Part shown: positions 1 through 34,350 of the stretch, one piece after another
Position numbering within the stretch: the first letter of the stretch is position 1
Layout: the number at the start of each line of letters is the position of its first letter
Virus genome (UHGV): UHGV-1648906
Reading direction: 5' to 3' (one strand)
From: a virus
DNA length: 34,350 bases
Notes under the pieces: model-generated
Database searches by the model: none
What the model was told of the DNA's origin: nothing
What the model saw: only the letters and a program-made list of their open reading frames with translations
Translations under genes and position numbers: made by a program

Positions 1-27
1 GCTTAGCCGGTTATTACCCTTATAGAT

Positions 28-552
28 TTAAAATGGAAGGATTCGTTCAACCCAATCGAAGAAAACAAGTATTTTTCTGCCGTCTTCTAACTTAAGAGTG
101 ACCTGGCAAGCATCAACGCCTCTTGACACCCCTTCAATTTCACGACCGTCTGCCATGTAGACCCTTATAGATTGGTCGTTTTGATAAGCCTTGCGACATA
201 TCGCAAAAAAGTCACGGCGTGATGGCTGATTGTCAACATAGTCTGGATGTATTGTTAGCCTACCTTTGAACTCGCGAGCAATGCCATCGATTACACCTGA
301 TTCAATTGTGCTAATGCGCTCAAGTGGGAGTCTTATACGATTTTCTTTATCATATGGAAGCGGGCATAAATCTAGCTTATTGCGGGAAGGCATTGTCCCC
401 TGAACGTACATGCAAAACACCTGACCGTCTTCAAGCGTGACTCTTACAGGAATGTTGTTCTTCCGCCAGAACATAAGTATGTTTTCAGCATGTTCGTAGT
501 CTCGCGGCCAGACTTCAGCCGGTATGCCGTAGGTGATGTCCGATGTTCTCAT
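28..552 (-). CDS. hypothetical protein (174 aa) with two internal copies of a V-T-L-x-L-E-D-G motif; function unknown
   Basis: ORF track; its start overlaps the stop of the upstream gene at 549-552 (coupling); repeated motifs VRVTLEDGQVF and VTLKLEDGRKILVF. No homology search possible. Confidence 0.5.
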   Translation of the reverse strand: MRTSDITYGIPAEVWPRDYEHAENILMFWRKNNIPVRVTLEDGQVFCMYVQGTMPSRNKLDLCPLPYDKENRIRLPLERISTIESGVIDGIAREFKGRLTIHPDYVDNQPSRRDFFAICRKAYQNDQSIRVYMADGREIEGVSRGVDACQVTLKLEDGRKILVFFDWVERILPF

Positions 553-1142
553 TCTGATACTCTTAGAGGTGTTTTCAGCAACCCAAATTTAAATTCTTTG
601 TTACCAACGACAAAGAAGGGAACCTCAACATAGATTTTTTTATCGACGGATTTAGAGTTCGCTGTTTTCTGTATGTCACGAACGATACGTTTTGAGGCAT
701 TTTCATCGATAAACAATACCTTTCCACTTGTATTCCCTTCAGCCTTGGCGTAAGTAACGATAGGCTCTTCATCGCCAACCCTAATGTTTACTTGGCAACC
801 TGTTGTAGCCATTTCATCACAGTAAAGTGTGCCGTCTTGAACTTCCAAAACAATTCCAGATGGCTTCATGGCTTCGTCAGAGCTTACATTAACGTTTTCT
901 GGTACAGCGGTCCCGTTAATTTGCAACCGTAATCTTTCTTTTCCTGCATTAAGTATTGTTTCTTCTGCGTTATCTGAGAATCTGAACCAGACTGGTTGAA
1001 TCAGACCTCGTGATTCGTATTTTAGTACGTCTTCAGAAGTATACATGCTGTACGTTTTTTGCATGTCGGAGACGATATCTGACAACGCATTTGCGGAAAA
1101 TGACGAGAGGTATATACAAGCAAGAAGTAACGAACGTTTCAT
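549..1142 (-). CDS. secreted or periplasmic protein of unknown function (197 aa) with N-terminal Sec signal peptide
   Basis: N-terminus MKRSLLLACIYLSSFSANA followed by LSD (positively charged n-region, hydrophobic core, A-N-A cleavage motif); minus-strand TATAAT (reverse of 1169-1174) about 30 bp upstream of start. Confidence 0.55.
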   Translation of the reverse strand: MKRSLLLACIYLSSFSANALSDIVSDMQKTYSMYTSEDVLKYESRGLIQPVWFRFSDNAEETILNAGKERLRLQINGTAVPENVNVSSDEAMKPSGIVLEVQDGTLYCDEMATTGCQVNIRVGDEEPIVTYAKAEGNTSGKVLFIDENASKRIVRDIQKTANSKSVDKKIYVEVPFFVVGNKEFKFGLLKTPLRVSE

Positions 1143-1228
1143 TTTTATACAGCGATTATTGCAAAGTAGAATTATAAATATCCAATAGTCTCAAACGATA
1201 AGTTTTCAACTGTAAATAGCAGACGTGT

Positions 1229-1266
1229 TTCTCTAAAAGCTGTGCGGCAAAGGCGTTGTTGCCGCA
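1229..1266 (-). terminator. possible rho-independent terminator after the 92-aa gene
   Basis: Inverted repeat GTGCGGCAA/TTGCCGCAC (1241-1266); on the minus strand it is followed by AGCTTTTAG. Confidence 0.35.
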
Positions 1267-1322
1267 CTCTGTCTATTAGCTCTTCAAGTCTGGCAATTCT
1301 GAAATTGACTAAGAATCCAATA

Positions 1323-1601
1323 TTACGGCAGTTTGCTTAGAATTTGCTCTAAATCTTCCTTTGTCATATTAGAGTTCTCATAGATGCGCATGATTTTCTC
1401 ACGAGCCTTAGCAGAGACTCCAACGGCAGATGAAACTTTGTCAAATTCAGCCATTGTCATCGCTTCCAGAATGGTATTGATAACTTCAGCCTTAGACATT
1501 TTGATGTTTTTTTCTTTTAGTTTCATTTGAAACTTTCCAAGTTTGTCATTGGCCTTATCGGACAATGCCACCTGACAATAAGTTGTTTTCTTTTCGCTCA
1601 T
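1323..1601 (-). CDS. small hypothetical protein (92 aa), lysine-rich, possible DNA-binding protein
   Basis: ORF track; start lies 3 bp from the helicase stop (coupled); followed on the minus strand by a hairpin and short T-run (1229-1266). Confidence 0.45.
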   Translation of the reverse strand: MSEKKTTYCQVALSDKANDKLGKFQMKLKEKNIKMSKAEVINTILEAMTMAEFDKVSSAVGVSAKAREKIMRIYENSNMTKEDLEQILSKLP

Positions 1602-1603
1602 AA

Positions 1604-3163
1604 CTAATCTCGTTTCAGAACTCCAAAATCGAATGCGCCATCAATAGGCAATACACCTTCTGCAAAGCCAGGTGTGGTGTCGATGATGTGTTTTCGCTCA
1701 TAAGAGTGAGACAACAGGTATTTGTTGCTAATGTCAATGAAATCAGTGATAAAACACACGTTTGCCTGATTCTTCTTGGCTCGTAAGCCACGACCGACAC
1801 GCTGCCTCATTTCAACTTCTGCTTTCCCACCACCAGCCAGAATGACCGCACCAACGCTTGGCACATCAACACCGACATCCAGAATAGTCGAGCCTATTAA
1901 AACATCTATTTCGCCAGACGCTAAACTGTTCAGCTTTGCTTGCCTTGTCGCCTGGTTTGATTCCCCATAGATGAAGTCAACTCTAAGGCCGGACTCCTTC
2001 ATCATCTCCATCAGGATTTGCCCGTGGCGTTTAAGACGAACCAGAGTCATGCAATTGAGAGAATGTTGCTTATAGAGCAATGCTTCGCGCACAATGGCCT
2101 CGTTACGTCCCAAATTATACACGATCCCCAACTGATAAGCCTTTTGGTAGGCTGTGCTCATACCTACTCTAAAATTGAGGTGTTTGTTGGCAAGTTCGGC
2201 CTTGATTCTGGCCTCGTCTGGCTTGTAGGCAACTTTATGATAAAGGAAGTATGGTTTTGCCAGAATGCCTCTATCAATCAGGTACTTTTCCGTGACTTTT
2301 ATTTCAATTCGCCCGGCCACTGCCATCAGGCGCATGTTGGCTTCCGTCGAATCCTTCATGAACGGCGTGGCTGTAAGCGCCAGACGATAGTCTGCGTTCA
2401 CACATAATCTGGCGATGTCATAGAAATTAGAGCCTGAAGACTCATGCGCCTCTTCCAGAATAAGAAGAGAGACACTTGAAAGGAAGCGTTTCACCAACTC
2501 CCGACGTTTGAGGTGGTAGCTTTTCTTATCTGGTGTTGCATCGCGTGGTGGTTCTTCGAGGAAACTTGCAAGAGTTTGAACTGTAGCGACGTTGATATGT
2601 CGTGATACCTGGAACTCACCCGAGCCAATTACTCCAACCTTTTGGTCCTTTAACCACGGTTCGCCATTTTCGGCGCGGTAGTCGATGGATCTCTGGAAGT
2701 TTTCGGCCATTTGAAACATCAGAACAGAGCGGGTTGTTAAAAATAATGTCATTCGACCGATACGTGCAGCTGCTTTGCAGGCAACGTTAGATTTCCCGCC
2801 ACCAGTAGCGATCTGCGCAATCATCATTCCCTCTCGAACCAGTGTTTCTACTGTCTGATCTTGGTACGCATAATCAGGGTTGTATGGAAATGGGTTAACC
2901 GCCGGATTTGGTTTACCCAGCGACGGGGCTTTGTCTTTGCGGATATGAACACATTTGATGCCCGCCTTGTTCAAATTAGCCGCCACGGGCTTGGCAAAGC
3001 CAGCAGGGAACGAGTTTTTGCTCCAGTTGAACATTGTGCTTGTGCCCTTCCAGTCGCCAGCCTCGACTTCGTAGCTCAACATTTGCTGCACCAGTTGCTT
3101 TACCTTGTCATCTGCGCCAGAAATAAGCGCATTTACTGCGTTAGATACAATCCGAACAGTCAT
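1604..3163 (-). CDS. superfamily 2 DNA helicase (DEAD/DEAH-like)
   Basis: 519 aa; Walker A ATGGGKS, motif II LILEEAHE, motif VI QRVGRGLR; Shine-Dalgarno-like AAGAGG (reverse of 3166-3174) upstream of ATG at 3163. Confidence 0.8.
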   Translation of the reverse strand: MTVRIVSNAVNALISGADDKVKQLVQQMLSYEVEAGDWKGTSTMFNWSKNSFPAGFAKPVAANLNKAGIKCVHIRKDKAPSLGKPNPAVNPFPYNPDYAYQDQTVETLVREGMMIAQIATGGGKSNVACKAAARIGRMTLFLTTRSVLMFQMAENFQRSIDYRAENGEPWLKDQKVGVIGSGEFQVSRHINVATVQTLASFLEEPPRDATPDKKSYHLKRRELVKRFLSSVSLLILEEAHESSGSNFYDIARLCVNADYRLALTATPFMKDSTEANMRLMAVAGRIEIKVTEKYLIDRGILAKPYFLYHKVAYKPDEARIKAELANKHLNFRVGMSTAYQKAYQLGIVYNLGRNEAIVREALLYKQHSLNCMTLVRLKRHGQILMEMMKESGLRVDFIYGESNQATRQAKLNSLASGEIDVLIGSTILDVGVDVPSVGAVILAGGGKAEVEMRQRVGRGLRAKKNQANVCFITDFIDISNKYLLSHSYERKHIIDTTPGFAEGVLPIDGAFDFGVLKRD

Positions 3164-3185
3164 AAACCTCTTTCCTTAGTGCCTT

Positions 3186-3230
3186 TTGTATGTTATTTGG
3201 CTATTATAATAAGTAAGTGATTACTTAGTG
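3186..3230. promoter_or_regulatory. divergent promoter region with palindromic -10-like ATTATAAT and adjacent operator-like palindrome
   Basis: TATAAT at 3205-3210, inside the palindromic octamer ATTATAAT (reads the same on both strands); immediately followed by AAGTAA-GTGA-TTACTT (3211-3226). Lies between the divergent helicase and ParB-like genes. Confidence 0.4.
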
Positions 3231-3245
3231 GATTGTAGCAATAAA

Positions 3246-3926
3246 ATGGACGTAAAAATCACGATTTTGCAGGTTGATGTTGCCAACCTTCGCCCGAATA
3301 CCTGGAACACCAATTCGGTTGGTGCGCAGAATTTCGAAAAACTGAAAGGTTCTATCGAAAAATTGGGCTTTTTTAAGCCAATTTTGGCTCGTGAGCTTGA
3401 AGATGGATTTTTTGAAATCCTCGGCGGCGAACATCGCTGGCGTGCTGCTATTGAGCAAGGAATTTCAACGGTTCCTGTGCTTTCTGTGGGCAAAATTAGC
3501 GATGTCGTGGCAAAACAGATGTCACTGGTGGACAACGAGCGATACGGTGAAGACGACCAAATCGCATTGCAACGCTTCATTGAAGAAATTCAGTCAGAAC
3601 TTGACTATCAACTGTCTGAAATCGCCCCGTATGACGACGAAATCTCGATGGTTTTAGCAAAAGAGGCGGCAATCGACCTTGAAGCACTGGAGGCGTTGTC
3701 TCGTGGCGGTGACGAGCCTGTCGATACCGACAAACGAGAGAAAACCGAACGTGTCGGTGCGGAACATCAGACCATGCGCTTCAAAGTAACCTTCGATGCG
3801 TCAGATCGCGTTGCAGAAACCATAAAAAACATCATCAAAGACCAGGCAATTAATACTGGCAATGAAATGGAAAACGCTGGTGAGGCTCTGGTGTGGCTGG
3901 TCGACTACTACAAGGAGCGTATGTAA
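3246..3926 (+). CDS. ParB/Srx-like N-terminal domain protein (ParB-like nuclease domain protein)
   Basis: ParB N-domain pattern around FEILGGEHRWRAAIEQGISTVPV (GxxHRxxA box); stop overlaps the next start (TAATG at 3924-3928). Start uncertain: ATG 3246 or GTG 3228. Confidence 0.7.
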   Translation: MDVKITILQVDVANLRPNTWNTNSVGAQNFEKLKGSIEKLGFFKPILARELEDGFFEILGGEHRWRAAIEQGISTVPVLSVGKISDVVAKQMSLVDNERYGEDDQIALQRFIEEIQSELDYQLSEIAPYDDEISMVLAKEAAIDLEALEALSRGGDEPVDTDKREKTERVGAEHQTMRFKVTFDASDRVAETIKNIIKDQAINTGNEMENAGEALVWLVDYYKERM

Positions 3927-4594
3927 TGACCAAAAAGTTTGAAATCGTATATCGCGACCCGGCAGATCTTATTCCCTATGAGATGAATGCCAAAAAGCAT
4001 GATGAACAGCAGATCCGAGATCTGGCCGCAGCCATTAAAAAGCGCGGATTTGACCAGCCAATTACGGTCGATAAGAACGACGTAATTATTACTGGCCACG
4101 GCCGCCGTGAGGCTGCAATTTTTGCTGGACTTGAGCGCGTACCGGTTATTGTTCGCGATGATCTCAGTGATGACGAGGTTCGTGCGAAGCGTCTTGAAGA
4201 TAACCGACTTGCCAGCATTGATTACGATGCAATTAAGCTACAAAAAGAGCTTGAGTCGCTTGTTCTGGACGATATCGAGGTTTTCGGCTTTGAAGAGCGT
4301 GAGTTGAATGTTCTCGTTGGCAGTATGACAGAAGAAATGGACACCGACTCGCTAGTTATCGATCTTGGCGAAGAAACTAAACGACAGAAGGATGAACACA
4401 CCGAGATCAGTCGTGAAGTTGCAGCGGAAGAAGTACGTGTTGTCGACGTATTGGGCTTTAAAACGCTCCCTGCTGGCTCTGCCATTGTTGTTGGTGATTT
4501 GCTTGCCCATATGGAAGAAATGACGGGAGAAAGCGGGGTAGACGCATTTGTGGCATATGCGGAGAAGATCTCTTCCGGGGAGATGGCTGCATGA
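3926..4594 (+). CDS. second ParB/Srx-like N-terminal domain protein with acidic C-terminal region
   Basis: Motif VIITGHGRREAAIFAGLERVPVIV; SD AAGGAG at 3912-3917; internal ATG at 3926 chosen over the upstream extension of the track ORF. Confidence 0.7.
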   Translation: MTKKFEIVYRDPADLIPYEMNAKKHDEQQIRDLAAAIKKRGFDQPITVDKNDVIITGHGRREAAIFAGLERVPVIVRDDLSDDEVRAKRLEDNRLASIDYDAIKLQKELESLVLDDIEVFGFEERELNVLVGSMTEEMDTDSLVIDLGEETKRQKDEHTEISREVAAEEVRVVDVLGFKTLPAGSAIVVGDLLAHMEEMTGESGVDAFVAYAEKISSGEMAA

Positions 4595-5256
4595 GCAAAT
4601 ACATCATCAACGTATCGTTTCAGACACGCGTAAATAAAACCACGCGCACGTTGGAAATCGCTGAGTCGTTCGGGCTTGGCCTGGACGAAAAAGAGTGGAC
4701 GCTTTACGACAATCTGGAGCTGGAAGTGAAGCAGGGCGATGTGGTGTACATCACCGGCCAATCCGGTTCCGGCAAATCCGTTGTGCTGCGCGAGTTGCAA
4801 CGACAGATGAAGGATGAAGGGCTGTCTGTAGCCTCCATCGATGATTTTACCTTCGATAATGAGGTTAACGTCATCGATCAGTTGGGCAAAACGACCAGCG
4901 ATGCGCTTGGGTTGTTATCTATGGCAGGTCTGAACGATGCATATCTGTTTGTTCGCAAGCCTTCTGAAATGTCAGACGGTCAGAAATATCGTCTCAAGAT
5001 TGCCAAACTGATTGAGTCAGGCGCTAAAGTGTGGGCTGCTGACGAGTTCGGTGCTGTTCTAGACCGTGTAACCGCTCAGGTTGTGGCATCTAACCTCCAG
5101 CGTGCCGCTCGAAAGGTTGGTGCGACGGTAATGGTGGCGACGACTCACGAAGACCTGAAGAACGCGCTGCGCCCGGATATGCAGATCACCAAGCACTACA
5201 AAGAACGCGTGAAGGTGGAATATCACAATGGTAGTCATGATGAGGTTCATTTATGA
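4591..5256 (+). CDS. minimal stand-alone ABC-type ATPase (221 aa)
   Basis: Walker A GQSGSGKS, signature-like MSDGQKYRL, Walker B VWAADEFGAVLD, H-loop VATTHED; ATGA start/stop overlap with the upstream gene. Confidence 0.65.
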   Translation: MSKYIINVSFQTRVNKTTRTLEIAESFGLGLDEKEWTLYDNLELEVKQGDVVYITGQSGSGKSVVLRELQRQMKDEGLSVASIDDFTFDNEVNVIDQLGKTTSDALGLLSMAGLNDAYLFVRKPSEMSDGQKYRLKIAKLIESGAKVWAADEFGAVLDRVTAQVVASNLQRAARKVGATVMVATTHEDLKNALRPDMQITKHYKERVKVEYHNGSHDEVHL

Positions 5257-6143
5257 CGGACATCATCATTAAACGCTACCGCCCTGAAGAGTTTCCGCGT
5301 CATCTGGACTTTCTGGAGCGAATGACTGTCACAAAGGGAACTGTAGAGGACTGGCACGCTCTTAAGTCGCTTCACTACAAAACAGACGGCAAACCTTTCG
5401 CGCCAACTTACTATCGCTGCGAACTTGATGACCGTCTGGTGGGCGTCGTGGTTATGGCTTACCCGAAACTACTGTTGGCACCTCGCCACCGCATGTTTCC
5501 TAAGTTGAAACCAACCACTAATACCACCGTGGCTAACCAGTACTGGGGTCGGTACGTGAATAACAACTTTGCGGTGATCAGTCGCTCAGTTGTGGATACT
5601 CAGTATCGTGGCGTAGGCGTCTCTTATCGAATGATTAACCTGGTTAGCAGGATGCATGACCGGCCAATCATTGAGATCCAGTCCTCGATGAGTAAATACA
5701 ATCCCTTCGCCATGAAAGCAGGGTTTAAGTTCATCCGCCCTGAGCGACCGAAGAGCTATGAAAGTGCACTGCGTGTATTCCAGCGCCATTTCCGTTCCGA
5801 CCCGGGTGATAACGAGGCGATCGTCAAAGAGTTGTTCGCAATGAGCGAGTCTCGTCGTCGCCGTGCACTGCGTGATCTGGTGGCGGACTACCACAAGAAC
5901 AGTTCCCTGGCAAAAGCTGGGCGGAATCGTGGCACGACGATTCAGAACATTGCCGACAGTCTGGTGGACGAGGCCAGCATTGTGAAGCTGCTCAAGGACA
6001 TTCACAACCTGAGCTTTACGTCTCCGTTGTATGGTGTGTATCGAAACCCTGACTTTGGTCGTCGACTGCCTGACACGCTGCCACTGCTGGCATTCGACAA
6101 ACAACCTTTGGATAAACCGTTAGAAATTGCTTTACCGGCATAA
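5253..6143 (+). CDS. hypothetical protein (296 aa); N-terminal half possibly GNAT-fold acyltransferase-like
   Basis: Motif-A-like FAVISRSVVDTQYRGVGVSYRMINLV and NPFAMKAGFKFI; start overlaps upstream stop (coupled). Fold assignment is inference from motifs only. Confidence 0.55.
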   Translation: MTDIIIKRYRPEEFPRHLDFLERMTVTKGTVEDWHALKSLHYKTDGKPFAPTYYRCELDDRLVGVVVMAYPKLLLAPRHRMFPKLKPTTNTTVANQYWGRYVNNNFAVISRSVVDTQYRGVGVSYRMINLVSRMHDRPIIEIQSSMSKYNPFAMKAGFKFIRPERPKSYESALRVFQRHFRSDPGDNEAIVKELFAMSESRRRRALRDLVADYHKNSSLAKAGRNRGTTIQNIADSLVDEASIVKLLKDIHNLSFTSPLYGVYRNPDFGRRLPDTLPLLAFDKQPLDKPLEIALPA

Positions 6144-6152
6144 GGATTTGCC

Positions 6153-6419
6153 ATGACGTTAACCGATAAACAAAAGGACATTATCAAAACGCTCAATCTC
6201 GGTTATGAGCGAGGTCATTTACTTGATCTGGACGAATTGCTTGAAGTTTTGCCGTACAAGACAACCAAGCAAAGTATCCAGTTCTCAATTCGCGCTCTGA
6301 TAAAAAAGGGGCTGGTGGAGAAAGGGCATACGCGCCAACGCAGTGACAATCGCTATCACCGCCGAACTCTTGGGTTAACCACTTTAGGTCGAGCCAAAGC
6401 GAAGTTACTGGTGATGTAA
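6153..6419 (+). CDS. small winged-helix DNA-binding protein (88 aa), putative transcriptional regulator
   Basis: SD AAGGA at 6143-6147; helix-turn-helix-like segment TKQSIQFSIRALIKKGLVEKG with basic C-terminus; last gene of the coupled cassette. Confidence 0.55.
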   Translation: MTLTDKQKDIIKTLNLGYERGHLLDLDELLEVLPYKTTKQSIQFSIRALIKKGLVEKGHTRQRSDNRYHRRTLGLTTLGRAKAKLLVM

Positions 6420-6421
6420 TC

Positions 6422-6520
6422 GGTCTGGGAGCTTATTTAAAGACCTGCTTCTGTATATATAAATAATAAGTAACTTATTAAATATATACGGAAGCAGGCT
6501 TAATAAGACATGCCCAGACC
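6422..6520. repeat. ~100-bp imperfect palindrome (nested inverted repeat)
   Basis: Outer arms GGTCTGGG (6422-6429) and CCCAGACC (6513-6520); inner arms CCTGCTTCTGTATATAT versus ATATATACGGAAGCAGG; centre ATAAGTAACTTAT (6465-6477). Confidence 0.7.
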
Positions 6521-6537
6521 TAATTAAACACCCCAGA

Positions 6538-6609
6538 AAACAAGTTGGTTAGCAGATGCAGTAAACAAGTTGTTTTAGAGCGCATGGACGCGCTCTGTGT
6601 GTTTTAGAG
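6538..6609 (+). promoter_or_regulatory. direct repeats plus hairpin upstream of terS; candidate packaging or regulatory site, or attenuator
   Basis: AAACAAGTTG at 6538-6547 and 6563-6572; GTTTTAGAG at 6572-6580 and 6601-6609; hairpin AGAGCGC-ATGGAC-GCGCTCT (6577-6596) followed by GTGTGTTTT. Confidence 0.4.
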
Positions 6610-6615
6610 GGATCT

Positions 6616-7248
6616 ATGACGGTCGAAAAAGACGAGGTAAAAACTCGCCTGACACCAGCGGAGTGGGCCGAAGCTGAAGCCAAATGGACGTCAGGCGAAT
6701 ATACACTCTCAAAGCTGGAGGAAGAGTACGGCATTCGTCGTGAAACACTCTCCAGACATTTCAAAAAGCGAGGATTAGAGAAAGGCGCGGACTCTGTTGG
6801 GAAGATGGTTCGTGAGTCTCTTAAATCTGACGCAGAGCTTCGCGCTAAAGCCCGTGCGGAAAAGATAGAAGAACGTCGTACACGTTATGACGGCTGGGCG
6901 TATGCGTTGGGGCAGATGGTGATGGTCGAAGTCACTACGGCCAAACGTGAGAGTAAGCCTTTAGGGGCGATTGAGGATTCTCTCAAGAGCTTACAGAGAG
7001 CCAGTAATACCCTTGCAAAATGCTTTGAAGTTTCGTCCAAAGCATTGGGCATGGATCATGCGGAAAATGACGAGGAAGAAATTCCGAACCTGGTATTTGG
7101 TGAGCTTACACCTTCCCAGGTGGCGAAATTACGTCAGGAAGACGACGAGCCTGAAATCATCGATGACGAATTGCTTGAGACGTTGGAAGAAGAAGCTCTA
7201 AGCGAATTTGATGCGACAGATGATGGAAGTGAAGGGGAGGACGAATAA
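6616..7248 (+). CDS. terS: terminase small subunit (putative)
   Basis: Directly upstream of and overlapping terL (TAATG); HTH-like segment YTLSKLEEEYGIRRETLSRHFKKRG; strongly acidic C-terminus. Confidence 0.6.
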   Translation: MTVEKDEVKTRLTPAEWAEAEAKWTSGEYTLSKLEEEYGIRRETLSRHFKKRGLEKGADSVGKMVRESLKSDAELRAKARAEKIEERRTRYDGWAYALGQMVMVEVTTAKRESKPLGAIEDSLKSLQRASNTLAKCFEVSSKALGMDHAENDEEEIPNLVFGELTPSQVAKLRQEDDEPEIIDDELLETLEEEALSEFDATDDGSEGEDE

Positions 7249-8504
7249 TGGCAATCCCGTCCTCGCTCAGTCTTGTGCAACTGCATTCTGGACAGATGAA
7301 AGTCTTCCAGTCTCCGCATCGATTTAAAGTTGTTTGTGCTGGTCGACGCTGGGGAAAATCCCGGTTGTCGATCTCCACTATTATTCGTGCGGCGGCAAAG
7401 GAAAAAAAGCAAAGGGTCTGGTATGTCGCTCCTACTTACCAGATGGCTCGCCAGATTTTGTGGGACGATCTACAGGAAGTTCTGCCTCGTAAGTGGGTTA
7501 GGAAAAAGAACGACACCACGATGACAATCGTGTTGAAGAACGGTTCGGAGATCGCCCTCAAAGGTGCTGATAAGCCTGACACTCTGCGCGGCGTAGCGTT
7601 GCATTTTGTAGTGCTTGATGAATTTCAGGATATGAAGGCTGACACCTGGTACAAGGTGTTACGACCTACTCTTTCATCGACACGCGGCGGTGCACTGATC
7701 ATTGGTACGCCAAAAGGCTTCTCGGAATTTCACAAACTGTGGACTATAGGCCAGAACGTAGAGCTGCAAAGAAAGGGACAGTGGAAGAGCTGGCAGTTTG
7801 TAACTGCCGATTCTCCGTTTGTACCTACGGCGGAAATTGAAGCTGCTAAGAACGATATGGACCCCAAATCGTTCGCTCAGGAGTACCTGGCCAGCTTTGA
7901 GAACATGTCCGGGCGCGTTTACTACCCGTTCGATCGTAACGTGCATGTAAAACCGCTTCAGTTCAACCCTCGGTTGCCTATATGGGTAGGGCAGGACTTC
8001 AACATTGACCCGATGTCTTCAGTAATTTTGCAACCTCAGCCAAATGGTGAGCTATGGGCAATTGATGAATTGGTGCTCTTTTCCTCTAACACGGCAGAAG
8101 TTTGTGATGAGCTTGAGAGACGCTTCTGGCGCTGGAAATCACAGGTAACGGTATTTCCAGATCCGGCAGGTGCTTATCGCCAACATGCTCGTGGGGAGTC
8201 TGACGTAGACATATTCAAAGAGAAGGGATTCTTACGTGTCGATTATTCGAAAAAGCACCCGCCAATTGCGGATCGCGTTAATGCTGTTAACCGAATGCTG
8301 ATGTCCGCATCTGGAGATATCCGGCTGTATATCGATCCGAAGTGCAAGCATTTGATTGATTCACTGGAAAAAGTTATCTACAAGCCTGGAACACGAGATA
8401 TGGATAAGACAGGTGGCATTGAGCATAGTGCAGACGCATTGGGCTATCCAGTACATCGTAGGTATCCAGTCAAAAACCGTGTTATTCTTGGTGGTTCTCG
8501 ATAG
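7248..8504 (+). CDS. terL: terminase large subunit
   Basis: 418 aa; Walker A VVCAGRRWGKS, Walker B FVVLDEF, acidic nuclease-like C-terminal half; SD GGGGAGGA upstream. Confidence 0.85.
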   Translation: MAIPSSLSLVQLHSGQMKVFQSPHRFKVVCAGRRWGKSRLSISTIIRAAAKEKKQRVWYVAPTYQMARQILWDDLQEVLPRKWVRKKNDTTMTIVLKNGSEIALKGADKPDTLRGVALHFVVLDEFQDMKADTWYKVLRPTLSSTRGGALIIGTPKGFSEFHKLWTIGQNVELQRKGQWKSWQFVTADSPFVPTAEIEAAKNDMDPKSFAQEYLASFENMSGRVYYPFDRNVHVKPLQFNPRLPIWVGQDFNIDPMSSVILQPQPNGELWAIDELVLFSSNTAEVCDELERRFWRWKSQVTVFPDPAGAYRQHARGESDVDIFKEKGFLRVDYSKKHPPIADRVNAVNRMLMSASGDIRLYIDPKCKHLIDSLEKVIYKPGTRDMDKTGGIEHSADALGYPVHRRYPVKNRVILGGSR

Positions 8505-8520
8505 GTAAGTAATTATCTAA
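8503..8520. promoter_or_regulatory. intergenic palindromic element TAGGTAAGTAATTATCTA (terL-portal gap)
   Basis: One mismatch from the 11928-11945 copy; ends about 10 bp before the portal start codon. Confidence 0.5.
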
Positions 8521-8530
8521 GGTTATTCAA

Positions 8531-10105
8531 ATGGAATTGAACGACAAACAAATTAAGGATCTGGTGGCGCGACGCCACCCGGAATACGAAAAGAAAAAAG
8601 AACATTGGGACTTCCTCGCCAGCACTTACGCTGGCGGGCGTGGTTGGTTTACAGACAATATCTTTCGTTACTTTAAAGAGGGAGATCAGGAGTTTAAGGA
8701 GCGTGTTGAGCGTGCCTATCGCTTCAACCACACTCGTGAGGTGGTAAACCTCATCAACAAATATCTCTTTAAAGAAGACATTAATAGAAATATCGAAGAG
8801 GCACCAGAGCAGATCCGCAATTTCTGGAAACGTGCGACTCGCCAGAATGCCTCTATTGACTCATTTATGGCCGCCATTGATTTGCAATCGTCAATCTACG
8901 GCCGTATCTGGGTTGTTGTTGATAGCACAATGAGTGGTGATGTTGAGTCAGTAGCTGACGAGAAAAAGAAAGATGCTCGTGCCTACGCCTACTGGATTTC
9001 ACCTCAGCAAATGCTGGATGTGGCATGGGACGACGACGGGAATATGTTATGGGCGTTAATTGTGGAAGTCGCTCGCGATGACGCAGATCCTTTTACTTCT
9101 ACAGGTCAGGAATACCAACGTTATCGTCTGTGGACACAAAACGAGTGGTATCTGTTCCGTGAGGAAGTGAAGAAGGGGGCTGGTGGAGCAGGTCGTCGTC
9201 AGGCAAAAGTTATTTTAGAGGACAGCGGCGCGCATAATCTCGGCGTAGTTCCTGTGTTTCCTGTTGATTGTATTGGAGAAAGTGAATCACCGTATTTCAG
9301 CCCATCGTTGATCGATGATATCGCTTATCTTGATCGTGCGGTTGCAAACTATCTGTCAAACCTTGATGCCATTATTCAGGATCAGACATTTAGCCAGTTG
9401 GCTATACCGGTACAGTCGCTTTTACCTGGTGATGAAAACCACACTAAAGTGCTTGAAATGGGCACAAAGCGAGTCTTCACCTACGATTCTGAAGGTGGAA
9501 ACCAGCCGTTTTATCTGTCACCAGACCCGAAACAAGCTCAGATGATCATCACTACGATTAAGACGGTGATTAACGAAATCTACCATTCAGTTGGTGTAGC
9601 TGGTGAGCGAACGAAGCAGGACAACGCACAGGGAATCGATAATTCATCTGGTGCCGCAAAAATGTATGACTTCCAGCGTGTAAATAGCTTGCTTGTCACA
9701 AAAGCAGAGCGTCTGGAAAGGGCTGAACGCCAAATCATGCTACTGGTTGCGAAATGGATGGGGGTAGATCTGGACGAAGACCACTCTTTAATTGCGTATC
9801 CAGAAAGTTTCGATATTCGTGGCCTTACAGATGAATTTTCTGTTGCCGAGAAACTGTCATTACTTCAGGCACCGGACTCTGTACGTCGTCACCAGATGGA
9901 AATGCTTATTGAGAAGATTTTCCCGAACATTACTGAGGCGATGAAAAAGGAATTTGATAAAGATCTCTTGAATTTTCCTCCAAAAAATGATCTAAATACC
10001 CTTGAAAATAAGTCAGTACTTACTTATGATCGTGGTGCAGCCCAAGAAAGCGGGCAAGATCAACCCCGAGGGAATGGGGACTCATCTACTCAAGAGAACG
10101 AGTGA
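8531..10105 (+). CDS. portal protein
   Basis: 524 aa; position between terL and scaffold/capsid genes; size and acidic C-terminus typical of portals. Family not identified. Confidence 0.7.
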   Translation: MELNDKQIKDLVARRHPEYEKKKEHWDFLASTYAGGRGWFTDNIFRYFKEGDQEFKERVERAYRFNHTREVVNLINKYLFKEDINRNIEEAPEQIRNFWKRATRQNASIDSFMAAIDLQSSIYGRIWVVVDSTMSGDVESVADEKKKDARAYAYWISPQQMLDVAWDDDGNMLWALIVEVARDDADPFTSTGQEYQRYRLWTQNEWYLFREEVKKGAGGAGRRQAKVILEDSGAHNLGVVPVFPVDCIGESESPYFSPSLIDDIAYLDRAVANYLSNLDAIIQDQTFSQLAIPVQSLLPGDENHTKVLEMGTKRVFTYDSEGGNQPFYLSPDPKQAQMIITTIKTVINEIYHSVGVAGERTKQDNAQGIDNSSGAAKMYDFQRVNSLLVTKAERLERAERQIMLLVAKWMGVDLDEDHSLIAYPESFDIRGLTDEFSVAEKLSLLQAPDSVRRHQMEMLIEKIFPNITEAMKKEFDKDLLNFPPKNDLNTLENKSVLTYDRGAAQESGQDQPRGNGDSSTQENE

Positions 10106-10126
10106 TAAGTAACAAAAGGAATTTTT

Positions 10127-11014
10127 ATGAATCTGTGGCAAATGCTTTTGGCCCGTCGTGGTCTGATGGATGTCGCTGAAGCGCATGAGCGTGGAGGCGC
10201 TGGCGGTGTAGCTGCTGATAATGAGCAGAGTACACAAGATCCTGACAAACAGGGTGAACAAAAAGAGCAGCCGAAGGGCGATGACGAATACGCTGGCATG
10301 ACTCAGGAAGAGTTACTGGCCGAACTTCGTAAAACCAAGAAAGCTGGTGCTGAACTGCTGAAGGAGAACATGAAGCGCAAAGAGAAAGAGCGCACATTGG
10401 CCGATCAGCTTGCTCAGTACGGTGATATCGATCCGGCTCGTGCTCGCCAGCTTTTAGAAGCTGAACAGGCCGCAGAAAACGCACGTCGTGAGGCGGAGCA
10501 AGCTGAACTGGAGCGTCGTGGTGAGTTCGATGCTGTTAAAAAACAGATGATCGAAGCACACCAGGCAGAGCTGGCACAGCGTGACGAACGTTATGCAGCA
10601 CTGGAAAGTGAAAACGCATCACTGAAATCTCAATTAGTCGAGATGACCGTGGGCGCTTCCTTCAGTAACTCTCTCTTCCTACGTGACAAAGTTCTGATGA
10701 CCCCGGCAAAAGCCCGCGTGATCTACGGTTCTCATTTTGAAGTGGGTGAAGACGGTAGCGTAGTGGGTTATGACAAACCGGCAGGTCACAAAGAACGAGC
10801 TGTTCTGGTTGACGGTGAAGGTAAGCCGTTGCCGTTTGAATCCGCGATTGAACGCATTGTGCGGGCAGATCCGGAAGCTGACGCATTGATGCGTAGCGAA
10901 GCCAAGCAGGGTGTAGGCTCACATTCCAAATCGACCTACACAATATCCCGACCGAAGAACAAGTCGACTATGGATAAGTTGGCCTCCGGTCTGGGGAAAA
11001 TTGGACTTAAGTAA
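10127..11014 (+). CDS. capsid scaffolding protein (putative)
   Basis: Charged, predicted coiled-coil protein (for example EAEQAAENARREAEQAELERRGE) between portal and major capsid genes; SD AAAGGA. Confidence 0.6.
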   Translation: MNLWQMLLARRGLMDVAEAHERGGAGGVAADNEQSTQDPDKQGEQKEQPKGDDEYAGMTQEELLAELRKTKKAGAELLKENMKRKEKERTLADQLAQYGDIDPARARQLLEAEQAAENARREAEQAELERRGEFDAVKKQMIEAHQAELAQRDERYAALESENASLKSQLVEMTVGASFSNSLFLRDKVLMTPAKARVIYGSHFEVGEDGSVVGYDKPAGHKERAVLVDGEGKPLPFESAIERIVRADPEADALMRSEAKQGVGSHSKSTYTISRPKNKSTMDKLASGLGKIGLK

Positions 11015-11039
11015 CATCTAAATCAAAGGGAATTGATAG

Positions 11040-11918
11040 ATGCCATTACTGCGTGAAGAAGCTGAAAAGCTGTCTAACAACGAACTCGAACAGGGTGTGA
11101 TCGAAACCATCATTGATCGCGATGACCTGTTTGCCATCCTGCCTTTCATGAAGATCAATTCGAAGGCATATCTTTATAACCGCGAAAAAACCCTGAGCGA
11201 AGCTACTTTCATTGATGTGAACGACACCATCACCGAAGGTGCAGCAACCTTCGAAGAGAAAGTTGCGAAGCTGCGCATTCTGGCTGGCGACGTTGACGTC
11301 GACAAATTCCTGGCTACCACTATGGCTGATACCAACAACCAGCTGGCTATCCAGGTTCGTCAGAAAGTCAAAGGTCTGGCTCGTGCCTTCCGTCGCAATC
11401 TGATTGTTGGCGACTCCACCACTAACAACAAAGCCTTCGACGGTATTCCGAAGCTGATGCATGACGATCAGAAGATCGACATCTCCGGCGCATCCATGAC
11501 TTTCTCTATGTTCGACGAACTGGTCGACGCAGTTAAAGATCTGGGCGCAGACTGCATCATGATGCGTTCTGAGCATCTTCGCGCATATCGTGCGCTGCTG
11601 CGAACTGTAAACGTAGGCCCGTCCGAAATCATGATGGAAAACTTCGGTCGACCAATGCTGTGCCATAACGGCGTTCCGTTTATCGTAAACGACTTCATTC
11701 CGGTTGCGGACTCCACCAAAGCGGATATCTACTGTCTGCACCTTTCTGAAGAAAACGGTGTAACTGGTCTGTACGGCGGCGAAAACGCCGGTATCGTTGT
11801 GGAAAACATCGGCACTGTTCAGAACAAAGACGCAGTACGTACTCGTGTGAAGTGGTACTGCTCTCTGGCCAATAAGCACGATAAGGCTATCGCTGCACTG
11901 ACCAATGTAAAAATTTAA
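11040..11918 (+). CDS. major capsid protein
   Basis: 292 aa; codon usage typical of a highly expressed gene (CTG, CGT, GGT, AAC, GAA rich); immediately followed by a strong terminator; position after scaffold. Confidence 0.75.
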   Translation: MPLLREEAEKLSNNELEQGVIETIIDRDDLFAILPFMKINSKAYLYNREKTLSEATFIDVNDTITEGAATFEEKVAKLRILAGDVDVDKFLATTMADTNNQLAIQVRQKVKGLARAFRRNLIVGDSTTNNKAFDGIPKLMHDDQKIDISGASMTFSMFDELVDAVKDLGADCIMMRSEHLRAYRALLRTVNVGPSEIMMENFGRPMLCHNGVPFIVNDFIPVADSTKADIYCLHLSEENGVTGLYGGENAGIVVENIGTVQNKDAVRTRVKWYCSLANKHDKAIAALTNVKI

Positions 11919-11927
11919 TCAGTGCAG

Positions 11928-11945
11928 TAGATAAGTAATTATCTA
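11928..11945. promoter_or_regulatory. intergenic palindromic element TAGATAAGTAATTATCTA
   Basis: Near-palindrome placed between the capsid gene stop and the terminator hairpin. Confidence 0.5.
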
Positions 11946-11949
11946 TGTT

Positions 11950-11980
11950 AAAGGGTGGGCTATACGCCCACCCTTTTTGT
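11950..11980 (+). terminator. rho-independent terminator after the major capsid gene
   Basis: 10-bp stem AAGGGTGGGC / GCCCACCCTT (11951-11960, 11966-11975), 5-nt loop, followed by TTTTGT. Confidence 0.8.
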
Positions 11981-11991
11981 AGGAGCGAGAA

Positions 11992-12912
11992 ATGCCAGAA
12001 CAAAAGATGAAGATTACGGAAGAGGCATTTTCGGATTTTACGGGGCATATGTGCCGTGCCGGATTTACCAATTCTATCTCCGATGAACCTTTAACCGAGC
12101 GACAACAAAGTCAGCTATCTGCTTGTTTGCAGGCGGTTCCCTTCTCCCAATCCGTAAACATAACCCCGGCTTCACCGTCAGTTTTGGTTGGGAAAACTGT
12201 TCAACTTAGTGCAGGTATTACTATGGGTAAGAGTGCCAGTTCATTCACCTGGAAGTCAGCCAATGATCAAATTGCAACCGTCAACGGCACTGGATTAGTA
12301 ACTGGCGTAGCACCAGGCAAAGTGGAAATTACCGCAACTGATCAGGAAACCCAGCTTTCCGCATCAGTGGAAGTCACCGTAAATCCGGTAGCCGTTCAAT
12401 CCGTAACGGTAACGCCAGACTCAACCTCTGTTGAGAAAGGGAAATCAGTCAGTCTGAAAGCGAATGTTCAGCCGTCAAATGCGACGAATAAGGCAGTTAC
12501 CTGGTCTTCCAAAAATGAAGACAAGGCAACGGTAGACCAGAGCGGGAACGTTACTGGTGTAGAAGTTGGCACTGCGACGATTGAGATCGTTTCCCAAGAT
12601 GGCAGCAAAAAGGCAACTGCAACGGTGGAAGTAACTGCGCCTGTTGTGGCTGTTACCGGCGTCGAAATCGACCCAAATAGCACAACCGTTGAGGCAAACA
12701 AAACTGTTCAGCTGACCGCAAATGTCGAGCCGGCAGGAGCCACAAATAAAACCGTTACTTGGGAATCCAAAAATACCGAGTTTGCAACGGTTGACAGCGA
12801 AACCGGTGTTGTAACTGGTGTTGCGGCTGGTACTGCCACAATCGAGGTTACTACCCAAGATGGTAGCCACAAAGCGACAGCAACTGTAGAAGTAACTGCC
12901 GCACAGGAATAA
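11992..12912 (+). CDS. Ig-like (Big_2) domain protein with three tandem domains; putative capsid decoration or surface protein
   Basis: Three repeats of the Big_2 pattern, for example VTVTPDSTSVEKGKSVSLKANVQPSNATNKAVTWSSKNEDKATVDQSGNVTGVEVGTATIEIVSQDGSKKATATVEVT; SD AGGAG upstream. Confidence 0.7.
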   Translation: MPEQKMKITEEAFSDFTGHMCRAGFTNSISDEPLTERQQSQLSACLQAVPFSQSVNITPASPSVLVGKTVQLSAGITMGKSASSFTWKSANDQIATVNGTGLVTGVAPGKVEITATDQETQLSASVEVTVNPVAVQSVTVTPDSTSVEKGKSVSLKANVQPSNATNKAVTWSSKNEDKATVDQSGNVTGVEVGTATIEIVSQDGSKKATATVEVTAPVVAVTGVEIDPNSTTVEANKTVQLTANVEPAGATNKTVTWESKNTEFATVDSETGVVTGVAAGTATIEVTTQDGSHKATATVEVTAAQE

Positions 12913-12956
12913 CCGATATTTGGCGGCTTTCGCCGCCCAAGTGGAGAGAAAGCGTT

Positions 12957-13391
12957 ATGAAACCAGCAAAAATTGTTTTATTAGAACCGCAATTTTCCGG
13001 TTATTCGGGAATGTTGTGCGGCGTTCAGTTCGAGAACGGGGTGTCCGTAGCGGAGTTGCCTTTTATCGATCAGCAAAGGATTTGTGCCTCAATGCGAGCA
13101 TCAACAGTCGAGGGCAAAAATGTTTCTCCGTCTGCCGCATACAGTGATCGTGGCGAGTTGACCGCAGACCTGATTACCGAGCCAGCAGCACCTGACATTG
13201 TACCAATGAAACGTGGGACACCAGATGAACCGGCCAAACAGATCCAGACTTTCACACGAGAAGAGTTGGAGTCAATTGCAGACAATGAAGGCATTGCCGG
13301 TCTACGTGTGATTGGTAATCAGGTTGGTGTCAAAGCGAAAGGAATTGTCGAGATGATTGAAGGCATCCTGAAAGCACAAGGCGGTGAGTAA
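12957..13391 (+). CDS. hypothetical structural protein (144 aa), head module
   Basis: ORF track; SD GGAGAG upstream; stop overlaps next start (TAATG). Confidence 0.5.
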   Translation: MKPAKIVLLEPQFSGYSGMLCGVQFENGVSVAELPFIDQQRICASMRASTVEGKNVSPSAAYSDRGELTADLITEPAAPDIVPMKRGTPDEPAKQIQTFTREELESIADNEGIAGLRVIGNQVGVKAKGIVEMIEGILKAQGGE

Positions 13392-14224
13392 TGGCGCAGA
13401 TCGACTCGTATCGTAGCGGTGAAGCTGTTTCCCTTTCATTTGCCTTCAACGTGCTGGATATCGAATCTGCTACCTACACAGTAAAGGACAGCACCGGGGC
13501 TATTCTCGTTGATGGCGAGCCGCTAGAAATTACCAGCGGTCAAATGTCGATTCCGGTTGTCGTGTCGGCTGAATATAACCAGCTCTCTGAGAAAGAGCGA
13601 GATCTGCGGTACGTCATTGTGAAGGCTGTTGCATCGGGCCTGACGCATGAAGAGCGTCAAATGTATGTTCTGCTGAATAGTTTTGAACTGTCGATACCAG
13701 AACAGTCGTTTGCAACTGTCGCTGATGCTCAAATGCAGGCGATCGATATGCTGAATGGGGACACTTTGCTGTCGGATGGTGAAGGCTTAATGCGCAAGCG
13801 TCTCATTGAGGCTACCAGACGAATTAAAACTTTACCGTTCTCAATCCGCAAAATTCTACGTATCGACTTTGACCGATACGATCGCCCTCAAAATATGCTG
13901 AATGTGTATGACATTCCGTGGGGAGCAGATGGAGCGTACCGGCATGATTTAGTCGATTGGGAAAAGATGACGCAGGAGAAGTTTGAAGAGTTCCCTGACT
14001 ACTTCAAAGAAGCGTTGATGCTTGCCGTTGTCAACGAAGCGTGTGAGATCGCAAATGGCAATGATGTAGCCGCAGCACGAGAGGATGGCATTTTGTCAGA
14101 GTCCATCGGTGAAACAACCAACATGTACCGTACCGGTAAAGCTGCAAACGTGCATGTGGCTCGTAGTACCTGGCGCTTGCTGGTCAGTTACATCAACAAC
14201 CGTATGATTGTTCGCCGTGCGTAA
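13391..14224 (+). CDS. hypothetical structural protein (277 aa), possible head completion or connector
   Basis: ORF track; coupled to the upstream gene; position between head and tail genes. Confidence 0.5.
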   Translation: MAQIDSYRSGEAVSLSFAFNVLDIESATYTVKDSTGAILVDGEPLEITSGQMSIPVVVSAEYNQLSEKERDLRYVIVKAVASGLTHEERQMYVLLNSFELSIPEQSFATVADAQMQAIDMLNGDTLLSDGEGLMRKRLIEATRRIKTLPFSIRKILRIDFDRYDRPQNMLNVYDIPWGADGAYRHDLVDWEKMTQEKFEEFPDYFKEALMLAVVNEACEIANGNDVAAAREDGILSESIGETTNMYRTGKAANVHVARSTWRLLVSYINNRMIVRRA

Positions 14225-14303
14225 CGCCAGTCGCATTATTTACTTTTGGTCTAAAGGGTTTTTGGCCAGTAATGAGAGCGACCGACAACAACAGGGAGAG
14301 AGC

Positions 14304-14648
14304 ATGAATATTTCATGGCAAACAGAAATTGCGATCTACCGCTTTGGCGCAAAGAACGTTTACGGTGAGGCGCAATTACAATTCGTCAGGAAGACGAATG
14401 TCGGCGTGGTTAAGTTCGAACAGAGTAATGAGAAATCGTCAGTTCGTGCTGATAGCTCTGGTAGTCGTGGTAAGGCGAGTCTGGAGCTGTTTGATGCTGT
14501 GTTAGTTGTCCCTTTAGAAGCGGCTGTACAACTTGATGATGTACTGATCCTTGAAGGTCAAAAATTAAAGGTGTCCAGTGTTCATCGCCGCTGGGGGCTA
14601 CGAGGAAGACCTGGGCATCTTGAAGTAGGGGCGAATATATGGGTCTGA
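14304..14648 (+). CDS. hypothetical protein (114 aa), possible head-tail adaptor
   Basis: Internal ATG 14304 with SD GGGAGAG chosen, because the longer track ORF (from 14208) overlaps the upstream gene. Confidence 0.45.
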   Translation: MNISWQTEIAIYRFGAKNVYGEAQLQFVRKTNVGVVKFEQSNEKSSVRADSSGSRGKASLELFDAVLVVPLEAAVQLDDVLILEGQKLKVSSVHRRWGLRGRPGHLEVGANIWV

Positions 14649-15112
14649 AATACGATGCGCATCAGTTCAAACGTGCGGGGAATAGACTCAACAACAGCCA
14701 GAAAGCATTTAAGCGATATCTTATTCGGGACATGGAAAAGCTGGCGCGTTTGGTTGAGCGCCTCAGCCGTGCAATGGCCCCGCTGGAAACCGGATCTCTG
14801 GAGACAGCCATCTTTGCCAGGGTGATTAAAGAAGGTTATTCAGGGCTGCGCATTGAGCTTTCTGTGTCTGGAGCAAAACCACGTCAGGGGCATCCGGGCG
14901 TAGAAGTCGGTGACTATGCTAAGTACATGGAGCTGGGTAAATACCGACTCGGTTATCTTTCTCGAATGAAGAACGTGACAAACCCACCAATTGCCGGTGT
15001 TAAACCTCGTGTTGGGCCACACTTTCTGGAAAGAGCGGTGGAAATTAGCGAGAAGCAGTTCTCAGAAGCGATTCTTGAGGCTGCCAGAAAAGCCGGTTTT
15101 ACGAGAGGTTAA
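14639..15112 (+). CDS. HK97 gp10-like head-tail joining / tail completion protein (putative)
   Basis: 157 aa; segment KPRVGPHFLERAVE resembles the conserved P-F-L-x-P/R-A motif of the HK97 gp10 family; position in the connector module. Confidence 0.55.
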   Translation: MGLKYDAHQFKRAGNRLNNSQKAFKRYLIRDMEKLARLVERLSRAMAPLETGSLETAIFARVIKEGYSGLRIELSVSGAKPRQGHPGVEVGDYAKYMELGKYRLGYLSRMKNVTNPPIAGVKPRVGPHFLERAVEISEKQFSEAILEAARKAGFTRG

Positions 15113-15113
15113 T

Positions 15114-15497
15114 GTGTTTATTGAAGCGTTTGCAAGTTTGATGCAGAAGGCAAAGATTGGCACGGTCGGGACTGACATTTTCTGTCACTACTTGCCTGCC
15201 AATGTGAAATCTGGCGTCCTGCTTATTAACCCAAATACCGGCATCAGCATCGATCATGAGCTACAGGGCTTTTATCACGAATCATTCACAATCATTGTGC
15301 GTGGTTCGTCAATTACTACGACGGTTGAGAAAGCCAATAAAATCATTGAGATGTTTCCAGTAGAGGAAACGGAATCTGGTGGTGTGTATTTTCGACTTGT
15401 ACGACCGATGGCGATGCCAATCATTTATCCCAAAAATGATGGGGCATTAATAGAAGCAGGCATTCCTGTTGAATTTGCTGGCTATTTATTGAATTAA
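15114..15497 (+). CDS. hypothetical tail protein (127 aa), possible tail terminator
   Basis: GTG start at 15114 with SD GAGAGG at 15103-15108; the longer track ORF (14991) overlaps the previous gene. Start uncertain. Confidence 0.4.
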   Translation: MFIEAFASLMQKAKIGTVGTDIFCHYLPANVKSGVLLINPNTGISIDHELQGFYHESFTIIVRGSSITTTVEKANKIIEMFPVEETESGGVYFRLVRPMAMPIIYPKNDGALIEAGIPVEFAGYLLN

Positions 15498-15523
15498 CTC
15501 AATTGGTAAGTATATACTTACTA
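15489..15523 (+). promoter_or_regulatory. sigma70-like promoter overlapping the palindrome TAAGTATATACTTA, upstream of the major tail gene
   Basis: -35 TTGAAT (15489-15494), 18-bp spacer, -10 TATACT (15513-15518); perfect 14-bp palindrome at 15507-15520. Confidence 0.4.
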
Positions 15524-15571
15524 TTAGCGCAATGAATGCGTAGAATTAACGGAAAAAGGAGTTTTCCATCA

Positions 15572-16318
15572 ATGTCTAATACCCATGTAAAAAACATCAA
15601 ACTTGGTGCCTGTAAGGTGTCGTTTGGTGGTGTGGATTTGGGTTACACCAAAGGTGGTGTTCAGGTTGAAATCGCAACCGAAACGCTGAAAGTGACCGTA
15701 GACCAGCTGGGCCAGACCACGATCTCCGAGCTGATCCAGGGCCGCAACATCACCATTACTGCGCCGCTGGCTGAATCCGTGTTGAAAAACATGGTCGATC
15801 TGATGCCAGGTTCCACGCTGAGTTCTGGCGAAGATACCGTAACCATCACGTCTGCGCAGGGAGTGAACCTGATCGACGTTGCGAAAGAGTTGGTGCTGAC
15901 CCCGCAGGATGCGACGGATTATGTTCTGACCATCCCTAAAGCAGCAACCGCGGGTAACTTCACCATGACCTACCAGTCTGACGACGTTCGCGTGTTCTCA
16001 GTTGAGTTTTCCGCTTACCCGGACGACGCTGGCGTGTTGGGGAAAATGAGCCTCCCAAAGCCGGTTGAGAGCGTCACGCTGACCCCGTCTTCACCGACCG
16101 TAAAAGTGGGCACTAAAGTTCAATTGAGCGCAACCTTCACCCCGGCCGATGCAACCAATAAGACTGGCGTGTGGAGCTCTGATGCGACTGATAAAGCGAC
16201 CGTAGATCAGAACGGACTGGTAACTGGTAAAGCTGTCGGTTCAGCCAATATCACCTTCACAACTAATGACGGTGCCAAGAAGGCGACCAAAGCCGTCTCT
16301 GTAACTGCCGCAAGCTAA
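15572..16318 (+). CDS. major tail (tube) protein with C-terminal Big_2 Ig-like domain
   Basis: ATG 15572 with SD AAGGAG; codon usage of a highly expressed gene; C-terminal Big_2 pattern VTLTPSSPTVKVGTKVQLSATFTPADATNKTGVWSSDATDKATVDQNGLVTGKAVGSANITFTT (architecture like lambda gpV). Confidence 0.75.
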   Translation: MSNTHVKNIKLGACKVSFGGVDLGYTKGGVQVEIATETLKVTVDQLGQTTISELIQGRNITITAPLAESVLKNMVDLMPGSTLSSGEDTVTITSAQGVNLIDVAKELVLTPQDATDYVLTIPKAATAGNFTMTYQSDDVRVFSVEFSAYPDDAGVLGKMSLPKPVESVTLTPSSPTVKVGTKVQLSATFTPADATNKTGVWSSDATDKATVDQNGLVTGKAVGSANITFTTNDGAKKATKAVSVTAAS

Positions 16319-16332
16319 ATTGTGATAACCCA

Positions 16333-16360
16333 AGAGGCCCATGGATGGGCCTCTGTATGA
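16333..16360 (+). terminator. probable terminator or attenuator after the major tail gene
   Basis: Stem AGAGGCCCA / TGGGCCTCT (16333-16341, 16346-16354) with 4-nt loop, followed by GTATGAGTTT (weak U-tract). Confidence 0.5.
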
Positions 16361-16379
16361 GTTTAAAAGGATTTAAACC

Positions 16380-16697
16380 ATGACCAAATTACTCGATCTC
16401 GACTCCATTCTGCCGCCGAAAAAAAGCATCAAATTTGGTGGCAAAGAATATCCCATCGTTGAAATGACCGTCGGCCTCTTTGTTTCCATCAAGCAGATGG
16501 AAGGCAAAGATCTCATGAACATGTCTCCTGTTGAGCAAGTGACAGCTTATGCAGATCTGGTTCGTAAGGTTATCCCTTCAGTACCTGACGAAGTTCTTGA
16601 AAAACTGACTGTTCCGCAACTCCAGCAGATCTTCACCTTCGCTATGGAAGTGATTGATGAAGAAAACGAAAAAGCGGCTGGCGAAGGGGCAAAGTAA
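16380..16697 (+). CDS. tail assembly chaperone (lambda gpG-like)
   Basis: 105 aa, acidic C-terminus, immediately upstream of the tape measure gene; a -1 frame ORF overlaps its 3' end. Confidence 0.65.
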   Translation: MTKLLDLDSILPPKKSIKFGGKEYPIVEMTVGLFVSIKQMEGKDLMNMSPVEQVTAYADLVRKVIPSVPDEVLEKLTVPQLQQIFTFAMEVIDEENEKAAGEGAK

Positions 16698-17047
16698 TTT
16701 CCCGCGATGAATCCGGGACAAGGACCGTCTCAATAGATCTCGGATTCTATTTCAGTCGTGTAGTTGCTCACTACGCCGTGTCGCCATTAGAGCTACTGAA
16801 CGTTCCTCTCACGATGTTCTGGATGCTCAGTCGCAATATAGACCGTCTGCGTGCGGAAGAGGATGTCCGCAACTTACAAGTCGCTCGTGCGTCCCAGGCG
16901 GATGGCGAGGCTGTGAAGGCGTTCATGGAGGGTTTGCAACTCAGGATTGGAAGACCAGTCGTAACAGATAAAGTCTACGATCCAAGCCAGGATAAGGCAG
17001 ACCCTGACGCCAAAGAGCAACTGATGCAAATATTTGGCAGAGGATGA
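16661..17047 (+). CDS. -1 frame extension (gpT-like part of a G-T frameshift fusion chaperone)
   Basis: The -1 frame is open from 16661, overlaps the last 37 nt of the G-like gene and ends at 17047, just before the tape measure start; A-rich run GAAAAAG at 16668-16674 is a possible slip site (not a canonical heptamer). Confidence 0.5.
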   Translation, partial: RKRKSGWRRGKVISRDESGTRTVSIDLGFYFSRVVAHYAVSPLELLNVPLTMFWMLSRNIDRLRAEEDVRNLQVARASQADGEAVKAFMEGLQLRIGRPVVTDKVYDPSQDKADPDAKEQLMQIFGRG

Positions 17048-17054
17048 CAAGGGA

Positions 17055-20000
17055 ATGTCACAAAACGTAGAGTTTATCCTGTCGCTGGAAGACAAACAGT
17101 TTACAGCGTCAATCGATCGTGCGGGGAAACTGCTTACTCGATTTGGTGAGCAGGTAACAAAGCCTGCTCAAAAAATCCAAACCTTTGAACGCTCTTTGGG
17201 TTCGGTCGCCCGTATCATTGGCGTTCTGGAAAGCAAGCTCGATTCTACGGCAGATAAACTACAGGATGTAGCTGCCGGTTTTGAGCTTGCTTCAGATGCT
17301 ACGCGTAAAATGCGTGGCAACATCACCAGCCTCAATTCTGGTCTTAAAGCCCTGATTGAGCGCGTCGATACGACAACTTCTTCAGTAGATAAACTCACCG
17401 CGTCATTACGTAAAGTGCAATCAGAGCTAAATGATTTCTCTGATTGGGCGACCTATGCAAGCAAAAGCGCAAGCCGCTTTGGTACGGAGGTCAAAGAAGC
17501 CTCTGCGTCCGTGAGTGGCATGAATACGCGCCTTAATACCACGACGAAGCGACTCAGTAATTGGGGTGTCACAACGAGTCAGGCTGCCGAGGGACTGAAA
17601 AAGGTTCGTGAGCAGATGGACGAAGTTATCGGACGTCAGCAACTGATTAGCAAGCCGGTACGCGTTCGTACATCTGGAAGTGGCGATGGTGGTAGCGGGC
17701 GGCGTAGCGGCGCTTCTGGCCATAGCGGTAAAAGTAACGAAGGAGGTATGTTCTCTGGCCTTCGTGGCAACATTTTCCTGCTTGGCGAGATCGGAGATGC
17801 AGCCAGAACGGTTACTGACATCATGTTTGGGTGGCAGAAGCCTATTGTTGAAGCTGCGGCCGAAATGGAACGTATGCGGGTGATGCTTCGAGGGTTGAAT
17901 AAGGAGAAGTCCAACCCGGGCCAGGCTGCCGCTGATGATATGAAGTACATCGTAGACATGGCTCAAAATGCGCCGTTCGCGATGCAGGCGTTAACAGACT
18001 CCTTCGTGAAGTTTCGTTCTGCTGGCTTAGATCCAACCGATGGTTCTCTGAAGGCGCTGGTGGACTCCGTTGCTCGTTTTGGTGGTGATAGTGAGCTGTT
18101 GAAACGTGCGGCTGTGGCCGTTCAGCAGATGTCCGGTAAGGGCGTTGTGTCAATGGAAGAGCTACGTCAGCAATTAGGTGAAGCCGTTCCTAACGCGATG
18201 CAGGCAATGGCAGACGCCGCAGGCATCACTATGGGGGAACTGACTAAAGCCGTTGCCAGCGGTACGGTTGAGGCAAAACAGGCGTTGTCTCTGATGTTTG
18301 TTGGTCTGCGTGCGGAGAATGAGAACGCAGCGAAAGACATGATGCAAACCTACACAGGTGCGCTGGCGCAACTTCAGACGTCATTCACGTTATTTGCTGA
18401 TCGGGTTGGTCAGGCCGGATATCTGGATTCTCTATCGAAGGGGATGAAAGAACTGGCTTCAATCATGAATAGCGCCGAAGGGATTTCGTTTGCCAATTCT
18501 TTAGGTTCGGGGTTAACAACGGCAATCGATGGGTTGCGTCAGCTTGCTCAATGGTTAGCAAAGAACCAAGAGCTGGTAATTAATCTCGGTAAGGTCGTGG
18601 CCGCGATGGTTGCGTTCAAACTGATGCGAGCAGGGATCATGGGGGTAGTTGGCGCTGGGAGCCAGATGGTTAGCACCTTTGCCACGATGGCGACCGCCAT
18701 ACAGACTCCATTTAACCTCGGCGCTACAGCAGTAACTCGATTCAATCGTGCGGCACGTATGGGGCTGGCTCCGATCCCCTCTCTTATTTTCGCCATCCGT
18801 GGGGCGATTACGGGGCTTAAAGGCGCTTTTGCTGGATTAACGGCGTTCATTGCAGCAAACCCTATAGGGGCAGCATTTACAGTTGCCACTGTAGCTGTTG
18901 CTGGCCTAATCACGTACATGACCATGCTCCGCAGCGAAACTTCAAAGGTCGTTGACGAGATTAGGAAAATACCAGAAGCGATGACAGCGGCCAAACGTGC
19001 ACAAATGGCCGACCGCGCAGAAAAGCTCGAAAAGCAGATTCTTGCTGATCAACGAGCATTAAAAACTGGTGAGGGTGTTAATTACGTATCTAACTCTGCC
19101 GGTGTTATTACTCACAAAGAGTCGAAGGCTGACATCGAAGCACGCCTGAAAAAAAATCAGGAAGAGTATCAAAAGATAACCGGCACGATAGCTCTTGGTG
19201 ACGGCGCTGTAGCAAAGCGTTTGGCTAAAGAGGCTGCCGAATCTCAGATTGAGAAAATTCGAGCGGAAAACCAGATTTTCGCGGCAACATTCGTGAAAGC
19301 CCGGCAGGAGGCTCTGGATAAGATCCAGAAAATCAATGATGACGGTTCACTTTCAGATGATGAAAAGAACAAGCTATTGGCACCGTTACGTGAAACGGTA
19401 AACAAAAGCTATCTTGAGCCTGCGCAAAAACTGGTTGATTCACTTTCTTCTCGTAAGAATGCGACCGAGAAGCAAATCGCGACTCTTAATGATCAGCTTG
19501 AAAAAGCCAAAAAGGATGGAAATACCGAGCAGATCCAGAAACTGCAAGGCAGTATTCGTGGTTATCAGGAGAATTTGGAAGTCGTCGCTCAGGAACTGAC
19601 TCAGGCAGAGTTCGAGAGAGATAACGCTGCCAAAACTGGTAAGGGCGTAATGTCAAACCAGGGGACTGTTCTGGGGTTAGGTACAACTGATAAAGCTGCT
19701 CAGAAGGCGCTGGCGCAATATATGCGAAACCAGATGGATTCTGCGACTTATCAGCGTACTCTGCCTGACGGCACTCCGATGATGGACTTCGAAGGTAAGC
19801 CGATTATTGGGCCTAAACAACTCAAGACGCAGCTTAATTTGCAGAAAGCATCCAGCGCCAGCTCTCTGGAGAAAATGAGCGATGAAGAGCGTGCCGCAGC
19901 CATTGCTGCACTAACTAAAGCTCGTGAACAGGATGCAGCAGCTGCCGAGAAAGCAGCCCAACGATCAGCTAACGCCTCGCAGCGTGCGGCCAAGAAGGAA

Positions 20001-21578
20001 CAGGCAGCGCAACAGAAATTGGCAGCCGGATACCAGAAGGCTCTGGACAAAGCCGATCAGCTTATGGGGCAAATGGGTGAAAGCTCTAAGGCTACGGTAT
20101 CGTTTGATCAGTCTCTTCGCGATACAACGAAATCGCTGACTGATTTGGCTAATGCGGTTCCTAACGAGTTCATCACTCAAGAGATGATCGACAAGGCGAA
20201 AAAACGTCTTGAAGACCTTAAAAATGCGACACCTGAATATCGCGAGATGTTTAATCGCCGCAATGTTGAGCAGATGATCTCCACTTGGGCACCGGAGGCG
20301 GATTCCATTATTAGTGCTGGCTATACGCCGTCTCGCGAAGAGAAAGTTGCTGATTTCGAAGACACCTACAACCGCAATCTCAAAGCGTTGATAGAACTTC
20401 GTGATAAGGCGTCTGATCCTAAAGTTGTGGCGCTTTATACAAAGAAAATCAATCAACTGATTGCTGCTGGCAATACCGCGCTTATTAAAGAGACGGGGAC
20501 TGCGACGCAGAAGTTGGCTCTGGAGTATGAGAACCTGGCTGAGCAGATTGAGGGCACCTGGACAGATCTGTTTAGCGGCTTAACTGACACGCTTACTGAC
20601 TTTGTTGTTAACGGAAAGATGAGCTTCTCCAGTCTGGCCACATCGATCCTTAAAGACATCACCAACATGGTCGTGAAGACCCAGATCACTCTGCCTCTCA
20701 TGAATATGTTGGGAATGGGAACGACAAACGCCGGCAATGCACAAAGTGGAAATCTCATGAATAGCGTAGCGTCTGCGATCGCTAATCAAGGGGTTCAGCT
20801 AGGTAATTCTGGTGGGTCGGTGGCCAATGGGGATAAATCTGTCGGCGAGGCCACTAAGGAGACAGCCTCCGGCGTGAATTCGATGGGGCAAGCGTCTCAG
20901 AATGCGGCCAGTGGTTTAAGTCAGGCGGTGAATGGCGTCTGGGACTGGACTAAGTCATTGTTCACCGGTACTGACGCTACGAAAGATCAAACCAAAGCGG
21001 TTAACAGCAGCATCCTCAGTATGGGGAATCTGTCTACTGCGGCTGGGGCGCTGGCAGCTACATTCGCCATGGTAGGTGCTTCGTCGTCGAGTTCGTCCAG
21101 CCGTTGGCTGAATTTCGGTCTGTCACTGGCCAGTACCGCAGTGTCCGCCTGGGCTGGGTCTTCGACGCCATCAGGCTCAAAGCCAAATGTGAAGAAGCAC
21201 GCCAATGGCGGCATCTTTGGCAGGGAAGGGGTTGTGCCTCTGAGAGCTTATCAGAAAGGCGGAATTGCCACCTCACCACAGTTGGCGATGTTTGGCGAGG
21301 GCTCAATGAACGAGGCTTACGTTCCGTTGCCAGATGGTCGAACCATTCCAGTCACACTTTCTGCAGAGTCGGCTGGAAAGAGCACGGGTAACGCGGTGTC
21401 CCCTGTCTCGATTCAGATCAATGTAACCAAGGATGGCCGAACCAGCGAGAGCAGCAGTGGAAGCGAGAGCAGTCTCTGGAACGGCGCAGCACGGCAAATC
21501 AAGTCGATTGTGCTTGAGACGATTGCCGAAGAGAAACGTTCTGGTGGTTCACTTAATCCGCATACCACCAGAGGGTAG
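17055..21578 (+). CDS. tail tape measure protein
   Basis: 1507 aa from ATG 17055; long helical/coiled-coil N-terminal part, central hydrophobic Gly/Ala-rich segment (around AAMVAFKLMRAGIMGVVGAGSQ), position after the G/GT chaperones. Confidence 0.9.
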   Translation: MSQNVEFILSLEDKQFTASIDRAGKLLTRFGEQVTKPAQKIQTFERSLGSVARIIGVLESKLDSTADKLQDVAAGFELASDATRKMRGNITSLNSGLKALIERVDTTTSSVDKLTASLRKVQSELNDFSDWATYASKSASRFGTEVKEASASVSGMNTRLNTTTKRLSNWGVTTSQAAEGLKKVREQMDEVIGRQQLISKPVRVRTSGSGDGGSGRRSGASGHSGKSNEGGMFSGLRGNIFLLGEIGDAARTVTDIMFGWQKPIVEAAAEMERMRVMLRGLNKEKSNPGQAAADDMKYIVDMAQNAPFAMQALTDSFVKFRSAGLDPTDGSLKALVDSVARFGGDSELLKRAAVAVQQMSGKGVVSMEELRQQLGEAVPNAMQAMADAAGITMGELTKAVASGTVEAKQALSLMFVGLRAENENAAKDMMQTYTGALAQLQTSFTLFADRVGQAGYLDSLSKGMKELASIMNSAEGISFANSLGSGLTTAIDGLRQLAQWLAKNQELVINLGKVVAAMVAFKLMRAGIMGVVGAGSQMVSTFATMATAIQTPFNLGATAVTRFNRAARMGLAPIPSLIFAIRGAITGLKGAFAGLTAFIAANPIGAAFTVATVAVAGLITYMTMLRSETSKVVDEIRKIPEAMTAAKRAQMADRAEKLEKQILADQRALKTGEGVNYVSNSAGVITHKESKADIEARLKKNQEEYQKITGTIALGDGAVAKRLAKEAAESQIEKIRAENQIFAATFVKARQEALDKIQKINDDGSLSDDEKNKLLAPLRETVNKSYLEPAQKLVDSLSSRKNATEKQIATLNDQLEKAKKDGNTEQIQKLQGSIRGYQENLEVVAQELTQAEFERDNAAKTGKGVMSNQGTVLGLGTTDKAAQKALAQYMRNQMDSATYQRTLPDGTPMMDFEGKPIIGPKQLKTQLNLQKASSASSLEKMSDEERAAAIAALTKAREQDAAAAEKAAQRSANASQRAAKKEQAAQQKLAAGYQKALDKADQLMGQMGESSKATVSFDQSLRDTTKSLTDLANAVPNEFITQEMIDKAKKRLEDLKNATPEYREMFNRRNVEQMISTWAPEADSIISAGYTPSREEKVADFEDTYNRNLKALIELRDKASDPKVVALYTKKINQLIAAGNTALIKETGTATQKLALEYENLAEQIEGTWTDLFSGLTDTLTDFVVNGKMSFSSLATSILKDITNMVVKTQITLPLMNMLGMGTTNAGNAQSGNLMNSVASAIANQGVQLGNSGGSVANGDKSVGEATKETASGVNSMGQASQNAASGLSQAVNGVWDWTKSLFTGTDATKDQTKAVNSSILSMGNLSTAAGALAATFAMVGASSSSSSSRWLNFGLSLASTAVSAWAGSSTPSGSKPNVKKHANGGIFGREGVVPLRAYQKGGIATSPQLAMFGEGSMNEAYVPLPDGRTIPVTLSAESAGKSTGNAVSPVSIQINVTKDGRTSESSSGSESSLWNGAARQIKSIVLETIAEEKRSGGSLNPHTTRG

Positions 21579-21585
21579 TAAAGCA

Positions 21586-21605
21586 GGCCGCCTTAACGGG
21601 CGGCC
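21586..21605 (+). other. GC-rich stem-loop between tape measure and M genes (no U-tract)
   Basis: GGCCGCC-TTAACG-GGCGGCC; possible RNA stability or processing element. Confidence 0.3.
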
Positions 21606-21621
21606 ATCACAAGGAAGTGAT

Positions 21622-21957
21622 ATGTCGAGGAAAGTATTTAATTGGTATCCAGATTATGAGTCTGAGAAAACCGTAAAGCCTAACGTGATCGTGCTGAACT
21701 ACGGCGACGATTACGAGCAGCGCCAGTCGCAGGGGCTCAATCGGATTAAAGAAGAGTGGTCTCTCACGTTCACCCGTAGCCATGACGTGGTAAACGACGT
21801 TGATGACTTTTTGACTGCCCGCGCTGGGGTGGAGTCATTCATTTGGACTAACCCAAGAGGCAAAGCAATTATCGTGGTTTGTGACAGCCATACGGTAAAG
21901 CGTTACCCCGGTTATCAAGTGCTTACGGCAACATTTAGACAGGTTTTTGAGTCTTAA
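21622..21957 (+). CDS. minor tail protein M (lambda gpM-like)
   Basis: 111 aa from ATG 21622 (SD AAGGAAG); motifs NYGDDYEQRQSQGLNRIKEEWSLTF and ESFIWTNP parallel lambda gpM (FGDGYSQR...GLN...SFLWTPP). Confidence 0.85.
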   Translation: MSRKVFNWYPDYESEKTVKPNVIVLNYGDDYEQRQSQGLNRIKEEWSLTFTRSHDVVNDVDDFLTARAGVESFIWTNPRGKAIIVVCDSHTVKRYPGYQVLTATFRQVFES

Positions 21958-21966
21958 CTTGCGACT

Positions 21967-21990
21967 ATAGATAAGTAATTACTTATCTAT
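21967..21990. promoter_or_regulatory. perfect 24-bp palindrome ATAGATAAGTAATTACTTATCTAT
   Basis: Identical on both strands; sits in the M-L intergenic gap directly before a hairpin. Confidence 0.55.
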
Positions 21991-22000
21991 TATCATATAT

Positions 22001-22030
22001 CAACGTCACATCCTGTGACGTTGAGTTTTT
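22001..22030 (+). terminator. terminator-like hairpin inside the tail-tip operon (M-L gap)
   Basis: 10-bp stem CAACGTCACA / TGTGACGTTG with 3-nt loop, followed by AGTTTTT. Confidence 0.5.
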
Positions 22031-22043
22031 CAAGGATGAAGTG

Positions 22044-22742
22044 ATGGGTATTAGAGCTGATATTCAGAGTTTATCGCCTTCTGCGCTCATTGAGTTGTTC
22101 GAGCTGGATATGTCGGTGACAACCTCCGGCGGCAAGTTGTATTTCCATGCCGGCACCAACGGGCTTAGCCAGCCAATTATCTGGCAGGGAGTTTCCTATG
22201 AGCCGTGGCCAATTAAAGCGTCTGGCTTTGATAAAAGCGGTCAGGGAACACTTCCTCGTCCAAAGATTCAGGTTTCCAACTACGACGGTGTAATTTCTGC
22301 CGAGCTGCAGGCCAATGACGATCTGATTGGCTGCAAGATCATTCGCAAGATGACGCTGGCACGTTTTCTGGACGCGGTGAACTTTCCGGATGGAAACCCG
22401 ACCGCAGACCCAAGTCAGCATTTTGCTGATGAAATGTGGTTCGTCGAACAGAAGACCCTGGAGACGCACCAGTATGTCGAATTCGAGCTGTCCAGCGTCT
22501 TAGATCTGATGGGCGTTCAACTGCCGTATCGTCAGATCATCAAAAACAGCTGCCCGTGGAAATATCGCGGAACAGAGTGTGGCTACACCGGCCCCTATTT
22601 CGACAAAAACAACCAGCAAACCTCTTTGGCCGGCGCCGACTACTGCACCAAGCGTTACGACGCCTGTAATGCTCGCCGCAACTACTTCGCGAATGGCGTT
22701 ATTCATTTTGGCGGATTTATTGGGGCGACACGATATGAGTAA
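22044..22742 (+). CDS. minor tail protein L (lambda gpL-like)
   Basis: RFLDAVNFPDGNPTADP matches lambda gpL RFLDAVNFVNGNSYADP; Cys cluster CPWKYRGTECGY...C..RYDAC; SD AAGGA. Confidence 0.85.
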   Translation: MGIRADIQSLSPSALIELFELDMSVTTSGGKLYFHAGTNGLSQPIIWQGVSYEPWPIKASGFDKSGQGTLPRPKIQVSNYDGVISAELQANDDLIGCKIIRKMTLARFLDAVNFPDGNPTADPSQHFADEMWFVEQKTLETHQYVEFELSSVLDLMGVQLPYRQIIKNSCPWKYRGTECGYTGPYFDKNNQQTSLAGADYCTKRYDACNARRNYFANGVIHFGGFIGATRYE

Positions 22743-23532
22743 CCAGACGTTACCTGAGCTGGGCTCAGAAGTCATGCAGGATATCTATCGCTGCGCTATC
22801 CAACGTTACCCGAATGAAGCGTGTGGCTTTCTTGTGCGCACACAGGGTGAGAAATATCGCTTTATGGAAGCGATGAATGTCTCTGAAACGCCACGTGAGG
22901 ATTTTGTCATGCGTGCCAGCGACATTATTGCGGCCGAAGATGCTGGGGAAGTGATCGCTATTTGGCACTCTCACGTTGAGCGCAGCGCAGAGGCGTCAGA
23001 CCCGGATCGCTCCGGGTGCGAGGCGACGGAACTACCGTGGATGATTCTGGCAATTCGCAAAAATGTGGAAAGCGATATGCCATTCCACTTTAGCGAAATG
23101 AACGTCATTTATCCGTGTGGTTTTGAGATGCCCTACCTCGGGCGCCCATACGTATTCGGTGTGTTTGATTGCTGGATGCTGTGCCGCGATTACCTAAAGC
23201 GTGAATTTGACGTTGAGCTGAATGCAAACGCCCACCTGCATATTCCTTCCTGGTACACGGGGGACAACGACATCCTCGACCAGAACTACCGAAATGAAGG
23301 ACTTGTCCGCATGGCGCCGGGGACGGAACCCCAGCGCGGCGACATCTTCTTCATCCAGTACGGGAAAATGCCAGATCACTGCGCGGTATACATCGGCGAC
23401 GGCATGATCATGCATCACCAGATCGACCGTCTCAGCTGTCGGGCTTATTACGGTGGGATGTATCAGAAGCACACGACGCATCACCTGCGTCACAGGGATT
23501 TACTCAAGGGAGACGAGACGTGTCTGAATTAG
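22735..23532 (+). CDS. tail assembly protein K (MPN/JAB domain plus NlpC/P60 domain)
   Basis: MPN-like AIWHSHVERSAEASDPD (H-x-H...S..D); NlpC/P60-like Cys/His segment FDCWMLCRDY ... HCAVYIGDGMIMHH; start overlaps the L gene stop. Confidence 0.85.
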   Translation: MSNQTLPELGSEVMQDIYRCAIQRYPNEACGFLVRTQGEKYRFMEAMNVSETPREDFVMRASDIIAAEDAGEVIAIWHSHVERSAEASDPDRSGCEATELPWMILAIRKNVESDMPFHFSEMNVIYPCGFEMPYLGRPYVFGVFDCWMLCRDYLKREFDVELNANAHLHIPSWYTGDNDILDQNYRNEGLVRMAPGTEPQRGDIFFIQYGKMPDHCAVYIGDGMIMHHQIDRLSCRAYYGGMYQKHTTHHLRHRDLLKGDETCLN

Positions 23533-24131
23533 TTCATGTTCAGCTCGGCGGTGCGATGGCAAAGAACTTTGGCCGCCACTGGAAATTGAAGGTGCGCAAC
23601 ACCAAACAAGCCATCGATTTGATTGAGGCGAATCGCCCGGGCTTTAAAGCCTGGATTAAGCGTAACCGTAACCACTTCGATAAGTACCACATCCAGGTCA
23701 CAAATAAGCAGGGCCACAAGTGGTCAATGGACGACACCGAATACCAGATGATGGGCGAGTCGGAAAATATCGCAAAAATCCGCATTACTCCCGTACCACG
23801 TGGCAGCGGTGGTAAGGCGTTTGGGTGGTTCCAGACTTTCGTTGGCGCCGCGATGATCGCTGTCGGCGCTCTGGCCTCTGGGCTGACTTTTGGTGCGTCT
23901 TCCGCGCTGGTGATGGGAGGGATGTCATTGATGATGGGCGGTGTGTCCATGCTGATTTCGCCGCAGGCATCAAATGCGTCTGTCAGACAGGCGGATAACA
24001 CGGATTCGTTTTATTTCGATGGGCCTCAAAACACCAGCAACCAGGGAAACCCGGTTCAGCTTAATTACGGCGAGGAAATTTTAGTTGGCTCACAGATTGT
24101 GAGTTCTTCAATCACCATAGACCAACTGTAA
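23520..24131 (+). CDS. tail assembly protein I (lambda gpI-like)
   Basis: GTG start with SD AAGGGAG; C-terminal glycine-rich hydrophobic segment GAAMIAVGALASGLTFGASSALVMGGMSLMMGG; position between K and J. Confidence 0.75.
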   Translation: MSELVHVQLGGAMAKNFGRHWKLKVRNTKQAIDLIEANRPGFKAWIKRNRNHFDKYHIQVTNKQGHKWSMDDTEYQMMGESENIAKIRITPVPRGSGGKAFGWFQTFVGAAMIAVGALASGLTFGASSALVMGGMSLMMGGVSMLISPQASNASVRQADNTDSFYFDGPQNTSNQGNPVQLNYGEEILVGSQIVSSSITIDQL

Positions 24132-24141
24132 GGGAAGTTTT

Positions 24142-25740
24142 TTGAACATGTATCAGTTCAAGAAAAAGAGATTGCCCCTCCTGATTGCGGGAGCGGGCGG
24201 CAAAAAGAGCTCAGGCTCAAGCCGTACACCAGTTGAAGCGGATGATACCGTTAATTCGCGGGCCATGGCGTCTATCCTCGATCTGCTCGGGGAAGGTGTT
24301 GTTGGTGGGCTTATTAACGGTGCTAAATCTATCTTCATCGATGGCGTGGCGCTGGAGAACGAAGACGGATCATTCAACTATTCCGGTGTAACCTGGGATT
24401 TCCGGGATGGTTCACAAGACCAAAGCCCGATGCCTGGTTTCGATTTTGTCGAAACGCCAAAGGCCGTTAACACACAGCTGAAAACCACAAACGCGGTTAC
24501 GGTCGCCATCGATAACGACGACGCTGATCGTGTCCGAGTGATCATGAAGTTCCCGTCGCTGCGTAGCATTGACAAGAAAACAGGGGACACAAACGGTACT
24601 TCTGTCCAGTTTAAGTTCCAGCTGGCCAATGGCAATGGCTCTTTCTATGACGTGATTGCTACAGGTGAGAGCAGCTCTGACGTGAAGCTGACTGCGAAAA
24701 AGACTGGTGTCTACTACCGCAGTTACGAAATCCAACTTCCAAAGCCTGGGCGCGCCTATAAAGTGCGCGTGCTTCGTCTCTCCGCCGACAGCAACGATCA
24801 GTATCTCTTTAACGATACCTGGGTCGACTCTATCGGTGAGATCGTTGACACCCCAATGAACTACCCGAACTCCGTTCTGGTTGGCCTTAAGGTTAACTCT
24901 GAGCAGTTTGGTAGCTCTATGCCGTCACGTTCGTATCTTATCCGTGGCCTCAAAATCCGTGTGCCTTCGAATTATGATGAAAATACGAACACTTATAACG
25001 GCGTTTGGGATGGAACCTTTAAGCTTCTGTCGTCTTCCAACCCTGCCTGGATTCTGTTCGATCTGCTGACCAATGCTCGTTACGGCCTCGGCAAATTTGT
25101 TTCGGAGTCAATGATTGACCTTGGCCAGCTTTATCAGATCGGTCGCTACTGCGACGAAGAGGTTGATGATGGCTTTGGCGGCAAAGAAAAACGCTTTGCA
25201 ATCAACACCCAGATCACCAGTCGTCAGGACGCTTATCGTCTGATTCAGGATATTGCCGGCGCTTTCCGTGGCATGGTTTTCTGGGCTGGTGGTATGGTGA
25301 ATATCATGCAGGACAGCCCGTCTGACCCTGTCATGCTCTTTACCAATGCGAACGTAAAAGATGGCCTGTTTACCTATAAAGGCTCAGCTCGAAAAGACCG
25401 GCCGTCCGTAGCGTTGATCACTTATAACAACAAACAAGACGGCTATAAGCAGAACGTTGAGTATGTTGAAGATCAGGAAGCGATGGCCCGATACGGGGAG
25501 CGCAAGACCGAGGCCGTTGCGTTCGGGTGCACCAGCCGAGGTCAGGCTCATCGTGTAGGTTTGTGGCTGCTCTATACCGCGCGTATGGAGTCAGACATGA
25601 TCACCTTTACCGCGGGCCTGGACGCCTCGTTCCTGATGCCGGGCGAAACCGTTCTGATTCAGAACAAATATCGTGCCGGCAAACGCAATTCCGGTCGCAT
25701 TGTCTCTCGATGCACCTGTCTCTCTGAAAAAGAGCGGTAG
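24142..25740 (+). CDS. host specificity (tip attachment) protein J-like, N-terminal part; reading frame ends prematurely after an apparent frameshift
   Basis: Recalled lambda J similarity: GVTWDFRDGSQDQSPMPGFD, PNSVLVGLKVNSEQFGS, FGCTSRGQAHRVGLWL, KYRAGKRNSGRI; the frame-1 stop at 25738-25740 follows a short out-of-frame tail (SRCTCLSEKER). Confidence 0.85.
   Translation: MNMYQFKKKRLPLLIAGAGGKKSSGSSRTPVEADDTVNSRAMASILDLLGEGVVGGLINGAKSIFIDGVALENEDGSFNYSGVTWDFRDGSQDQSPMPGFDFVETPKAVNTQLKTTNAVTVAIDNDDADRVRVIMKFPSLRSIDKKTGDTNGTSVQFKFQLANGNGSFYDVIATGESSSDVKLTAKKTGVYYRSYEIQLPKPGRAYKVRVLRLSADSNDQYLFNDTWVDSIGEIVDTPMNYPNSVLVGLKVNSEQFGSSMPSRSYLIRGLKIRVPSNYDENTNTYNGVWDGTFKLLSSSNPAWILFDLLTNARYGLGKFVSESMIDLGQLYQIGRYCDEEVDDGFGGKEKRFAINTQITSRQDAYRLIQDIAGAFRGMVFWAGGMVNIMQDSPSDPVMLFTNANVKDGLFTYKGSARKDRPSVALITYNNKQDGYKQNVEYVEDQEAMARYGERKTEAVAFGCTSRGQAHRVGLWLLYTARMESDMITFTAGLDASFLMPGETVLIQNKYRAGKRNSGRIVSRCTCLSEKER
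25695..25712 (+). other. frameshift junction within the J-like gene (TCTCTC dinucleotide run)
   Basis: Frame 1 reads GRIVSRC then stops; frame 2 reads LSLDAPVSLKKSGSFIRI and continues as the J-like protein; the sequence at the junction is GTCTCTCGATG. Confidence 0.6.
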
Positions 25741-28700
25741 CTTCATCCGTATCATCAATCAGGAAGGCAAAATCGTTGAGCGAGACATCAACGAGACCGG
25801 CGACAACATCACTAAAGTTACCTTCAAGACGGCGTTGGCCACAGCCGATCAACCAGTAGCGAATGGCGTCTGGACGATCACCGAACCAGACCTTGTTCCA
25901 ATGCGGGCGCGCGTTGTCGCTATCGCGCAAGGTGAAACCCCGGGGTCGTTTGATATCACGGTGGTGCAGAACAATGCATCTAAGTACCAGGCGATTGATA
26001 ACGGGGCCGCGCTCGTTCCAGAAAATACGACGGTTCTTGATCCCACATATTCCAAACCGAGCAACCTGGTCATCTCAGAAGGCACCTATCTGTCCAGTCC
26101 GGGCAACTTGTCCGTGAAGCTGATGCTTGCCTGGGAAGGTAAATCACCAGAATACTGGGTCAGCTGGCGCCGCTCCGACGAGGGCAACGTCTCCAACTGG
26201 CAATCTGCCCGCGCCACGGAAGAACAATATGAAATCGTCAATGTTGCCGAAAATGGGCGATATGACTTCCAGCTGTATTCCGTTTCCTTCGGCGGCAAAA
26301 AATCCGAGATCATTACTGCTGTCTATCAGGTAAAAGGCACGATGACGCCGCCAGGGGCGCCCACATCACTCACCGCGGTGGGGGATTATCGTAACGTGGT
26401 ATTGAATTGGGTTAACCCTGATTCAGTCGACCTCGCGCAGATCAACGTGTATGCGTCCAAAACAAATAAGCTGGACACCGCAACACTCATTGCTCAGGCT
26501 GCAACAACGACTTTCACTCACGCTGGCCTGGGTGACAACGAGACCTGGTATTACTGGATTCGTGCGGTAAACAAACGTGGGATGGTAGGCCAGCCGAACT
26601 CGAACCTCGGTACAGAGGCCACCACTCGCGACGTATTGTCTTTCCTGAAAGATAAGATCACATCTTCTGAACTCGGCAAGGAGCTGCTCGACGAAATCGA
26701 CAGCAAAGCCACTCAGGAGGCGGTAGACAACGCCATTGGCGAGGTTCAGAACTCAGTCAACGAGTCTATCCAGCAAGTTGAAAACGATCTGGCGCAAACC
26801 TCCTCCGAAATTAAGGCGCAGGTTGACTCTGTCAATCAGTCGCTGAAAGAGGATATAAAGACCGTCAATCAGACGATTGTTGACAACATCGATACCGTCA
26901 ACCAGACGATCAATACCAACATCTCCAACGTAAACAGCCAAATTGAAGCTGCAAAACAGTCTATTAAAGACGGCGACGCGGCTCTGTCGCAGGAGATTAA
27001 GAATGCGCAGTCATCACTGACAACGTCGCTGTCCCAGACCAGCAAAGATCTGACTGCGGCCATTCAGAAAGAGACGAATGACCGTATTGCAGATGTTAAT
27101 GACGCAGCCAAGCAAGCGGCCGACCAACTGCTGAGCGCGAAGAATGAGCTGAAAACCTCTATCGATAGCTTGTCTGAGGTTGTGACCTCCGGTGACGAAA
27201 ACCTCGCGCGACAGATCTCGCAGATTGCCGCTGGCACAGGGGAACAGTTTGACTCTCTGAAAATCTGGTATTTCGACCAGGACGCTGAAGGCTGGACGGA
27301 AGATGATAATGGCTACACGCCAATGAGCGTCACCAGCGATGGCTGGCTGAAAGCGAACAATCCGACCTCAACCTGTCGTTCCCCTAACGGCTTGACGATC
27401 GATGCCCATGCTTATCGTTTCATTAAGATGCGCATTAAAAAGGTTGGCAACCCAACCTGGAACGCCAAAATGTTCTGGATCGGCGCTGATGAAACCGGCT
27501 GGAATGCTGGTCGCTCCGTGGTTATCAATGAACCGGAATACGATGACAAGGGTATTGCGATTCTGACCCTGCACGACATTGAGTGGCGAGATTCGACAAC
27601 GATTCGTCGTTTCCGCTTCGATTTCACTTCAGGTCAGGATGCGGACAATTACCTGTTATTCGACTGGATCGCCGTCGGTCGACCGACGCCGGGCGCAGGC
27701 ATGGCCGCGTTACAGGAAGAGCAGCAGGCTCGTGCGAATGCAGATACCGCCGAAGCGCAGGCGCGCAGCACATTGGCTGCACAAATCCGCGGTTCCTCTG
27801 AAAGCGGAAATCTGGACGACATTCGCTCCGGTCTGATCTATCAGGAGAAAAATGCTCGTATCACCGCCGATGCTGCGGAAGCGAGTGCGCGTGAATCCCT
27901 GCAGACTGAATTCAACAGAAACAAAGCCTCTGTTGCAGAAGAGCTGCATACGCTGTCCACTGAACAAGCTTCCCAGGCAAGCAAGATTACCGGGTTGCAA
28001 ACAAGCCTTGGCCAGAAGGCCGATGCCAGTGCAGTACAGACAATTTCCCAGAAGGTTGAAGAGCAGGGCAACACCCTTAAATCACAAGGTGCGGCATTGT
28101 CTACGCTGGATAATCGCGTAGGAAGTGTTGAGTCTGGTGTGTCTGCGAATAGCAAGGCGATCACGGGTCTGCAGTCGACCGTAACCCAGCAGGATAAAAC
28201 CCTTAGCAGCCAGAGTGAAAGCATCACCACCCTGAATAACTCGCTGAGCGATATCCAGAGCGATACCGATACTGCCAAAAGCAATCCGAGCAATTTGCTG
28301 GTTAACGCCTCCTTTGAGCGTGACCTGGCAGGGTGGTCTGCAGGGAACAGCGTATCCAATGTTATCAAAGCGAGTGCGCCCCATTCTGGTAGCAAAATTC
28401 TTGTTTGCGCCGCTGGCACGGTGCAAATCACGCAATCTGTAAGCGTCGTCGAAGGGCGGACATACAAGCTGTCCTCTTTTGTGCGCTGCACCACGGATGC
28501 GGTAATCAGCAGCCCTGGCAACAACAAACTGCGTATTGGCGCAGCCACGTTGCTCAAAGAGATTCCGATCCGTCCGGAGAATCTGCCCAAAGATGAAACA
28601 TGGAAAGAGATCTCTGATACCTGGAAGGCGACGCTGACCGGTAAAGTTGACGTATCGATCATGTCTTCTCTCAAAACCGGTTCTCAGTACTTCGATGATA

Positions 28701-31700
28701 TTGGTTTTGTTGACGTCACTGATGCTCTGGCGATTGAGGCGAACGCCAGTGCCACCAATGCTTTGACCTCTCGGGTATCGTCTGTTGAGGGCACCATCAC
28801 AAGTCAGGGGCAACAGATCACTTCGATGCAGAACAGTATCAAGAACAAAGCTGACGCCTCAGCTGTGACTAATCTGACAAACCGCGTAACTGCTGCCGAA
28901 AATCAGATCTCCAGCCAGTCCCAGAGCATCACCAGCCTGTCAAATTCGCTGGATAACGCCAATGCTGATGCGGATGCCTCGAAAGCGATCATCGGCAACA
29001 TGCTCAAAAACAACTCTTTTGAACGTGGTTTCGAAGGTTGGGAGTATGTTGGTTGGACTCTGCTGGAGGCCCAAAACCCCAAATCGGGGAAATACATCAT
29101 CCAGGCGGGCAAACTGGCCTCTGGCGGTGACTCGGGCTGCAACCAAACGATCGAGCTGCAGGCTGGCAAGACTTATCGTATCGGCGCATGGGTTCGCAAA
29201 TCCGCTGACTTCGCGATCAATAATGCCGGCAACAACAAAATTAGCCTTCGAAACGCAGATCTGACGCCGATAAAGGATATCCCGATCACTGGCGCTGGGC
29301 TGTCGACGAACTGGGCGCTTATTAGCGGCGAGTATACGCCAGCCAAAACCGCCAGCGTGGTTGTGTCTCTGCGTGCAAGTGTCGCTTCCGGCTATATGTA
29401 TCTCGATGACGTCTTCTGCGTTGACGTGAGCAATGAGAAAGCGATTGATGCGACGTCCAATGCGTTATCAACCCTCAACAGCACCGTGACCCAGCAGGGA
29501 AAAGACATTACGTCTAACTCCAACAGCATCACTTCGCTGTCAAACCAGATGGTTAACGGCCGCCAGAACATGTGGGTGCGTAGCGTATACAACGTACAAC
29601 TGGCGAACAATACCACTGAGCCGACCTTTAGCGATATCAACGGTAAGGCGCCAATCTCGATCGATGAGGTTCCTGACGCGGCAAAACTGGACTTTGCGAG
29701 CGCCGGCAGTTACGTGATCGCGCATTACAAAGCCTTCGTGAAAGTCAATGCTGATACCACCATCACTATGGCACCAGGGGCTCGTGTTTTTGATGATACG
29801 GGCGCCGTGTACGTGAACGGTGTTAGGGTTGCCTTTGGTAATGCGAGCTGGAATACGGTTAGCTTTGATCTGAAAGCTGGCTGGAGCACGGTTGAGTTCT
29901 TGGTGAACCAATGGACTGGTCAGGCTTACATTAACCTCGGCTTTAAACTGTCCGAGAAGGTAGCCCAGCTGAATTCTGCTCTTGGGATGAACGCGCTTTC
30001 GAATGCCATTAGCGCCGTCACCTCAAACGTCAGCACCGTAGGTGATCGCGTCACGAGCACCTCACAGAGCGTTACTGACCTGCGAAATAGCCTCGAACAG
30101 ACCAACGCAAATCTAGCGAATAAGGCAGATGCACAGGCGCTGTCTACGCTGCAAAATACGGTCTCCAAGCAGGGGGATACGATTTCCAGCCAGGGTAACA
30201 GCATCACGAACCTGAATAACACCCTGACCGCTGCCAGAAACGCCGGTGACAACCTGATCCCGAACTACGATTTCCTGCAGGGTGCAACTGCGTGGGATAC
30301 CCAGTATCCGGCGGGCGTCACTTTCGGCAACTTCGGTGATGGTAAGGCTGGGGTTAAGCTGAACCGGACGACCACTACCAGCCCAGGCATCTTCTCCAAC
30401 AACAACAAGCCGCTGCCGCTTAATGGTCAGCGCAAATATCGTGTTGTGGTTAAAGCCAAGGGCGTGTCCGGGGCGATGAACATGTTGATCCGGCGCCAGA
30501 ACAAAATCGGCCAGACCGACAGCAATTATGAAGATAAAAACGTCACACTCACCAGTGAGTGGCAGACCATTACCTGGGAAACTGGGCTTACTGCCTCTAA
30601 CGCTGATGGCCAGAACTTTAAGCTTTACGCGCACCCGGCTAATGCCGAAATCTGGGTTGATACCTTTAAGGTCTTTGATATCACGGATGAGGTGAAGATC
30701 AAGGCTAATAGCGATGCGCTGTCTACGTTGTCGAGCACGGTGACGCAGCAGGGTGACAAGATCACCAGTCAGGGCAACAGCATCACTAAGTTGACCAATG
30801 ACCTCGAAGTCGCTGACGCAAACATCGCGAAAAAGGCCGATCAGTCGGCAGTCACTACGCTGACAGGTCGGGTAGAGAAGACGGAGTCCGGTCTGACGGC
30901 GGCGAACAGCAACATTACGTCGCTCAGCAGCTCTCTGAACCAGCAATCCAAACGCGGCGCCAATCTGCTTCCTGATGGCACTTTTGAAAGCTACGCGGTT
31001 GGCCATAATCTATCAAATAATCGCGTTATCGTGACCACTGATGACTCGCATGGCGGTAGTAAGTGCATCCGTGTGACGCGTCCGAATGATTACAACGCTA
31101 ACGCAACTGATAACAGCGATAATCACATTTTCAGCGGGTTCCAGGTTCGCGATAACGCAGTCTTCTATATGGAATGCTGGGTTAAGCTGGATGCCAAGAG
31201 CACCGCTATGGCCGAGAATGCGCAGATCTCCATTGGCTTGTCGCTCCAGTATCAGGATAACTCCTGGCAGTGGCCAGCAGTAACCAAAGCGGCGAAAGAT
31301 CTGTCTACAGCTCAATGGACGAAGGTTTCTGGTTACCTGAAATCAACGAAGAGCGGTATTAAGCAGGCAATGGTGAGGATTTCTATTCCTAACGTTAGCA
31401 GCGTTAAGGCGGGAAACTCATTCCTCATTGATGACCTGGTCATTACCGAAGTGACTGATGCCTACAATGCGCAAAGTACAGCAGACGCTAATGCCAATGC
31501 GATTTCGACACTGGACTCGACCGTCTCCCAACAGGGTGACCAGATCACCAGTCAGGGTAACAGCATCACCAAACTGACAAATGACCTGGCAACGACCAAT
31601 AACAACGTCAGTAAAAAAGCGGATCAGAGCGCTTTAAGCGTGTTGTCCGGGCGCGTCGATCAAACAGAATCGGGCTTATCCTCTGCGAATAGCAGTATCA

Positions 31701-34350
31701 CTGCGCTTAATTCATCTGTACGCGCAGGGAATGCGACAAGTGGCGATTTGATTAGCAACCCGACATTTGACCCAGAGTTTAGTCAGATGGGCTTCACTGT
31801 GGTTTCCAGCTCGTCTGAGGGCGTGCCAGCCAATTGCCCATACGCTTATGTTGCACGCATTGCGGCTCGCGACCATCACCCCAATTTTGCTGCTATTCCG
31901 GCGACATTGGGGGATGTCTATGAAATGTCTGCTCTCGTCGCGTGTGGCACCGGCTCCGCTGATTTCAACCTGTATCTCGGAACCGCAACACGGCCAAGCG
32001 GCAGCATGGGCGCGCCTCTGTCATCCGGCGGCAACCGCAAGGCGTCGGCCACATGGCAGCGAGTAACCTGGCGATTCAAAATTACTCAGGGGATTGTCGA
32101 TCGCGGCTTCTTCCGTCCATTCCTGCAAATTAACCAGTCCAGCCCATTCGGCACCGTCTGGTATGTGACTGACTGGCATCTGCGGAACGTAACCGACTCC
32201 TCCAAAGTCCAGGATTCCCTCGACGCCACGGCGAAAGCGGTTGATTCGCTGACCTCTACGGTAAATCAGCAGGGGGAGAATATCTCCAGCATTGGTACAC
32301 GTACTACCAATCTTGAGAATAATTTGAGAACAACAAATGCAAACGTTGCTCAAAAAGCGGACGCCAATGCTCTGACGGCACTGACCAACCGTGTTACCCA
32401 GACCGAAAAAGACATTAACTCAACGAGTTCTTCTGTCACGAATCTGAACAACAAGGTTGATGCCATTTCTGTTGGCGGTACAAACCTGATTAAGAACTCT
32501 GGCGATATGACCGGCTGGTCGAACGTTACCAGCGACACGTATCGTGGTAACGCGGTAATTGGCGCAACTGTAAAAGCCGGCTCCGGCTACAAGGATCTGC
32601 GGGAAATCACGCTTGAGTCGCCGGTCGATGCAGGTGAGTACGTTTACAGCTTCTATGCAAAAGGCGGTGTTGCTGGCCAGATTATGACGGCGTTCTTCTA
32701 CAATCCGAACACTACAACGTCTATCGAGACCAGCCAGGGTGCGAAAGGTAACAACAGTGATGGCCGTGCGCAGTTCACGCTGACCACTTCATGGTCCCGC
32801 TATTGGGTTAAGTGGAAACAGACACCTACCACGAGTACCAAGCGCCTGATTCTGTGTCGTATCGAGAGCAATACCTCCAAAGACCAGACGGTGTACATCA
32901 ACAGTCCGAAGTTTGAGGTAGGTAACGTTGTTTCCGACTGGAACGAGTCTCCGTCTGATAGTGCCAGTGCGTCGGCTGTGGACTCGCTGACAACGAAAGT
33001 GAATCAGCAGGGCACTTCCATTAGCTCTATCGGAAATCGCACCACATCGTTGGAAAACGGGTTATCGACAGCTCAAAACAACATTGCCAAGAAGGCTGAT
33101 GCTTCTGCATTGCAGGATCTCCGGAACACGGTGACATCTCAGGGTGATGATTTAACTGCGGCGAACAGCAGCATTACCAGCCTGCATGCCTCGATGAACC
33201 GTCGCACTGTGTTTACTGTCACTGCACGGGGTAATGGCAACAGCGTTACCCATGGGGTGTTTGATGAAAGCGGCAAGAACCTGTTTACCCCTGGTCGCAG
33301 TTGGGCGCTGGTCACTTTTGCAAAACACAGCGATGGATCAACGGTGATTGCGACCTCCAAAACATACGATGTCTTTGGCAGCGCGAATAATGGCGCCACG
33401 ATGTCGGCCGATATCGAGGCGTTGGCCAGTGGGACTTACGTTTGTGTCCTGACATTCGATGAGCCAACTGGCAACCGAGGTAAGGTATTGTCTGCCCTGG
33501 AATCTCTTGGTGGTACATCCGAAATCGTCAACTCTCTGCCGTATCGTGGTGCCTATATTCTTCTTGGCCGCAAAGGCATGAAGCCGGGCGATGGTCTGGA
33601 ACTTCGTGCGCCTACCGGTGGCGACGGCACCGCCCACATTTCGACCTCAGTCGAGTTTGTGAACGGGGTAATGATGGGACTGGGCGCCGCCGGCGGTGTG
33701 ATGATGAAGGCTGATGCGAACGCGTCGGCAATTACCACGCTCCAGAACACAGTGAAGACCCAGGGGGATAATATTGACTCCCTGAGCTCCTCGACAACGG
33801 CGCTGGAAAATAGCCTTGCGTCCAGTAAAGCCAGCGTGGATGCAGCAAGCCAGATCCCCGGGAATCTGATCGTAAACCCGTCTTTTGAACGTGGTACGGA
33901 GGGCTACACTGGTTGGAGCGGTATTGCCACGGTGGCAACGCTGCAGGTTCCACATCTTGGCACCAAAGCCGCCAAACTAGCGGCGGGTGGTTCTGCAGGC
34001 GTGGGCCAGAAGATCTCCTTCAAAAAGGATCGGTCGTACAAAATTGGTATTTGGGCAAAGCAGGACCCTAATACCACCATTCAGTCGACCGACAACACAA
34101 AATTCCGTGTGGCTGACGGTACTGGCCTGATTGCAAGTAAGGTTTATGGTCCGTTCACCTCGAACTGGCAGGAGGTGTCATGGACATGGAAGGCGACAAA
34201 GGATGTCCTTGCTGACGTTCAGTTCACTGCTTTCTTGTCAGCCGGCGCGATGTACTTTGATGATTTTTACGTCGTCGATGTGACCGACTCAGTTGAAACT
34301 CAGGCGAACTCGAGTGCGATCACGAAGCTCGATAGTCGTGTGACCAAGAC
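25700..34350 (+). CDS. continuation of the J-like host specificity protein, fused to a giant central tail fibre (partial, open to window end)
   Basis: Frame 2 has no stop from 25658 to 34350; contains a fibronectin-III-like segment and the lambda J-like motif KITSSELGKELL (26650-26700), then coiled-coil linker repeats and beta-sandwich modules. Not in the ORF track because it lacks a stop in the window. Confidence 0.8.
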   Translation, partial: MSLDAPVSLKKSGSFIRIINQEGKIVERDINETGDNITKVTFKTALATADQPVANGVWTITEPDLVPMRARVVAIAQGETPGSFDITVVQNNASKYQAIDNGAALVPENTTVLDPTYSKPSNLVISEGTYLSSPGNLSVKLMLAWEGKSPEYWVSWRRSDEGNVSNWQSARATEEQYEIVNVAENGRYDFQLYSVSFGGKKSEIITAVYQVKGTMTPPGAPTSLTAVGDYRNVVLNWVNPDSVDLAQINVYASKTNKLDTATLIAQAATTTFTHAGLGDNETWYYWIRAVNKRGMVGQPNSNLGTEATTRDVLSFLKDKITSSELGKELLDEIDSKATQEAVDNAIGEVQNSVNESIQQVENDLAQTSSEIKAQVDSVNQSLKEDIKTVNQTIVDNIDTVNQTINTNISNVNSQIEAAKQSIKDGDAALSQEIKNAQSSLTTSLSQTSKDLTAAIQKETNDRIADVNDAAKQAADQLLSAKNELKTSIDSLSEVVTSGDENLARQISQIAAGTGEQFDSLKIWYFDQDAEGWTEDDNGYTPMSVTSDGWLKANNPTSTCRSPNGLTIDAHAYRFIKMRIKKVGNPTWNAKMFWIGADETGWNAGRSVVINEPEYDDKGIAILTLHDIEWRDSTTIRRFRFDFTSGQDADNYLLFDWIAVGRPTPGAGMAALQEEQQARANADTAEAQARSTLAAQIRGSSESGNLDDIRSGLIYQEKNARITADAAEASARESLQTEFNRNKASVAEELHTLSTEQASQASKITGLQTSLGQKADASAVQTISQKVEEQGNTLKSQGAALSTLDNRVGSVESGVSANSKAITGLQSTVTQQDKTLSSQSESITTLNNSLSDIQSDTDTAKSNPSNLLVNASFERDLAGWSAGNSVSNVIKASAPHSGSKILVCAAGTVQITQSVSVVEGRTYKLSSFVRCTTDAVISSPGNNKLRIGAATLLKEIPIRPENLPKDETWKEISDTWKATLTGKVDVSIMSSLKTGSQYFDDIGFVDVTDALAIEANASATNALTSRVSSVEGTITSQGQQITSMQNSIKNKADASAVTNLTNRVTAAENQISSQSQSITSLSNSLDNANADADASKAIIGNMLKNNSFERGFEGWEYVGWTLLEAQNPKSGKYIIQAGKLASGGDSGCNQTIELQAGKTYRIGAWVRKSADFAINNAGNNKISLRNADLTPIKDIPITGAGLSTNWALISGEYTPAKTASVVVSLRASVASGYMYLDDVFCVDVSNEKAIDATSNALSTLNSTVTQQGKDITSNSNSITSLSNQMVNGRQNMWVRSVYNVQLANNTTEPTFSDINGKAPISIDEVPDAAKLDFASAGSYVIAHYKAFVKVNADTTITMAPGARVFDDTGAVYVNGVRVAFGNASWNTVSFDLKAGWSTVEFLVNQWTGQAYINLGFKLSEKVAQLNSALGMNALSNAISAVTSNVSTVGDRVTSTSQSVTDLRNSLEQTNANLANKADAQALSTLQNTVSKQGDTISSQGNSITNLNNTLTAARNAGDNLIPNYDFLQGATAWDTQYPAGVTFGNFGDGKAGVKLNRTTTTSPGIFSNNNKPLPLNGQRKYRVVVKAKGVSGAMNMLIRRQNKIGQTDSNYEDKNVTLTSEWQTITWETGLTASNADGQNFKLYAHPANAEIWVDTFKVFDITDEVKIKANSDALSTLSSTVTQQGDKITSQGNSITKLTNDLEVADANIAKKADQSAVTTLTGRVEKTESGLTAANSNITSLSSSLNQQSKRGANLLPDGTFESYAVGHNLSNNRVIVTTDDSHGGSKCIRVTRPNDYNANATDNSDNHIFSGFQVRDNAVFYMECWVKLDAKSTAMAENAQISIGLSLQYQDNSWQWPAVTKAAKDLSTAQWTKVSGYLKSTKSGIKQAMVRISIPNVSSVKAGNSFLIDDLVITEVTDAYNAQSTADANANAISTLDSTVSQQGDQITSQGNSITKLTNDLATTNNNVSKKADQSALSVLSGRVDQTESGLSSANSSITALNSSVRAGNATSGDLISNPTFDPEFSQMGFTVVSSSSEGVPANCPYAYVARIAARDHHPNFAAIPATLGDVYEMSALVACGTGSADFNLYLGTATRPSGSMGAPLSSGGNRKASATWQRVTWRFKITQGIVDRGFFRPFLQINQSSPFGTVWYVTDWHLRNVTDSSKVQDSLDATAKAVDSLTSTVNQQGENISSIGTRTTNLENNLRTTNANVAQKADANALTALTNRVTQTEKDINSTSSSVTNLNNKVDAISVGGTNLIKNSGDMTGWSNVTSDTYRGNAVIGATVKAGSGYKDLREITLESPVDAGEYVYSFYAKGGVAGQIMTAFFYNPNTTTSIETSQGAKGNNSDGRAQFTLTTSWSRYWVKWKQTPTTSTKRLILCRIESNTSKDQTVYINSPKFEVGNVVSDWNESPSDSASASAVDSLTTKVNQQGTSISSIGNRTTSLENGLSTAQNNIAKKADASALQDLRNTVTSQGDDLTAANSSITSLHASMNRRTVFTVTARGNGNSVTHGVFDESGKNLFTPGRSWALVTFAKHSDGSTVIATSKTYDVFGSANNGATMSADIEALASGTYVCVLTFDEPTGNRGKVLSALESLGGTSEIVNSLPYRGAYILLGRKGMKPGDGLELRAPTGGDGTAHISTSVEFVNGVMMGLGAAGGVMMKADANASAITTLQNTVKTQGDNIDSLSSSTTALENSLASSKASVDAASQIPGNLIVNPSFERGTEGYTGWSGIATVATLQVPHLGTKAAKLAAGGSAGVGQKISFKKDRSYKIGIWAKQDPNTTIQSTDNTKFRVADGTGLIASKVYGPFTSNWQEVSWTWKATKDVLADVQFTAFLSAGAMYFDDFYVVDVTDSVETQANSSAITKLDSRVTK
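27700..34350 (+). repeat. array of at least ten paralogous coding repeat units (coiled-coil linker type) within the fibre gene
   Basis: Peptide pattern A-x-S-T-L-x-S-T-V-T-Q-Q-G-D-x-I-T-S-Q-G-N-S-I-T-x-L-x-N; the DNA units at 30721-30810 and 31501-31590 are highly similar by eye, with identical runs such as GATCACCAGTCAGGG. Confidence 0.8.

Follow-up and report, generated by a model that had tools for sequence, protein, structure and literature searches.

An 18-bp two-fold-symmetric DNA signal at gene boundaries of SSU5-type phage-plasmids: probable operators for a putative dimeric phage regulator

The DNA analysed here (the window, 34,350 nucleotides at its full length) belongs to an SSU5-like phage-plasmid with 97% identity to Escherichia phage Cyrano. 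Its AT-rich palindromes are true copies of one 18-base, two-fold-symmetric DNA signal, which has the consensus TA(A/G)GTAA-N4-TTAC(T/C)TA and the general form T-N-AGT-N-A / N4 / T-N-ACT-N-A, with AT-rich, weakly symmetric flanks. In SSU5-type phage-plasmids, among them Yersinia pestis pMT1/pFra, this dyad is found at about 25–40 gene boundaries each. The original prediction, which was made from the window alone, had described a family of palindromes in at least six intergenic regions; every sequence it listed is present and six window loci are intergenic, although three coordinates were off by one, with TAGGTAAGTAATTATCTA lying at 8502-8519 (given as 8503-8520), GATAAGTAA at 10104-10112 (given as 10105-10113) and ATAAGTAACTTAT at 6466-6478 (given as 6465-6477). 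Restriction to intergenic gaps holds for six of the seven window loci, but the site at 10009-10026 lies inside the portal gene.

Sites are described below without strand unless one is stated, and scores are those of a position matrix trained on relatives only and then run on the window. The leftmost dyad, TAAGTAA-GTGA-TTACTTA (3210-3227; score 23.8), occupies the divergent gap between a DEAD-box helicase operon on the minus strand and a ParB-like operon on the plus strand. It is abutted by TATAAT (3205-3210) on the plus strand, and on the minus strand TATTAT begins at its terminal TA. The orthologous gap carries a dyad in all nine compared genomes, with lineage-specific half-sites in Acinetobacter and Aeromonas. 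The ParB-like operon ends with the gene for p88 (6153-6419, plus strand), an 88-aa protein encoded directly upstream of terS. At 6460-6477, a stretch containing AAGTAACTT forms the centre of a 55-bp palindrome (6444-6498) whose arms, CCTGCTTC(T/C)GTATATA, match at 6444-6459 and 6483-6498 and whose predicted RNA fold reaches -30.8 kcal/mol. This centre is not conserved in a Klebsiella relative of 72% identity, and its membership, at the lowest matrix score (16.7) and as the weakest match of all, is uncertain. Between terL and the portal gene, the dyad TAGGTAA-GTAA-TTATCTA (8502-8519; score 21.4) supplies the terL stop codon with its first three bases. The same gap holds a dyad in 9/9 genomes, for example TCAGTCA-CTAC-TGACTGA in Acinetobacter and TCAGTAA-ATAC-TTACTAA in Aeromonas.

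A strong member absent from the earlier list, TAAGTCA-GTAC-TTACTTA (TAAGTCAGTACTTACTTA; 10009-10026, plus strand; score 30.9), lies within the portal coding sequence, at its 3' end, and precedes the DUF6651 and capsid genes. The dyad takes up the spacer of a sigma-70 promoter close to consensus, TTGAAA (10002-10007)-17-TATGAT (10025-10030), which matches at 10 of 12 positions and is the best promoter-like match within 3000-22500; Cyrano and SSU5 share the site. A solitary half-site, an exact match to GATAAGTAA (10104-10112, plus strand), comes immediately behind the portal stop codon. Six enteric genomes keep it, always without a partner arm, and the Klebsiella relative of 72% identity lacks it; its membership is uncertain. 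A TAAGTAA at 11008-11014, likewise missing from the earlier list, reads CAAGTAA in SSU5, pMT1, Cronobacter and Klebsiella and was rejected as a chance Lys-stop sequence. After the major capsid gene, the dyad TAGATAA-GTAA-TTATCTA (11928-11945; score 20.7) is followed by an intrinsic-terminator-like hairpin (11953-11969) with a T-run, and the order stop codon, dyad, terminator recurs in this gap in nearly all compared dyad-bearing lineages. Upstream of the major tail (Ig-domain) gene, the site at 15503-15522 (score 23.8) contains the palindrome GTAAGTA-TA-TACTTAC (15506-15521), whose own register is 7-2-7 and which reads in the 7-4-7 register as 15503-15520. This site overlaps the promoter-like match TTGAAT-18-TATACT, and its core is the best conserved of all gaps (identity 0.92 vs 0.73 for the rest of the gap). 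The last site is the perfect 24-bp palindrome ATAGATAAGTAATTACTTATCTAT (21967-21990), with 12+12 arms comprising two overlapping 7-4-7 registers (21968-21985 and 21972-21989; scores 31.6 and 28.3), then TATTAT (21988-21993) and a terminator-like hairpin at 22000-22024 with a T-run; its Klebsiella orthologue differs by one base, in the centre. The -10-like hexamers reported earlier at two copies (TATAAT at 3205-3210 and TATACT at 15513-15518) and the terminator hairpins said to follow two others (after 11928 and 21967) are all in place.

The seven window loci stand far above chance. Allowing up to three mismatches, the 18-mer has six matches in the window vs 0.01 expected, and matrix scores of the seven loci range from 16.7 to 31.6, the best of 30 shuffles reaching 10.7. 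TAAGTAA is the most enriched intergenic 7-mer of the window, occurring seven times in 4.5 kb of intergenic DNA (0.3 expected), compared with a single copy in 29.8 kb of coding DNA. Together with ATAAGTAA it heads the intergenic k-mers of the window, Cyrano and the 72%-identity Klebsiella relative, and both rank among the top ones of SSU5. In the complete genome of Cyrano, which was left out of matrix training, 26 loci were found (shuffles, 0–2); 25 of them are confined to the 13% of the genome that is intergenic. Could the palindromes nevertheless have arisen from the AT-richness of intergenic DNA, or from selection for three-frame stops (TAGATAAGTAA)? Both TAGATAAGTAA and TAGGTAAGTAA close every reading frame with a stop, and the ends of several upstream genes fall within the motif, but the enrichment stands against dinucleotide-preserving or first-order nulls, and the half-sites TCAGTCA of Acinetobacter and TAAGTCA of beta-proteobacteria occupy the same gaps without these stops. 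The lineage comparison effectively refutes this explanation, to which we give next to no weight.

The same orthologous gaps carry the dyad from E. coli to Acinetobacter and Aeromonas, and conservation is higher in dyad cores than in the remainder of their gaps (identity 0.81 vs 0.63, p = 1.6e-5). The half-site itself changes by lineage: TAAGTAA in enterics and Halomonas, TCAGTAA in Aeromonas, TCAGTCA in Acinetobacter and TAAGTCA in beta- and other proteobacteria, with CTAGTCA, ATAGTCA, TTAGTTA and TARGTAT as further variants. Across all of these the 7-4-7 spacing is constant and the AGT core invariant; some enteric sites, however, use a different register, which counts against the operator reading. 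Since the half-site changes by lineage while the geometry and the orthologous gaps are kept, the pattern points to recognition of the dyad by a co-evolving phage-encoded factor. Dispersal of the dyads as module-boundary or mobile palindromes, either by recombinational shuffling like that of T4 PeSL cassettes and lambdoid boundary sequences or by spread of a miniature element, appears very unlikely. The dyads do lie at gene boundaries, and the window is a mosaic, Cyrano-like to ~15.5 kb, then resembling Klebsiella at 15.6-16.4 kb and again beyond 20.6 kb. However, the 15.5-kb breakpoint falls downstream of the dyad, in a conserved ribosome-binding region, another breakpoint is inside the tape-measure gene, and neither target-site duplications nor presence/absence polymorphisms of a discrete unit were seen. 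Moreover, the sites hold their positions between very distant lineages even as their sequence shifts in concert, which argues for recognition and not mobility.

The symmetry of the element could be read in DNA or in RNA. A phage protein or host RNase might recognise short AU-rich hairpins of the sense transcript and thereby process or stabilise the mRNA, or the hairpins might act in nut/boxB-like antitermination before terminators. Dyads that abut stop codons and precede terminators would suit such a role, as would solitary half-sites on the sense strand, GNRA-like loops at some sites (GUAA, GUGA) and hairpin potential that is kept in a different register at others; at 11928-11945 the orthologous arms changed together across relatives from G-C to G·T to A-T, as expected of a hairpin, and pMT1 has two C-to-T changes giving G·U pairs. 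Overall, though, mismatches in the sense-strand dyads show no bias towards wobble pairs (47 G·U vs 40 A·C, p = 0.52, with 109 other mismatches), so that the pairing statistics hold no sign of selection for an RNA hairpin. Most predicted stems are of only -4.3 to -6.8 kcal/mol (z-scores -1.5 to -2.8), loop sequences are not conserved and an Rfam search gave no match to the element. The arms can also diverge: in the Castellaniella lineage the site is asymmetric throughout (TTAGTTA-CCAC-TTACTAA), one locus combines a perfect left arm with a decayed right arm, and at dyad position 3 the two arms vary independently. As dyad and terminator stems do not overlap, a RAT-type mechanism does not fit. We consider an RNA element improbable, and the processing signal offered earlier as an alternative finds no support here. 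A dimeric DNA-binding protein, which the dyad symmetry had been taken to suggest, is the best-supported reading, given the fixed 7-4-7 geometry, the lineage-varying half-site and the lack of wobble bias.

In several lineages the dyad lies within or next to the hexamers of a core promoter. Three placements are seen with respect to the best promoter-like hexamers close by: in the spacer, overlapping the -35, and just downstream of a -10-like hexamer. In many relatives a TTGACA-like hexamer lies 1–3 nt before the dyad and a TANNNT starts at its terminal TA. The -35 scores higher on the sense side in TAAGTCA lineages (p = 6e-5), and upstream of terS strong promoters abut the dyad in five lineages. 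In enteric phages, a recognisable -35 is missing at most sites and -10-like hexamers are about equal on the two sides of the dyad (in Cyrano 15/26 sense, 11/26 antisense), so that the promoter link is clear only for a minority of enteric sites. Several dyads sit in gaps of 21–33 nt, too short for a start site there to yield more than a minimal leader, if any. In shared gaps the dyad is found upstream of a terminator, an odd place for a promoter; this order makes sense for one only if transcription starts inside the terminator stem. The promoter association suggested earlier holds at some sites, such as 10002-10030 and those of several lineages, but not clearly at most enteric sites. Nor is the signal specific to late genes, whose coordination had been proposed: Cyrano dyads also adjoin genes of replication and nucleotide metabolism (helicase/primase, UvsY/gp32, SbcCD, NrdAB, ThyX, Dam and RNase H).

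Which protein might bind? The small winged helix-turn-helix protein that had been assigned to 6153-6419 is p88, for which an AlphaFold model (pLDDT 81.6) and Foldseek matches to MepR, ZitR, AdcR and MarR (TM 0.70–0.76) predict a MarR-like winged helix. It belongs to phrog_900, a family of unknown function, and no Pfam family matches it. Orthologues occur in 22 loci, next to terS throughout the SSU5-type family, with an almost invariant recognition helix (TTKQSxQFSIRALIKK) that parallels the invariant AGT core of the site. Across about ten lineages, which are few and not independent of each other, residues 40-41 (QS, AS, QA) track half-site position 2 (A, T, C) and residue 52 (K vs H or N) tracks position 6 (A vs C). 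A point against the protein is that lineages whose half-sites differ have nearly the same p88 recognition helix. We regard p88 as the best candidate for a dyad-binding regulator, though with considerable reservation. The 92-aa protein named alongside it earlier is a weaker candidate, since phages with the same motif differ in the strand with which it would read DNA. Other possible regulators are the first ParB-like protein and a factor whose gene lies outside the window.

The ParB-like genes also suggest that the dyads could be loading or binding sites of two adjacent ParB-like proteins, dispersed like parS or KorB OB sites and serving plasmid partition, DNA condensation or long-range silencing, and not classical promoter operators. 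Two genes for ParB N-terminal domains lie directly downstream of the 3210 dyad; every lineage examined retains both, along with an ABC-type ATPase gene, and in alignments the C-terminus of ParB-like protein 1 reads as ribbon-helix-helix-like and conserved. There are precedents in KorB of RK2, with 12 dispersed palindromic sites, some next to a -35, and in the phage-plasmid N15, whose dispersed SopB centromeres affect late-gene expression. These sites resemble the dyads as dispersed palindromes that influence transcription of many operons, but they are fewer (12 OB copies, four SopB sites) and unrelated in sequence, and ParB-like binding here is putative. With about 26–40 sites, one per gap across the lytic modules, the dyads exceed known parS systems; in sequence they resemble neither known parS nor known OB sites, and the ParA-type partition module of Cyrano (29.3-30.3 kb) has no dyads nearby. 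A role of this kind is thus unlikely.

Hence, we hypothesize, with fair assurance from sequence comparison, that the dyads are operators for a putative dimeric phage regulator at lytic promoters. The elements would act as double-stranded DNA operators, recognised by a phage-encoded dimeric DNA-binding protein and placed within or beside the core promoters from which SSU5-type phage-plasmids transcribe their lytic units. Because operator positions vary, near-consensus promoters are present in several lineages and p88 has a predicted MarR fold, we lean tentatively towards repression or silencing of these promoters. MarR dimers bind (pseudo)palindromes of 16–20 bp that usually overlap the -35/-10 region. 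While p88 shares the MarR-type winged-helix core, it is only 88 aa long and lacks most MarR dimerisation helices, and a regulon of ~30 sites would be far larger than is typical for MarR proteins. The literature searched contained no binding or transcription studies of the SSU5-type phage family.

Parallels are provided by other phages. In P1, likewise a phage-plasmid of enterobacteria, Lpa-dependent late promoters consist of a -22 box, AAGT(G/T)ACTT, plus a -10. Box and dyad are both palindromes with AAGT/ACTT half-sites that precede or overlap a -10-like hexamer, in most cases with no -35; the SSU5 terS-proximal palindrome contains AAGTGACTT, and the gene of the activator, lpa, immediately precedes that of the small terminase, as the p88 gene does in the window. 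By analogy, the regulator might instead be an Lpa-like activator of promoters without a -35, which we think somewhat less likely. The P1 box has 9 bp and is followed by 4 nt and TANNNT, whereas the SSU5-type dyad has 18 bp (7-4-7) and any -10-like hexamer begins at its final two bases; searches for an Lpa homologue found none (phmmer E >= 0.33; hhalign probability 0.1), and the SSU5-type sites extend beyond late genes, in contrast to the late promoters of P1. C1 operators of P1 are also many and dispersed round a phage-plasmid genome, some of them exactly in a promoter spacer (in the P1 record, Oref separates the -35 of P2ref from its -10), but they are 17-bp and asymmetric, and neither their sequence nor their protein is related to the SSU5-type system. 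The gp71 'stoperators' of mycobacteriophage L5, reportedly described by Brown, Sarkis, Wadsworth and Hatfull in 1997, share with the dyads tens of copies of one short motif in early and late regions, placement solely in the short intergenic gaps of a genome read mostly in one direction, variation between related phages, and copies both at promoters and inside operons. Stoperators are 13-bp, asymmetric and strictly oriented, whereas the 18-bp dyad has modest polarity; L5 has gp71, whereas SSU5-type phages have at most a candidate repressor and no known block to elongation. Furthermore, the motif is identical in E. coli, Salmonella, Klebsiella and Yersinia phage-plasmids, unlike fast-evolving immunity specificities. 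The signal thus compares with P1 C1 operators, P1 Lpa boxes and L5 stoperators, and its occupancy by the regulator would control RNA polymerase access at about 25–40 places at once.

The intergenic gaps of the window carry dispersed copies of an 18-bp two-fold-symmetric element, TA(A/G)GTAA-N4-TTAC(T/C)TA, in which two 7-nt half-sites flank a 4-nt centre. Judged from its sequence, the window is a portion of an SSU5-like phage-plasmid; between 6000 and 16000 it is 97% identical to Escherichia phage Cyrano (pLF82) and to CMS-2020a, with lower identity to Salmonella phage SSU5 (81%) and to a Klebsiella phage-plasmid group (80%). Every palindrome listed in the original prediction is present, three of them with coordinates shifted by one, and a genome-wide scan with a test for intergenic enrichment found the motif concentrated in gaps and rare in coding sequence. 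The half-site TAAGTAA is the top enriched intergenic 7-mer of the window (7 copies vs 0.3 expected, and one in 29.8 kb of coding sequence) and also of the complete Cyrano genome (22 vs 2.3 expected, and one in 93 kb of coding sequence), where ATAAGTAA occurs 15 times in intergenic DNA against 0.66 expected and never in coding sequence. Both words also rank with the most enriched intergenic k-mers of SSU5, and they head the list in a more distant Klebsiella relative of 72% identity. A symmetrised position matrix, trained on relatives only, recovered seven loci in the window, with scores of 16.7–31.6 against a shuffle maximum of 10.7, and 26 loci in Cyrano (shuffles 0–2), 25 of which lie in the short gaps that make up 13% of that genome. 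The proposal that the palindromes occur only between genes holds for six of the seven window loci; the seventh, a strong site overlooked earlier (TAAGTCAGTACTTACTTA, 10009–10026), is located within the portal gene, at its 3' end. TAAGTAA at 11008 was rejected as a member, being a chance Lys-stop sequence that is not kept in relatives.

The centre of the dyad leans to GTNN or NNAC, and its flanks are AT-rich and weakly symmetric (A-W-R-A ... T-Y-W-T). Apparent spacing classes of 0/4/8 are largely one set of sites seen in shifted registers, because the half-site carries a 4-nt internal repeat (TAAG-TAAG); a true alternative register is found in only a few enteric sites, among them 15506–21 (GTAAGTA-TA-TACTTAC) and 21967–90 (arms of 12+12). 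Sites are concentrated 0–20 nt past the upstream stop codon, several of them providing the stop themselves, and in gaps that share a canonical terminator the order is stop codon, dyad, terminator and next gene. The terminator hairpins predicted to follow two of the dyads were recovered by a terminator scan as separate canonical hairpins 7–10 nt downstream. A role of the dyads themselves as intrinsic (Rho-independent) terminators was rejected, as they are absent from the output of that scan and their stems are AU-rich (-4.3 to -9.9 kcal/mol). Polarity is modest, with 164 sense and 134 antisense left-arm matches and a better preserved upstream arm, and is clear in certain lineages only, such as those of the relatives' loci L029 and L031.

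The genes that border these gaps were ordered from the records of relatives together with Pfam and PHROG scans. The window starts on the minus strand with genes for a FljA-like repressor, a 197-aa protein, a 92-aa protein and a DEAD-box helicase. On the plus strand follow two ParB-like genes, ABC-type ATPase genes, a 296-aa gene and the gene for an 88-aa protein, p88 (6153–6419), then terS, terL, portal, DUF6651, major capsid and head-tail genes, and finally genes for an Ig-domain tail protein, chaperones, tape-measure and tail-tip proteins and a giant tail protein. The phage-plasmid family is a very large one, with 967 plasmid records hit by a 3.9-kb probe, and a scan on the capsid that took one genome per species identified relatives in many proteobacterial orders. 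Across these, the half-site differs by lineage and the 7-4-7 geometry is constant: it reads TAAGTAA in enterics and Halomonas, TCAGTAA in Aeromonas, TCAGTCA in Acinetobacter, TAAGTCA in Photobacterium, Magnetospirillum, Massilia, Chitinibacter and others, and CTAGT(C/A)A at another relative's locus, L030. The complete sites read ATAGTCA-AAAC-TGACTAT in Paraburkholderia, TARGTAT...ATACCTA in Xenorhabdus and TTAGTTA-CCAC-TTACTAA, asymmetric throughout, in Castellaniella. Gaps occupied in common across lineages are those between the helicase and ParB genes, p88 and terS, terL and portal, capsid and the next gene, among the tail genes, and between M and L. In enteric relatives, identity is higher in the dyad cores than in the remainder of the same gaps (0.81 vs 0.63, p = 1.6e-5). 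Some 30 sites change in concert at conserved positions, the pattern that recognition by a sequence-specific factor encoded on the phage would leave. The idea of a three-frame stop signal was ruled out because the TCAGTCA and TAAGTCA lineages lack such stops and yet keep their sites. By-eye comparison also showed mismatches at key positions to a sigma-70 -10 element, to a Shine–Dalgarno variant (TAAGTAAGT vs TAAGGAGGT) and to a Fur box (GATAAT repeats), and the lineage variants exclude all three.

Such a factor could read the element either as duplex DNA or as a structured RNA of the nut/boxB type. The latter would maintain pairing on the transcribed strand around a conserved loop, tolerating G·U and avoiding A·C, a pattern that was not found: among 138 non-redundant sites, sense-strand arm mismatches are G·U in 47 cases and A·C in 40 (p = 0.52; other, 109), and loop sequences differ among sites. 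In the terL–portal gap of three lineages TAAGTAA stands opposite TTACCTA, giving an A·C mismatch on the sense strand, at L029 a perfect left arm is paired with a right arm decayed to TGAnnTA, and the Castellaniella site is consistently asymmetric. Predicted RNA hairpins are weak, five of them at -4.3 to -6.8 kcal/mol and the 24-mer at -9.9 kcal/mol, and an Rfam search returned no family at gathering score. In favour of RNA pairing, the orthologous arms at 11928 pass from G-C (Cronobacter, Klebsiella) through G·T (SSU5, pMT1) to A-T (window, Cyrano), two C-to-T changes in pMT1 yield G·U pairs, and certain sites retain symmetry in another register. On balance, these patterns argue for a duplex-DNA recognition site, with a secondary role for strand-specific structure being possible; the absence of wobble bias, the weak hairpins and the lack of an Rfam family speak against the suggestion that the palindromes are processing signals.

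The positions of the dyads relative to promoter elements are consistent with DNA recognition at promoters and differ among lineages. Sigma-70-like promoters are scarce in the late region (9 vs 19 expected), and the best match, TTGAAA-17-TATGAT at 10002–10030, has its spacer filled by the portal dyad. Many dyads of the TAAGTCA lineages follow a TTGACA-like hexamer whose end lies 1–3 nt upstream, and a TANNNT starts from their terminal TA, which places the dyad at -28 to -11, as in TTGACA-ca-TAAGTCACCAGTGAAT-TACTAT, TTGACA...TAAACT and TTGAAA...TATAGT. Scores for a directly upstream -35 are higher on the sense than on the antisense side in these lineages (p = 6e-5), an excess that enterics, Acinetobacter and Aeromonas do not show. 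Enrichment of TANNNT at the terminal TA is seen on the sense side (56/102 sites) and nearly equally on the antisense side (44/89), and in Cyrano it is found at 15/26 sites in sense and 11/26 in antisense; the similar counts on both strands suggest that in enterics the -10-likeness belongs to the symmetric flank. A -10 at a fixed distance downstream was rejected as part of the signal, since the information is confined to the dyad and its short symmetric flanks. Upstream of terS, five lineages have a strong promoter whose -35 is fused to the right arm of the dyad, which then occupies -50 to -33. The dyad between the helicase and ParB genes is directly adjoined by TATAAT on the plus strand and followed by TATTAT on the minus strand, suggesting that one bound protein could control both divergent operons. 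We hypothesize that a dimeric phage regulator binds these operators at lytic promoters, a reading that we consider probable.

The leading candidate for this regulator is p88. The protein has no Pfam family and no sequence match to solved structures, and its PHROG is one of unknown function. Its AlphaFold model (pLDDT 81.6) is a winged helix nearest to MarR-family repressors, with Foldseek matches to MepR, ZitR, AdcR and MarR (probability 1.0, TM 0.70–0.76), in agreement with the small winged helix-turn-helix protein proposed at this position. Orthologues are encoded just upstream of terS in 22 loci, and their recognition helix, TTKQSxQFSIRALIKK, is almost invariant, paralleling the invariant AGT core of the site. 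With A at half-site position 2, residues 40–41 are QS; with C there they are QA, and in two of the three lineages with T or A at this position they are AS; residue 52 is K with A at half-site position 6, and H or N in four of the five lineages with C. As the lineages are few and related, this covariation is a lead and not a demonstration. For p88 binding the palindrome as a dimer that would occlude the promoter, the evidence is indirect and consists of the conserved helix together with this tentative covariation. The protein stands first on a short list of candidate master regulators. The 92-aa protein, the other binder suggested in the original prediction, has a ribbon-helix-helix look, and its putative DNA-reading strand differs among phages that share one motif. 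ParB-like protein 1 (3228–3926) stays a possible binder on account of its conserved C-terminus, perhaps a ribbon-helix-helix domain; two ParB_N-domain genes adjoin the 3210 site, and the dyads have no similarity to known parS sites.

Whether the regulator would repress or activate the lytic promoters is a matter of tentative weighing. Repression, to which we give a little under an even chance, is favoured by the three distinct operator positions, each of which occludes a promoter, by near-consensus promoters in several lineages, by the predicted MarR fold of p88 and, by analogy with stoperators, by sites in gaps that leave too little room for a useful promoter. Activation, to which we give a somewhat lower chance, would fit the absence of a -35 from most enteric sites, the likeness to P1 late promoters and the position of the p88 gene, which matches that of lpa upstream of pacA in P1. 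It would also fit the motif's very slow change from host to host, unlike that of immunity specificities, and the lack of sites in the plasmid-maintenance modules and the 85–105-kb small-gene block of Cyrano, which would be expected of an early product that turns on the remainder. The proposed restriction to late-gene coordination is too narrow, as sites in Cyrano also flank replication, recombination and nucleotide-metabolism genes.

In the gap after the capsid gene, the predicted transcription start lies ~7 nt past a -10-like hexamer, within the 5' stem arm of the terminator in most lineages, and transcripts started locally would bypass this terminator. It is conceivable, though improbable, that the whole SSU5-type lytic programme runs through one small MarR-like factor at ~30 dyads in compact 'promoter-over-terminator' modules. 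Each module would run from a stop codon through the dyad and a -10-like hexamer to a terminator, with the predicted start in the 5' stem of the latter; read-through transcripts would stop at the terminator, and factor-controlled transcripts without the full stem would pass through. If true, the arrangement would join a terminator-bypass restart to a dyad-symmetric, Gram-negative equivalent of the mycobacteriophage stoperators. We know of no description of a promoter-over-terminator arrangement, and there is a moderate chance that the fusion of a dyad to terminator-overlapping restart promoters is itself an unusual architecture.

The literature searched yielded no description of the motif or of transcriptional control in the SSU5 family, and we rate the dyad as a phage regulon signal. 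Its closest analogues are the L5 stoperators, the P1 C1 operators and Lpa boxes, MarR operators and the dispersed KorB and N15 SopB sites, each of which has some features in common with it; the L5 stoperators and the Lpa boxes each differ from it in at least one defining feature. L5 stoperators, like the dyads, are scattered over the genome in tens of copies that keep to short intergenic gaps. They are asymmetric and hold one orientation relative to transcription, in contrast to the weakly polar dyads, and with the immunity repressor bound they stop elongating RNA polymerase. For a MarR repressor/operator pair the modelled fold of p88 agrees. P1 Lpa promoters, as read from the seven annotated P1 late promoters, have a 9-bp palindromic -22 box (AAGTNACTT) followed after 4 nt by a TANNNT -10, whereas the window sites are 18-bp 7-4-7 dyads in which TANNNT, where present, starts from dyad position 17. 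Among the window sites AAGTAACTT is found only at the centre of the 6444–6498 palindrome, with no TANNNT 4 nt later. No Lpa homologue was detected among all ORFs of the window, Cyrano and SSU5 (phmmer best E = 0.33), and the comparison of a p88 profile with Lpa gave an hhalign probability of 0.1. A P1-type Lpa-dependent late promoter was thus rejected on box layout, Lpa homologue and late-operon restriction.

The region between p88 and terS contains further elements. A large palindrome, CCTGCTTCTGTATATAT...ATATATACGGAAGCAGG, lies within 6433–6505 (arms 6444–6459 and 6483–6498), and its predicted RNA or single-stranded DNA fold reaches -30.8 kcal/mol (z = -8.3). In GenBank, the linear records of both SSU5 and Cyrano start and end at its centre, which in SSU5 is AAGTGACTT, identical to the P1 late-promoter -22 box, and a second copy is found in Cyrano at ~31150–31210, upstream of replication genes. 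Candidate roles are a genome end, a bidirectional terminator, an origin or a regulatory site. A second dyad, AAACAAGTTG(G/T)TT, is present in two copies (6538–6550 and 6563–6575), directly followed by a terminator-like hairpin (6576–6597) and a T-run, 19 nt before the terS start. The related words AGAAAACA, GAAAACAA and AACAAC show intergenic enrichment as well, in Cyrano, in SSU5 and in the Klebsiella relative of 72% identity. This suggests a second family of regulator sites and a possible promoter–terminator layout ahead of the late operon, similar to lambda pR'-tR'. Outside the window, the repeated words CTACAGTGGATA and AGTGGATA at Cyrano 60100–62430 are strongly enriched in intergenic sequence (AGTGGATA, 8 vs 0.2 expected); two mapped copies lie close to the repA gene, and the repeats are taken to be plasmid iterons or DnaA-box-like sites.

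Several other features of the window concern its gene content. The minus-strand gene at 28–552 encodes a full-length homologue of FljA (PF03614, E = 5e-81; phrog_1444 'transcriptional repressor'). FljA is the Salmonella repressor of phase-1 flagellin, and a copy on the phage-plasmid could either alter flagellin expression in the host or serve as a regulator of the phage. The helicase-to-p88 block (3228–6143), comprising two ParB/Srx-domain genes, an ABC-type ATPase gene and the 296-aa gene (in PHROG, 'ABC transporter ATP-binding subunit'), is kept in all lineages examined, from E. coli through Acinetobacter and Aeromonas. The plus-strand region from ~25700 to 34350 is a single giant tail-protein gene that runs off the window end, which explains why no long ORF was listed there; it is annotated as 'phage tail protein' or DUF1983 in relatives of 98–99% identity. 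The window is also mosaic: up to ~15.5 kb and from 16.4 to 20.5 kb it is 98–100% identical to E. coli phage Cyrano, whereas 15.6–16.4 kb (the major tail gene) and the sequence from ~20.6 kb onward are 96–100% identical to a Klebsiella phage-plasmid, and the last 8.6 kb matches 393 Klebsiella records vs only 7 Escherichia records. This suggests that tail and host-range modules have been exchanged between E. coli and Klebsiella elements. The breakpoints are at ~15.55 kb (a ribosome-binding region), ~16.4 kb (a terminator gap) and ~20.5 kb (within the tape-measure gene); none coincides with a dyad, and a function as T4 PeSL or mosaic boundary sequences was rejected.

Phage-plasmids of the SSU5 type are common among clinical enterobacteria and also outside them, as indicated by the 967 plasmid records matched by the probe. 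The family includes Y. pestis pFra/pMT1 and S. Typhi pHCM2. Its members carry resistance genes, according to published reports. One 18-bp, lineage-covarying signal at nearly every lytic transcription unit provides a handle for promoter and operon annotation, and the short list of candidate master regulators, with p88 first, offers an experimental lead. Prediction of cross-immunity or cross-regulation between co-resident phage-plasmids may become feasible, and the system may offer a route to the deliberate induction or silencing of these elements.

Follow-up and report, generated by a model that had tools for sequence, protein, structure and literature searches.

The SSU5-type E. coli phage-plasmid analysed here carries a cassette of five genes, encoding two ParB-like proteins (ParB1 and ParB2), an ABC ATPase, a GNAT-fold protein and a winged-helix protein, within a stretch of 34,350 nucleotides (the window). 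Comparison with relatives shows that the ABC ATPase and the GNAT protein are two halves of one predicted enzyme, because they form one polypeptide in many other viruses, and that ParB-like domains are part of the same unit, since some viruses have them fused to it and others next to it. We propose, at somewhat less than an even chance, that the cassette is a virus-specific, ParB-assisted, ATP-dependent acyltransferase that would act on viral DNA after its replication and ahead of packaging. This reading is based throughout on comparative genomics and predicted structure. Among the candidate roles listed in the initial annotation, DNA modification gains most from the evidence.

The features of the cassette and its surroundings are listed in Table 1. 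The placement between a replication and a packaging module holds, with the helicase gene on one side and the TerS-like, TerL and portal genes on the other. All five proteins belong to populated PHROG families. The initial annotation described five consecutive genes with overlapping start and stop codons; this is correct for the first four, which share three overlaps, but the fifth gene follows the fourth stop codon after a 9-nt spacer. Overlaps of 1 or 4 nt occur at 6 of the 29 same-strand junctions in the whole window, three of the six being the consecutive ones of the cassette, and at 3 of the 26 junctions outside it. The chance of three successive overlaps is estimated at about 0.0015 for one position and about 0.04 over the window, which is unusual but not extreme. 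The promoter of the cassette presumably lies in the 82-nt divergent region that separates ParB1 from the helicase gene, where a sigma-70 consensus was not found.

Table 1. Features of the cassette and adjoining regions (positions in the window)
Feature	Position (nt)	Strand	Remarks
DEAD/UvsW-type helicase gene	1604-3163	-	divergent from cassette
Divergent intergenic region	3164-3245		82 nt, helicase gene to ParB1
ParB1 gene	3246-3926	+	226 aa
ParB1 box GGEHRWRAA	3423-3449
ParB1 motif DNERYG	3531-3548
Overlap TAATG	3924-3928		ParB1/ParB2
ParB2 gene	3926-4594	+	222 aa
ParB2 box TGHGRREAA	4091-4117		in ParB/Srx N-domain
Overlap ATGA	4591-4594		ParB2/ABC ATPase
ABC ATPase gene	4591-5256	+	221 aa
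Walker A GQSGSGKS	4756-4779	+	ABC ATPase
Q-loop IDQLG			ABC ATPase
Signature-like MSDGQ	4969-4983	+	ABC ATPase
Walker B VWAADEF	5029-5049	+	ABC ATPase
D-loop AVLD			ABC ATPase
H-loop ATTHED	5137-5154	+	ABC ATPase
Overlap ATGA	5253-5256		ABC ATPase/GNAT-fold protein
GNAT-fold protein gene	5253-6143	+	296 aa
Motif HYK	5373-5381		GNAT-fold protein
GNAT motif A	5607-5624		acyl-CoA
Motif YG.Y.NP	6030-6053		GNAT-fold protein
Winged-helix protein gene	6153-6419	+	88 aa
AT-rich imperfect palindrome	6421-6522		~100 nt, directly 3' of cassette
Possible late-operon control region	6538-6605
AAACAAGTTG, two exact copies	6538-6547, 6563-6572	+	in region 6538-6605
GC-rich stem-loop and T-run	6576-6597 and following	+	just upstream of TerS-like start
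TerS-like, TerL and portal genes	6616-10105		downstream of cassette
TerS-like gene	6616-7248	+	210 aa; N-terminal HTH-like, acidic C-terminus; phrog_867 'DNA binding domain'
Large terminase subunit (TerL) gene	7248-8504	+	Pfam Terminase_6N and Terminase_6C; conserved neighbour of the module

The presence of two different ParB/Srx N-domain proteins was confirmed by both boxes and by matches to Pfam ParB_N (PF02195) above the gathering score (ParB1, E 3.3e-13; ParB2, E 1.3e-8); the proteins also match phrog_723 (E 2e-78) and phrog_930 (E 1e-112), respectively. ParB1 is acidic (pI 4.5); an acidic linker joins its N-domain to a conserved C-terminal domain (~50 aa) with the motif NAG[DE]AL. Its closest solved relatives in the PDB are Spo0J, CTP-bound ParBs and Noc, and the phmmer alignment with Spo0J reaches residue 154, across the acidic segment. 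ParB2 is also acidic, and its N-domain is of a kind that phage DNA methyltransferases carry N-terminally: it matches phrog_498 'DNA methyltransferase' (E 1.7e-31, profile positions 31-179) and PADLOC MTase_II PDLC03229 (E 2.9e-17). A methyltransferase domain is absent from ParB2. Neither ParB1 nor ParB2 has a detected DNA-binding domain or a Pfam match to HTH_ParB.

RefSeq calls ParB1 a 'ParB/RepB/Spo0J family partition protein', and in E. coli the element is a plasmid in 255 of 255 places. If the cassette were a prophage-plasmid partition system, ParB1 and ParB2 would bind a centromere and the ABC ATPase would be the motor. We regard this as highly improbable, since it is already contradicted by the type of the ATPase, by occurrence outside plasmids and by a separate ParF/ParA-type ATPase; the initial annotation had likewise set the block apart from classical partition loci. 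Although the ParB_N domain is common to the cassette and ParABS, the cassette has no detected HTH_ParB and no ParA-type (deviant Walker A) ATPase, its sole ATPase being of the ABC type. On p09EL50, a 99%-identical E. coli plasmid and thus the same replicon type, the ParF/ParA-type ATPase lies ~78 kb from the cassette. Nor is the module restricted to plasmids: phage nickie carries the cassette, which is also found inside a 3.27-Mb chromosomal contig (L003), and archaeal proviruses have the module. In psageB1, a close relative of nickie, temperate behaviour was not observed (PMC8537276).

The ABC ATPase is minimal and soluble (Pfam ABC_tran, E 5.8e-13). Its motifs are complete and in order (Walker A, Q-loop, signature, Walker B, D-loop, H-loop), including the four that had been read from the sequence at the outset. 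In the PDB, the domain is nearest in sequence to transporter-type nucleotide-binding domains, not to ABC ATPases that bind DNA, such as Rad50, RecF or UvrA. A membrane protein or permease partner is encoded neither in the cassette nor in any syntenic relative. The protein is orthologous to the N-terminal half of fused ABC-GNAT proteins; judged by these fusions, its partner is the GNAT protein and not a permease.

The 296-aa protein is basic (pI 9.9); no other protein of the cassette is as well conserved or under purifying selection as strong. A GNAT fold is predicted with confidence. GNAT-like motifs had been assigned to the N-terminal half; the fold is indeed present, but it is not confined to that half and takes in the whole 296 aa. 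The binding motif for the acyl-CoA pyrophosphate, motif A (Q/R-x-x-G-x-G/A), reads R119-G-V-G122-V-S124; R119 and G122 do not vary across 35 homologues and the fused forms, in which residue 124 is S, A or G. HYK and YG.Y.NP are further invariant motifs, and both the acyl-CoA-binding motif and many polar GNAT-domain residues are unchanged from bacteria to archaea. A helical insertion of ~90 aa occupies about residues 165-255, and by the order of secondary structure the strands that follow it (259-264 and 275-277) take the place of the last two GNAT strands.

The 88-aa protein is small and basic, and its predicted winged-helix fold (H1-H2-H3-beta hairpin-H4; AF2 pLDDT 82), which had been proposed earlier, agrees with Foldseek matches in the PDB to MepR, MarR and the small archaeal wHTH proteins APE_0880a and AF1382 (TM 0.7-0.78). 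It belongs to phrog_900, and its position is kept in SSU5/nickie-type relatives only. The palindrome directly downstream has a DNA fold of -27.9 kcal/mol (z -10.5), and the linear ends of the GenBank records of SSU5 and Cyrano lie near its centre. The two repeats and the stem-loop that follow are arranged in the same way in SSU5, and this region is possibly a control region of the late operon. The next gene is named TerS-like by its position; its product has no PDB match, and its stop codon overlaps the TerL start.

Fusions in distant relatives tie the components together. The ABC ATPase and the GNAT protein form a single polypeptide of 450-500 aa (COG2401) in (pro)viruses of Bathyarchaeia and Planctomycetota. 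A profile search gave 903 matches, many with ABC_tran N-terminal to the match, and the loci numbered 52 genomic and 471 viral. The cassette ABC protein matches the fused ORFs at E 1e-47 to 1e-61 in Bathyarchaeia loci and more weakly elsewhere (to ~1e-20), and the cassette GNAT protein matches those ORFs at E 1e-7 to 1e-20. Four proteins of 666-699 aa (P0198, P0221, P0222 and P0227) are fusions of the triple type, ParB+Zn-ribbon+ABC+GNAT; they match PHROG ParB families at E 1e-12 to 1e-17, and their N-termini are matched by HMMs built from the families of cassette ParB1 and ParB2. In one lineage ABC+GNAT is also fused to the replicative DNA polymerase PolB (exonuclease and polymerase; P0204), inside the replication module of at least 24 contigs, and there is a fusion with a DnaA-like ATPase (P0200). 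Archaeal fused forms have no adjacent ParB, which suggests that ParB is not essential to the core enzyme. The initial annotation had taken the five genes as one functional unit. This is supported for ParB, ABC and GNAT by the fusions, whereas the winged-helix protein is linked only by conserved position in one lineage.

The unit adjoins the large terminase gene in at least five unrelated virus lineages. Among 101 fused-type loci, 50 have TerL directly upstream on the same strand and 62 have it within three genes, and in many lineages the junction is often a 4-nt overlap or an 8-nt gap. Planctomycetota loci have an adjacent ParB with TerL nearby, and a triple-fusion locus (L223) has the order fusion gene, 158-aa gene, TerL, portal. 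The module is present in 248 of 5,426 complete E. coli genomes and, more broadly, in SSU5/pHCM2-type phage-plasmids of E. coli, Klebsiella and Salmonella, in large siphoviruses of Pseudomonas, Rhizobium, Stenotrophomonas and Xanthomonas, and in the Planctomycetota and Bathyarchaeia (pro)viruses described above. The module is core and not accessory: every relative examined has it, at a fixed position. The GenBank record of PhiR41_1 gives E. coli K-12 MG1655 as host.

How might such a unit work? ATP-driven dimerisation of the ABC protein would position or gate two GNAT domains on double-stranded DNA, and the enzyme would put an acyl-CoA-derived group onto replicated phage DNA shortly before packaging. 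The outcome may be comparable to that of Mom of phage Mu, and the modification would shield phage DNA from host nucleases. The acidic ParB1 and ParB2, each with a nucleotide-binding N-domain and a small C-terminal domain but no detected HTH, could serve as activators or tethers, by analogy with the ParB-like partners of phage thymine dioxygenases. The winged-helix protein may bind specific DNA sequences near the downstream palindrome or regulate the adjacent late operon. The PolB fusion, the terminase linkage and the basic pI are indirect pointers to DNA as the substrate. Phage ParB-like proteins without a DNA-binding domain have been described as obligate activators of a post-replicative DNA-modifying enzyme on double-stranded DNA, and terminases are among the commonest neighbours of ParB-activated modification loci (PMC13229309). 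N-domains of the ParB2 type are fused to phage DNA methyltransferases (PMC12704722). An earlier proposal, as cited in PMC8256090 (Iyer et al. 2013), was that ParB directs modification machinery during packaging. Against DNA acylation stand the literature searched, which contains no report of a modified base in SSU5-type or nickie-type phages, a likeness to Mom that goes no further than the GNAT superfamily, the similarity of the ABC domain to transporter-type domains, the ParBs without a detected DNA-binding domain, the archaeal fused forms with no ParB beside them and the proximity of TerL, which fits a packaging role equally well. The broader claim, that ParB-ABC-GNAT is an unrecognised, packaging-coupled, ATP-driven DNA acylation machinery of bacterial and archaeal tailed viruses that makes an acyl-type base modification so far undescribed from these phages, is possible but doubtful.

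The acyl group might instead go to proteins. Alba and HU bind DNA less tightly when acetylated, and a protein acetyltransferase acting on DNA-bound proteins (host nucleoid proteins such as HU, H-NS or, in archaea, Alba and histones; the terminase; or the portal) would clear or license DNA for packaging; linkage to terminase, ParB and polymerase fits any DNA-localised activity. We think this unlikely, because no candidate substrate was found and one module serves bacteria and archaea, yet their chromatin proteins differ. The precedents for phage enzymes partnered by ParB are also DNA-base modifiers (PMC13229309, PMC12704722).

A role without catalysis has a smaller chance. By analogy with ParB-SMC, the ABC dimer and the ParB-like proteins could be an ATP/CTP-driven DNA clamp or condenser that presents concatemeric DNA or the pac region to TerS/TerL, with the GNAT domain structural or regulatory. 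Such a packaging accessory would explain the module directly beside TerL in many lineages, the 100-nt palindrome next door, where two phage records were linearised, and the complete ABC motifs, but the invariant acyl-CoA-binding motif and polar GNAT residues argue for catalysis, the PolB fusion within the replication module is hard to reconcile with it, and the phage has its own TerS-like gene. Still less probable is an anti-defence or host-takeover effector that acylates an immune component, a signalling nucleotide, an antibiotic-like molecule or aminoacyl-tRNA, its position reflecting operon history. Inactivation of small molecules is common among GNAT enzymes, and aminoacyl-tRNA is acetylated by GNAT toxins. 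In PHROG, both the ABC family and the GNAT family are classed as 'moron, auxiliary metabolic gene and host takeover', and relatives carry small accessory genes between the ABC and GNAT genes. However, the module is core, as noted above, and contains the most conserved protein of the cassette, the ParB and PolB fusions point to DNA, and the GNAT protein has no matches to PADLOC or anti-defence families.

If acylation of DNA is correct, the cassette would represent a new type of phage DNA-modifying enzyme, which combines an ABC ATPase with a GNAT fold and is assisted by ParB folds, and the newly shown ability of ParB-like proteins to activate such enzymes would be widened by a second chemistry. 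An acyl modification would then be present on the phage-plasmids that ~5% of E. coli strains with complete genomes carry. Where the DNA of these elements is modified, their sensitivity to restriction, their signals in sequencing and their host range would be affected. Should the module prove to be an accessory of the terminase or a protein acetyltransferase localised on DNA, a conserved and unstudied step in the maturation of virion DNA would still be at hand.

The combination had been regarded as no named system. We found no paper describing a ParB-ABC-GNAT module, but its proteins are in PHROG families and the ABC+GNAT fusion is already labelled COG2401 / PHROG 293+886 ('ABC-type ATPase fused to a predicted acetyltransferase domain', MK0520-like), a descriptive label with no assigned function and no paper found. 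The cassette is the split form of COG2401, as its ABC and 296-aa proteins share the ATPase motifs, GNAT motifs and domain order (HMM matches 1e-20 to 1e-60) but are encoded by two translationally coupled genes instead of one. TmcA/NAT10, ATP-dependent nucleic-acid cytidine acetyltransferases, are analogous in combining a P-loop ATPase with a GNAT domain that acts on a nucleic-acid base; their ATPase is helicase-type and not ABC, their substrate is RNA, and no homology to the cassette was detected. Mom of phage Mu, a GNAT-related DNA adenine methylcarbamoylase (PDB 8bv8), shows no sequence-level homology to the 296-aa protein (~12% identity): the similarity (10-14% identity) is at the level of the GNAT superfamily, and many protein or small-molecule acetyltransferases score equally. 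Mom has no ATPase or ParB partner, and the 90-aa helical insertion is a feature of the 296-aa protein. A bacterial, GTP-binding ParB-CTPase-acetyltransferase fusion (PMC12704722), likened here by its description, also joins a ParB fold to an acetyltransferase, whereas an ABC ATPase and a viral or terminase context are not described for it. Phage thymine dioxygenases (5mYOX plus ParB activator; PMC13229309) resemble the cassette in having a ParB-like protein without a DNA-binding domain beside the enzyme, with a nucleotide-binding N-domain and a small C-terminal domain, and a terminase frequently nearby; the cassette differs in that the partner is an ABC ATPase and GNAT instead of an Fe/2OG dioxygenase and in having two different ParB paralogues. 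Phage ParB-DNA methyltransferase fusions (phrog_498, PDLC03229; PMC12704722) are matched by ParB2 over their first ~150 residues, and the triple fusions, whose N-domain matches phrog_498 at E 1e-14 to 1e-18, carry ABC-GNAT where phrog_498 proteins carry the methyltransferase. The cassette has no methyltransferase, and its effector would rely on acyl-CoA and ATP and not on SAM.

The cassette belongs to a phage-plasmid lineage. Over its 3,174 nt, identity is 99.0-99.3% with Escherichia phages CMS-2020a, PhiR41_1 and Cyrano, 85% with Salmonella phage SSU5 and 81% with Klebsiella SSU5-like elements. The region was found in 248 of the 5,426 complete E. coli genomes in RefSeq and was plasmid-borne in every case; the plasmids were 110-116 kb among the matches listed. 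Therefore, the window is a piece of an SSU5/pHCM2-type phage-plasmid. A divergent helicase gene lies upstream of the cassette, and a 196-nt gap, a TerS-like gene, TerL and a portal gene follow it. The initial annotation described five consecutive genes with overlapping start and stop codons. The overlaps TAATG, ATGA and ATGA are present, but they join four genes, not five; the 88-aa gene starts 9 nt past the 296-aa gene. Overlaps of 1 or 4 nt occur at 6 of the 29 same-strand junctions of the window, and three of these six are the consecutive ones in the cassette. Thus the tight coupling is genuine, yet just moderately unusual in this genome. Scans of the window detected no tRNA and no Rfam family. 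The window breaks off at its 3' end within an open frame that is at least 2,897 codons long. This frame, an ordinary feature of SSU5-type elements, has matches to central tail fibre J and to phrog_2589, a family of giant tail proteins with a profile of 3,686 positions.

Features of the window and of compared loci (L-numbers) named in the text
Feature	Sequence	Position	Strand	Remark
DEAD/UvsW-type helicase	window	1604-3163	-	divergent, upstream of cassette
ParB1	window	3246-3926	+	ORF listing and direct reading
ParB1 C-terminal domain	window	3741-3923	+	motif NAG[DE]AL
ParB2	window	3926-4594	+	ORF listing and direct reading
ParB2 C-terminal domain	window	4420-4591	+	motif FGF ... TG..G..A
ABC ATPase	window	4591-5256	+	ORF listing and direct reading
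296-aa protein	window	5253-6143	+	ORF listing and direct reading
88-aa protein	window	6153-6419	+	ORF listing and direct reading
Gene overlaps TAATG, ATGA, ATGA	window	3924-3928; 4591-4594; 5253-5256	+	
AT-rich imperfect palindrome, about 100 nt	window	6421-6522		between cassette and TerS-like gene; DNA fold -27.9 kcal/mol, z -10.5
Two exact AAACAAGTTG copies	window	6538-6547; 6563-6572 (within 6538-6605)		25 nt apart start to start; upstream of TerS-like gene
GC-rich terminator-like stem-loop with T-run	window	within 6538-6605, past AAACAAGTTG copies		directly upstream of TerS-like start codon
Giant tail frame	window	25658-34350		continues past 3' end
ABC/GNAT junction insertion (SSU5_128)	L002	7977-8231		
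ABC/GNAT junction insertion	L004	8961-9999		
ABC/GNAT junction insertion	L138	5393-5895		
ABC/GNAT junction insertion	L222	6676-7011		
PolB-ABC-GNAT fusion P0204	L226	8001-11783		1,260 aa
p09EL50 side genes (ParF locus, toxin-antitoxin, DfrA51)	L229; L228	28207-29234, 29553-30351; 32177-32653		

Pfam, motif and structure analyses agreed with all five domain assignments made from the sequence alone. ParB1 and ParB2 each score above the Pfam ParB_N gathering threshold, and their nearest solved relatives are Spo0J, CTP-bound ParBs and Noc. Only the N-domain is recognised in both; the remainder is an acidic linker and a C-terminal domain, which is conserved and about 50 aa long. A ribbon-helix-helix fold had been proposed by eye for these C-terminal domains from a beta-alpha-G-alpha pattern. 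It was unsupported: hhalign of the two C-terminal profiles gave a probability of 1.7%, a PDB profile search with the domains found nothing, and Pfam scans of nine ParB members detected no RHH family. A homologue search with ParB1 returned only variants of 85-99% identity. ParB2 has no methyltransferase domain; its match is to the N-terminal 150 or so residues of proteins in which phages fuse ParB to a methyltransferase (phrog_498, E 1.7e-31; PADLOC MTase_II, E 2.9e-17). The ATPase carries all of the ABC motifs, and its sequence is nearest to transporter-type nucleotide-binding domains. Databases name it an ABC transporter, which we reject as there is no permease; the same name is given wrongly to the 296-aa protein, which is not an ABC transporter because it lacks a P-loop and folds as a GNAT. 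This protein matched nothing in Pfam, NCBIfam or PADLOC, and sequence and profile searches of the PDB gave no meaningful match. Its AlphaFold2 model from a 35-sequence alignment is confident (pLDDT 88, pTM 0.81), and the order of its secondary-structure elements indicates one GNAT domain, whose last two strands follow a helical insertion at about 165-255. The motif that binds the acyl-CoA pyrophosphate is intact (R119-x-x-G122-x-S124, the last position being S, A or G among homologues). The 296-aa protein is basic (pI 9.9) and both ParB proteins are acidic (pI 4.5). The 88-aa protein is modelled as a winged helix (pLDDT 82), with a TM of 0.7-0.78 to wHTH proteins of the MarR/MepR type and to small archaeal ones.

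The gene order is kept in all eight distant relatives examined, which upholds the expectation that it would be conserved. These have GNAT-like proteins about 40-50% identical to the 296-aa protein, and comprise one locus within a 3.27-Mb metagenome contig, one in an Ectothiorhodospira genome contig, Pseudomonas phage nickie, Rhizobium phage RHEph10 and four metagenomic contigs. The shared order is the helicase on the minus strand, ParB, ParB, ABC, zero to three small inserted genes, the GNAT-like protein, a protein of about 87 aa and a gap, after which come a TerS-like protein of about 210 aa, TerL and portal. This collinearity shows that the genes of the whole region have been retained in the lineage; alone it is no proof of joint working. 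No other member is as well conserved as the 296-aa protein, which has 96-98% identity in elements of Klebsiella and Salmonella with cassette DNA just 81-85% identical; in the Klebsiella versions ParB1 is about 86% and the wHTH protein about 76% identical. A scan of IMG/VR with profiles of the split form returned only near-identical SSU5-type loci; the diverse homologues came from look-ups of single distant homologues. The junction of the ABC and GNAT genes is a hot spot in relatives for the insertion of small genes, with Phage_gp49_66, RyR, DUF2829 and other ORFs. SSU5 has an 84-aa gene there; the window has none, and its two genes overlap directly.

Gene fusions bear out the claim of one functional unit for the ParB, ABC and GNAT parts of the cassette. 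A profile search of 1.84 billion representative proteins gave 903 hits for the 296-aa family, and many of these are 450-500 aa long, with an N-terminal ABC_tran domain followed by the GNAT match. Their ATPase halves carry the distinctive N-terminal segment of the window ATPase and an LSDGQ-type signature; thus the ABC and GNAT genes of the window are a split form of COG2401, a label which several source annotations give as 'ABC-type ATPase fused to a predicted acetyltransferase domain'. In addition, four proteins of 666-699 aa (P0198, P0221, P0222, P0227) combine ParB-like, zinc-ribbon, ABC and GNAT parts. The N-termini of these triple fusions match PHROG ParB families (E 1e-12 to 1e-17) and are also matched by HMMs from the ParB1 and ParB2 families of the window. 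In P0204, a family-B DNA polymerase with exonuclease and polymerase domains is joined to ABC and GNAT; it is encoded in a replication module, beside a 5'-3' exonuclease, Prim-Pol and RecA, and occurs on at least 24 contigs. A DnaA-like ATPase is joined to ABC and GNAT in P0200. As judged by sequence, the ParB-like, ABC and GNAT parts are one unit, repeatedly attached in evolution to proteins that handle viral DNA (ParB, polymerase, terminase). In one fused ABC-GNAT protein (P0165, 847 aa), an intein with a LAGLIDADG homing endonuclease splits the ABC domain.

The module is also linked to terminase. GTDB genomes and IMG/VR supplied 101 loci of the fused type. With TerL called by Pfam Terminase_6N/6C, 50 of these loci have it directly upstream in the same orientation and 62 have it at most three genes away. 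Spacing between TerL and the fusion gene is often 8 nt, or a 4-nt overlap. Most of these loci are Bathyarchaeia proviruses with the fusion gene last among the viral genes. In proviruses of this type (L005-L136; e.g. L072, L078, L081-L083, L124, L125), TerL and ABC-GNAT are usually the last viral gene pair and come after the tail genes, and many IMG/VR provirus boundaries lie directly beyond. Planctomycetota loci have an adjacent ParB gene and, within a few genes, a TerL of another sequence cluster; yet another TerL cluster occurs at most two genes upstream in Gemmataceae and Alcaligenaceae loci. At L223, a triple-fusion locus, the order is fusion gene, a 158-aa gene, TerL, portal (PF04860) and Mu-F, which is the layout of the window in an unrelated virus. 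At least five TerL sequence clusters are involved, and therefore the terminase association is not inherited synteny. By these comparisons, the module is far more widely spread, and its tie to terminase closer, than could be seen from the window.

Only in the SSU5/nickie lineage does the wHTH gene keep its position, and it was never found fused, so that its membership of the unit is the weakest. The protein may act on the gap region as a putative late-operon regulator or site-specific DNA binder. The GenBank records of SSU5 and Cyrano both begin and end near the centre of the palindrome in this gap. Either a pac region or a physical end could lie here, or assemblies may simply break at this point. 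Beyond it, the AAACAAGTTG repeats and the stem-loop resemble a late promoter or antitermination region, and their arrangement is kept in SSU5. AAACAAGTTG is not enriched across the window (3 matches against 3.5 expected).

A role in partition is very improbable. The view that this is not a classical partition locus held up, as no ParA-type ATPase is present in the cassette and HTH_ParB was not detected there. We also reject partition because of where else the module is found: in archaeal proviruses, inside a large chromosomal contig and in phage nickie, whose close relative psageB1 was not seen to be temperate (PMC8537276). The E. coli plasmid p09EL50 (NC_018651.1), which is 99% identical, has a ParF/ParA-type ATPase about 78 kb from the cassette. 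It matches TP228 ParF over its full length (E 1.2e-10), and with the small ORF next to it is likely the true partition locus. p09EL50 also carries a DUF1778/GNAT toxin-antitoxin pair, unrelated to the cassette GNAT, and a gene annotated as the trimethoprim-resistant dihydrofolate reductase DfrA51.

We tentatively read the cassette as a DNA-modification system that transfers an acyl group to viral DNA, and put its chance somewhat short of even. An (ABC-GNAT)2 enzyme would close on DNA upon ATP binding, the ParB-like subunits might activate or tether it, by analogy with the ParB-like partners of dioxygenases, and a group derived from acyl-CoA would be passed to DNA ahead of packaging. Several things suggest DNA as the substrate: fusions of ParB to methyltransferases are a parallel, the unit is fused to PolB, the GNAT protein is strongly basic, and Mom, one of the top structural matches, is a precedent for a DNA modifier with a GNAT fold. 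On the other hand, the likeness to Mom is at superfamily level only, the ABC domain is like transporter nucleotide-binding domains and not DNA-binding ABC proteins, and the literature searched reports no modified base in these phages. Terminase proximity suits a role in packaging equally well. Among the rival readings, a protein acetyltransferase localised on DNA is unlikely, and a packaging accessory that acts without catalysis is a little less likely than that; the conserved acyl-CoA motif argues against the latter. An unrelated anti-defence effector is less probable still, set beside the repeated attachment of the module to DNA-handling proteins.

The literature offers precedents among phage ParB-like proteins. 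O'Toole et al. 2026 (PMC13229309) showed such proteins to be obligate activators of post-replicative thymine dioxygenases, which act on double-stranded DNA. In these activators the N-domain binds nucleotide, the C-terminal domain serves dimerisation and a DNA-binding domain is absent, and the commonest neighbours of the dioxygenases include ParB (27%) and terminase (19%). Kaljević et al. 2025 (PMC12704722) found the phage ParB-CTPase fold fused most often to DNA methyltransferases and noted one bacterial ParB-acetyltransferase fusion, which binds GTP. Iyer et al., as cited by Burke et al. 2021 (PMC8256090), proposed that ParB directs modification machinery during packaging. The papers of O'Toole, Kaljević and Burke do not mention an ABC-GNAT effector, and we found no published description of the ParB-ABC-GNAT module in the literature, Iyer et al. 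2013 (NAR 41:7635) not being covered. In summary, the cassette, with its inferred function and putative ATP-dependent GNAT chemistry, is best filed as a variant among the ParB-assisted phage DNA-modification loci.

Follow-up and report, generated by a model that had tools for sequence, protein, structure and literature searches.

The window analysed here is a stretch of 34,350 nucleotides from the virus genome UHGV-1648906, and it belongs to an SSU5/pHCM2-type phage-plasmid. Positions 5200–8600 are 99.4% identical to the E. coli phage-plasmid CMS-2020a, 99.3% identical to phage Cyrano (pLF82) and ~80% identical to Salmonella phage SSU5 and Klebsiella phage-plasmids, and positions 6150–6900 were matched by 838 records of a plasmid collection, from Klebsiella, Escherichia, Enterobacter, Yersinia pestis, Salmonella and others. 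The genes leading up to the locus of interest start with a helicase gene on the − strand, followed on the + strand by genes for two ParB_N-domain proteins, an ABC-type ATPase and a 296-aa protein and then by an 88-aa gene (ORF, 6153–6419; PHROG phrog_900, function unknown), the last gene of this ParB-like/ABC-ATPase operon. The 88-aa protein has weak NCBIfam matches to Sta1/Lrs14 winged-HTH regulators, and the solved folds closest to its AlphaFold model (pLDDT 81) are winged helices of the MarR/MepR type (TM 0.65–0.77); it is a predicted DNA-binding protein with a MarR-like winged helix.

A gap of 196 nt separates the stop codon of this gene (6419) from the ATG of a terS-like gene (6616), with a ribosome-binding site, GAGGG, at 6607–6611 on the + strand. 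The terS-like gene (ORF, 6616–7248, + strand) encodes a 210-aa DNA-binding protein (PHROG phrog_867, ‘DNA binding domain’) whose Cyrano orthologue is annotated as the small terminase subunit; a sequence search against solved structures returned no match for it. The gene for TerL (7248–8504, + strand; Pfam Terminase_6N/6C), whose closest solved relatives are P74-26 TerL and T4 gp17, and then the portal gene follow. The original prediction had described the gap as the longest non-coding stretch of the window, at the boundary between an upstream cassette and the terminase genes. Its boundary position agrees with this gene order, and its length exceeded that of the other gaps between long ORFs in a non-exhaustive survey.

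Most of the gap is occupied by a nested imperfect palindrome (6422–6520, + strand), present where it had been predicted and resolved here into five stacked helices. Outer arms GGTCTGGG / CCCAGACC (6422–6429/6513–6520, 8 pairs) enclose two middle stems (6432–6437/6502–6507, 6 pairs; 6440–6442/6499–6501, 3 pairs), the core arms CCTGCTTCTGTATATAT / ATATATACGGAAGCAGG (6444–6460/6482–6498, 17 bp with one T·G position) and an apical stem (6464–6470/6474–6480, 7 pairs around a 3-nt centre). The helix amounts to ~41 paired positions, 17 bp in the core, 7 bp in the apical stem and 17 bp in the lower stems, with small internal loops, and the centre between the core arms is AT-rich and itself palindromic. 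On the transcribed strand it forms a stable GC-containing stem-loop that begins 2 nt past the stop codon of the upstream operon. Folded as RNA, positions 6415–6620 reach −76.9 kcal/mol against −42.9 ± 4.4 for dinucleotide shuffles (z −7.7), and folded as DNA, positions 6418–6525 reach −27.4 against −7.0 ± 2.0 for shuffles (z −10), with none of 200 shuffles matching the observed energy in either case. The hairpin alone (6422–6520) accounts for −50.4 kcal/mol and the core alone for −28.1. Across lineages, this copy folds at −41.6 to −54.4 kcal/mol in most cases and at −36.6 in the weakest, and its outer stems vary in sequence by lineage while keeping their complementarity. A search of positions 5800–7200 against Rfam 15 gave nothing above gathering score; below it, models of microRNA precursors from plants and animals matched at 18–26 bits (gathering scores 70–211), as they would any generic long hairpin.

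The palindrome is not specific to terS, because each genome carries three paralogous copies of it. A search of the complete Cyrano genome returned two further copies sharing the common core CCTGCTTCTGTATATA ... TATATACRGAAGCAGG. The c31 copy (Cyrano 31159–31211) lies after the par operon (CYRAN_28–30) and before CYRAN_31, a helicase gene and a primase gene, and the c78 copy (Cyrano 78085–78139) lies after an adenine methyltransferase gene and before CYRAN_80; the focal palindrome, just before the terS-like gene, is the c108 copy. Each Cyrano copy has a stop codon just 5′ and a same-strand gene 3′, and SSU5 carries the same three copies. Across relatives, the core pattern CCTGCTTCYGTATATA..TATATACRGAAGCAGG occupies three orthologous intergenic positions per relative, each past a stop codon on the transcribed strand, and all 120 loci found in an IMG/VR pattern scan lie at the c31, c78 or c108 position. 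Orthologues were gathered through conserved flanking anchors, since selection on the palindrome itself was to be avoided; a protein-guided TerS search of representative genomes gave only four close loci. The consensus structure was computed over 22 distinct orthologues, and in the anchor-selected sets 14 inner arm pairs are almost invariant. Conservation in related phages, a point raised with the original prediction, was thereby borne out, the core being kept at orthologous positions in every relative examined.

Among complete E. coli genomes, the palindrome occurs in 260 of 5426, with a median of 4 hits per genome (it matches both strands), and 1042 of its 1044 places are on plasmids. It is also present in plasmids of Salmonella, Klebsiella, Enterobacter and Yersinia pestis, and the few hits in other plasmids (H70–H72) are fragments or derivatives of SSU5-type DNA. 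A host repetitive element (ERIC, REP/BIME or MITE) was rejected on the basis of this plasmid-borne distribution and of the three fixed orthologous positions. A hairpin-telomere site (telRL, N15-type) was likewise rejected, records of related plasmids being circular, the copies three and protelomerase absent from the Cyrano annotation, which lists an integrase. As regards integron attC sites, a paper that mentions SSU5 is silent on such sites in SSU5.

The two paralogues carry a feature that the focal copy lacks. Directly after the stem, c31 reads TCTTTT... in 35 of 37 distinct sequences and c78 reads CTGTTTT or CTTTTT in 31 of 32; the sequence of these tails varies among lineages while their T-richness is kept, with no matching A-richness in the left flanks. 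This gives the signal a direction, the one expected if an intrinsic terminator were read on the + strand, and c31 and c78 look like intrinsic terminators. Neither was reported by the terminator scan, because of its limits on loop and stem, and what it did find in the genome were ordinary terminators made of short GC hairpins. In the focal copy, neither the core (CTTAATAA) nor the outer stem (TAATTAAA) is followed by a T-run, and c108 tails elsewhere in the main group (TTCTGAAT, CTCTCAAA or CTTTGAAA) are likewise without one; lacking a U-run, the focal copy is not classed here as an intrinsic terminator. It is most likely a terminator-derived boundary hairpin, for which we infer termination from its paralogues and relatives.

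Transcript levels in LF82 are available as gene-level log2(FPKM+5) values for ten samples (PMC9928086, supplementary file 2). The par genes CYRAN_28–30 stand at log2 ~8–10.8 in most samples and CYRAN_31, 193 nt past the c31 palindrome, at 2.3–4.2 in all ten, so that gene-level counts put the drop across c31 at roughly 50- to 1000-fold (PMC9928086). At the focal locus, where expression is low and the counts are again gene-level, mRNA of CYRAN_123, the 88-aa gene, is ~2–6-fold above that of CYRAN_122 and terS (PMC9928086), an excess that fits a 3′ hairpin stabilising the upstream message and partly blocking read-through. Divergent relatives add to this picture. In pL3995-2, a Klebsiella phage-plasmid with 64% identity over the queried region, the hairpin at the terS position has diverged and contains three G·U pairs; its + strand form, at −17.5 kcal/mol, is more stable than its − strand form (−9.9), and a T-rich run of 30 nt, TCTCTTTTTAGTGTTTTTTGTGTGTTTTTT, comes after it. 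At the c78 position of the same element the left arm has been lost and an unrelated canonical terminator lies ~10 nt downstream, and in a Providencia relative the place before terS is taken by a large inverted repeat of unrelated sequence. These cases indicate that structure and terminator-like signal outlast sequence at these places. The original prediction had considered a palindrome of this size unusual for a simple terminator; the missing T-run of the focal copy agrees with that view, whereas the T-runs of the paralogues, the fall in RNA at c31 and the canonical terminator features that divergent relatives show at these positions speak against it.

Substitution patterns also bear on whether RNA or DNA is the level at which the palindromes act. 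Read on the + strand, variants of the G·U type outnumber those of the C·A type (10 site-by-locus cases covering 87 cells, against 4 covering 16), and one core position passes through U-A, U·G and C-G. Fold energies favour the + strand at c31 (31 of 34) and c108 (25 of 33) and slightly favour the − strand at c78 (11 vs 3), so that as a test of RNA versus DNA they give a mixed answer.

Between the palindrome and terS, the other predicted features were recovered as well: two direct-repeat pairs and a GC hairpin leading into a T-run. The first pair, CAGAAAACAAGTTGGTT (6534–6550) and CAGTAAACAAGTTGTTT (6559–6575), contains the ‘AAACAAGTTG’ repeats, each of which is an instance of a 13-bp palindromic box, AAACAAnTTGTTT: an imperfect copy, AAACAAGTTGGTT, at 6538–6550 (box 1) and a perfect copy, AAACAAGTTGTTT, 25 bp from it at 6563–6575 (box 2), neither assigned to a strand. 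Allowing at most one mismatch, Cyrano contains 18 boxes against 0.8 expected and pL3995-2 contains 20; box 1 and box 2 are the only ones in the 34-kb window, which consists mostly of late genes. The boxes lie mainly between genes, a few of them at or within the ends of genes, and the majority follow one of two arrangements: an ATAAT-like element, ~13 nt, the box, a ribosome-binding site and ATG; or the box, tctGCCTT, ~15 nt and ATAAT. Such positions are typical of an operator that overlaps a promoter, and the box is accordingly read as an operator motif and not as a pac box; it has the look of an operator for a dimeric regulator of the phage. In an alignment of 18 box sites with their flanks, the spacer TAATTAAACACCCCAGA before box 1 (6521–6537, + strand) shows the layout ‘-10-like element, ACACC, AGA’ found before other boxes, its -10-like hexamer being poor, and a sigma-70 scan of positions 5800–7400 gave no consensus promoter. 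A 25-bp tandem duplication separates two-box from one-box lineages, the latter being the L138 type and pL3995-2. The 88-aa winged-helix protein encoded next door may be the box binder, a candidacy that we infer from its predicted fold and proximity.

Downstream of the boxes, and ending just 5′ of the terS ribosome-binding site, lies a short leader hairpin, AGAGCGC-ATGGAC-GCGCTCT followed by the U-run GTGTGTTTT (6577–6606, + strand), identified by folding and by the terminator scan, which flags a GC hairpin at 6576–6597 (8 pairs closing a loop of 6 nt) with TGTGTTTTAG as its tail. It overlaps the second pair of direct repeats, TGTTTTAGAG (6571–6580 and 6600–6609), and both the pair and the hairpin are unique in the genome. 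Across lineages the stem changes from GAGCGC/GCGCTC to GAGCAC/GTGCTC and also to GGCGTC/GATGCC; two pairs are changed on both sides, the covariation score is reached by 1 of 500 shuffles, and the one-sided changes are all of the G·U type, with none of the C·A type. With its short GC stem, a loop within 3–8 nt, a U-run and conserved pairing, it resembles an intrinsic terminator or attenuator. In pL3995-2 the small hairpin is without a U-run and the large hairpin has one, and at least one terminator-like signal lies 5′ of terS in both lineages examined for it.

Taken together, these features suggest to us that the 196-nt gap is a transcriptional gate for the late operon of packaging and morphogenesis genes, a reading to which we give about an even chance of being correct. 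The 100-nt palindrome would act as a + strand RNA hairpin that closes the upstream operon, most likely limiting read-through into terS and giving the upstream mRNA a stable 3′ end, with a helix of sufficient length for RNase III; the one or two 13-bp boxes downstream may serve as operators of a dimeric phage regulator; and the short GC hairpin with its U-run before the terS ribosome-binding site would be a leader terminator or attenuator. The anatomy of the gap, the three-copy family, its conservation and the RNA drop at the paralogue c31 are observations, to which the model adds termination or processing at the focal copy, a box-binding protein and an opening of the gate in lytic growth as its presumed elements. 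The original prediction had offered packaging, replication origin and regulation as candidate roles. Regulation is favoured by the tails of the paralogues, the RNA drop at c31 and the relatives, and packaging and origin gain no specific support; neither the palindrome (three copies per genome) nor the box (~18) is specific to terS. Several observations point the other way from a gate: the focal copy is without a T-run, the RNA decrease at terS is modest and no consensus promoter lies between the hairpins. In addition, the core is conserved across genera beyond the needs of structure, the strand asymmetry at c78 is slightly reversed and the U-run of the small hairpin is absent in pL3995-2.

Four other explanations were weighed against the same evidence. 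One, which we consider unlikely and which overlaps with the gate, differing only in emphasis, is RNA processing of the lambda sib or T7 kind: the extended hairpin would mainly serve RNase III, whose cut would part the upstream mRNA from the late one and set the stability of each, the outer arms completing the substrate only on read-through transcripts. A helix of ~41 paired positions in five stacked stems gives about two turns or more of double-stranded RNA, the outer arms GGTCTGGGAG / CTCCCAGACC are common to c78 and c108 and lie beyond the T-run at c78, and mRNA of the gene just upstream is enriched; c31, however, is without outer arms in most lineages, and the gene-level counts could equally stem from an internal promoter. 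Action on DNA, by a protein-bound or cruciform site serving as a lytic origin or as a loading site for the ParB-like and winged-helix proteins encoded upstream, we hold to be quite improbable. The arms are almost invariant in E. coli, Salmonella, Klebsiella and Yersinia elements whose flanks are only ~80% identical, the palindrome runs into an AT-rich centre, three copies lie 30–47 kb apart in Cyrano, genes for two ParB_N proteins and a MarR-like protein lie immediately 5′, and c78 and c108 of pL3995-2 share lineage-specific arm changes. A near-invariant core with a palindrome running through its centre would also fit protein recognition of double-stranded or cruciform DNA. Yet the arm-to-arm span varies among the Cyrano copies (53, 55 or 56 nt) and arm changes are left uncompensated, with two mismatches in SSU5 c78, both of which argue against a rigid dimeric DNA-binding site; a one-sided T-run would be purposeless in a DNA-symmetric site; one copy has lost an arm and been functionally replaced by an ordinary terminator; and the shared arm changes are explicable by gene conversion. 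The extra conservation of the core and the shared derived changes could reflect gene conversion or a trans-acting factor, and a role at the DNA level is best regarded as a live minority reading. That the palindromes are additionally DNA-level sites, for T4-style initiation of lytic replication or packaging entry, or gene-conversion hot spots delimiting three exchangeable SSU5-type blocks, is in our judgement unlikely; if it were true, the conservation of sequence beyond what a terminator needs would be explained.

A related account sees in the palindrome a recombination-prone repeat at module boundaries, of which the terS copy is a partly decayed relic with little function. It draws on the region upstream of c31, which is wholly different among lineages next to a conserved palindrome and downstream side, on a 56-nt core identical at c31 and c108 in some lineages, on the same arm substitution occurring on opposite arms at c78 and c108 and on the loss of the T-run at the focal copy. 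It is made doubtful, to much the same degree as the protein-bound or cruciform site, by a focal fold that is still very stable at its weakest, by outer stems maintained with different sequences in each lineage and by distant relatives that keep a large hairpin at the exact place. Least probable, and in our view very unlikely, is a packaging site (pac or cos), at which TerS would bind the palindrome, the repeats or both and the terminase would cut nearby. The location immediately upstream of terS, the genome-unique TGTTTTAGAG pair and small hairpin and the linear SSU5 record, which begins at window position 6481 within the palindrome, speak for it. The Cyrano record opens at 6482, so that both records are cut inside the palindrome core (6480/6481–6482), but the one-base offset suggests that Cyrano was oriented on SSU5, a matter on which its paper is silent, and the two starts are therefore not necessarily independent. 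Short-read assemblies also break at repeated palindromes: among seven whole short IMG/VR contigs, three have an end within 200 nt of a palindrome copy, and the 88-aa protein is recorded in databases many times as ‘partial’ at the end of a contig. The record starts are better explained by a contig break or an arbitrary cut at a repeated palindrome than by physical ends, and it was probably this repeat that set where the reference SSU5 record was opened. In the public LF82 virome ERR8973296, Cyrano is covered only ~41x, a depth equal to the plasmid background. Uniqueness in the genome is lacking for the palindrome (three copies) and the boxes (~18), TerL is of the Terminase_6N/T4-like type, and literature searches on SSU5 termini, PhageTerm, headful packaging and cohesive ends yielded nothing useful, with no paper on SSU5 termini among the results. 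T4-like terminases are commonly associated with headful packaging and no fixed ends, and SPP1-type pac sites lie immediately upstream of terS; a pac site in or near terS is possible, none of the originally predicted features giving specific evidence of one, and a packaging or origin role of the palindrome region is unsupported.

Comparison with known systems places the transcriptional gate among familiar functions. Like the intrinsic terminators of enterobacteria and their phages, the palindrome is a nascent-RNA stem-loop at an operon end with a GC-rich stem base, and c31, c78 and the pL3995-2 orthologue share the U-run and, at c31, the steep fall in RNA; unlike them, it has a far longer stem (a 17 bp core plus extensions, ~100 nt), its focal copy is without a U-run, and its sequence is conserved between copies and genera. 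At lambda sib/tI, a terminator hairpin becomes a processing site once read-through extends the stem; in T7 early mRNA, the RNase III sites are marked by an internal loop of characteristic form. The present palindromes resemble both as intergenic hairpin families on the transcribed strand with a helix of RNase III length, and the outer arms could mimic sib, but their helices are nearly perfect and share no sequence similarity with those sites. The lambda pR′–tR′ gate with Q also places a U-run hairpin in a short leader before late genes, and a hairpin directly before late genes implies that late expression would need read-through. In contrast to lambda, the analysis identified neither a Q-like protein nor a qut site nor a consensus promoter here; the lambda unit precedes lysis genes, and one relative lacks the U-run.

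The promoter-early stem-loop (PeSL) cassettes of T4-type phages, reportedly described by Arbiol, Comeau and Krisch in 2010, similarly combine a repeated stem-loop and a promoter-like segment at module boundaries, with one variable side and signs of exchange between copies, whereas the family described here has three copies only, fixed orthologous positions and much longer stems. SPP1 pacL/pacC/pacR, P22 pac and P1 pac are alike in lying on the 5′ side of terS with repeated short motifs that possibly bind TerS; to our knowledge, known pac sites are single per genome, whereas the motifs repeated here are multi-copy and located at promoters or operon ends. The RK2 KorB OB sites are 13-bp palindromes in 12 copies. 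Together with the P1 C1 operators and the stoperators of mycobacteriophage L5, they offer the closest parallel to the AAACAAnTTGTTT boxes, which are short motifs in ~18–20 copies, mostly intergenic, at fixed offsets to promoter elements and with ParB-family and winged-helix genes nearby; the box sequence differs from all of them.

The gate would thus serve a commonplace function, in a form that is unusual and apparently undescribed. Literature searches returned no paper on these palindrome or box elements, and the gene regulation of SSU5-type elements is essentially undescribed. For the reading of existing genomes, the start of the SSU5 record should not be taken for a genome end. Phage-plasmids of the SSU5/pHCM2/pMT1 type are common, and some SSU5-type elements carry resistance genes. 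A boundary hairpin repeated three times, ~18 operator-like boxes and a gated late operon would together provide a testable map of how lytic genes are silenced in the plasmid state.

The palindrome lies upstream of the terS-like gene in the window and occurs in three copies per genome, one of which, c31, was compared between Cyrano (31135–31327; L006) and aligned IMG/VR loci. In this alignment the c31 palindrome marks the boundary of a variable cargo region, because the DNA on its 5′ side is unrelated among lineages and the palindrome, together with all downstream DNA, is conserved across them. In the divergent Klebsiella phage-plasmid pL3995-2, the c31 palindrome has been removed by an ISEcp1-associated insertion.

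Position 1 of the SSU5 reference record (JQ965645) and of the Cyrano record (OV696614) falls inside the palindrome, at window 6480–6482. In addition, many database copies of an 88-aa protein whose gene adjoins the palindrome are labelled ‘partial’ and are located at contig ends. The three-copy palindrome is probably the cause of broken assemblies, so the record start is unlikely to represent a physical genome end.

The gene of the 88-aa protein (window 6153–6419) lies directly 5′ of the palindrome. Its product is a predicted DNA-binding protein with a MarR-like winged helix; the structural model (pLDDT 81) gave TM-scores of 0.65–0.77 against MarR/MepR. In gene-level RNA-seq counts from E. coli LF82, the strain carrying Cyrano (PMC9928086, supplementary file 2), mRNA of this gene is increased in the 6-hour macrophage samples, as is that of some late genes, including the major capsid gene. 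The 88-aa protein could be the late-gene regulator, or the one binding the 13-bp box motif described below. The entire late operon is near background in the same table, where the KacT toxin/antitoxin pair and CYRAN_43 (Cyrano 28190–29024 and 40268–40822, outside the window) show by far the highest expression among the prophage-plasmid genes.

Upstream of the palindrome, an operon at window 3228–6143 contains genes for two proteins with a ParB_N domain, for an ABC-type ATPase and for a protein of 296 aa; annotation elsewhere describes the last as a fusion of an ATPase with an acetyltransferase domain. This operon is divergent to a DEAD/UvsW-like helicase gene and is not the same as the element's ParA partition operon.

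Separately, the J-like tail gene appears split (window 24142–25740 and 25658–34350). Its first reading frame ends at a TAG stop (25738–25740), and a second frame, which overlaps the first, has no stop between 25658 and the window end (2897 codons); the Cyrano counterpart of this long frame comprises separate J and tail-fibre genes. A frameshift may account for the split, as may a fusion or a sequencing error.

Between the palindrome and the terS-like gene, the 13-bp palindromic box AAACAAnTTGTTT occurs twice (window 6538–6550 and 6563–6575), with ~18 copies per genome against 0.8 expected. Copies in Cyrano (OV696614) are located at 29259, 32080, 43105, 58595, 70326, 80549, 81278, 85818, 93114, 93165, 94605, 95801, 96286, 97190, 97940 and 98425. 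Spacing from the box to ATAAT-like elements and to start codons is constant, and the divergent Klebsiella phage-plasmid retains the motif in 20 copies. The box looks like the operator of an undescribed global regulator in SSU5-type phage-plasmids.

Follow-up and report, generated by a model that had tools for sequence, protein, structure and literature searches.

The window analysed here, a 34,350-nt stretch of the virus genome UHGV-1648906, is 97–99% identical to ~110-kb Klebsiella phage-plasmids, and over the long frame of the J gene the intact relative pECAZ155_2 is colinear with it at 98.9% identity. A J gene immediately follows the genes for the tape measure, M, L, K and I, which is the gene position of lambda gpJ (Table 1). 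Indeed, its N-terminal fragment (Pfam, window 24142–25737) displays FNIII-A_GpJ (PF24801, residues 103–237, 112.4 bits) and Phage-tail_3 (PF13550, residues 359–521, 113.9 bits), and matches both PHROG 2589 and PHROG 31 ‘central tail fiber J’. The lambda J structure (8iyk_J) matches the N-terminus of an intact relative with E=7e-129, reaching residue ~860, and two further matches fall in the region beyond the window end, namely PF09327 Phage_Tail_Tip (3765–3894 of pJN2-26, 143 bits) and PDB 8xcj_Z (C-terminus of pECAZ155_2, E=4e-14). We conclude that the window gene is the gpJ-type tip-attachment/central-fibre gene of a Klebsiella phage-plasmid of the SSU5-like (pKpn) type. Note that the ATG at 24148 is the annotated start in pJN2-26, and that the ORF listing gives a TTG at 24142.

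Table 1. Features of the tail-tip region and of the J gene in the window (CC, helical stalk segment; M0–M9, modules; L1–L9, linkers)
Feature	Position	Strand	Evidence or remark
Upstream tail-tip genes	17034–24131	+	Pfam matches; order as annotated in pJN2-26
Tape measure gene	17034–21578	+	Pfam; pJN2-26 gene order
M-like gene	ends 21957	+	Pfam; pJN2-26 gene order
L gene	22041–22742	+	Pfam; pJN2-26 gene order
K gene, JAB+NlpC/P60	22735–23532	+	Pfam; pJN2-26 gene order
I gene	23520–24131	+	Pfam; pJN2-26 gene order
J N-terminal fragment, frame 1	24148–25740	+	~530 aa (532 aa from 24142), TAG 25738–25740
Stop-free frame 2, remainder of J gene	25658–34348	+	window end ~1.9 kb short of stop codon
23-bp deletion site	25705–25708	none	TTCACCAAAAACAGCATCACCCT or equivalent register; 2-bp CT microhomology flanks
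J middle part, FN3-like segment, ends in KITSSELGKELL	25706–26662	+	PDB lambda J match; motif search
CC1, 200 aa, hendecad periodicity	26663–27262	+	0/2000 shuffles reach observed 11/3 power
M0, globular	27263–27715	+	PDB 8gtc_M E=1.5e-5, residues 525–617; no Pfam family
CC2, 190 aa	27716–28285	+	last ~90 aa resemble later linkers (chopped-query BLAST)
M1, CBM_4_9-type	28286–28729	+	PF02018 34.7 bits (gathering score 25.9)
L1, two ~44-aa units	28730–28984	+	hendecad periodicity
M2, CBM_4_9-type	28985–29443	+	PF02018 38.5 bits
L2, short, one unit	29444–29545	+	helix in AF2 model
M3, beta-rich, possibly PA14- or GH2-N-terminal-sugar-binding-like (tentative)	29546–29977	+	AF2, Foldseek
L3	29978–30244	+	continuous helix 169–267 in AF2 model; hendecad periodicity; M4-deletion crossover site in pKqs_SB610_2
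M4, CBM_4_9-type	30245–30697	+	PF02018 29.3 bits
L4	30698–30952	+	linker similarity; crossover mapping; hendecad periodicity
M5, CBM-like	30953–31465	+	PF02018 23.5 bits, just under gathering score; hhalign 98% with M10 type
L5	31466–31735	+	linker similarity; crossover mapping; hendecad periodicity
M6, no Pfam family	31736–32203	+	hhalign 87% with M5
L6	32204–32467	+	hendecad periodicity; helix in AF2 model
M7, CBM-type beta-jelly-roll, widespread family	32468–32953	+	
L7	32954–33196	+	hendecad periodicity; AF2 model
M8, ILEI-type	33197–33709	+	PF15711 42.3 bits alone, 37.6 in whole protein (gathering score 27)
L8, short	33710–33850	+	linker similarity
M9, CBM_4_9/CBM16-type	33851–34291	+	PF02018 39.0 bits; PDB 2zew family-16 CBM E=2e-8
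L9, next linker’s start	34292–34350	+	runs into window end

A first-pass annotation had read the locus as one stop-free J frame of more than 8.6 kb, encoding a protein of more than 3400 aa that is incomplete at the window end. ORF and translation analysis gave a stop-free frame 2 of 2897 codons, a run that is not due to chance since (61/64)^2897 ~ e^-139; it is not continuous from 24142, however, as the TAG closes frame 1 beforehand. The incompleteness stands, frame 2 running off the end and the stop being placed by comparison with pECAZ155_2, while the large protein is absent from this copy as sequenced owing to the frameshift and exists in five relatives, which carry J as a single CDS of 3796–4052 aa. 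Apart from the single frame break, nothing suggests that the region is divided among small individual genes instead of encoding one protein, and with 2897 stop-free codons and the single annotated CDSs of the relatives we regard this as extremely improbable.

Frame 1 and the long frame 2 overlap by only ~80 nt and differ by a +1 shift, which results from a 23-bp deletion relative to the relatives. Aligning the window to pJN2-26 and p4727 showed this deletion, relatives in general span 23 bases more, and the plasmid matches of a 70-nt junction probe, among the matches listed, fall in two pieces spanning 93 nt. The gap was absent from every relative inspected. Besides shifting the reading frame, which is uninterrupted in the relatives, the deletion removes 8 codons within a conserved domain of J. 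The frame is broken after about codon 520; as sequenced, this copy would yield only the N-terminal fragment, and the element would be unable to make a functional tail tip. Were the deletion an assembly or sequencing error, the copy would be intact; such an artefact, in line with the restriction of the gap to this copy among the relatives inspected and with database copies fragmented for technical reasons (e.g., seven 1-nt deletions in CP050287.1), is rather unlikely, since the usual homopolymer or repeat-collapse errors do not look like a clean 23-bp loss in non-repetitive sequence with 2-bp microhomologies on either side, and the flanks are otherwise 99–100% identical to the relatives. Programmed +1 recoding joining the two frames, or an internal start translating the downstream part into a functional product, was rejected as highly improbable from the frame overlap, the deletion alignment and the lack of a Shine-Dalgarno-like sequence before any frame-2 start-like codon. 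Although the overlap contains GAA-AAA-GAG-CGG-TAG, on which a +1 slip at AAA is conceivable, the relatives need no recoding, the shift arises from the loss of the 8 conserved codons, and the slip product would swap out ~15 conserved residues; judging from lambda J structures, a fragment that lacks the hub domains could not be assembled into the tail tip. In a separate line, the idea that the J gene is frequently pseudogenised in other plasmids was dropped, since both assessable disruptions were technical (scattered 1-nt deletions in CP050287.1, origin crossing in the other copy); in a third record the gene runs across the record start.

Downstream of the FN3-like segment, the coiled-coil region formerly assigned to 26.6–28.1 kb holds as two helical segments, but these are interrupted by the globular module M0. 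CC1 includes a 33-nt tandem repeat (26861–26923), and its weak resemblances to Apolipoprotein (29.5 vs 90 bits) and SF-assemblin (18.4 vs 30.6) are both below the Pfam gathering score; CC2 displays a SlyX match (p2 residues 818–873, 39.6 bits, gathering score 30) with no individual stretch passing, and the shuffle test found no 11/3 signal in it. The linkers are 34–90 aa long and contain no proline and 0–2 aromatic residues. In CC1, L1 and L3–L7, the 11/3 periodicity was equalled by 0–8 of 2000 shuffles, and the module-flanking linkers are helical in both AF2 models (monomer prediction). Helix, regular hydrophobic periodicity and the lack of proline are the features of a coiled-coil stalk. Assuming that J trimerises like its lambda counterpart, the linkers would pack into a coiled-coil rod of three chains, with a full extension of roughly 170 nm and each module present three times at its level.

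Conserved linkers do alternate with dissimilar modules, as had been proposed, when similarity is assessed with chopped-query BLAST and hhalign (self-BLASTP of the whole 2897-aa translation gave the identity match only). The module count, formerly six or seven, is corrected to ten in the window (M0–M9), with an eleventh (M10) beyond the window end in the relatives. All quoted motifs are present, each displaced by 4 nt, with KITSSELGKELL at 26654, SFERDLAGWS at 28310, SFERGFEGWE at 29015 and SFERGTEGYTGWS at 33881, and the four closing signatures are found at 28688, 29396, 31421 and 34250. Note that the whole-protein Pfam scan found no CBM_4_9, which was recovered by scanning the modules singly: M1, M2, M4 and M9 pass the gathering score, M5 fails it, and M0, M3, M6, M7 and M8 gave no PF02018 match in this module-by-module scan. 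Neither M3 nor M7 displayed a significant sequence match in the PDB. Nevertheless, beta-jelly-rolls superposable on solved CBMs were found, M9 and M7 matching ligand-bound CBM structures (M7 variants were chosen by label; BLAST-based extraction was contaminated by linker-driven matches), and M8 belongs with the ILEI family. M0 is related, through its 8gtc_M match, to a domain, assigned to carbohydrate binding by its authors (PMC10276861), in the ‘megatron’ protein of roseophage R4C. Therefore, most modules are of the CBM4/9/16/22-like jelly-roll superfamily and one is ILEI-type. The M3 model (pLDDT 59.8, 8 strands) was built from four sequences only, and given this low confidence its Foldseek matches to GH2 N-terminal and PA14 domains (E~1e-4) are tentative; Pfam gave Cadherin-like at 18.4 bits, below threshold, and M3 may be PA14-like. 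CBM-like folds serve other roles too, and sugar binding by the modules is putative.

It could be argued that some modules are enzymes, i.e., capsule depolymerases, rather than binding modules, since Klebsiella phages often carry depolymerases (PMC13123978) and the weak structural matches of M3 fall inside glycoside hydrolases. However, M3 matches PA14 lectin domains and the N-terminal part of GH2 enzymes, a sugar-binding domain without catalytic function; Pfam found no catalytic family in any module, and the modules are only ~145–170 aa in size, which makes an enzymatic role very unlikely.

The shuffling of modules at linkers, also put forward in the first-pass annotation, is borne out by the relatives, although as a whole that earlier reading is only partly supported. 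Indeed, M4 is absent from pKqs_SB610_2 (exact deletion) and duplicated in P0065, M5 is absent from the K. oxytoca IR5392 plasmid (exact deletion), and M6 is swapped for type X3 in pJN2-26, FDAARGOS_631 and pM72-2-2 and absent in phage 48ST307. The M5, M7 and M8 modules are common to the window and the N15-like phage 48ST307, with 92–94% nucleotide identity. Four module events were resolved at the DNA level with every breakpoint in linkers, two of the crossovers mapping to one linker core (the codons for QQGDxITSQGNSIT). All-vs-all clustering of dereplicated modules identified 29 module orders among 123 proteins, in which duplications, block duplications and re-orderings were verified. Relatives therefore differ by deletion, duplication, swap and re-ordering of whole modules, with crossovers in a conserved linker core, as is typical of cassettes. 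Since linker DNA copies within one gene are only 60–75% identical, recombination between them should be infrequent, and the variation could have accumulated over long times or arisen mainly via exchange between phages. In addition, the array is unchanged, at 97% identity, in ~300 closely related plasmids and hence not rapidly variable, and no invertase or reverse transcriptase was found among the part of the window ORFs scanned with PHROGs or Pfam.

Compared with lambda gpJ (1132 aa), the family shares the N-terminal ~860 aa and, in intact relatives, the C-terminal fibre segment and PF09327, but in this family a ~2,900-aa helical stalk with 11 modules separates the FN3 part from the C-terminal fibre, the last ~125 aa of the relatives (the presumed receptor-binding end) do not match those of lambda, and the window copy is frameshifted. 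Another counterpart is the J of PhiR41_1 (an E. coli SSU5-like phage-plasmid, 1535 aa), which is 73% identical over residues 1–1040 including CC1 and shares both the backbone and the C-terminal fibre; in contrast, its stalk consists of ~500 aa of repeat-rich, coiled-coil-like sequence without globular modules. The same linker-module design recurs in the giant J proteins of 48ST307 (N15/phiKO2-like, 3193 aa) and Kpn74 (3088 aa), although these sit in other phage backbones, their N-terminal J is only ~33% identical and their module sets and orders differ; a PHROG 2589 match (profile length 3686) reaches 2927 bits. Trimeric autotransporter adhesins likewise have long trimeric coiled-coil stalks with non-heptad periodicities and repeated globular binding domains and vary by repeat recombination, but they are bacterial surface proteins with a membrane anchor, unlike phage J, and serve here as an analogy only. 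In siphophages of Gram-positive hosts, CBM-type jelly-rolls are grafted on conserved tail-tip proteins, bind surface saccharides and are shared like LEGO bricks (PMC7291167). Such adhesion devices (‘evolved’ Dit/Tal, Tal extensions and BppA of Tuc2009, whose structure 5e7t_B is matched by M7) carry one or few CBMs, usually in Dit or Tal loops, whereas in the window family a tandem array of about eleven modules sits on a coiled-coil rod within the lambda-type J of a temperate phage of Gram-negative hosts, with the tip domain retained. A full-text literature search, with the phiKO2 genome paper outside its scope, found no description of the linker-module array.

Could the modules be structural only, i.e., a length-setting or stiffening spacer by which the J tip gets through a thick capsule to the outer membrane, with knobs that bind no glycans? 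The module-free long stalk of the E. coli relative implies that a stalk alone is viable, and arrays kept at 97% among ~300 plasmids agree with such a role. Against this, four modules pass the curated CBM_4_9 threshold, M9, M7 and M0 match the ligand-bound or carbohydrate-binding structures described above, and a coiled coil alone would suffice as a spacer, as in PhiR41_1; we thus judge a purely structural role unlikely. We instead consider it probable that the locus encodes an SSU5-like J with a module-expanded stalk, combining multivalent glycan binding with linker recombination, in a copy broken by deletion. The stalk between the hub/FN3 part and the C-terminal fibre/tip has been expanded to ~2,900 aa with globular beta-sandwich modules set along it, of which the window has ten and intact relatives have eleven. 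Through weak, multivalent binding of these modules to capsular or O-antigen polysaccharide, the virion would be held in place and the J tip led through the capsule to an outer-membrane receptor. Linker-repeat recombination, both inside the gene and with partners in other Klebsiella phages, would alter the glycan set recognised.

The host range of Klebsiella phages is central for phage therapy and for the spread of resistance-carrying phage-plasmids. In Klebsiella, capsule depolymerases are the usual explanation of host recognition, and the window family represents another design, in which a J fibre of great length carries many lectin-type modules. The family occurs in hundreds of Klebsiella plasmids, in prophages, in 15 complete E. 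coli genomes and in at least 3 phage backbones. Only tentatively do we extend this to a combinatorial ‘glycan reader’, in which a central fibre about as long as the tail, a hendecad coiled coil studded with eleven exchangeable lectin modules, would allow passage through the capsule without depolymerases and set capsule/O-antigen specificity, with linker cores as recombination joints moving module sets between unrelated backbones (SSU5-like, N15-like and others). If true, this would help to explain what mediates the capsular specificity of Klebsiella prophages, in which depolymerases are rare (PMC13123978). Moreover, the frameshifted copy exemplifies a phage-plasmid that persists as a plasmid although its infectivity may be lost. 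Altogether, the linker-bounded modules constitute a natural, already-recombining parts list, open to testing and engineering for host-range design.

Across 24142-34350, the giant gene shows 97-99% identity to ~110-kb SSU5-type Klebsiella phage-plasmids (pJN2-26, ST13-OXA48phi12.3, vB_Kpn_1825-KPC53 and vB_KpnS_p4727, together with ~300 IncFIB plasmids). Genes for tape measure, M, L, K (JAB+NlpC/P60) and I lie in this order 5' of it, and it therefore occupies the position of lambda J; repressor, helicase, ParB, terminase, portal and capsid genes are found elsewhere in the window. In relatives, the gene is one CDS of 4052, 4045, 4033, 3863 or 3796 aa, and Pfam finds in the intact protein the J N-terminal domains as well as the J tip-fibre domain PF09327 (3765-3894). 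In a PDB sequence search, both termini of the protein align with lambda J (8iyk_J, E=7e-129; 8xcj_Z, E=4e-14). Thus, the modular array is an expansion within J and not, as the first-pass annotation had it, a fibre fused to its end. According to relatives, the window ends about 1.9 kb short of the stop codon, and linker L9, the CBM-like module M10, another helical stretch and the J C-terminus follow in that order.

The window copy had also been read as a single uninterrupted frame, but the frame from 24142/24148 runs for 532 codons to a stop at 25740. The long open frame, whose 2897 stop-free codons (25658-34348) do run off the window end, is shifted by +1. In alignment with pJN2-26 and p4727, 23 bp are missing from the window at 25705-25708, with a 2-bp CT microhomology on either side; relatives read GRIVSFTKNSITLDAPVSL here. 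Every relative inspected (six full-length phage records and the nearest plasmid) spans these additional bases, as do all twelve of the 15 E. coli carrier plasmids found among the matches listed; a 70-nt junction probe gave 316 plasmid matches, and all those listed are in two pieces spanning 93 nt. No Shine-Dalgarno-like sequence was found upstream of any start-like codon of the long frame. As sequenced, the window copy appears to be a broken gene. An assembly error could also have produced the 23-bp gap, although this lesion differs from the seven scattered 1-nt deletions (technical) that break the gene in CP050287.1. Note that pNH25.3 has an intact gene that spans the origin of the record, again a technical case. 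Among the homologous proteins listed, none exceeds 3544 aa and many are 'partial', yet RefSeq holds intact CDSs of 3796-4052 aa; much of the apparent database fragmentation seems to be artefactual.

The motifs quoted by the first-pass annotation were all found, each displaced by 4 nt, and its alternation of conserved linkers and modules was borne out when the translation, chopped into shorter queries, was compared with itself by BLAST: linkers recur every 200-260 aa. We delimited two long helical stretches (CC1 and CC2), ten globular modules (M0-M9) and linkers L1-L9. The linkers are free of Pro, have 0-2 aromatic residues and consist to 38-50% of S/T/N/Q. Their hydrophobic residues follow a periodicity of 11/3, not 3.5, and the observed strength of this signal is reached in only 0-8 of 2000 shuffles for CC1, L1 and L3-L7; the same test gave no such signal in CC2. 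In both AlphaFold models, long helices stand on each side of a block of beta-strands. CBM_4_9 matches of individual modules were missed by the whole-protein Pfam scan. Profile-profile comparison placed M1, M2, M4 and M9 in one group with X4, X7 and X9 (types seen in relatives), and M5, M6 and M10 in a second, linked group with X6 and X8, while M0, M3, M7, M8 and X3 stand apart from both at the sequence level. The architecture, the fold class of most modules and the helical nature of the linkers are established.

Coordinates and assignments of features of the window (CBM_4_9 gathering score, 25.9)
Feature	Position	Assignment
Two neighbouring ORFs	4591-6143 (+)	PHROG ABC-transporter ATP-binding families (moron category); ParB-like and helicase genes adjoin
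Ig-domain structural protein	11992-12912 (+)	306 aa, three Big_2-like repeats; after major capsid gene
CC1	26663-27262	Helical stalk
Tandem repeat in CC1	26861-26923	33 nt (11 aa), 1.9 copies; fits the stalk's hendecad periodicity
CC2	27716-28285	Helical stalk
M0		R4C 'megatron' protein residues 525-617, E=1.5e-5
M1		CBM_4_9, 34.7 bits
M2		CBM_4_9, 38.5 bits
M3		Beta-rich, AF2 pLDDT 59.8; weak Foldseek matches to GH2 N-terminal and PA14 sugar-binding domains (tentative)
M4		CBM_4_9, 29.3 bits
M5		CBM_4_9, 23.5 bits (just under threshold); hhalign 98% with M10 type
M6		No Pfam family; hhalign 87% with M5
M8	33197-33709	ILEI, 42.3 bits (threshold 27)
M9		CBM_4_9, 39.0 bits; family-16 CBM structures (2zew, E=2e-8)

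The R4C region matched by M0 falls inside a domain that its authors call carbohydrate-binding (PMC10276861). M8 is an ILEI (interleukin-like EMT inducer) domain within a phage tail protein; some fragments of the giant gene bear the NCBI name 'interleukin-like EMT inducer domain-containing protein', and our literature search found no paper in which this domain name occurs together with phage tails.

The cassette hypothesis of the first-pass annotation holds, since DNA comparison and segmentation of 123 family proteins showed that relatives gain, lose and swap whole modules with breakpoints at linkers. At the DNA level, M4 is missing exactly from pKqs_SB610_2 and M5 from the K. oxytoca IR5392 plasmid, both with the crossover at one conserved linker core (codons for QQGDxITSQGNSIT), and X3 replaces M6 in pJN2-26, FDAARGOS_631 and pM72-2-2; all breakpoints lie within linkers. 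The N15-like phage 48ST307, with a different backbone and a J N-terminus only about 33% identical, has M5, M7 and M8 in common at 92-94% nucleotide identity, M5 being joined straight to M7. The 123 proteins comprise 17 module types in 29 orders, including double deletions, an M4-M4 duplication, block duplications (e.g., [M6-X4-M3]x2) and full re-orderings, as confirmed module by module. Compared segment by segment with most relatives, identity is mosaic, falling from 97-100% in the 5' part to 93-96% over M7-M9. Module-level recombination at linkers is established. Linker copies inside one gene are only 60-75% identical in DNA and most close relatives keep the array unchanged, which argues for occasional recombination and not for a fast switch.

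The pJN2-26 orthologue of the Ig-domain protein has 142 aa and one repeat instead of three, so a second virion surface protein also differs in its number of repeats; a search of this gene for tandem repeats in the DNA found none. In addition, the Klebsiella-type plasmid bearing the giant gene occurs in 15 complete E. coli genomes, and the window's nearest relative, pECAZ155_2 (colinear, 98.9% identity), bears an E. coli label, suggesting either that the element moves between genera or that the species labels of some strains are wrong.

The giant J family is already in databases, as PHROG 2589 and under generic names ('phage tail tip fiber protein', 'DUF1983 domain-containing protein'). Gram-positive siphophages are well known to have CBM-decorated Dit/Tal proteins and Tal extensions (PMC7291167), and carbohydrate-binding accessories are described for the R4C tail tip (PMC10276861). 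Our literature searches, with the phiKO2 genome paper outside their reach, turned up no paper that describes the linker-module array or its recombination. The J of the E. coli SSU5-like PhiR41_1 (L004 12007-16614; 1535 aa) is 73% identical to residues 1-1040 of the Klebsiella J, but continues with about 500 aa of repeat-rich, coiled-coil-like stretch without modules before the same C-terminal fibre. This stalk, built of ~33-aa DISAAIRTEQSARASANETLSKQITQLESKV-like repeats, could represent either the ancestor of the Klebsiella array or a reduced form of it.

Altogether, the giant J array is striking, widespread and little described; its mechanism is testable, but it extends familiar principles. 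J presumably forms a trimer, as lambda J does, in which case the helical residues (about 1,130) would make a rod of roughly 170 nm when extended, with every module present three times at its level. The modules may bind capsule or O-antigen glycans multivalently, the tip domain would engage an outer-membrane receptor, and changes in module content would alter host range.

Follow-up and report, generated by a model that had tools for sequence, protein, structure and literature searches.

A probable recent 23-bp deletion in the J-like tail-tip gene of an SSU5-type phage-plasmid

Two reading frames for one gene

In the UHGV virus genome UHGV-1648906, the 34,350-nucleotide stretch of DNA analysed here as a whole (hereafter the window), a J-like gene is split between two reading frames. 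This raises the question of whether the gene has been inactivated, has been misassembled, or is expressed through a change in frame or as two separate proteins. Frame 1 is open from position 24121 through 25737 and closes with a TAG codon at 25738-25740, and homology to relatives places the start of the gene at ATG 24148. Frame 2 is open from position 25658 to the end of the window at 34348, a run of 2,897 codons with zero stops that includes LDAPVSLKKSGSFIRIINQEGKIVERD.

Both pieces match one single protein in relatives. The 5′ piece comprises 520 amino acids that are 100% identical to residues 1-520 of WP_078207493 from pECAZ155_2, and the 3′ piece aligns over 2,884 amino acids at 99.3% identity to the relatives' protein with no stop and no gap. 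As judged from this homology, the two-piece pattern is not a product of chance. In the truncated gene, 520 native codons are followed by 10 that are out of frame (RCTCLSEKER) and then by the TAG. The J-like gene extends ~1.9 kb past the end of the window, and its 3′ part carries 64 synonymous and 18 non-synonymous differences from pECAZ155_2. An earlier note on this DNA had described both the frame 1 stop and the continuation in frame 2, which the frame analysis and the homology of the two pieces bear out, and it had put the interruption at about 25702-25712, where the junction was indeed found (between 25705/25706 and 25707/25708).

Features of the window at and near the interrupted J-like gene
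Feature	Coordinates	Strand	Basis
M-like, L, K and I tail-tip genes (21622-21957, 22044-22742, 22735-23532, 23520-24131)	21622..24131	+	99.6-100% amino acid identity; relatives' annotations; Pfam
5′ fragment, J-like tail-tip hub/central-fibre gene	24148..25740	+	Identity to WP_078207493; Pfam FNIII-A_GpJ, Phage-tail_3
Deletion junction	25705..25708	+	Alignments to pJN2-26, ST13-OXA48phi12.3, pECAZ155_2, GCA_026165005.1, GCA_034496925.1
3′ part of J-like gene, +1 frame	25706..34350	+	Residues 528-3408 of intact 4,052-aa protein
Out-of-frame tail of truncated product, premature stop TAG 25738-25740	25708..25740	+	Translation

A gpJ-like gene on a phage-plasmid

The J-like gene of relatives is one 12-kb ORF of 4,052 codons, and its product is a tail-tip hub joined to a giant central fibre. 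We evaluated gpJ-type homology by using as the query an intact relative that is 100% identical to the window across residues 1-520. This protein matches 8iyk_J with E = 1.6e-119 over residues 20-860 and the F2-pyocin fibre with E = 9e-127, such that the first ~860 residues of the protein align over their full length with lambda gpJ (tip attachment protein J; PDB 8IYK, 8K35 and 8XCG) and with the pyocin fibre (E about 1e-120 to 1e-127). Two Pfam domains of lambda gpJ-type proteins, FNIII-A_GpJ and Phage-tail_3, are present in the 5′ fragment of the window, and these proteins also share Phage_Tail_Tip (DUF1983) with the intact relatives, one of which carries it at residues 3776-3906, in the region past the window end. 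The J-like gene is positioned after the tape-measure gene and the M, L, K and I genes, the last four of which are intact and full length, and this M-L-K-I-J order is the same as that of lambda. However, lambda gpJ comprises only 1,132 amino acids, whereas the intact relative has 4,052 and includes a very long coiled-coil-like middle. By these comparisons, the J gene of the window is a member of the gpJ-like family by descent, as the earlier note had proposed from the sequence alone, but a disrupted copy. The continuous frame for hub, FNIII domains, fibre and receptor-binding end is not kept in the window, but is broken after codon 520.

The earlier note had also considered a decaying prophage. 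The element is not an integrated prophage: synteny and near-identity with ~110-kb circular extrachromosomal records that bear both virion and plasmid-maintenance genes identify the element, as far as its sequence can indicate, as a phage-plasmid of the well-known SSU5 type, ~110 kb in size and from the E. coli/Klebsiella lineage. The window is its virion-gene arm. Matches were obtained to 855 plasmid records (the best at 98.8% over 25 kb), and those in complete E. coli genomes lie only on plasmids, with 0 on chromosomes. The terminase-to-tail module is adjoined by ParB-type genes and a helicase, and synteny is full across the virion module and the ParB/helicase region with pJN2-26 (MZ779062, a Klebsiella phage), ST13-OXA48phi12.3 (MK422451) and E. 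coli pECAZ155_2 (NZ_CP019002), whose nucleotide identity to the element is 97.7-98.9%. In these three relatives the J-like ORF is uninterrupted at the site that is broken in the window.

The remainder of the window bears little resemblance to a decaying element, as evident by the fact that all 28 of the other comparable CDS are full length and that only 0-2 SNPs separate it from an isolate plasmid. Relative to pECAZ155_2, the 34 kb contain no other indels apart from two 1-nt differences in intergenic DNA and, in the tape-measure gene, a patch that is compensated; pECAZ155_2 also has one 84-aa ORF that is missing from the lineage of the window. In published work, mitomycin C led to packaging of some SSU5-like elements and one was inactive (PMC9600943); one Klebsiella element made no particles (PMC8969562).

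Nature and distribution of the lesion

Alignment to J genes of related phages, which the earlier note had proposed as a check, confirmed a frame break at this site but not the 1-nt or 2-nt slip (gain of one base or loss of a TC unit) that had been suggested as its cause. Slippage by a TC unit or one base is ruled out by these alignments, which show that 23 bp, CTTTCACCAAAAACAGCATCACC, are absent from the J gene of the window (codons 521-527, corresponding to the seven codons FTKNSIT plus 2 nt). The gap falls at the same nucleotides relative to each of five intact relatives. The join reads GTCT/CT/CGATG, and because of the CT microhomology of 2 nt its position can be shifted by up to 2 nt. Residues homologous to those encoded by the lost 23 bp are found in lambda gpJ, the F2-pyocin fibre and three other solved J-like proteins, and therefore the 23 bp are ancestral; an insertion in the relatives, as opposed to a deletion here, is ruled out by the same distant homologues. 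The ancestral site reads GTCTCTTTCACC..., and therefore the TCTCTC run exists solely through the deletion, as a product of the junction. The suggestion of a slippage-prone site thus has no support, given the origin of the run and the consistent frame at this position in hundreds of relatives.

We could assign no particular mechanism to the deletion, since by our calculation a 2-nt microhomology is expected at ~16% of random junctions. Promotion by repeats was rejected on these grounds, and promotion by a hairpin was rejected because the ancestral sequence does not fold more stably than shuffled sequences on either strand.

Among the sequences searched, the lesion is private to the window and one sister assembly. 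The frame across the site is continuous in 40 of 40 related loci that were fetched, and an intact-length site is likewise present in 15 E. coli plasmids and 6 phage records. Among the best 60 of 523 PLSDB records, the corresponding span is 624 nt (623 in one record), versus 601 in the window, and all 60 are less than 99% identical over the site. The 59-nt intact form of the junction pattern was recovered from 19/19 IMG/VR contigs and 19/19 metagenome contigs matched; a variable-gap pattern detected only this intact form in the two collections, and found no match in GTDB representative genomes. By exact-protein look-up, the truncated 530-aa product occurs on one contig only, scaffold_440 of ENA assembly ERZ28577453. 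A literature search on the sample accession (BioSample SAMEA4545344) gave no hit.

To look for J pseudogenes, we examined PLSDB rows lacking an annotation under the match. Two of these have the gene lying across the start of the record, which leaves it unlisted in the PLSDB gene table, and the part fetched carries no net frameshift. The others comprise one true 2-bp frameshift and one noisy assembly. The frameshift belongs to pUCLAOXA232-4 (NZ_CP012565), in which 2 bp are deleted at position 2326 of the 12-kb J-like gene, and the noisy assembly is CP050287, in which this gene carries seven 1-nt deletions typical of noisy long-read assembly; both records are from the same plasmid group as the element. 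Neither record has a lesion at the deletion site of the window. A noisy assembly is ruled out for the window, which has no other coding indel and full-length copies of the 28 other CDS.

Knockout, artefact or functional arrangement

The isolate contig ABJJAB010000009.1 (GCA_026165005.1) exhibits 0 mismatches over window positions 7055-31555 (24.5 kb) save the 23 bp, and 2 mismatches over positions 1-13163. The lesion appears to be single and very recent, as opposed to part of a general decay, because this isolate plasmid is identical over 24.5 kb bar the 23 bases and because the 8.6 kb downstream are still free of stops. The second, non-identical assembly (scaffold_440) has the same 23-bp deletion and two further deletions that are absent from the window: one of 148 bp at window positions 10378-10525, with 1-nt microhomology, in a DUF6651 head-module gene, and one of 4 bp at positions 27977-27980, corresponding to one unit of a GCAA tandem duplication, further down J. 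Neither of these is flanked by a long repeat. The ratio of one to three deletions to 0-3 SNPs is unusual for natural divergence.

Agreement between the two assemblies favours a real mutation over an artefact, and we infer that the deletion exists in the DNA and not in the assembly alone. We estimate a probability of roughly 70% that it is a real, very recent inactivating mutation, that is, an ordinary knockout. The earlier note had correctly set a sequencing or assembly error against such a mutation. The less probable of these two alternatives is that the plasmid in the sample carries an intact J gene and that the 23-bp gap was created when a scaffolder closed a gap, by a join at low coverage, or by a read that was chimeric or PCR-jumped. 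In its favour, the sequence comes from an assembled metagenome (its sister record carries the name METAG-scaffold_440), the deletion was encountered in no other sample in searches of phage, PLSDB, IMG/VR, metagenome and E. coli plasmid sequences, and SNP divergence from the intact isolate copy is zero. Scaffold_440 also has a 14-N gap inside the J-like gene. Together with its 148-bp and 4-bp deletions, this demonstrates that assemblies of this population can carry deletion-type discrepancies, which would reflect either heterogeneity of the sample or deletion errors made in assembling it. Furthermore, the window and scaffold_440 end at the same nucleotide, and so a common set of reads may underlie both, in which case they would not be independent. 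However, these assemblies agree on the 23-bp deletion while differing at the other two sites, which suggests support from reads, base-calling errors are not of the 23-bp type, and the rest of the window is without a coding indel. The breakpoints lack a repeat of k-mer length, and with a flanking homology of only 2 nt a repeat collapse in a de Bruijn graph would not be expected.

It is far more doubtful that the arrangement is functional, with a +1 ribosomal shift in the 25708-25740 overlap (e.g. at the TCTCTC or AAA-G sites) yielding a near full-length protein, or with hub and fibre made as two working proteins; we regard this as very improbable. Although the downstream frame is fully open and an AAA followed by G at 25729-25732 might allow tRNA-Lys to re-pair in the +1 frame, the open frame is explained by the recency of the lesion (0 SNPs to the isolate), and the deletion itself generated the TCTCTC run. 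A frame change or gene boundary occurs here in none of hundreds of relatives, leaving the arrangement private, and no conserved frame change or shift signal was evident among homologues, with a single frame in every relative checked. A shifted product would have 16 native residues of a conserved beta-sandwich replaced by 8 unrelated ones. Folding of positions 25664-25741 with DNA parameters gave a z-score of -0.35 relative to shuffles, so that no stimulatory structure was found near the shift site, and re-initiation is ruled out by the lack of a Shine-Dalgarno-like motif before any of the 12 start codons that frame 2 has between 25673 and 26396. Neither programmed frameshifting nor a working split into two genes thus finds support in these searches.

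If the 23-bp deletion is a genuine knockout, as we favour, the rest of the J gene would be shifted into the +1 frame, and the product translated from ATG 24148 would comprise 520 native residues and 10 aberrant ones before TAG 25738. The break site is equivalent to lambda gpJ residues about 498-506, which the alignment maps to the gpJ beta-sandwich 483-569 that is inserted in hub domain IV (HDIV; PMC10721106). With a break at this location, the product is predicted to lack the remainder of HDIV together with the FNIII domains, the entire fibre and the receptor-binding end. A functional tail tip and infectious particles would presumably be lost, and we agree with the earlier note that the J gene is needed for the latter. 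Plasmid replication and partition genes are untouched, and so the element can persist as a plasmid.

Should the deletion be an artefact, it would serve only to flag the quality of this metagenome assembly. In either case, current knowledge of J proteins and of frameshifting stands as it was. There is also an outside chance that this deletion is real and that the 148-bp and 4-bp lesions of scaffold_440 are real variants of a sub-lineage. The sample would then have caught a phage-plasmid shedding its virion genes through many small deletions in quick succession, while point mutations are nearly absent; if so, these would be the first steps of conversion to a plain plasmid inside one gut community. 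A real 23-bp deletion would mean that the present copy of this widespread E. coli/Klebsiella phage-plasmid can no longer build its tail tip and spreads only vertically as a plasmid. It would then offer a small data point on how phage-plasmids turn into plasmids, and a warning that contigs like this one should not be counted as intact phages.

A 23-bp deletion in the J-like gene

Matches to the window comprise 855 plasmid records, for the most part non-mobilizable Klebsiella and E. coli plasmids of ~110 kb, with pECAZ155_2 of E. coli matching best (98.8% over 25 kb). Among complete E. coli genomes, all 233 matches lie on plasmids and 0 on a chromosome. The annotated neighbours run from ParB-type genes and a helicase, through terminase, portal and capsid genes, to the tape measure and the tail-tip genes M, L, K and I, followed by a 12,159-nt ‘phage tail protein’ gene (4,052 aa). 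The element is a member of the SSU5-type phage-plasmid group (PMC7969092; PMC9600943).

The J-like protein of this group, at 4,052 aa, is more than three times the length of lambda gpJ, to which its first ~860 residues can be aligned (E = 1.6e-119). When intact, it carries FNIII-A_GpJ and Phage-tail_3 at the N-terminus, a long, coiled-coil-like middle, Phage_Tail_Tip at residues 3776-3906, and also an ILEI domain. Approximately 2,900 residues are coiled-coil-like and internally repeated, with weak hits to Apolipoprotein, SlyX and SF-assemblin.

An earlier note described a break in this gene at a TCTCTC run, and re-reading of both frames confirms that description: frame 1 closes soon after the junction, and frame 2 reads LDAPVSLKKSGSFIRIINQEGKIVERD..., matching the continuation proposed there. 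The lesion itself had been mis-sized as one extra base or a missing TC unit; alignment to relatives reveals a 23-bp deletion. Megablast with 24100-28300 returned six full-length phage-record matches (97.7-98.3% identity), each covering 4,224 bases versus 4,201 in the window, and base-level alignment with Klebsiella phage pJN2-26 and ST13-OXA48phi12.3 places a single 23-base gap in the window. Relatives read GCATTGTCT[CTTTCACCAAAAACAGCATCACC]CTCGATG at the site, and the window reads GCATTGTCTCTCGATG. The gap falls at identical nucleotides against pECAZ155_2 and two NCBI draft-genome contigs. Codons 521-527 (FTKNSIT) plus two bases are lost, which produces a +1 shift.

Residues of the FTKNSIT region are found in lambda gpJ and the F2-pyocin fibre, as well as in three further J-like proteins of solved structure, and therefore the event is a deletion in the window rather than an insertion in its relatives. 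Given the ancestral sequence GTCTCTTTCACC, the TCTCTC run is a product of the deletion and not its cause; its earlier interpretation as a possible slippage site was an over-reading. A CT dinucleotide flanks the deletion on both sides and leaves a two-base ambiguity in its placement. This microhomology is uninformative on mechanism, because by our calculation at least 2 nt are expected by chance at ~16% of random junctions.

Coordinates of features in the window and of differences from related sequences
Feature	Window position	Details
Intergenic 1-nt indels	1228 and 6513	relative to pECAZ155_2
Spacer	5224-5252	29 nt, in place of an 84-aa hypothetical gene of pECAZ155_2 (5646-5903 there)
Deletion in scaffold_440	10378-10525	148 bp, DUF6651 gene, 1-nt microhomology
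Tail-chaperone-like pair	16380-17047	-1 frame of the 105-aa ORF open from ~16664 to 17047
A-run of the pair	16668-16674	GAAAAAG
AAG-TAA of the pair	16692-16697	105-aa ORF ends TAA 16695-16697
Tape-measure patch	20330-20359	30 nt, five small indels relative to pECAZ155_2 that cancel, frame kept
Frame 1	24121-25737	stop TAG 25738-25740; ORF as listed starts TTG 24142, homology puts the start at ATG 24148
J-like gene	24148-34350	continues past the window end; 24798-36956 in pECAZ155_2
Minus-strand ORFs	25591-25930	55 aa and 107 aa
Frame 2	25658-34348	2,897 stop-free codons, open as far as the window's last complete codon
Junction of frames 1 and 2	25702-25712	within GTCTCTCGATG
Deletion in scaffold_440	27977-27980	4 bp, GCAAGCAAG to GCAAG, second frameshift in J
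Substitution in scaffold_440	33250	ancestral base in window, derived in scaffold_440

Recency, rarity and sequence context

An exact look-up of the window's tape-measure protein led to ABJJAB010000009.1, a contig from an isolate draft genome (GCA_026165005.1). It has 0 mismatches with window 7055-31555 besides the 23 bases and two with 1-13163, and its J-like gene is called intact at 4,052 aa. Upstream of the junction, codon differences in J between the window and pECAZ155_2 are 8 synonymous and 0 non-synonymous; downstream they are 64 and 18, from which the post-junction part evolved as coding sequence in what is now frame 2. The recency of the break, rather than a function still maintained, explains why the 8.6 kb beyond it stays open.

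The deletion is singular among the collections searched. A 601-base query spans 624 bases in the best 60 of 523 matching PLSDB records, with one spanning 623, and no PLSDB record reaches the 99% identity expected if the 23 bases were absent. The 624-base span recurs in each of the 15 full-length E. coli matches. A variable-gap pattern across the junction, able to match intact and deleted forms alike, found 19 IMG/VR and 19 metagenome contigs, all of the 59-base intact form, and had no match in GTDB representative genomes. All 40 fetched loci keep one reading frame across the site.

Across 34 kb, the window differs from pECAZ155_2 by ~390 substitutions, and indels are confined to the 23-bp deletion, the two intergenic changes and the compensated tape-measure patch. 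The isolate contig carries that patch unchanged, which marks the patch as a difference between lineages, not an error. The 28 other comparable genes are all full length and stop-free, with 97.9-100% amino-acid identity. The window's lineage lacks a counterpart to the 84-aa ORF of pECAZ155_2, and its neighbouring ABC-ATPase-like protein has 221 aa versus 212. The tail-chaperone-like pair resembles the common G/GT layout with its -1 frameshift; gene-caller annotations instead place a separate ORF of 74-77 aa there.

Deposited J-like genes are sometimes broken at sites other than that of the window, given that CP050287.1 has seven 1-nt deletions in this gene alone, a pattern typical of noisy long-read assemblies, and pUCLAOXA232-4 (NZ_CP012565.1) has a 2-bp deletion with a frameshift at gene position 2326. 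In OKVV01000701.1, the J frame stops ~8.6 kb past the site, sooner than in the reference.

Mutation, assembly artefact or recoding

Exact matching of the truncated 530-aa product identified a single record, a 39,565-bp metagenome scaffold (ENA ERZ28577453, COST17-1_SAMEA4545344_METAG-scaffold_440) that has the same 23-bp deletion, though it is not identical overall (Table). It ends exactly at window position 1, which makes it probable that the two sequences are distinct assemblies from a single population and perhaps from a single read set. The differences could reflect either a heterogeneous population or deletion errors by that assembly. We favor a real deletion, with a probability of roughly 0.7: the two sequences agree on it while differing elsewhere, 23 bp is not a type of base-calling error, and the breakpoints lack a flanking repeat of k-mer length, so graph collapse is not expected. 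Nevertheless, the gap is possibly an assembly fault, a less likely explanation to which several observations lend weight. The extra deletions of scaffold_440 and its 14-N gap ~580 bases past the window end indicate that assemblies of this population do carry deletion-type discrepancies, 1-3 deletions against 0-3 SNPs would be an unusual proportion under natural divergence, and the allele occurs in no other sample.

The proposal that the break is a ribosomal recoding site or a functional two-protein split does not hold up, for several reasons. None of the relatives shows a change of frame or a gene boundary at the site, and the putative slippery run is absent from the ancestral sequence. Wherever in 25708-25740 a +1 shift took place, 16 native conserved-domain residues would still be exchanged for 8 unrelated ones, none of the 12 frame-2 start codons in 25673-26396 is preceded by a Shine-Dalgarno-like motif, and folding of the local sequence shows no gain in stability over shuffled controls. 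The minus-strand ORFs are regarded as shadow ORFs, on the basis of 99-100% protein identity and synonymous-biased substitutions in the plus-strand frames over the same region. The 23-bp deletion is most likely a very recent knockout. Private and frameshifting, it affects an already described gene of a very common, already described phage-plasmid, and the finding is an ordinary one.

Expected consequences for the element

SSU5-like elements vary in activity: mitomycin C led to packaging of most of those tested but not of one (PMC9600943), and one Klebsiella element produced no phage particles (PMC8969562). FTKNSIT aligns with lambda gpJ residues 498-506, and residues 483-569 form a beta-sandwich inserted between strands beta24 and beta25 of hub domain IV (HDIV; PMC10721106), a domain termed the core of the gpJ hub domains (PMC11101478). 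Therefore, the 530-aa product should end inside this insertion. It would be left without the remaining HDIV strand(s), the linker, FNIII-1, FNIII-2, the whole fibre and the receptor-binding end.

Lambda J is needed for tail-tip assembly and adsorption. By this analogy, infectious particles would not be expected from the element in the window if the deletion is real. Its ParB-type genes and helicase are intact, and its persistence as a plasmid should therefore be unaffected.
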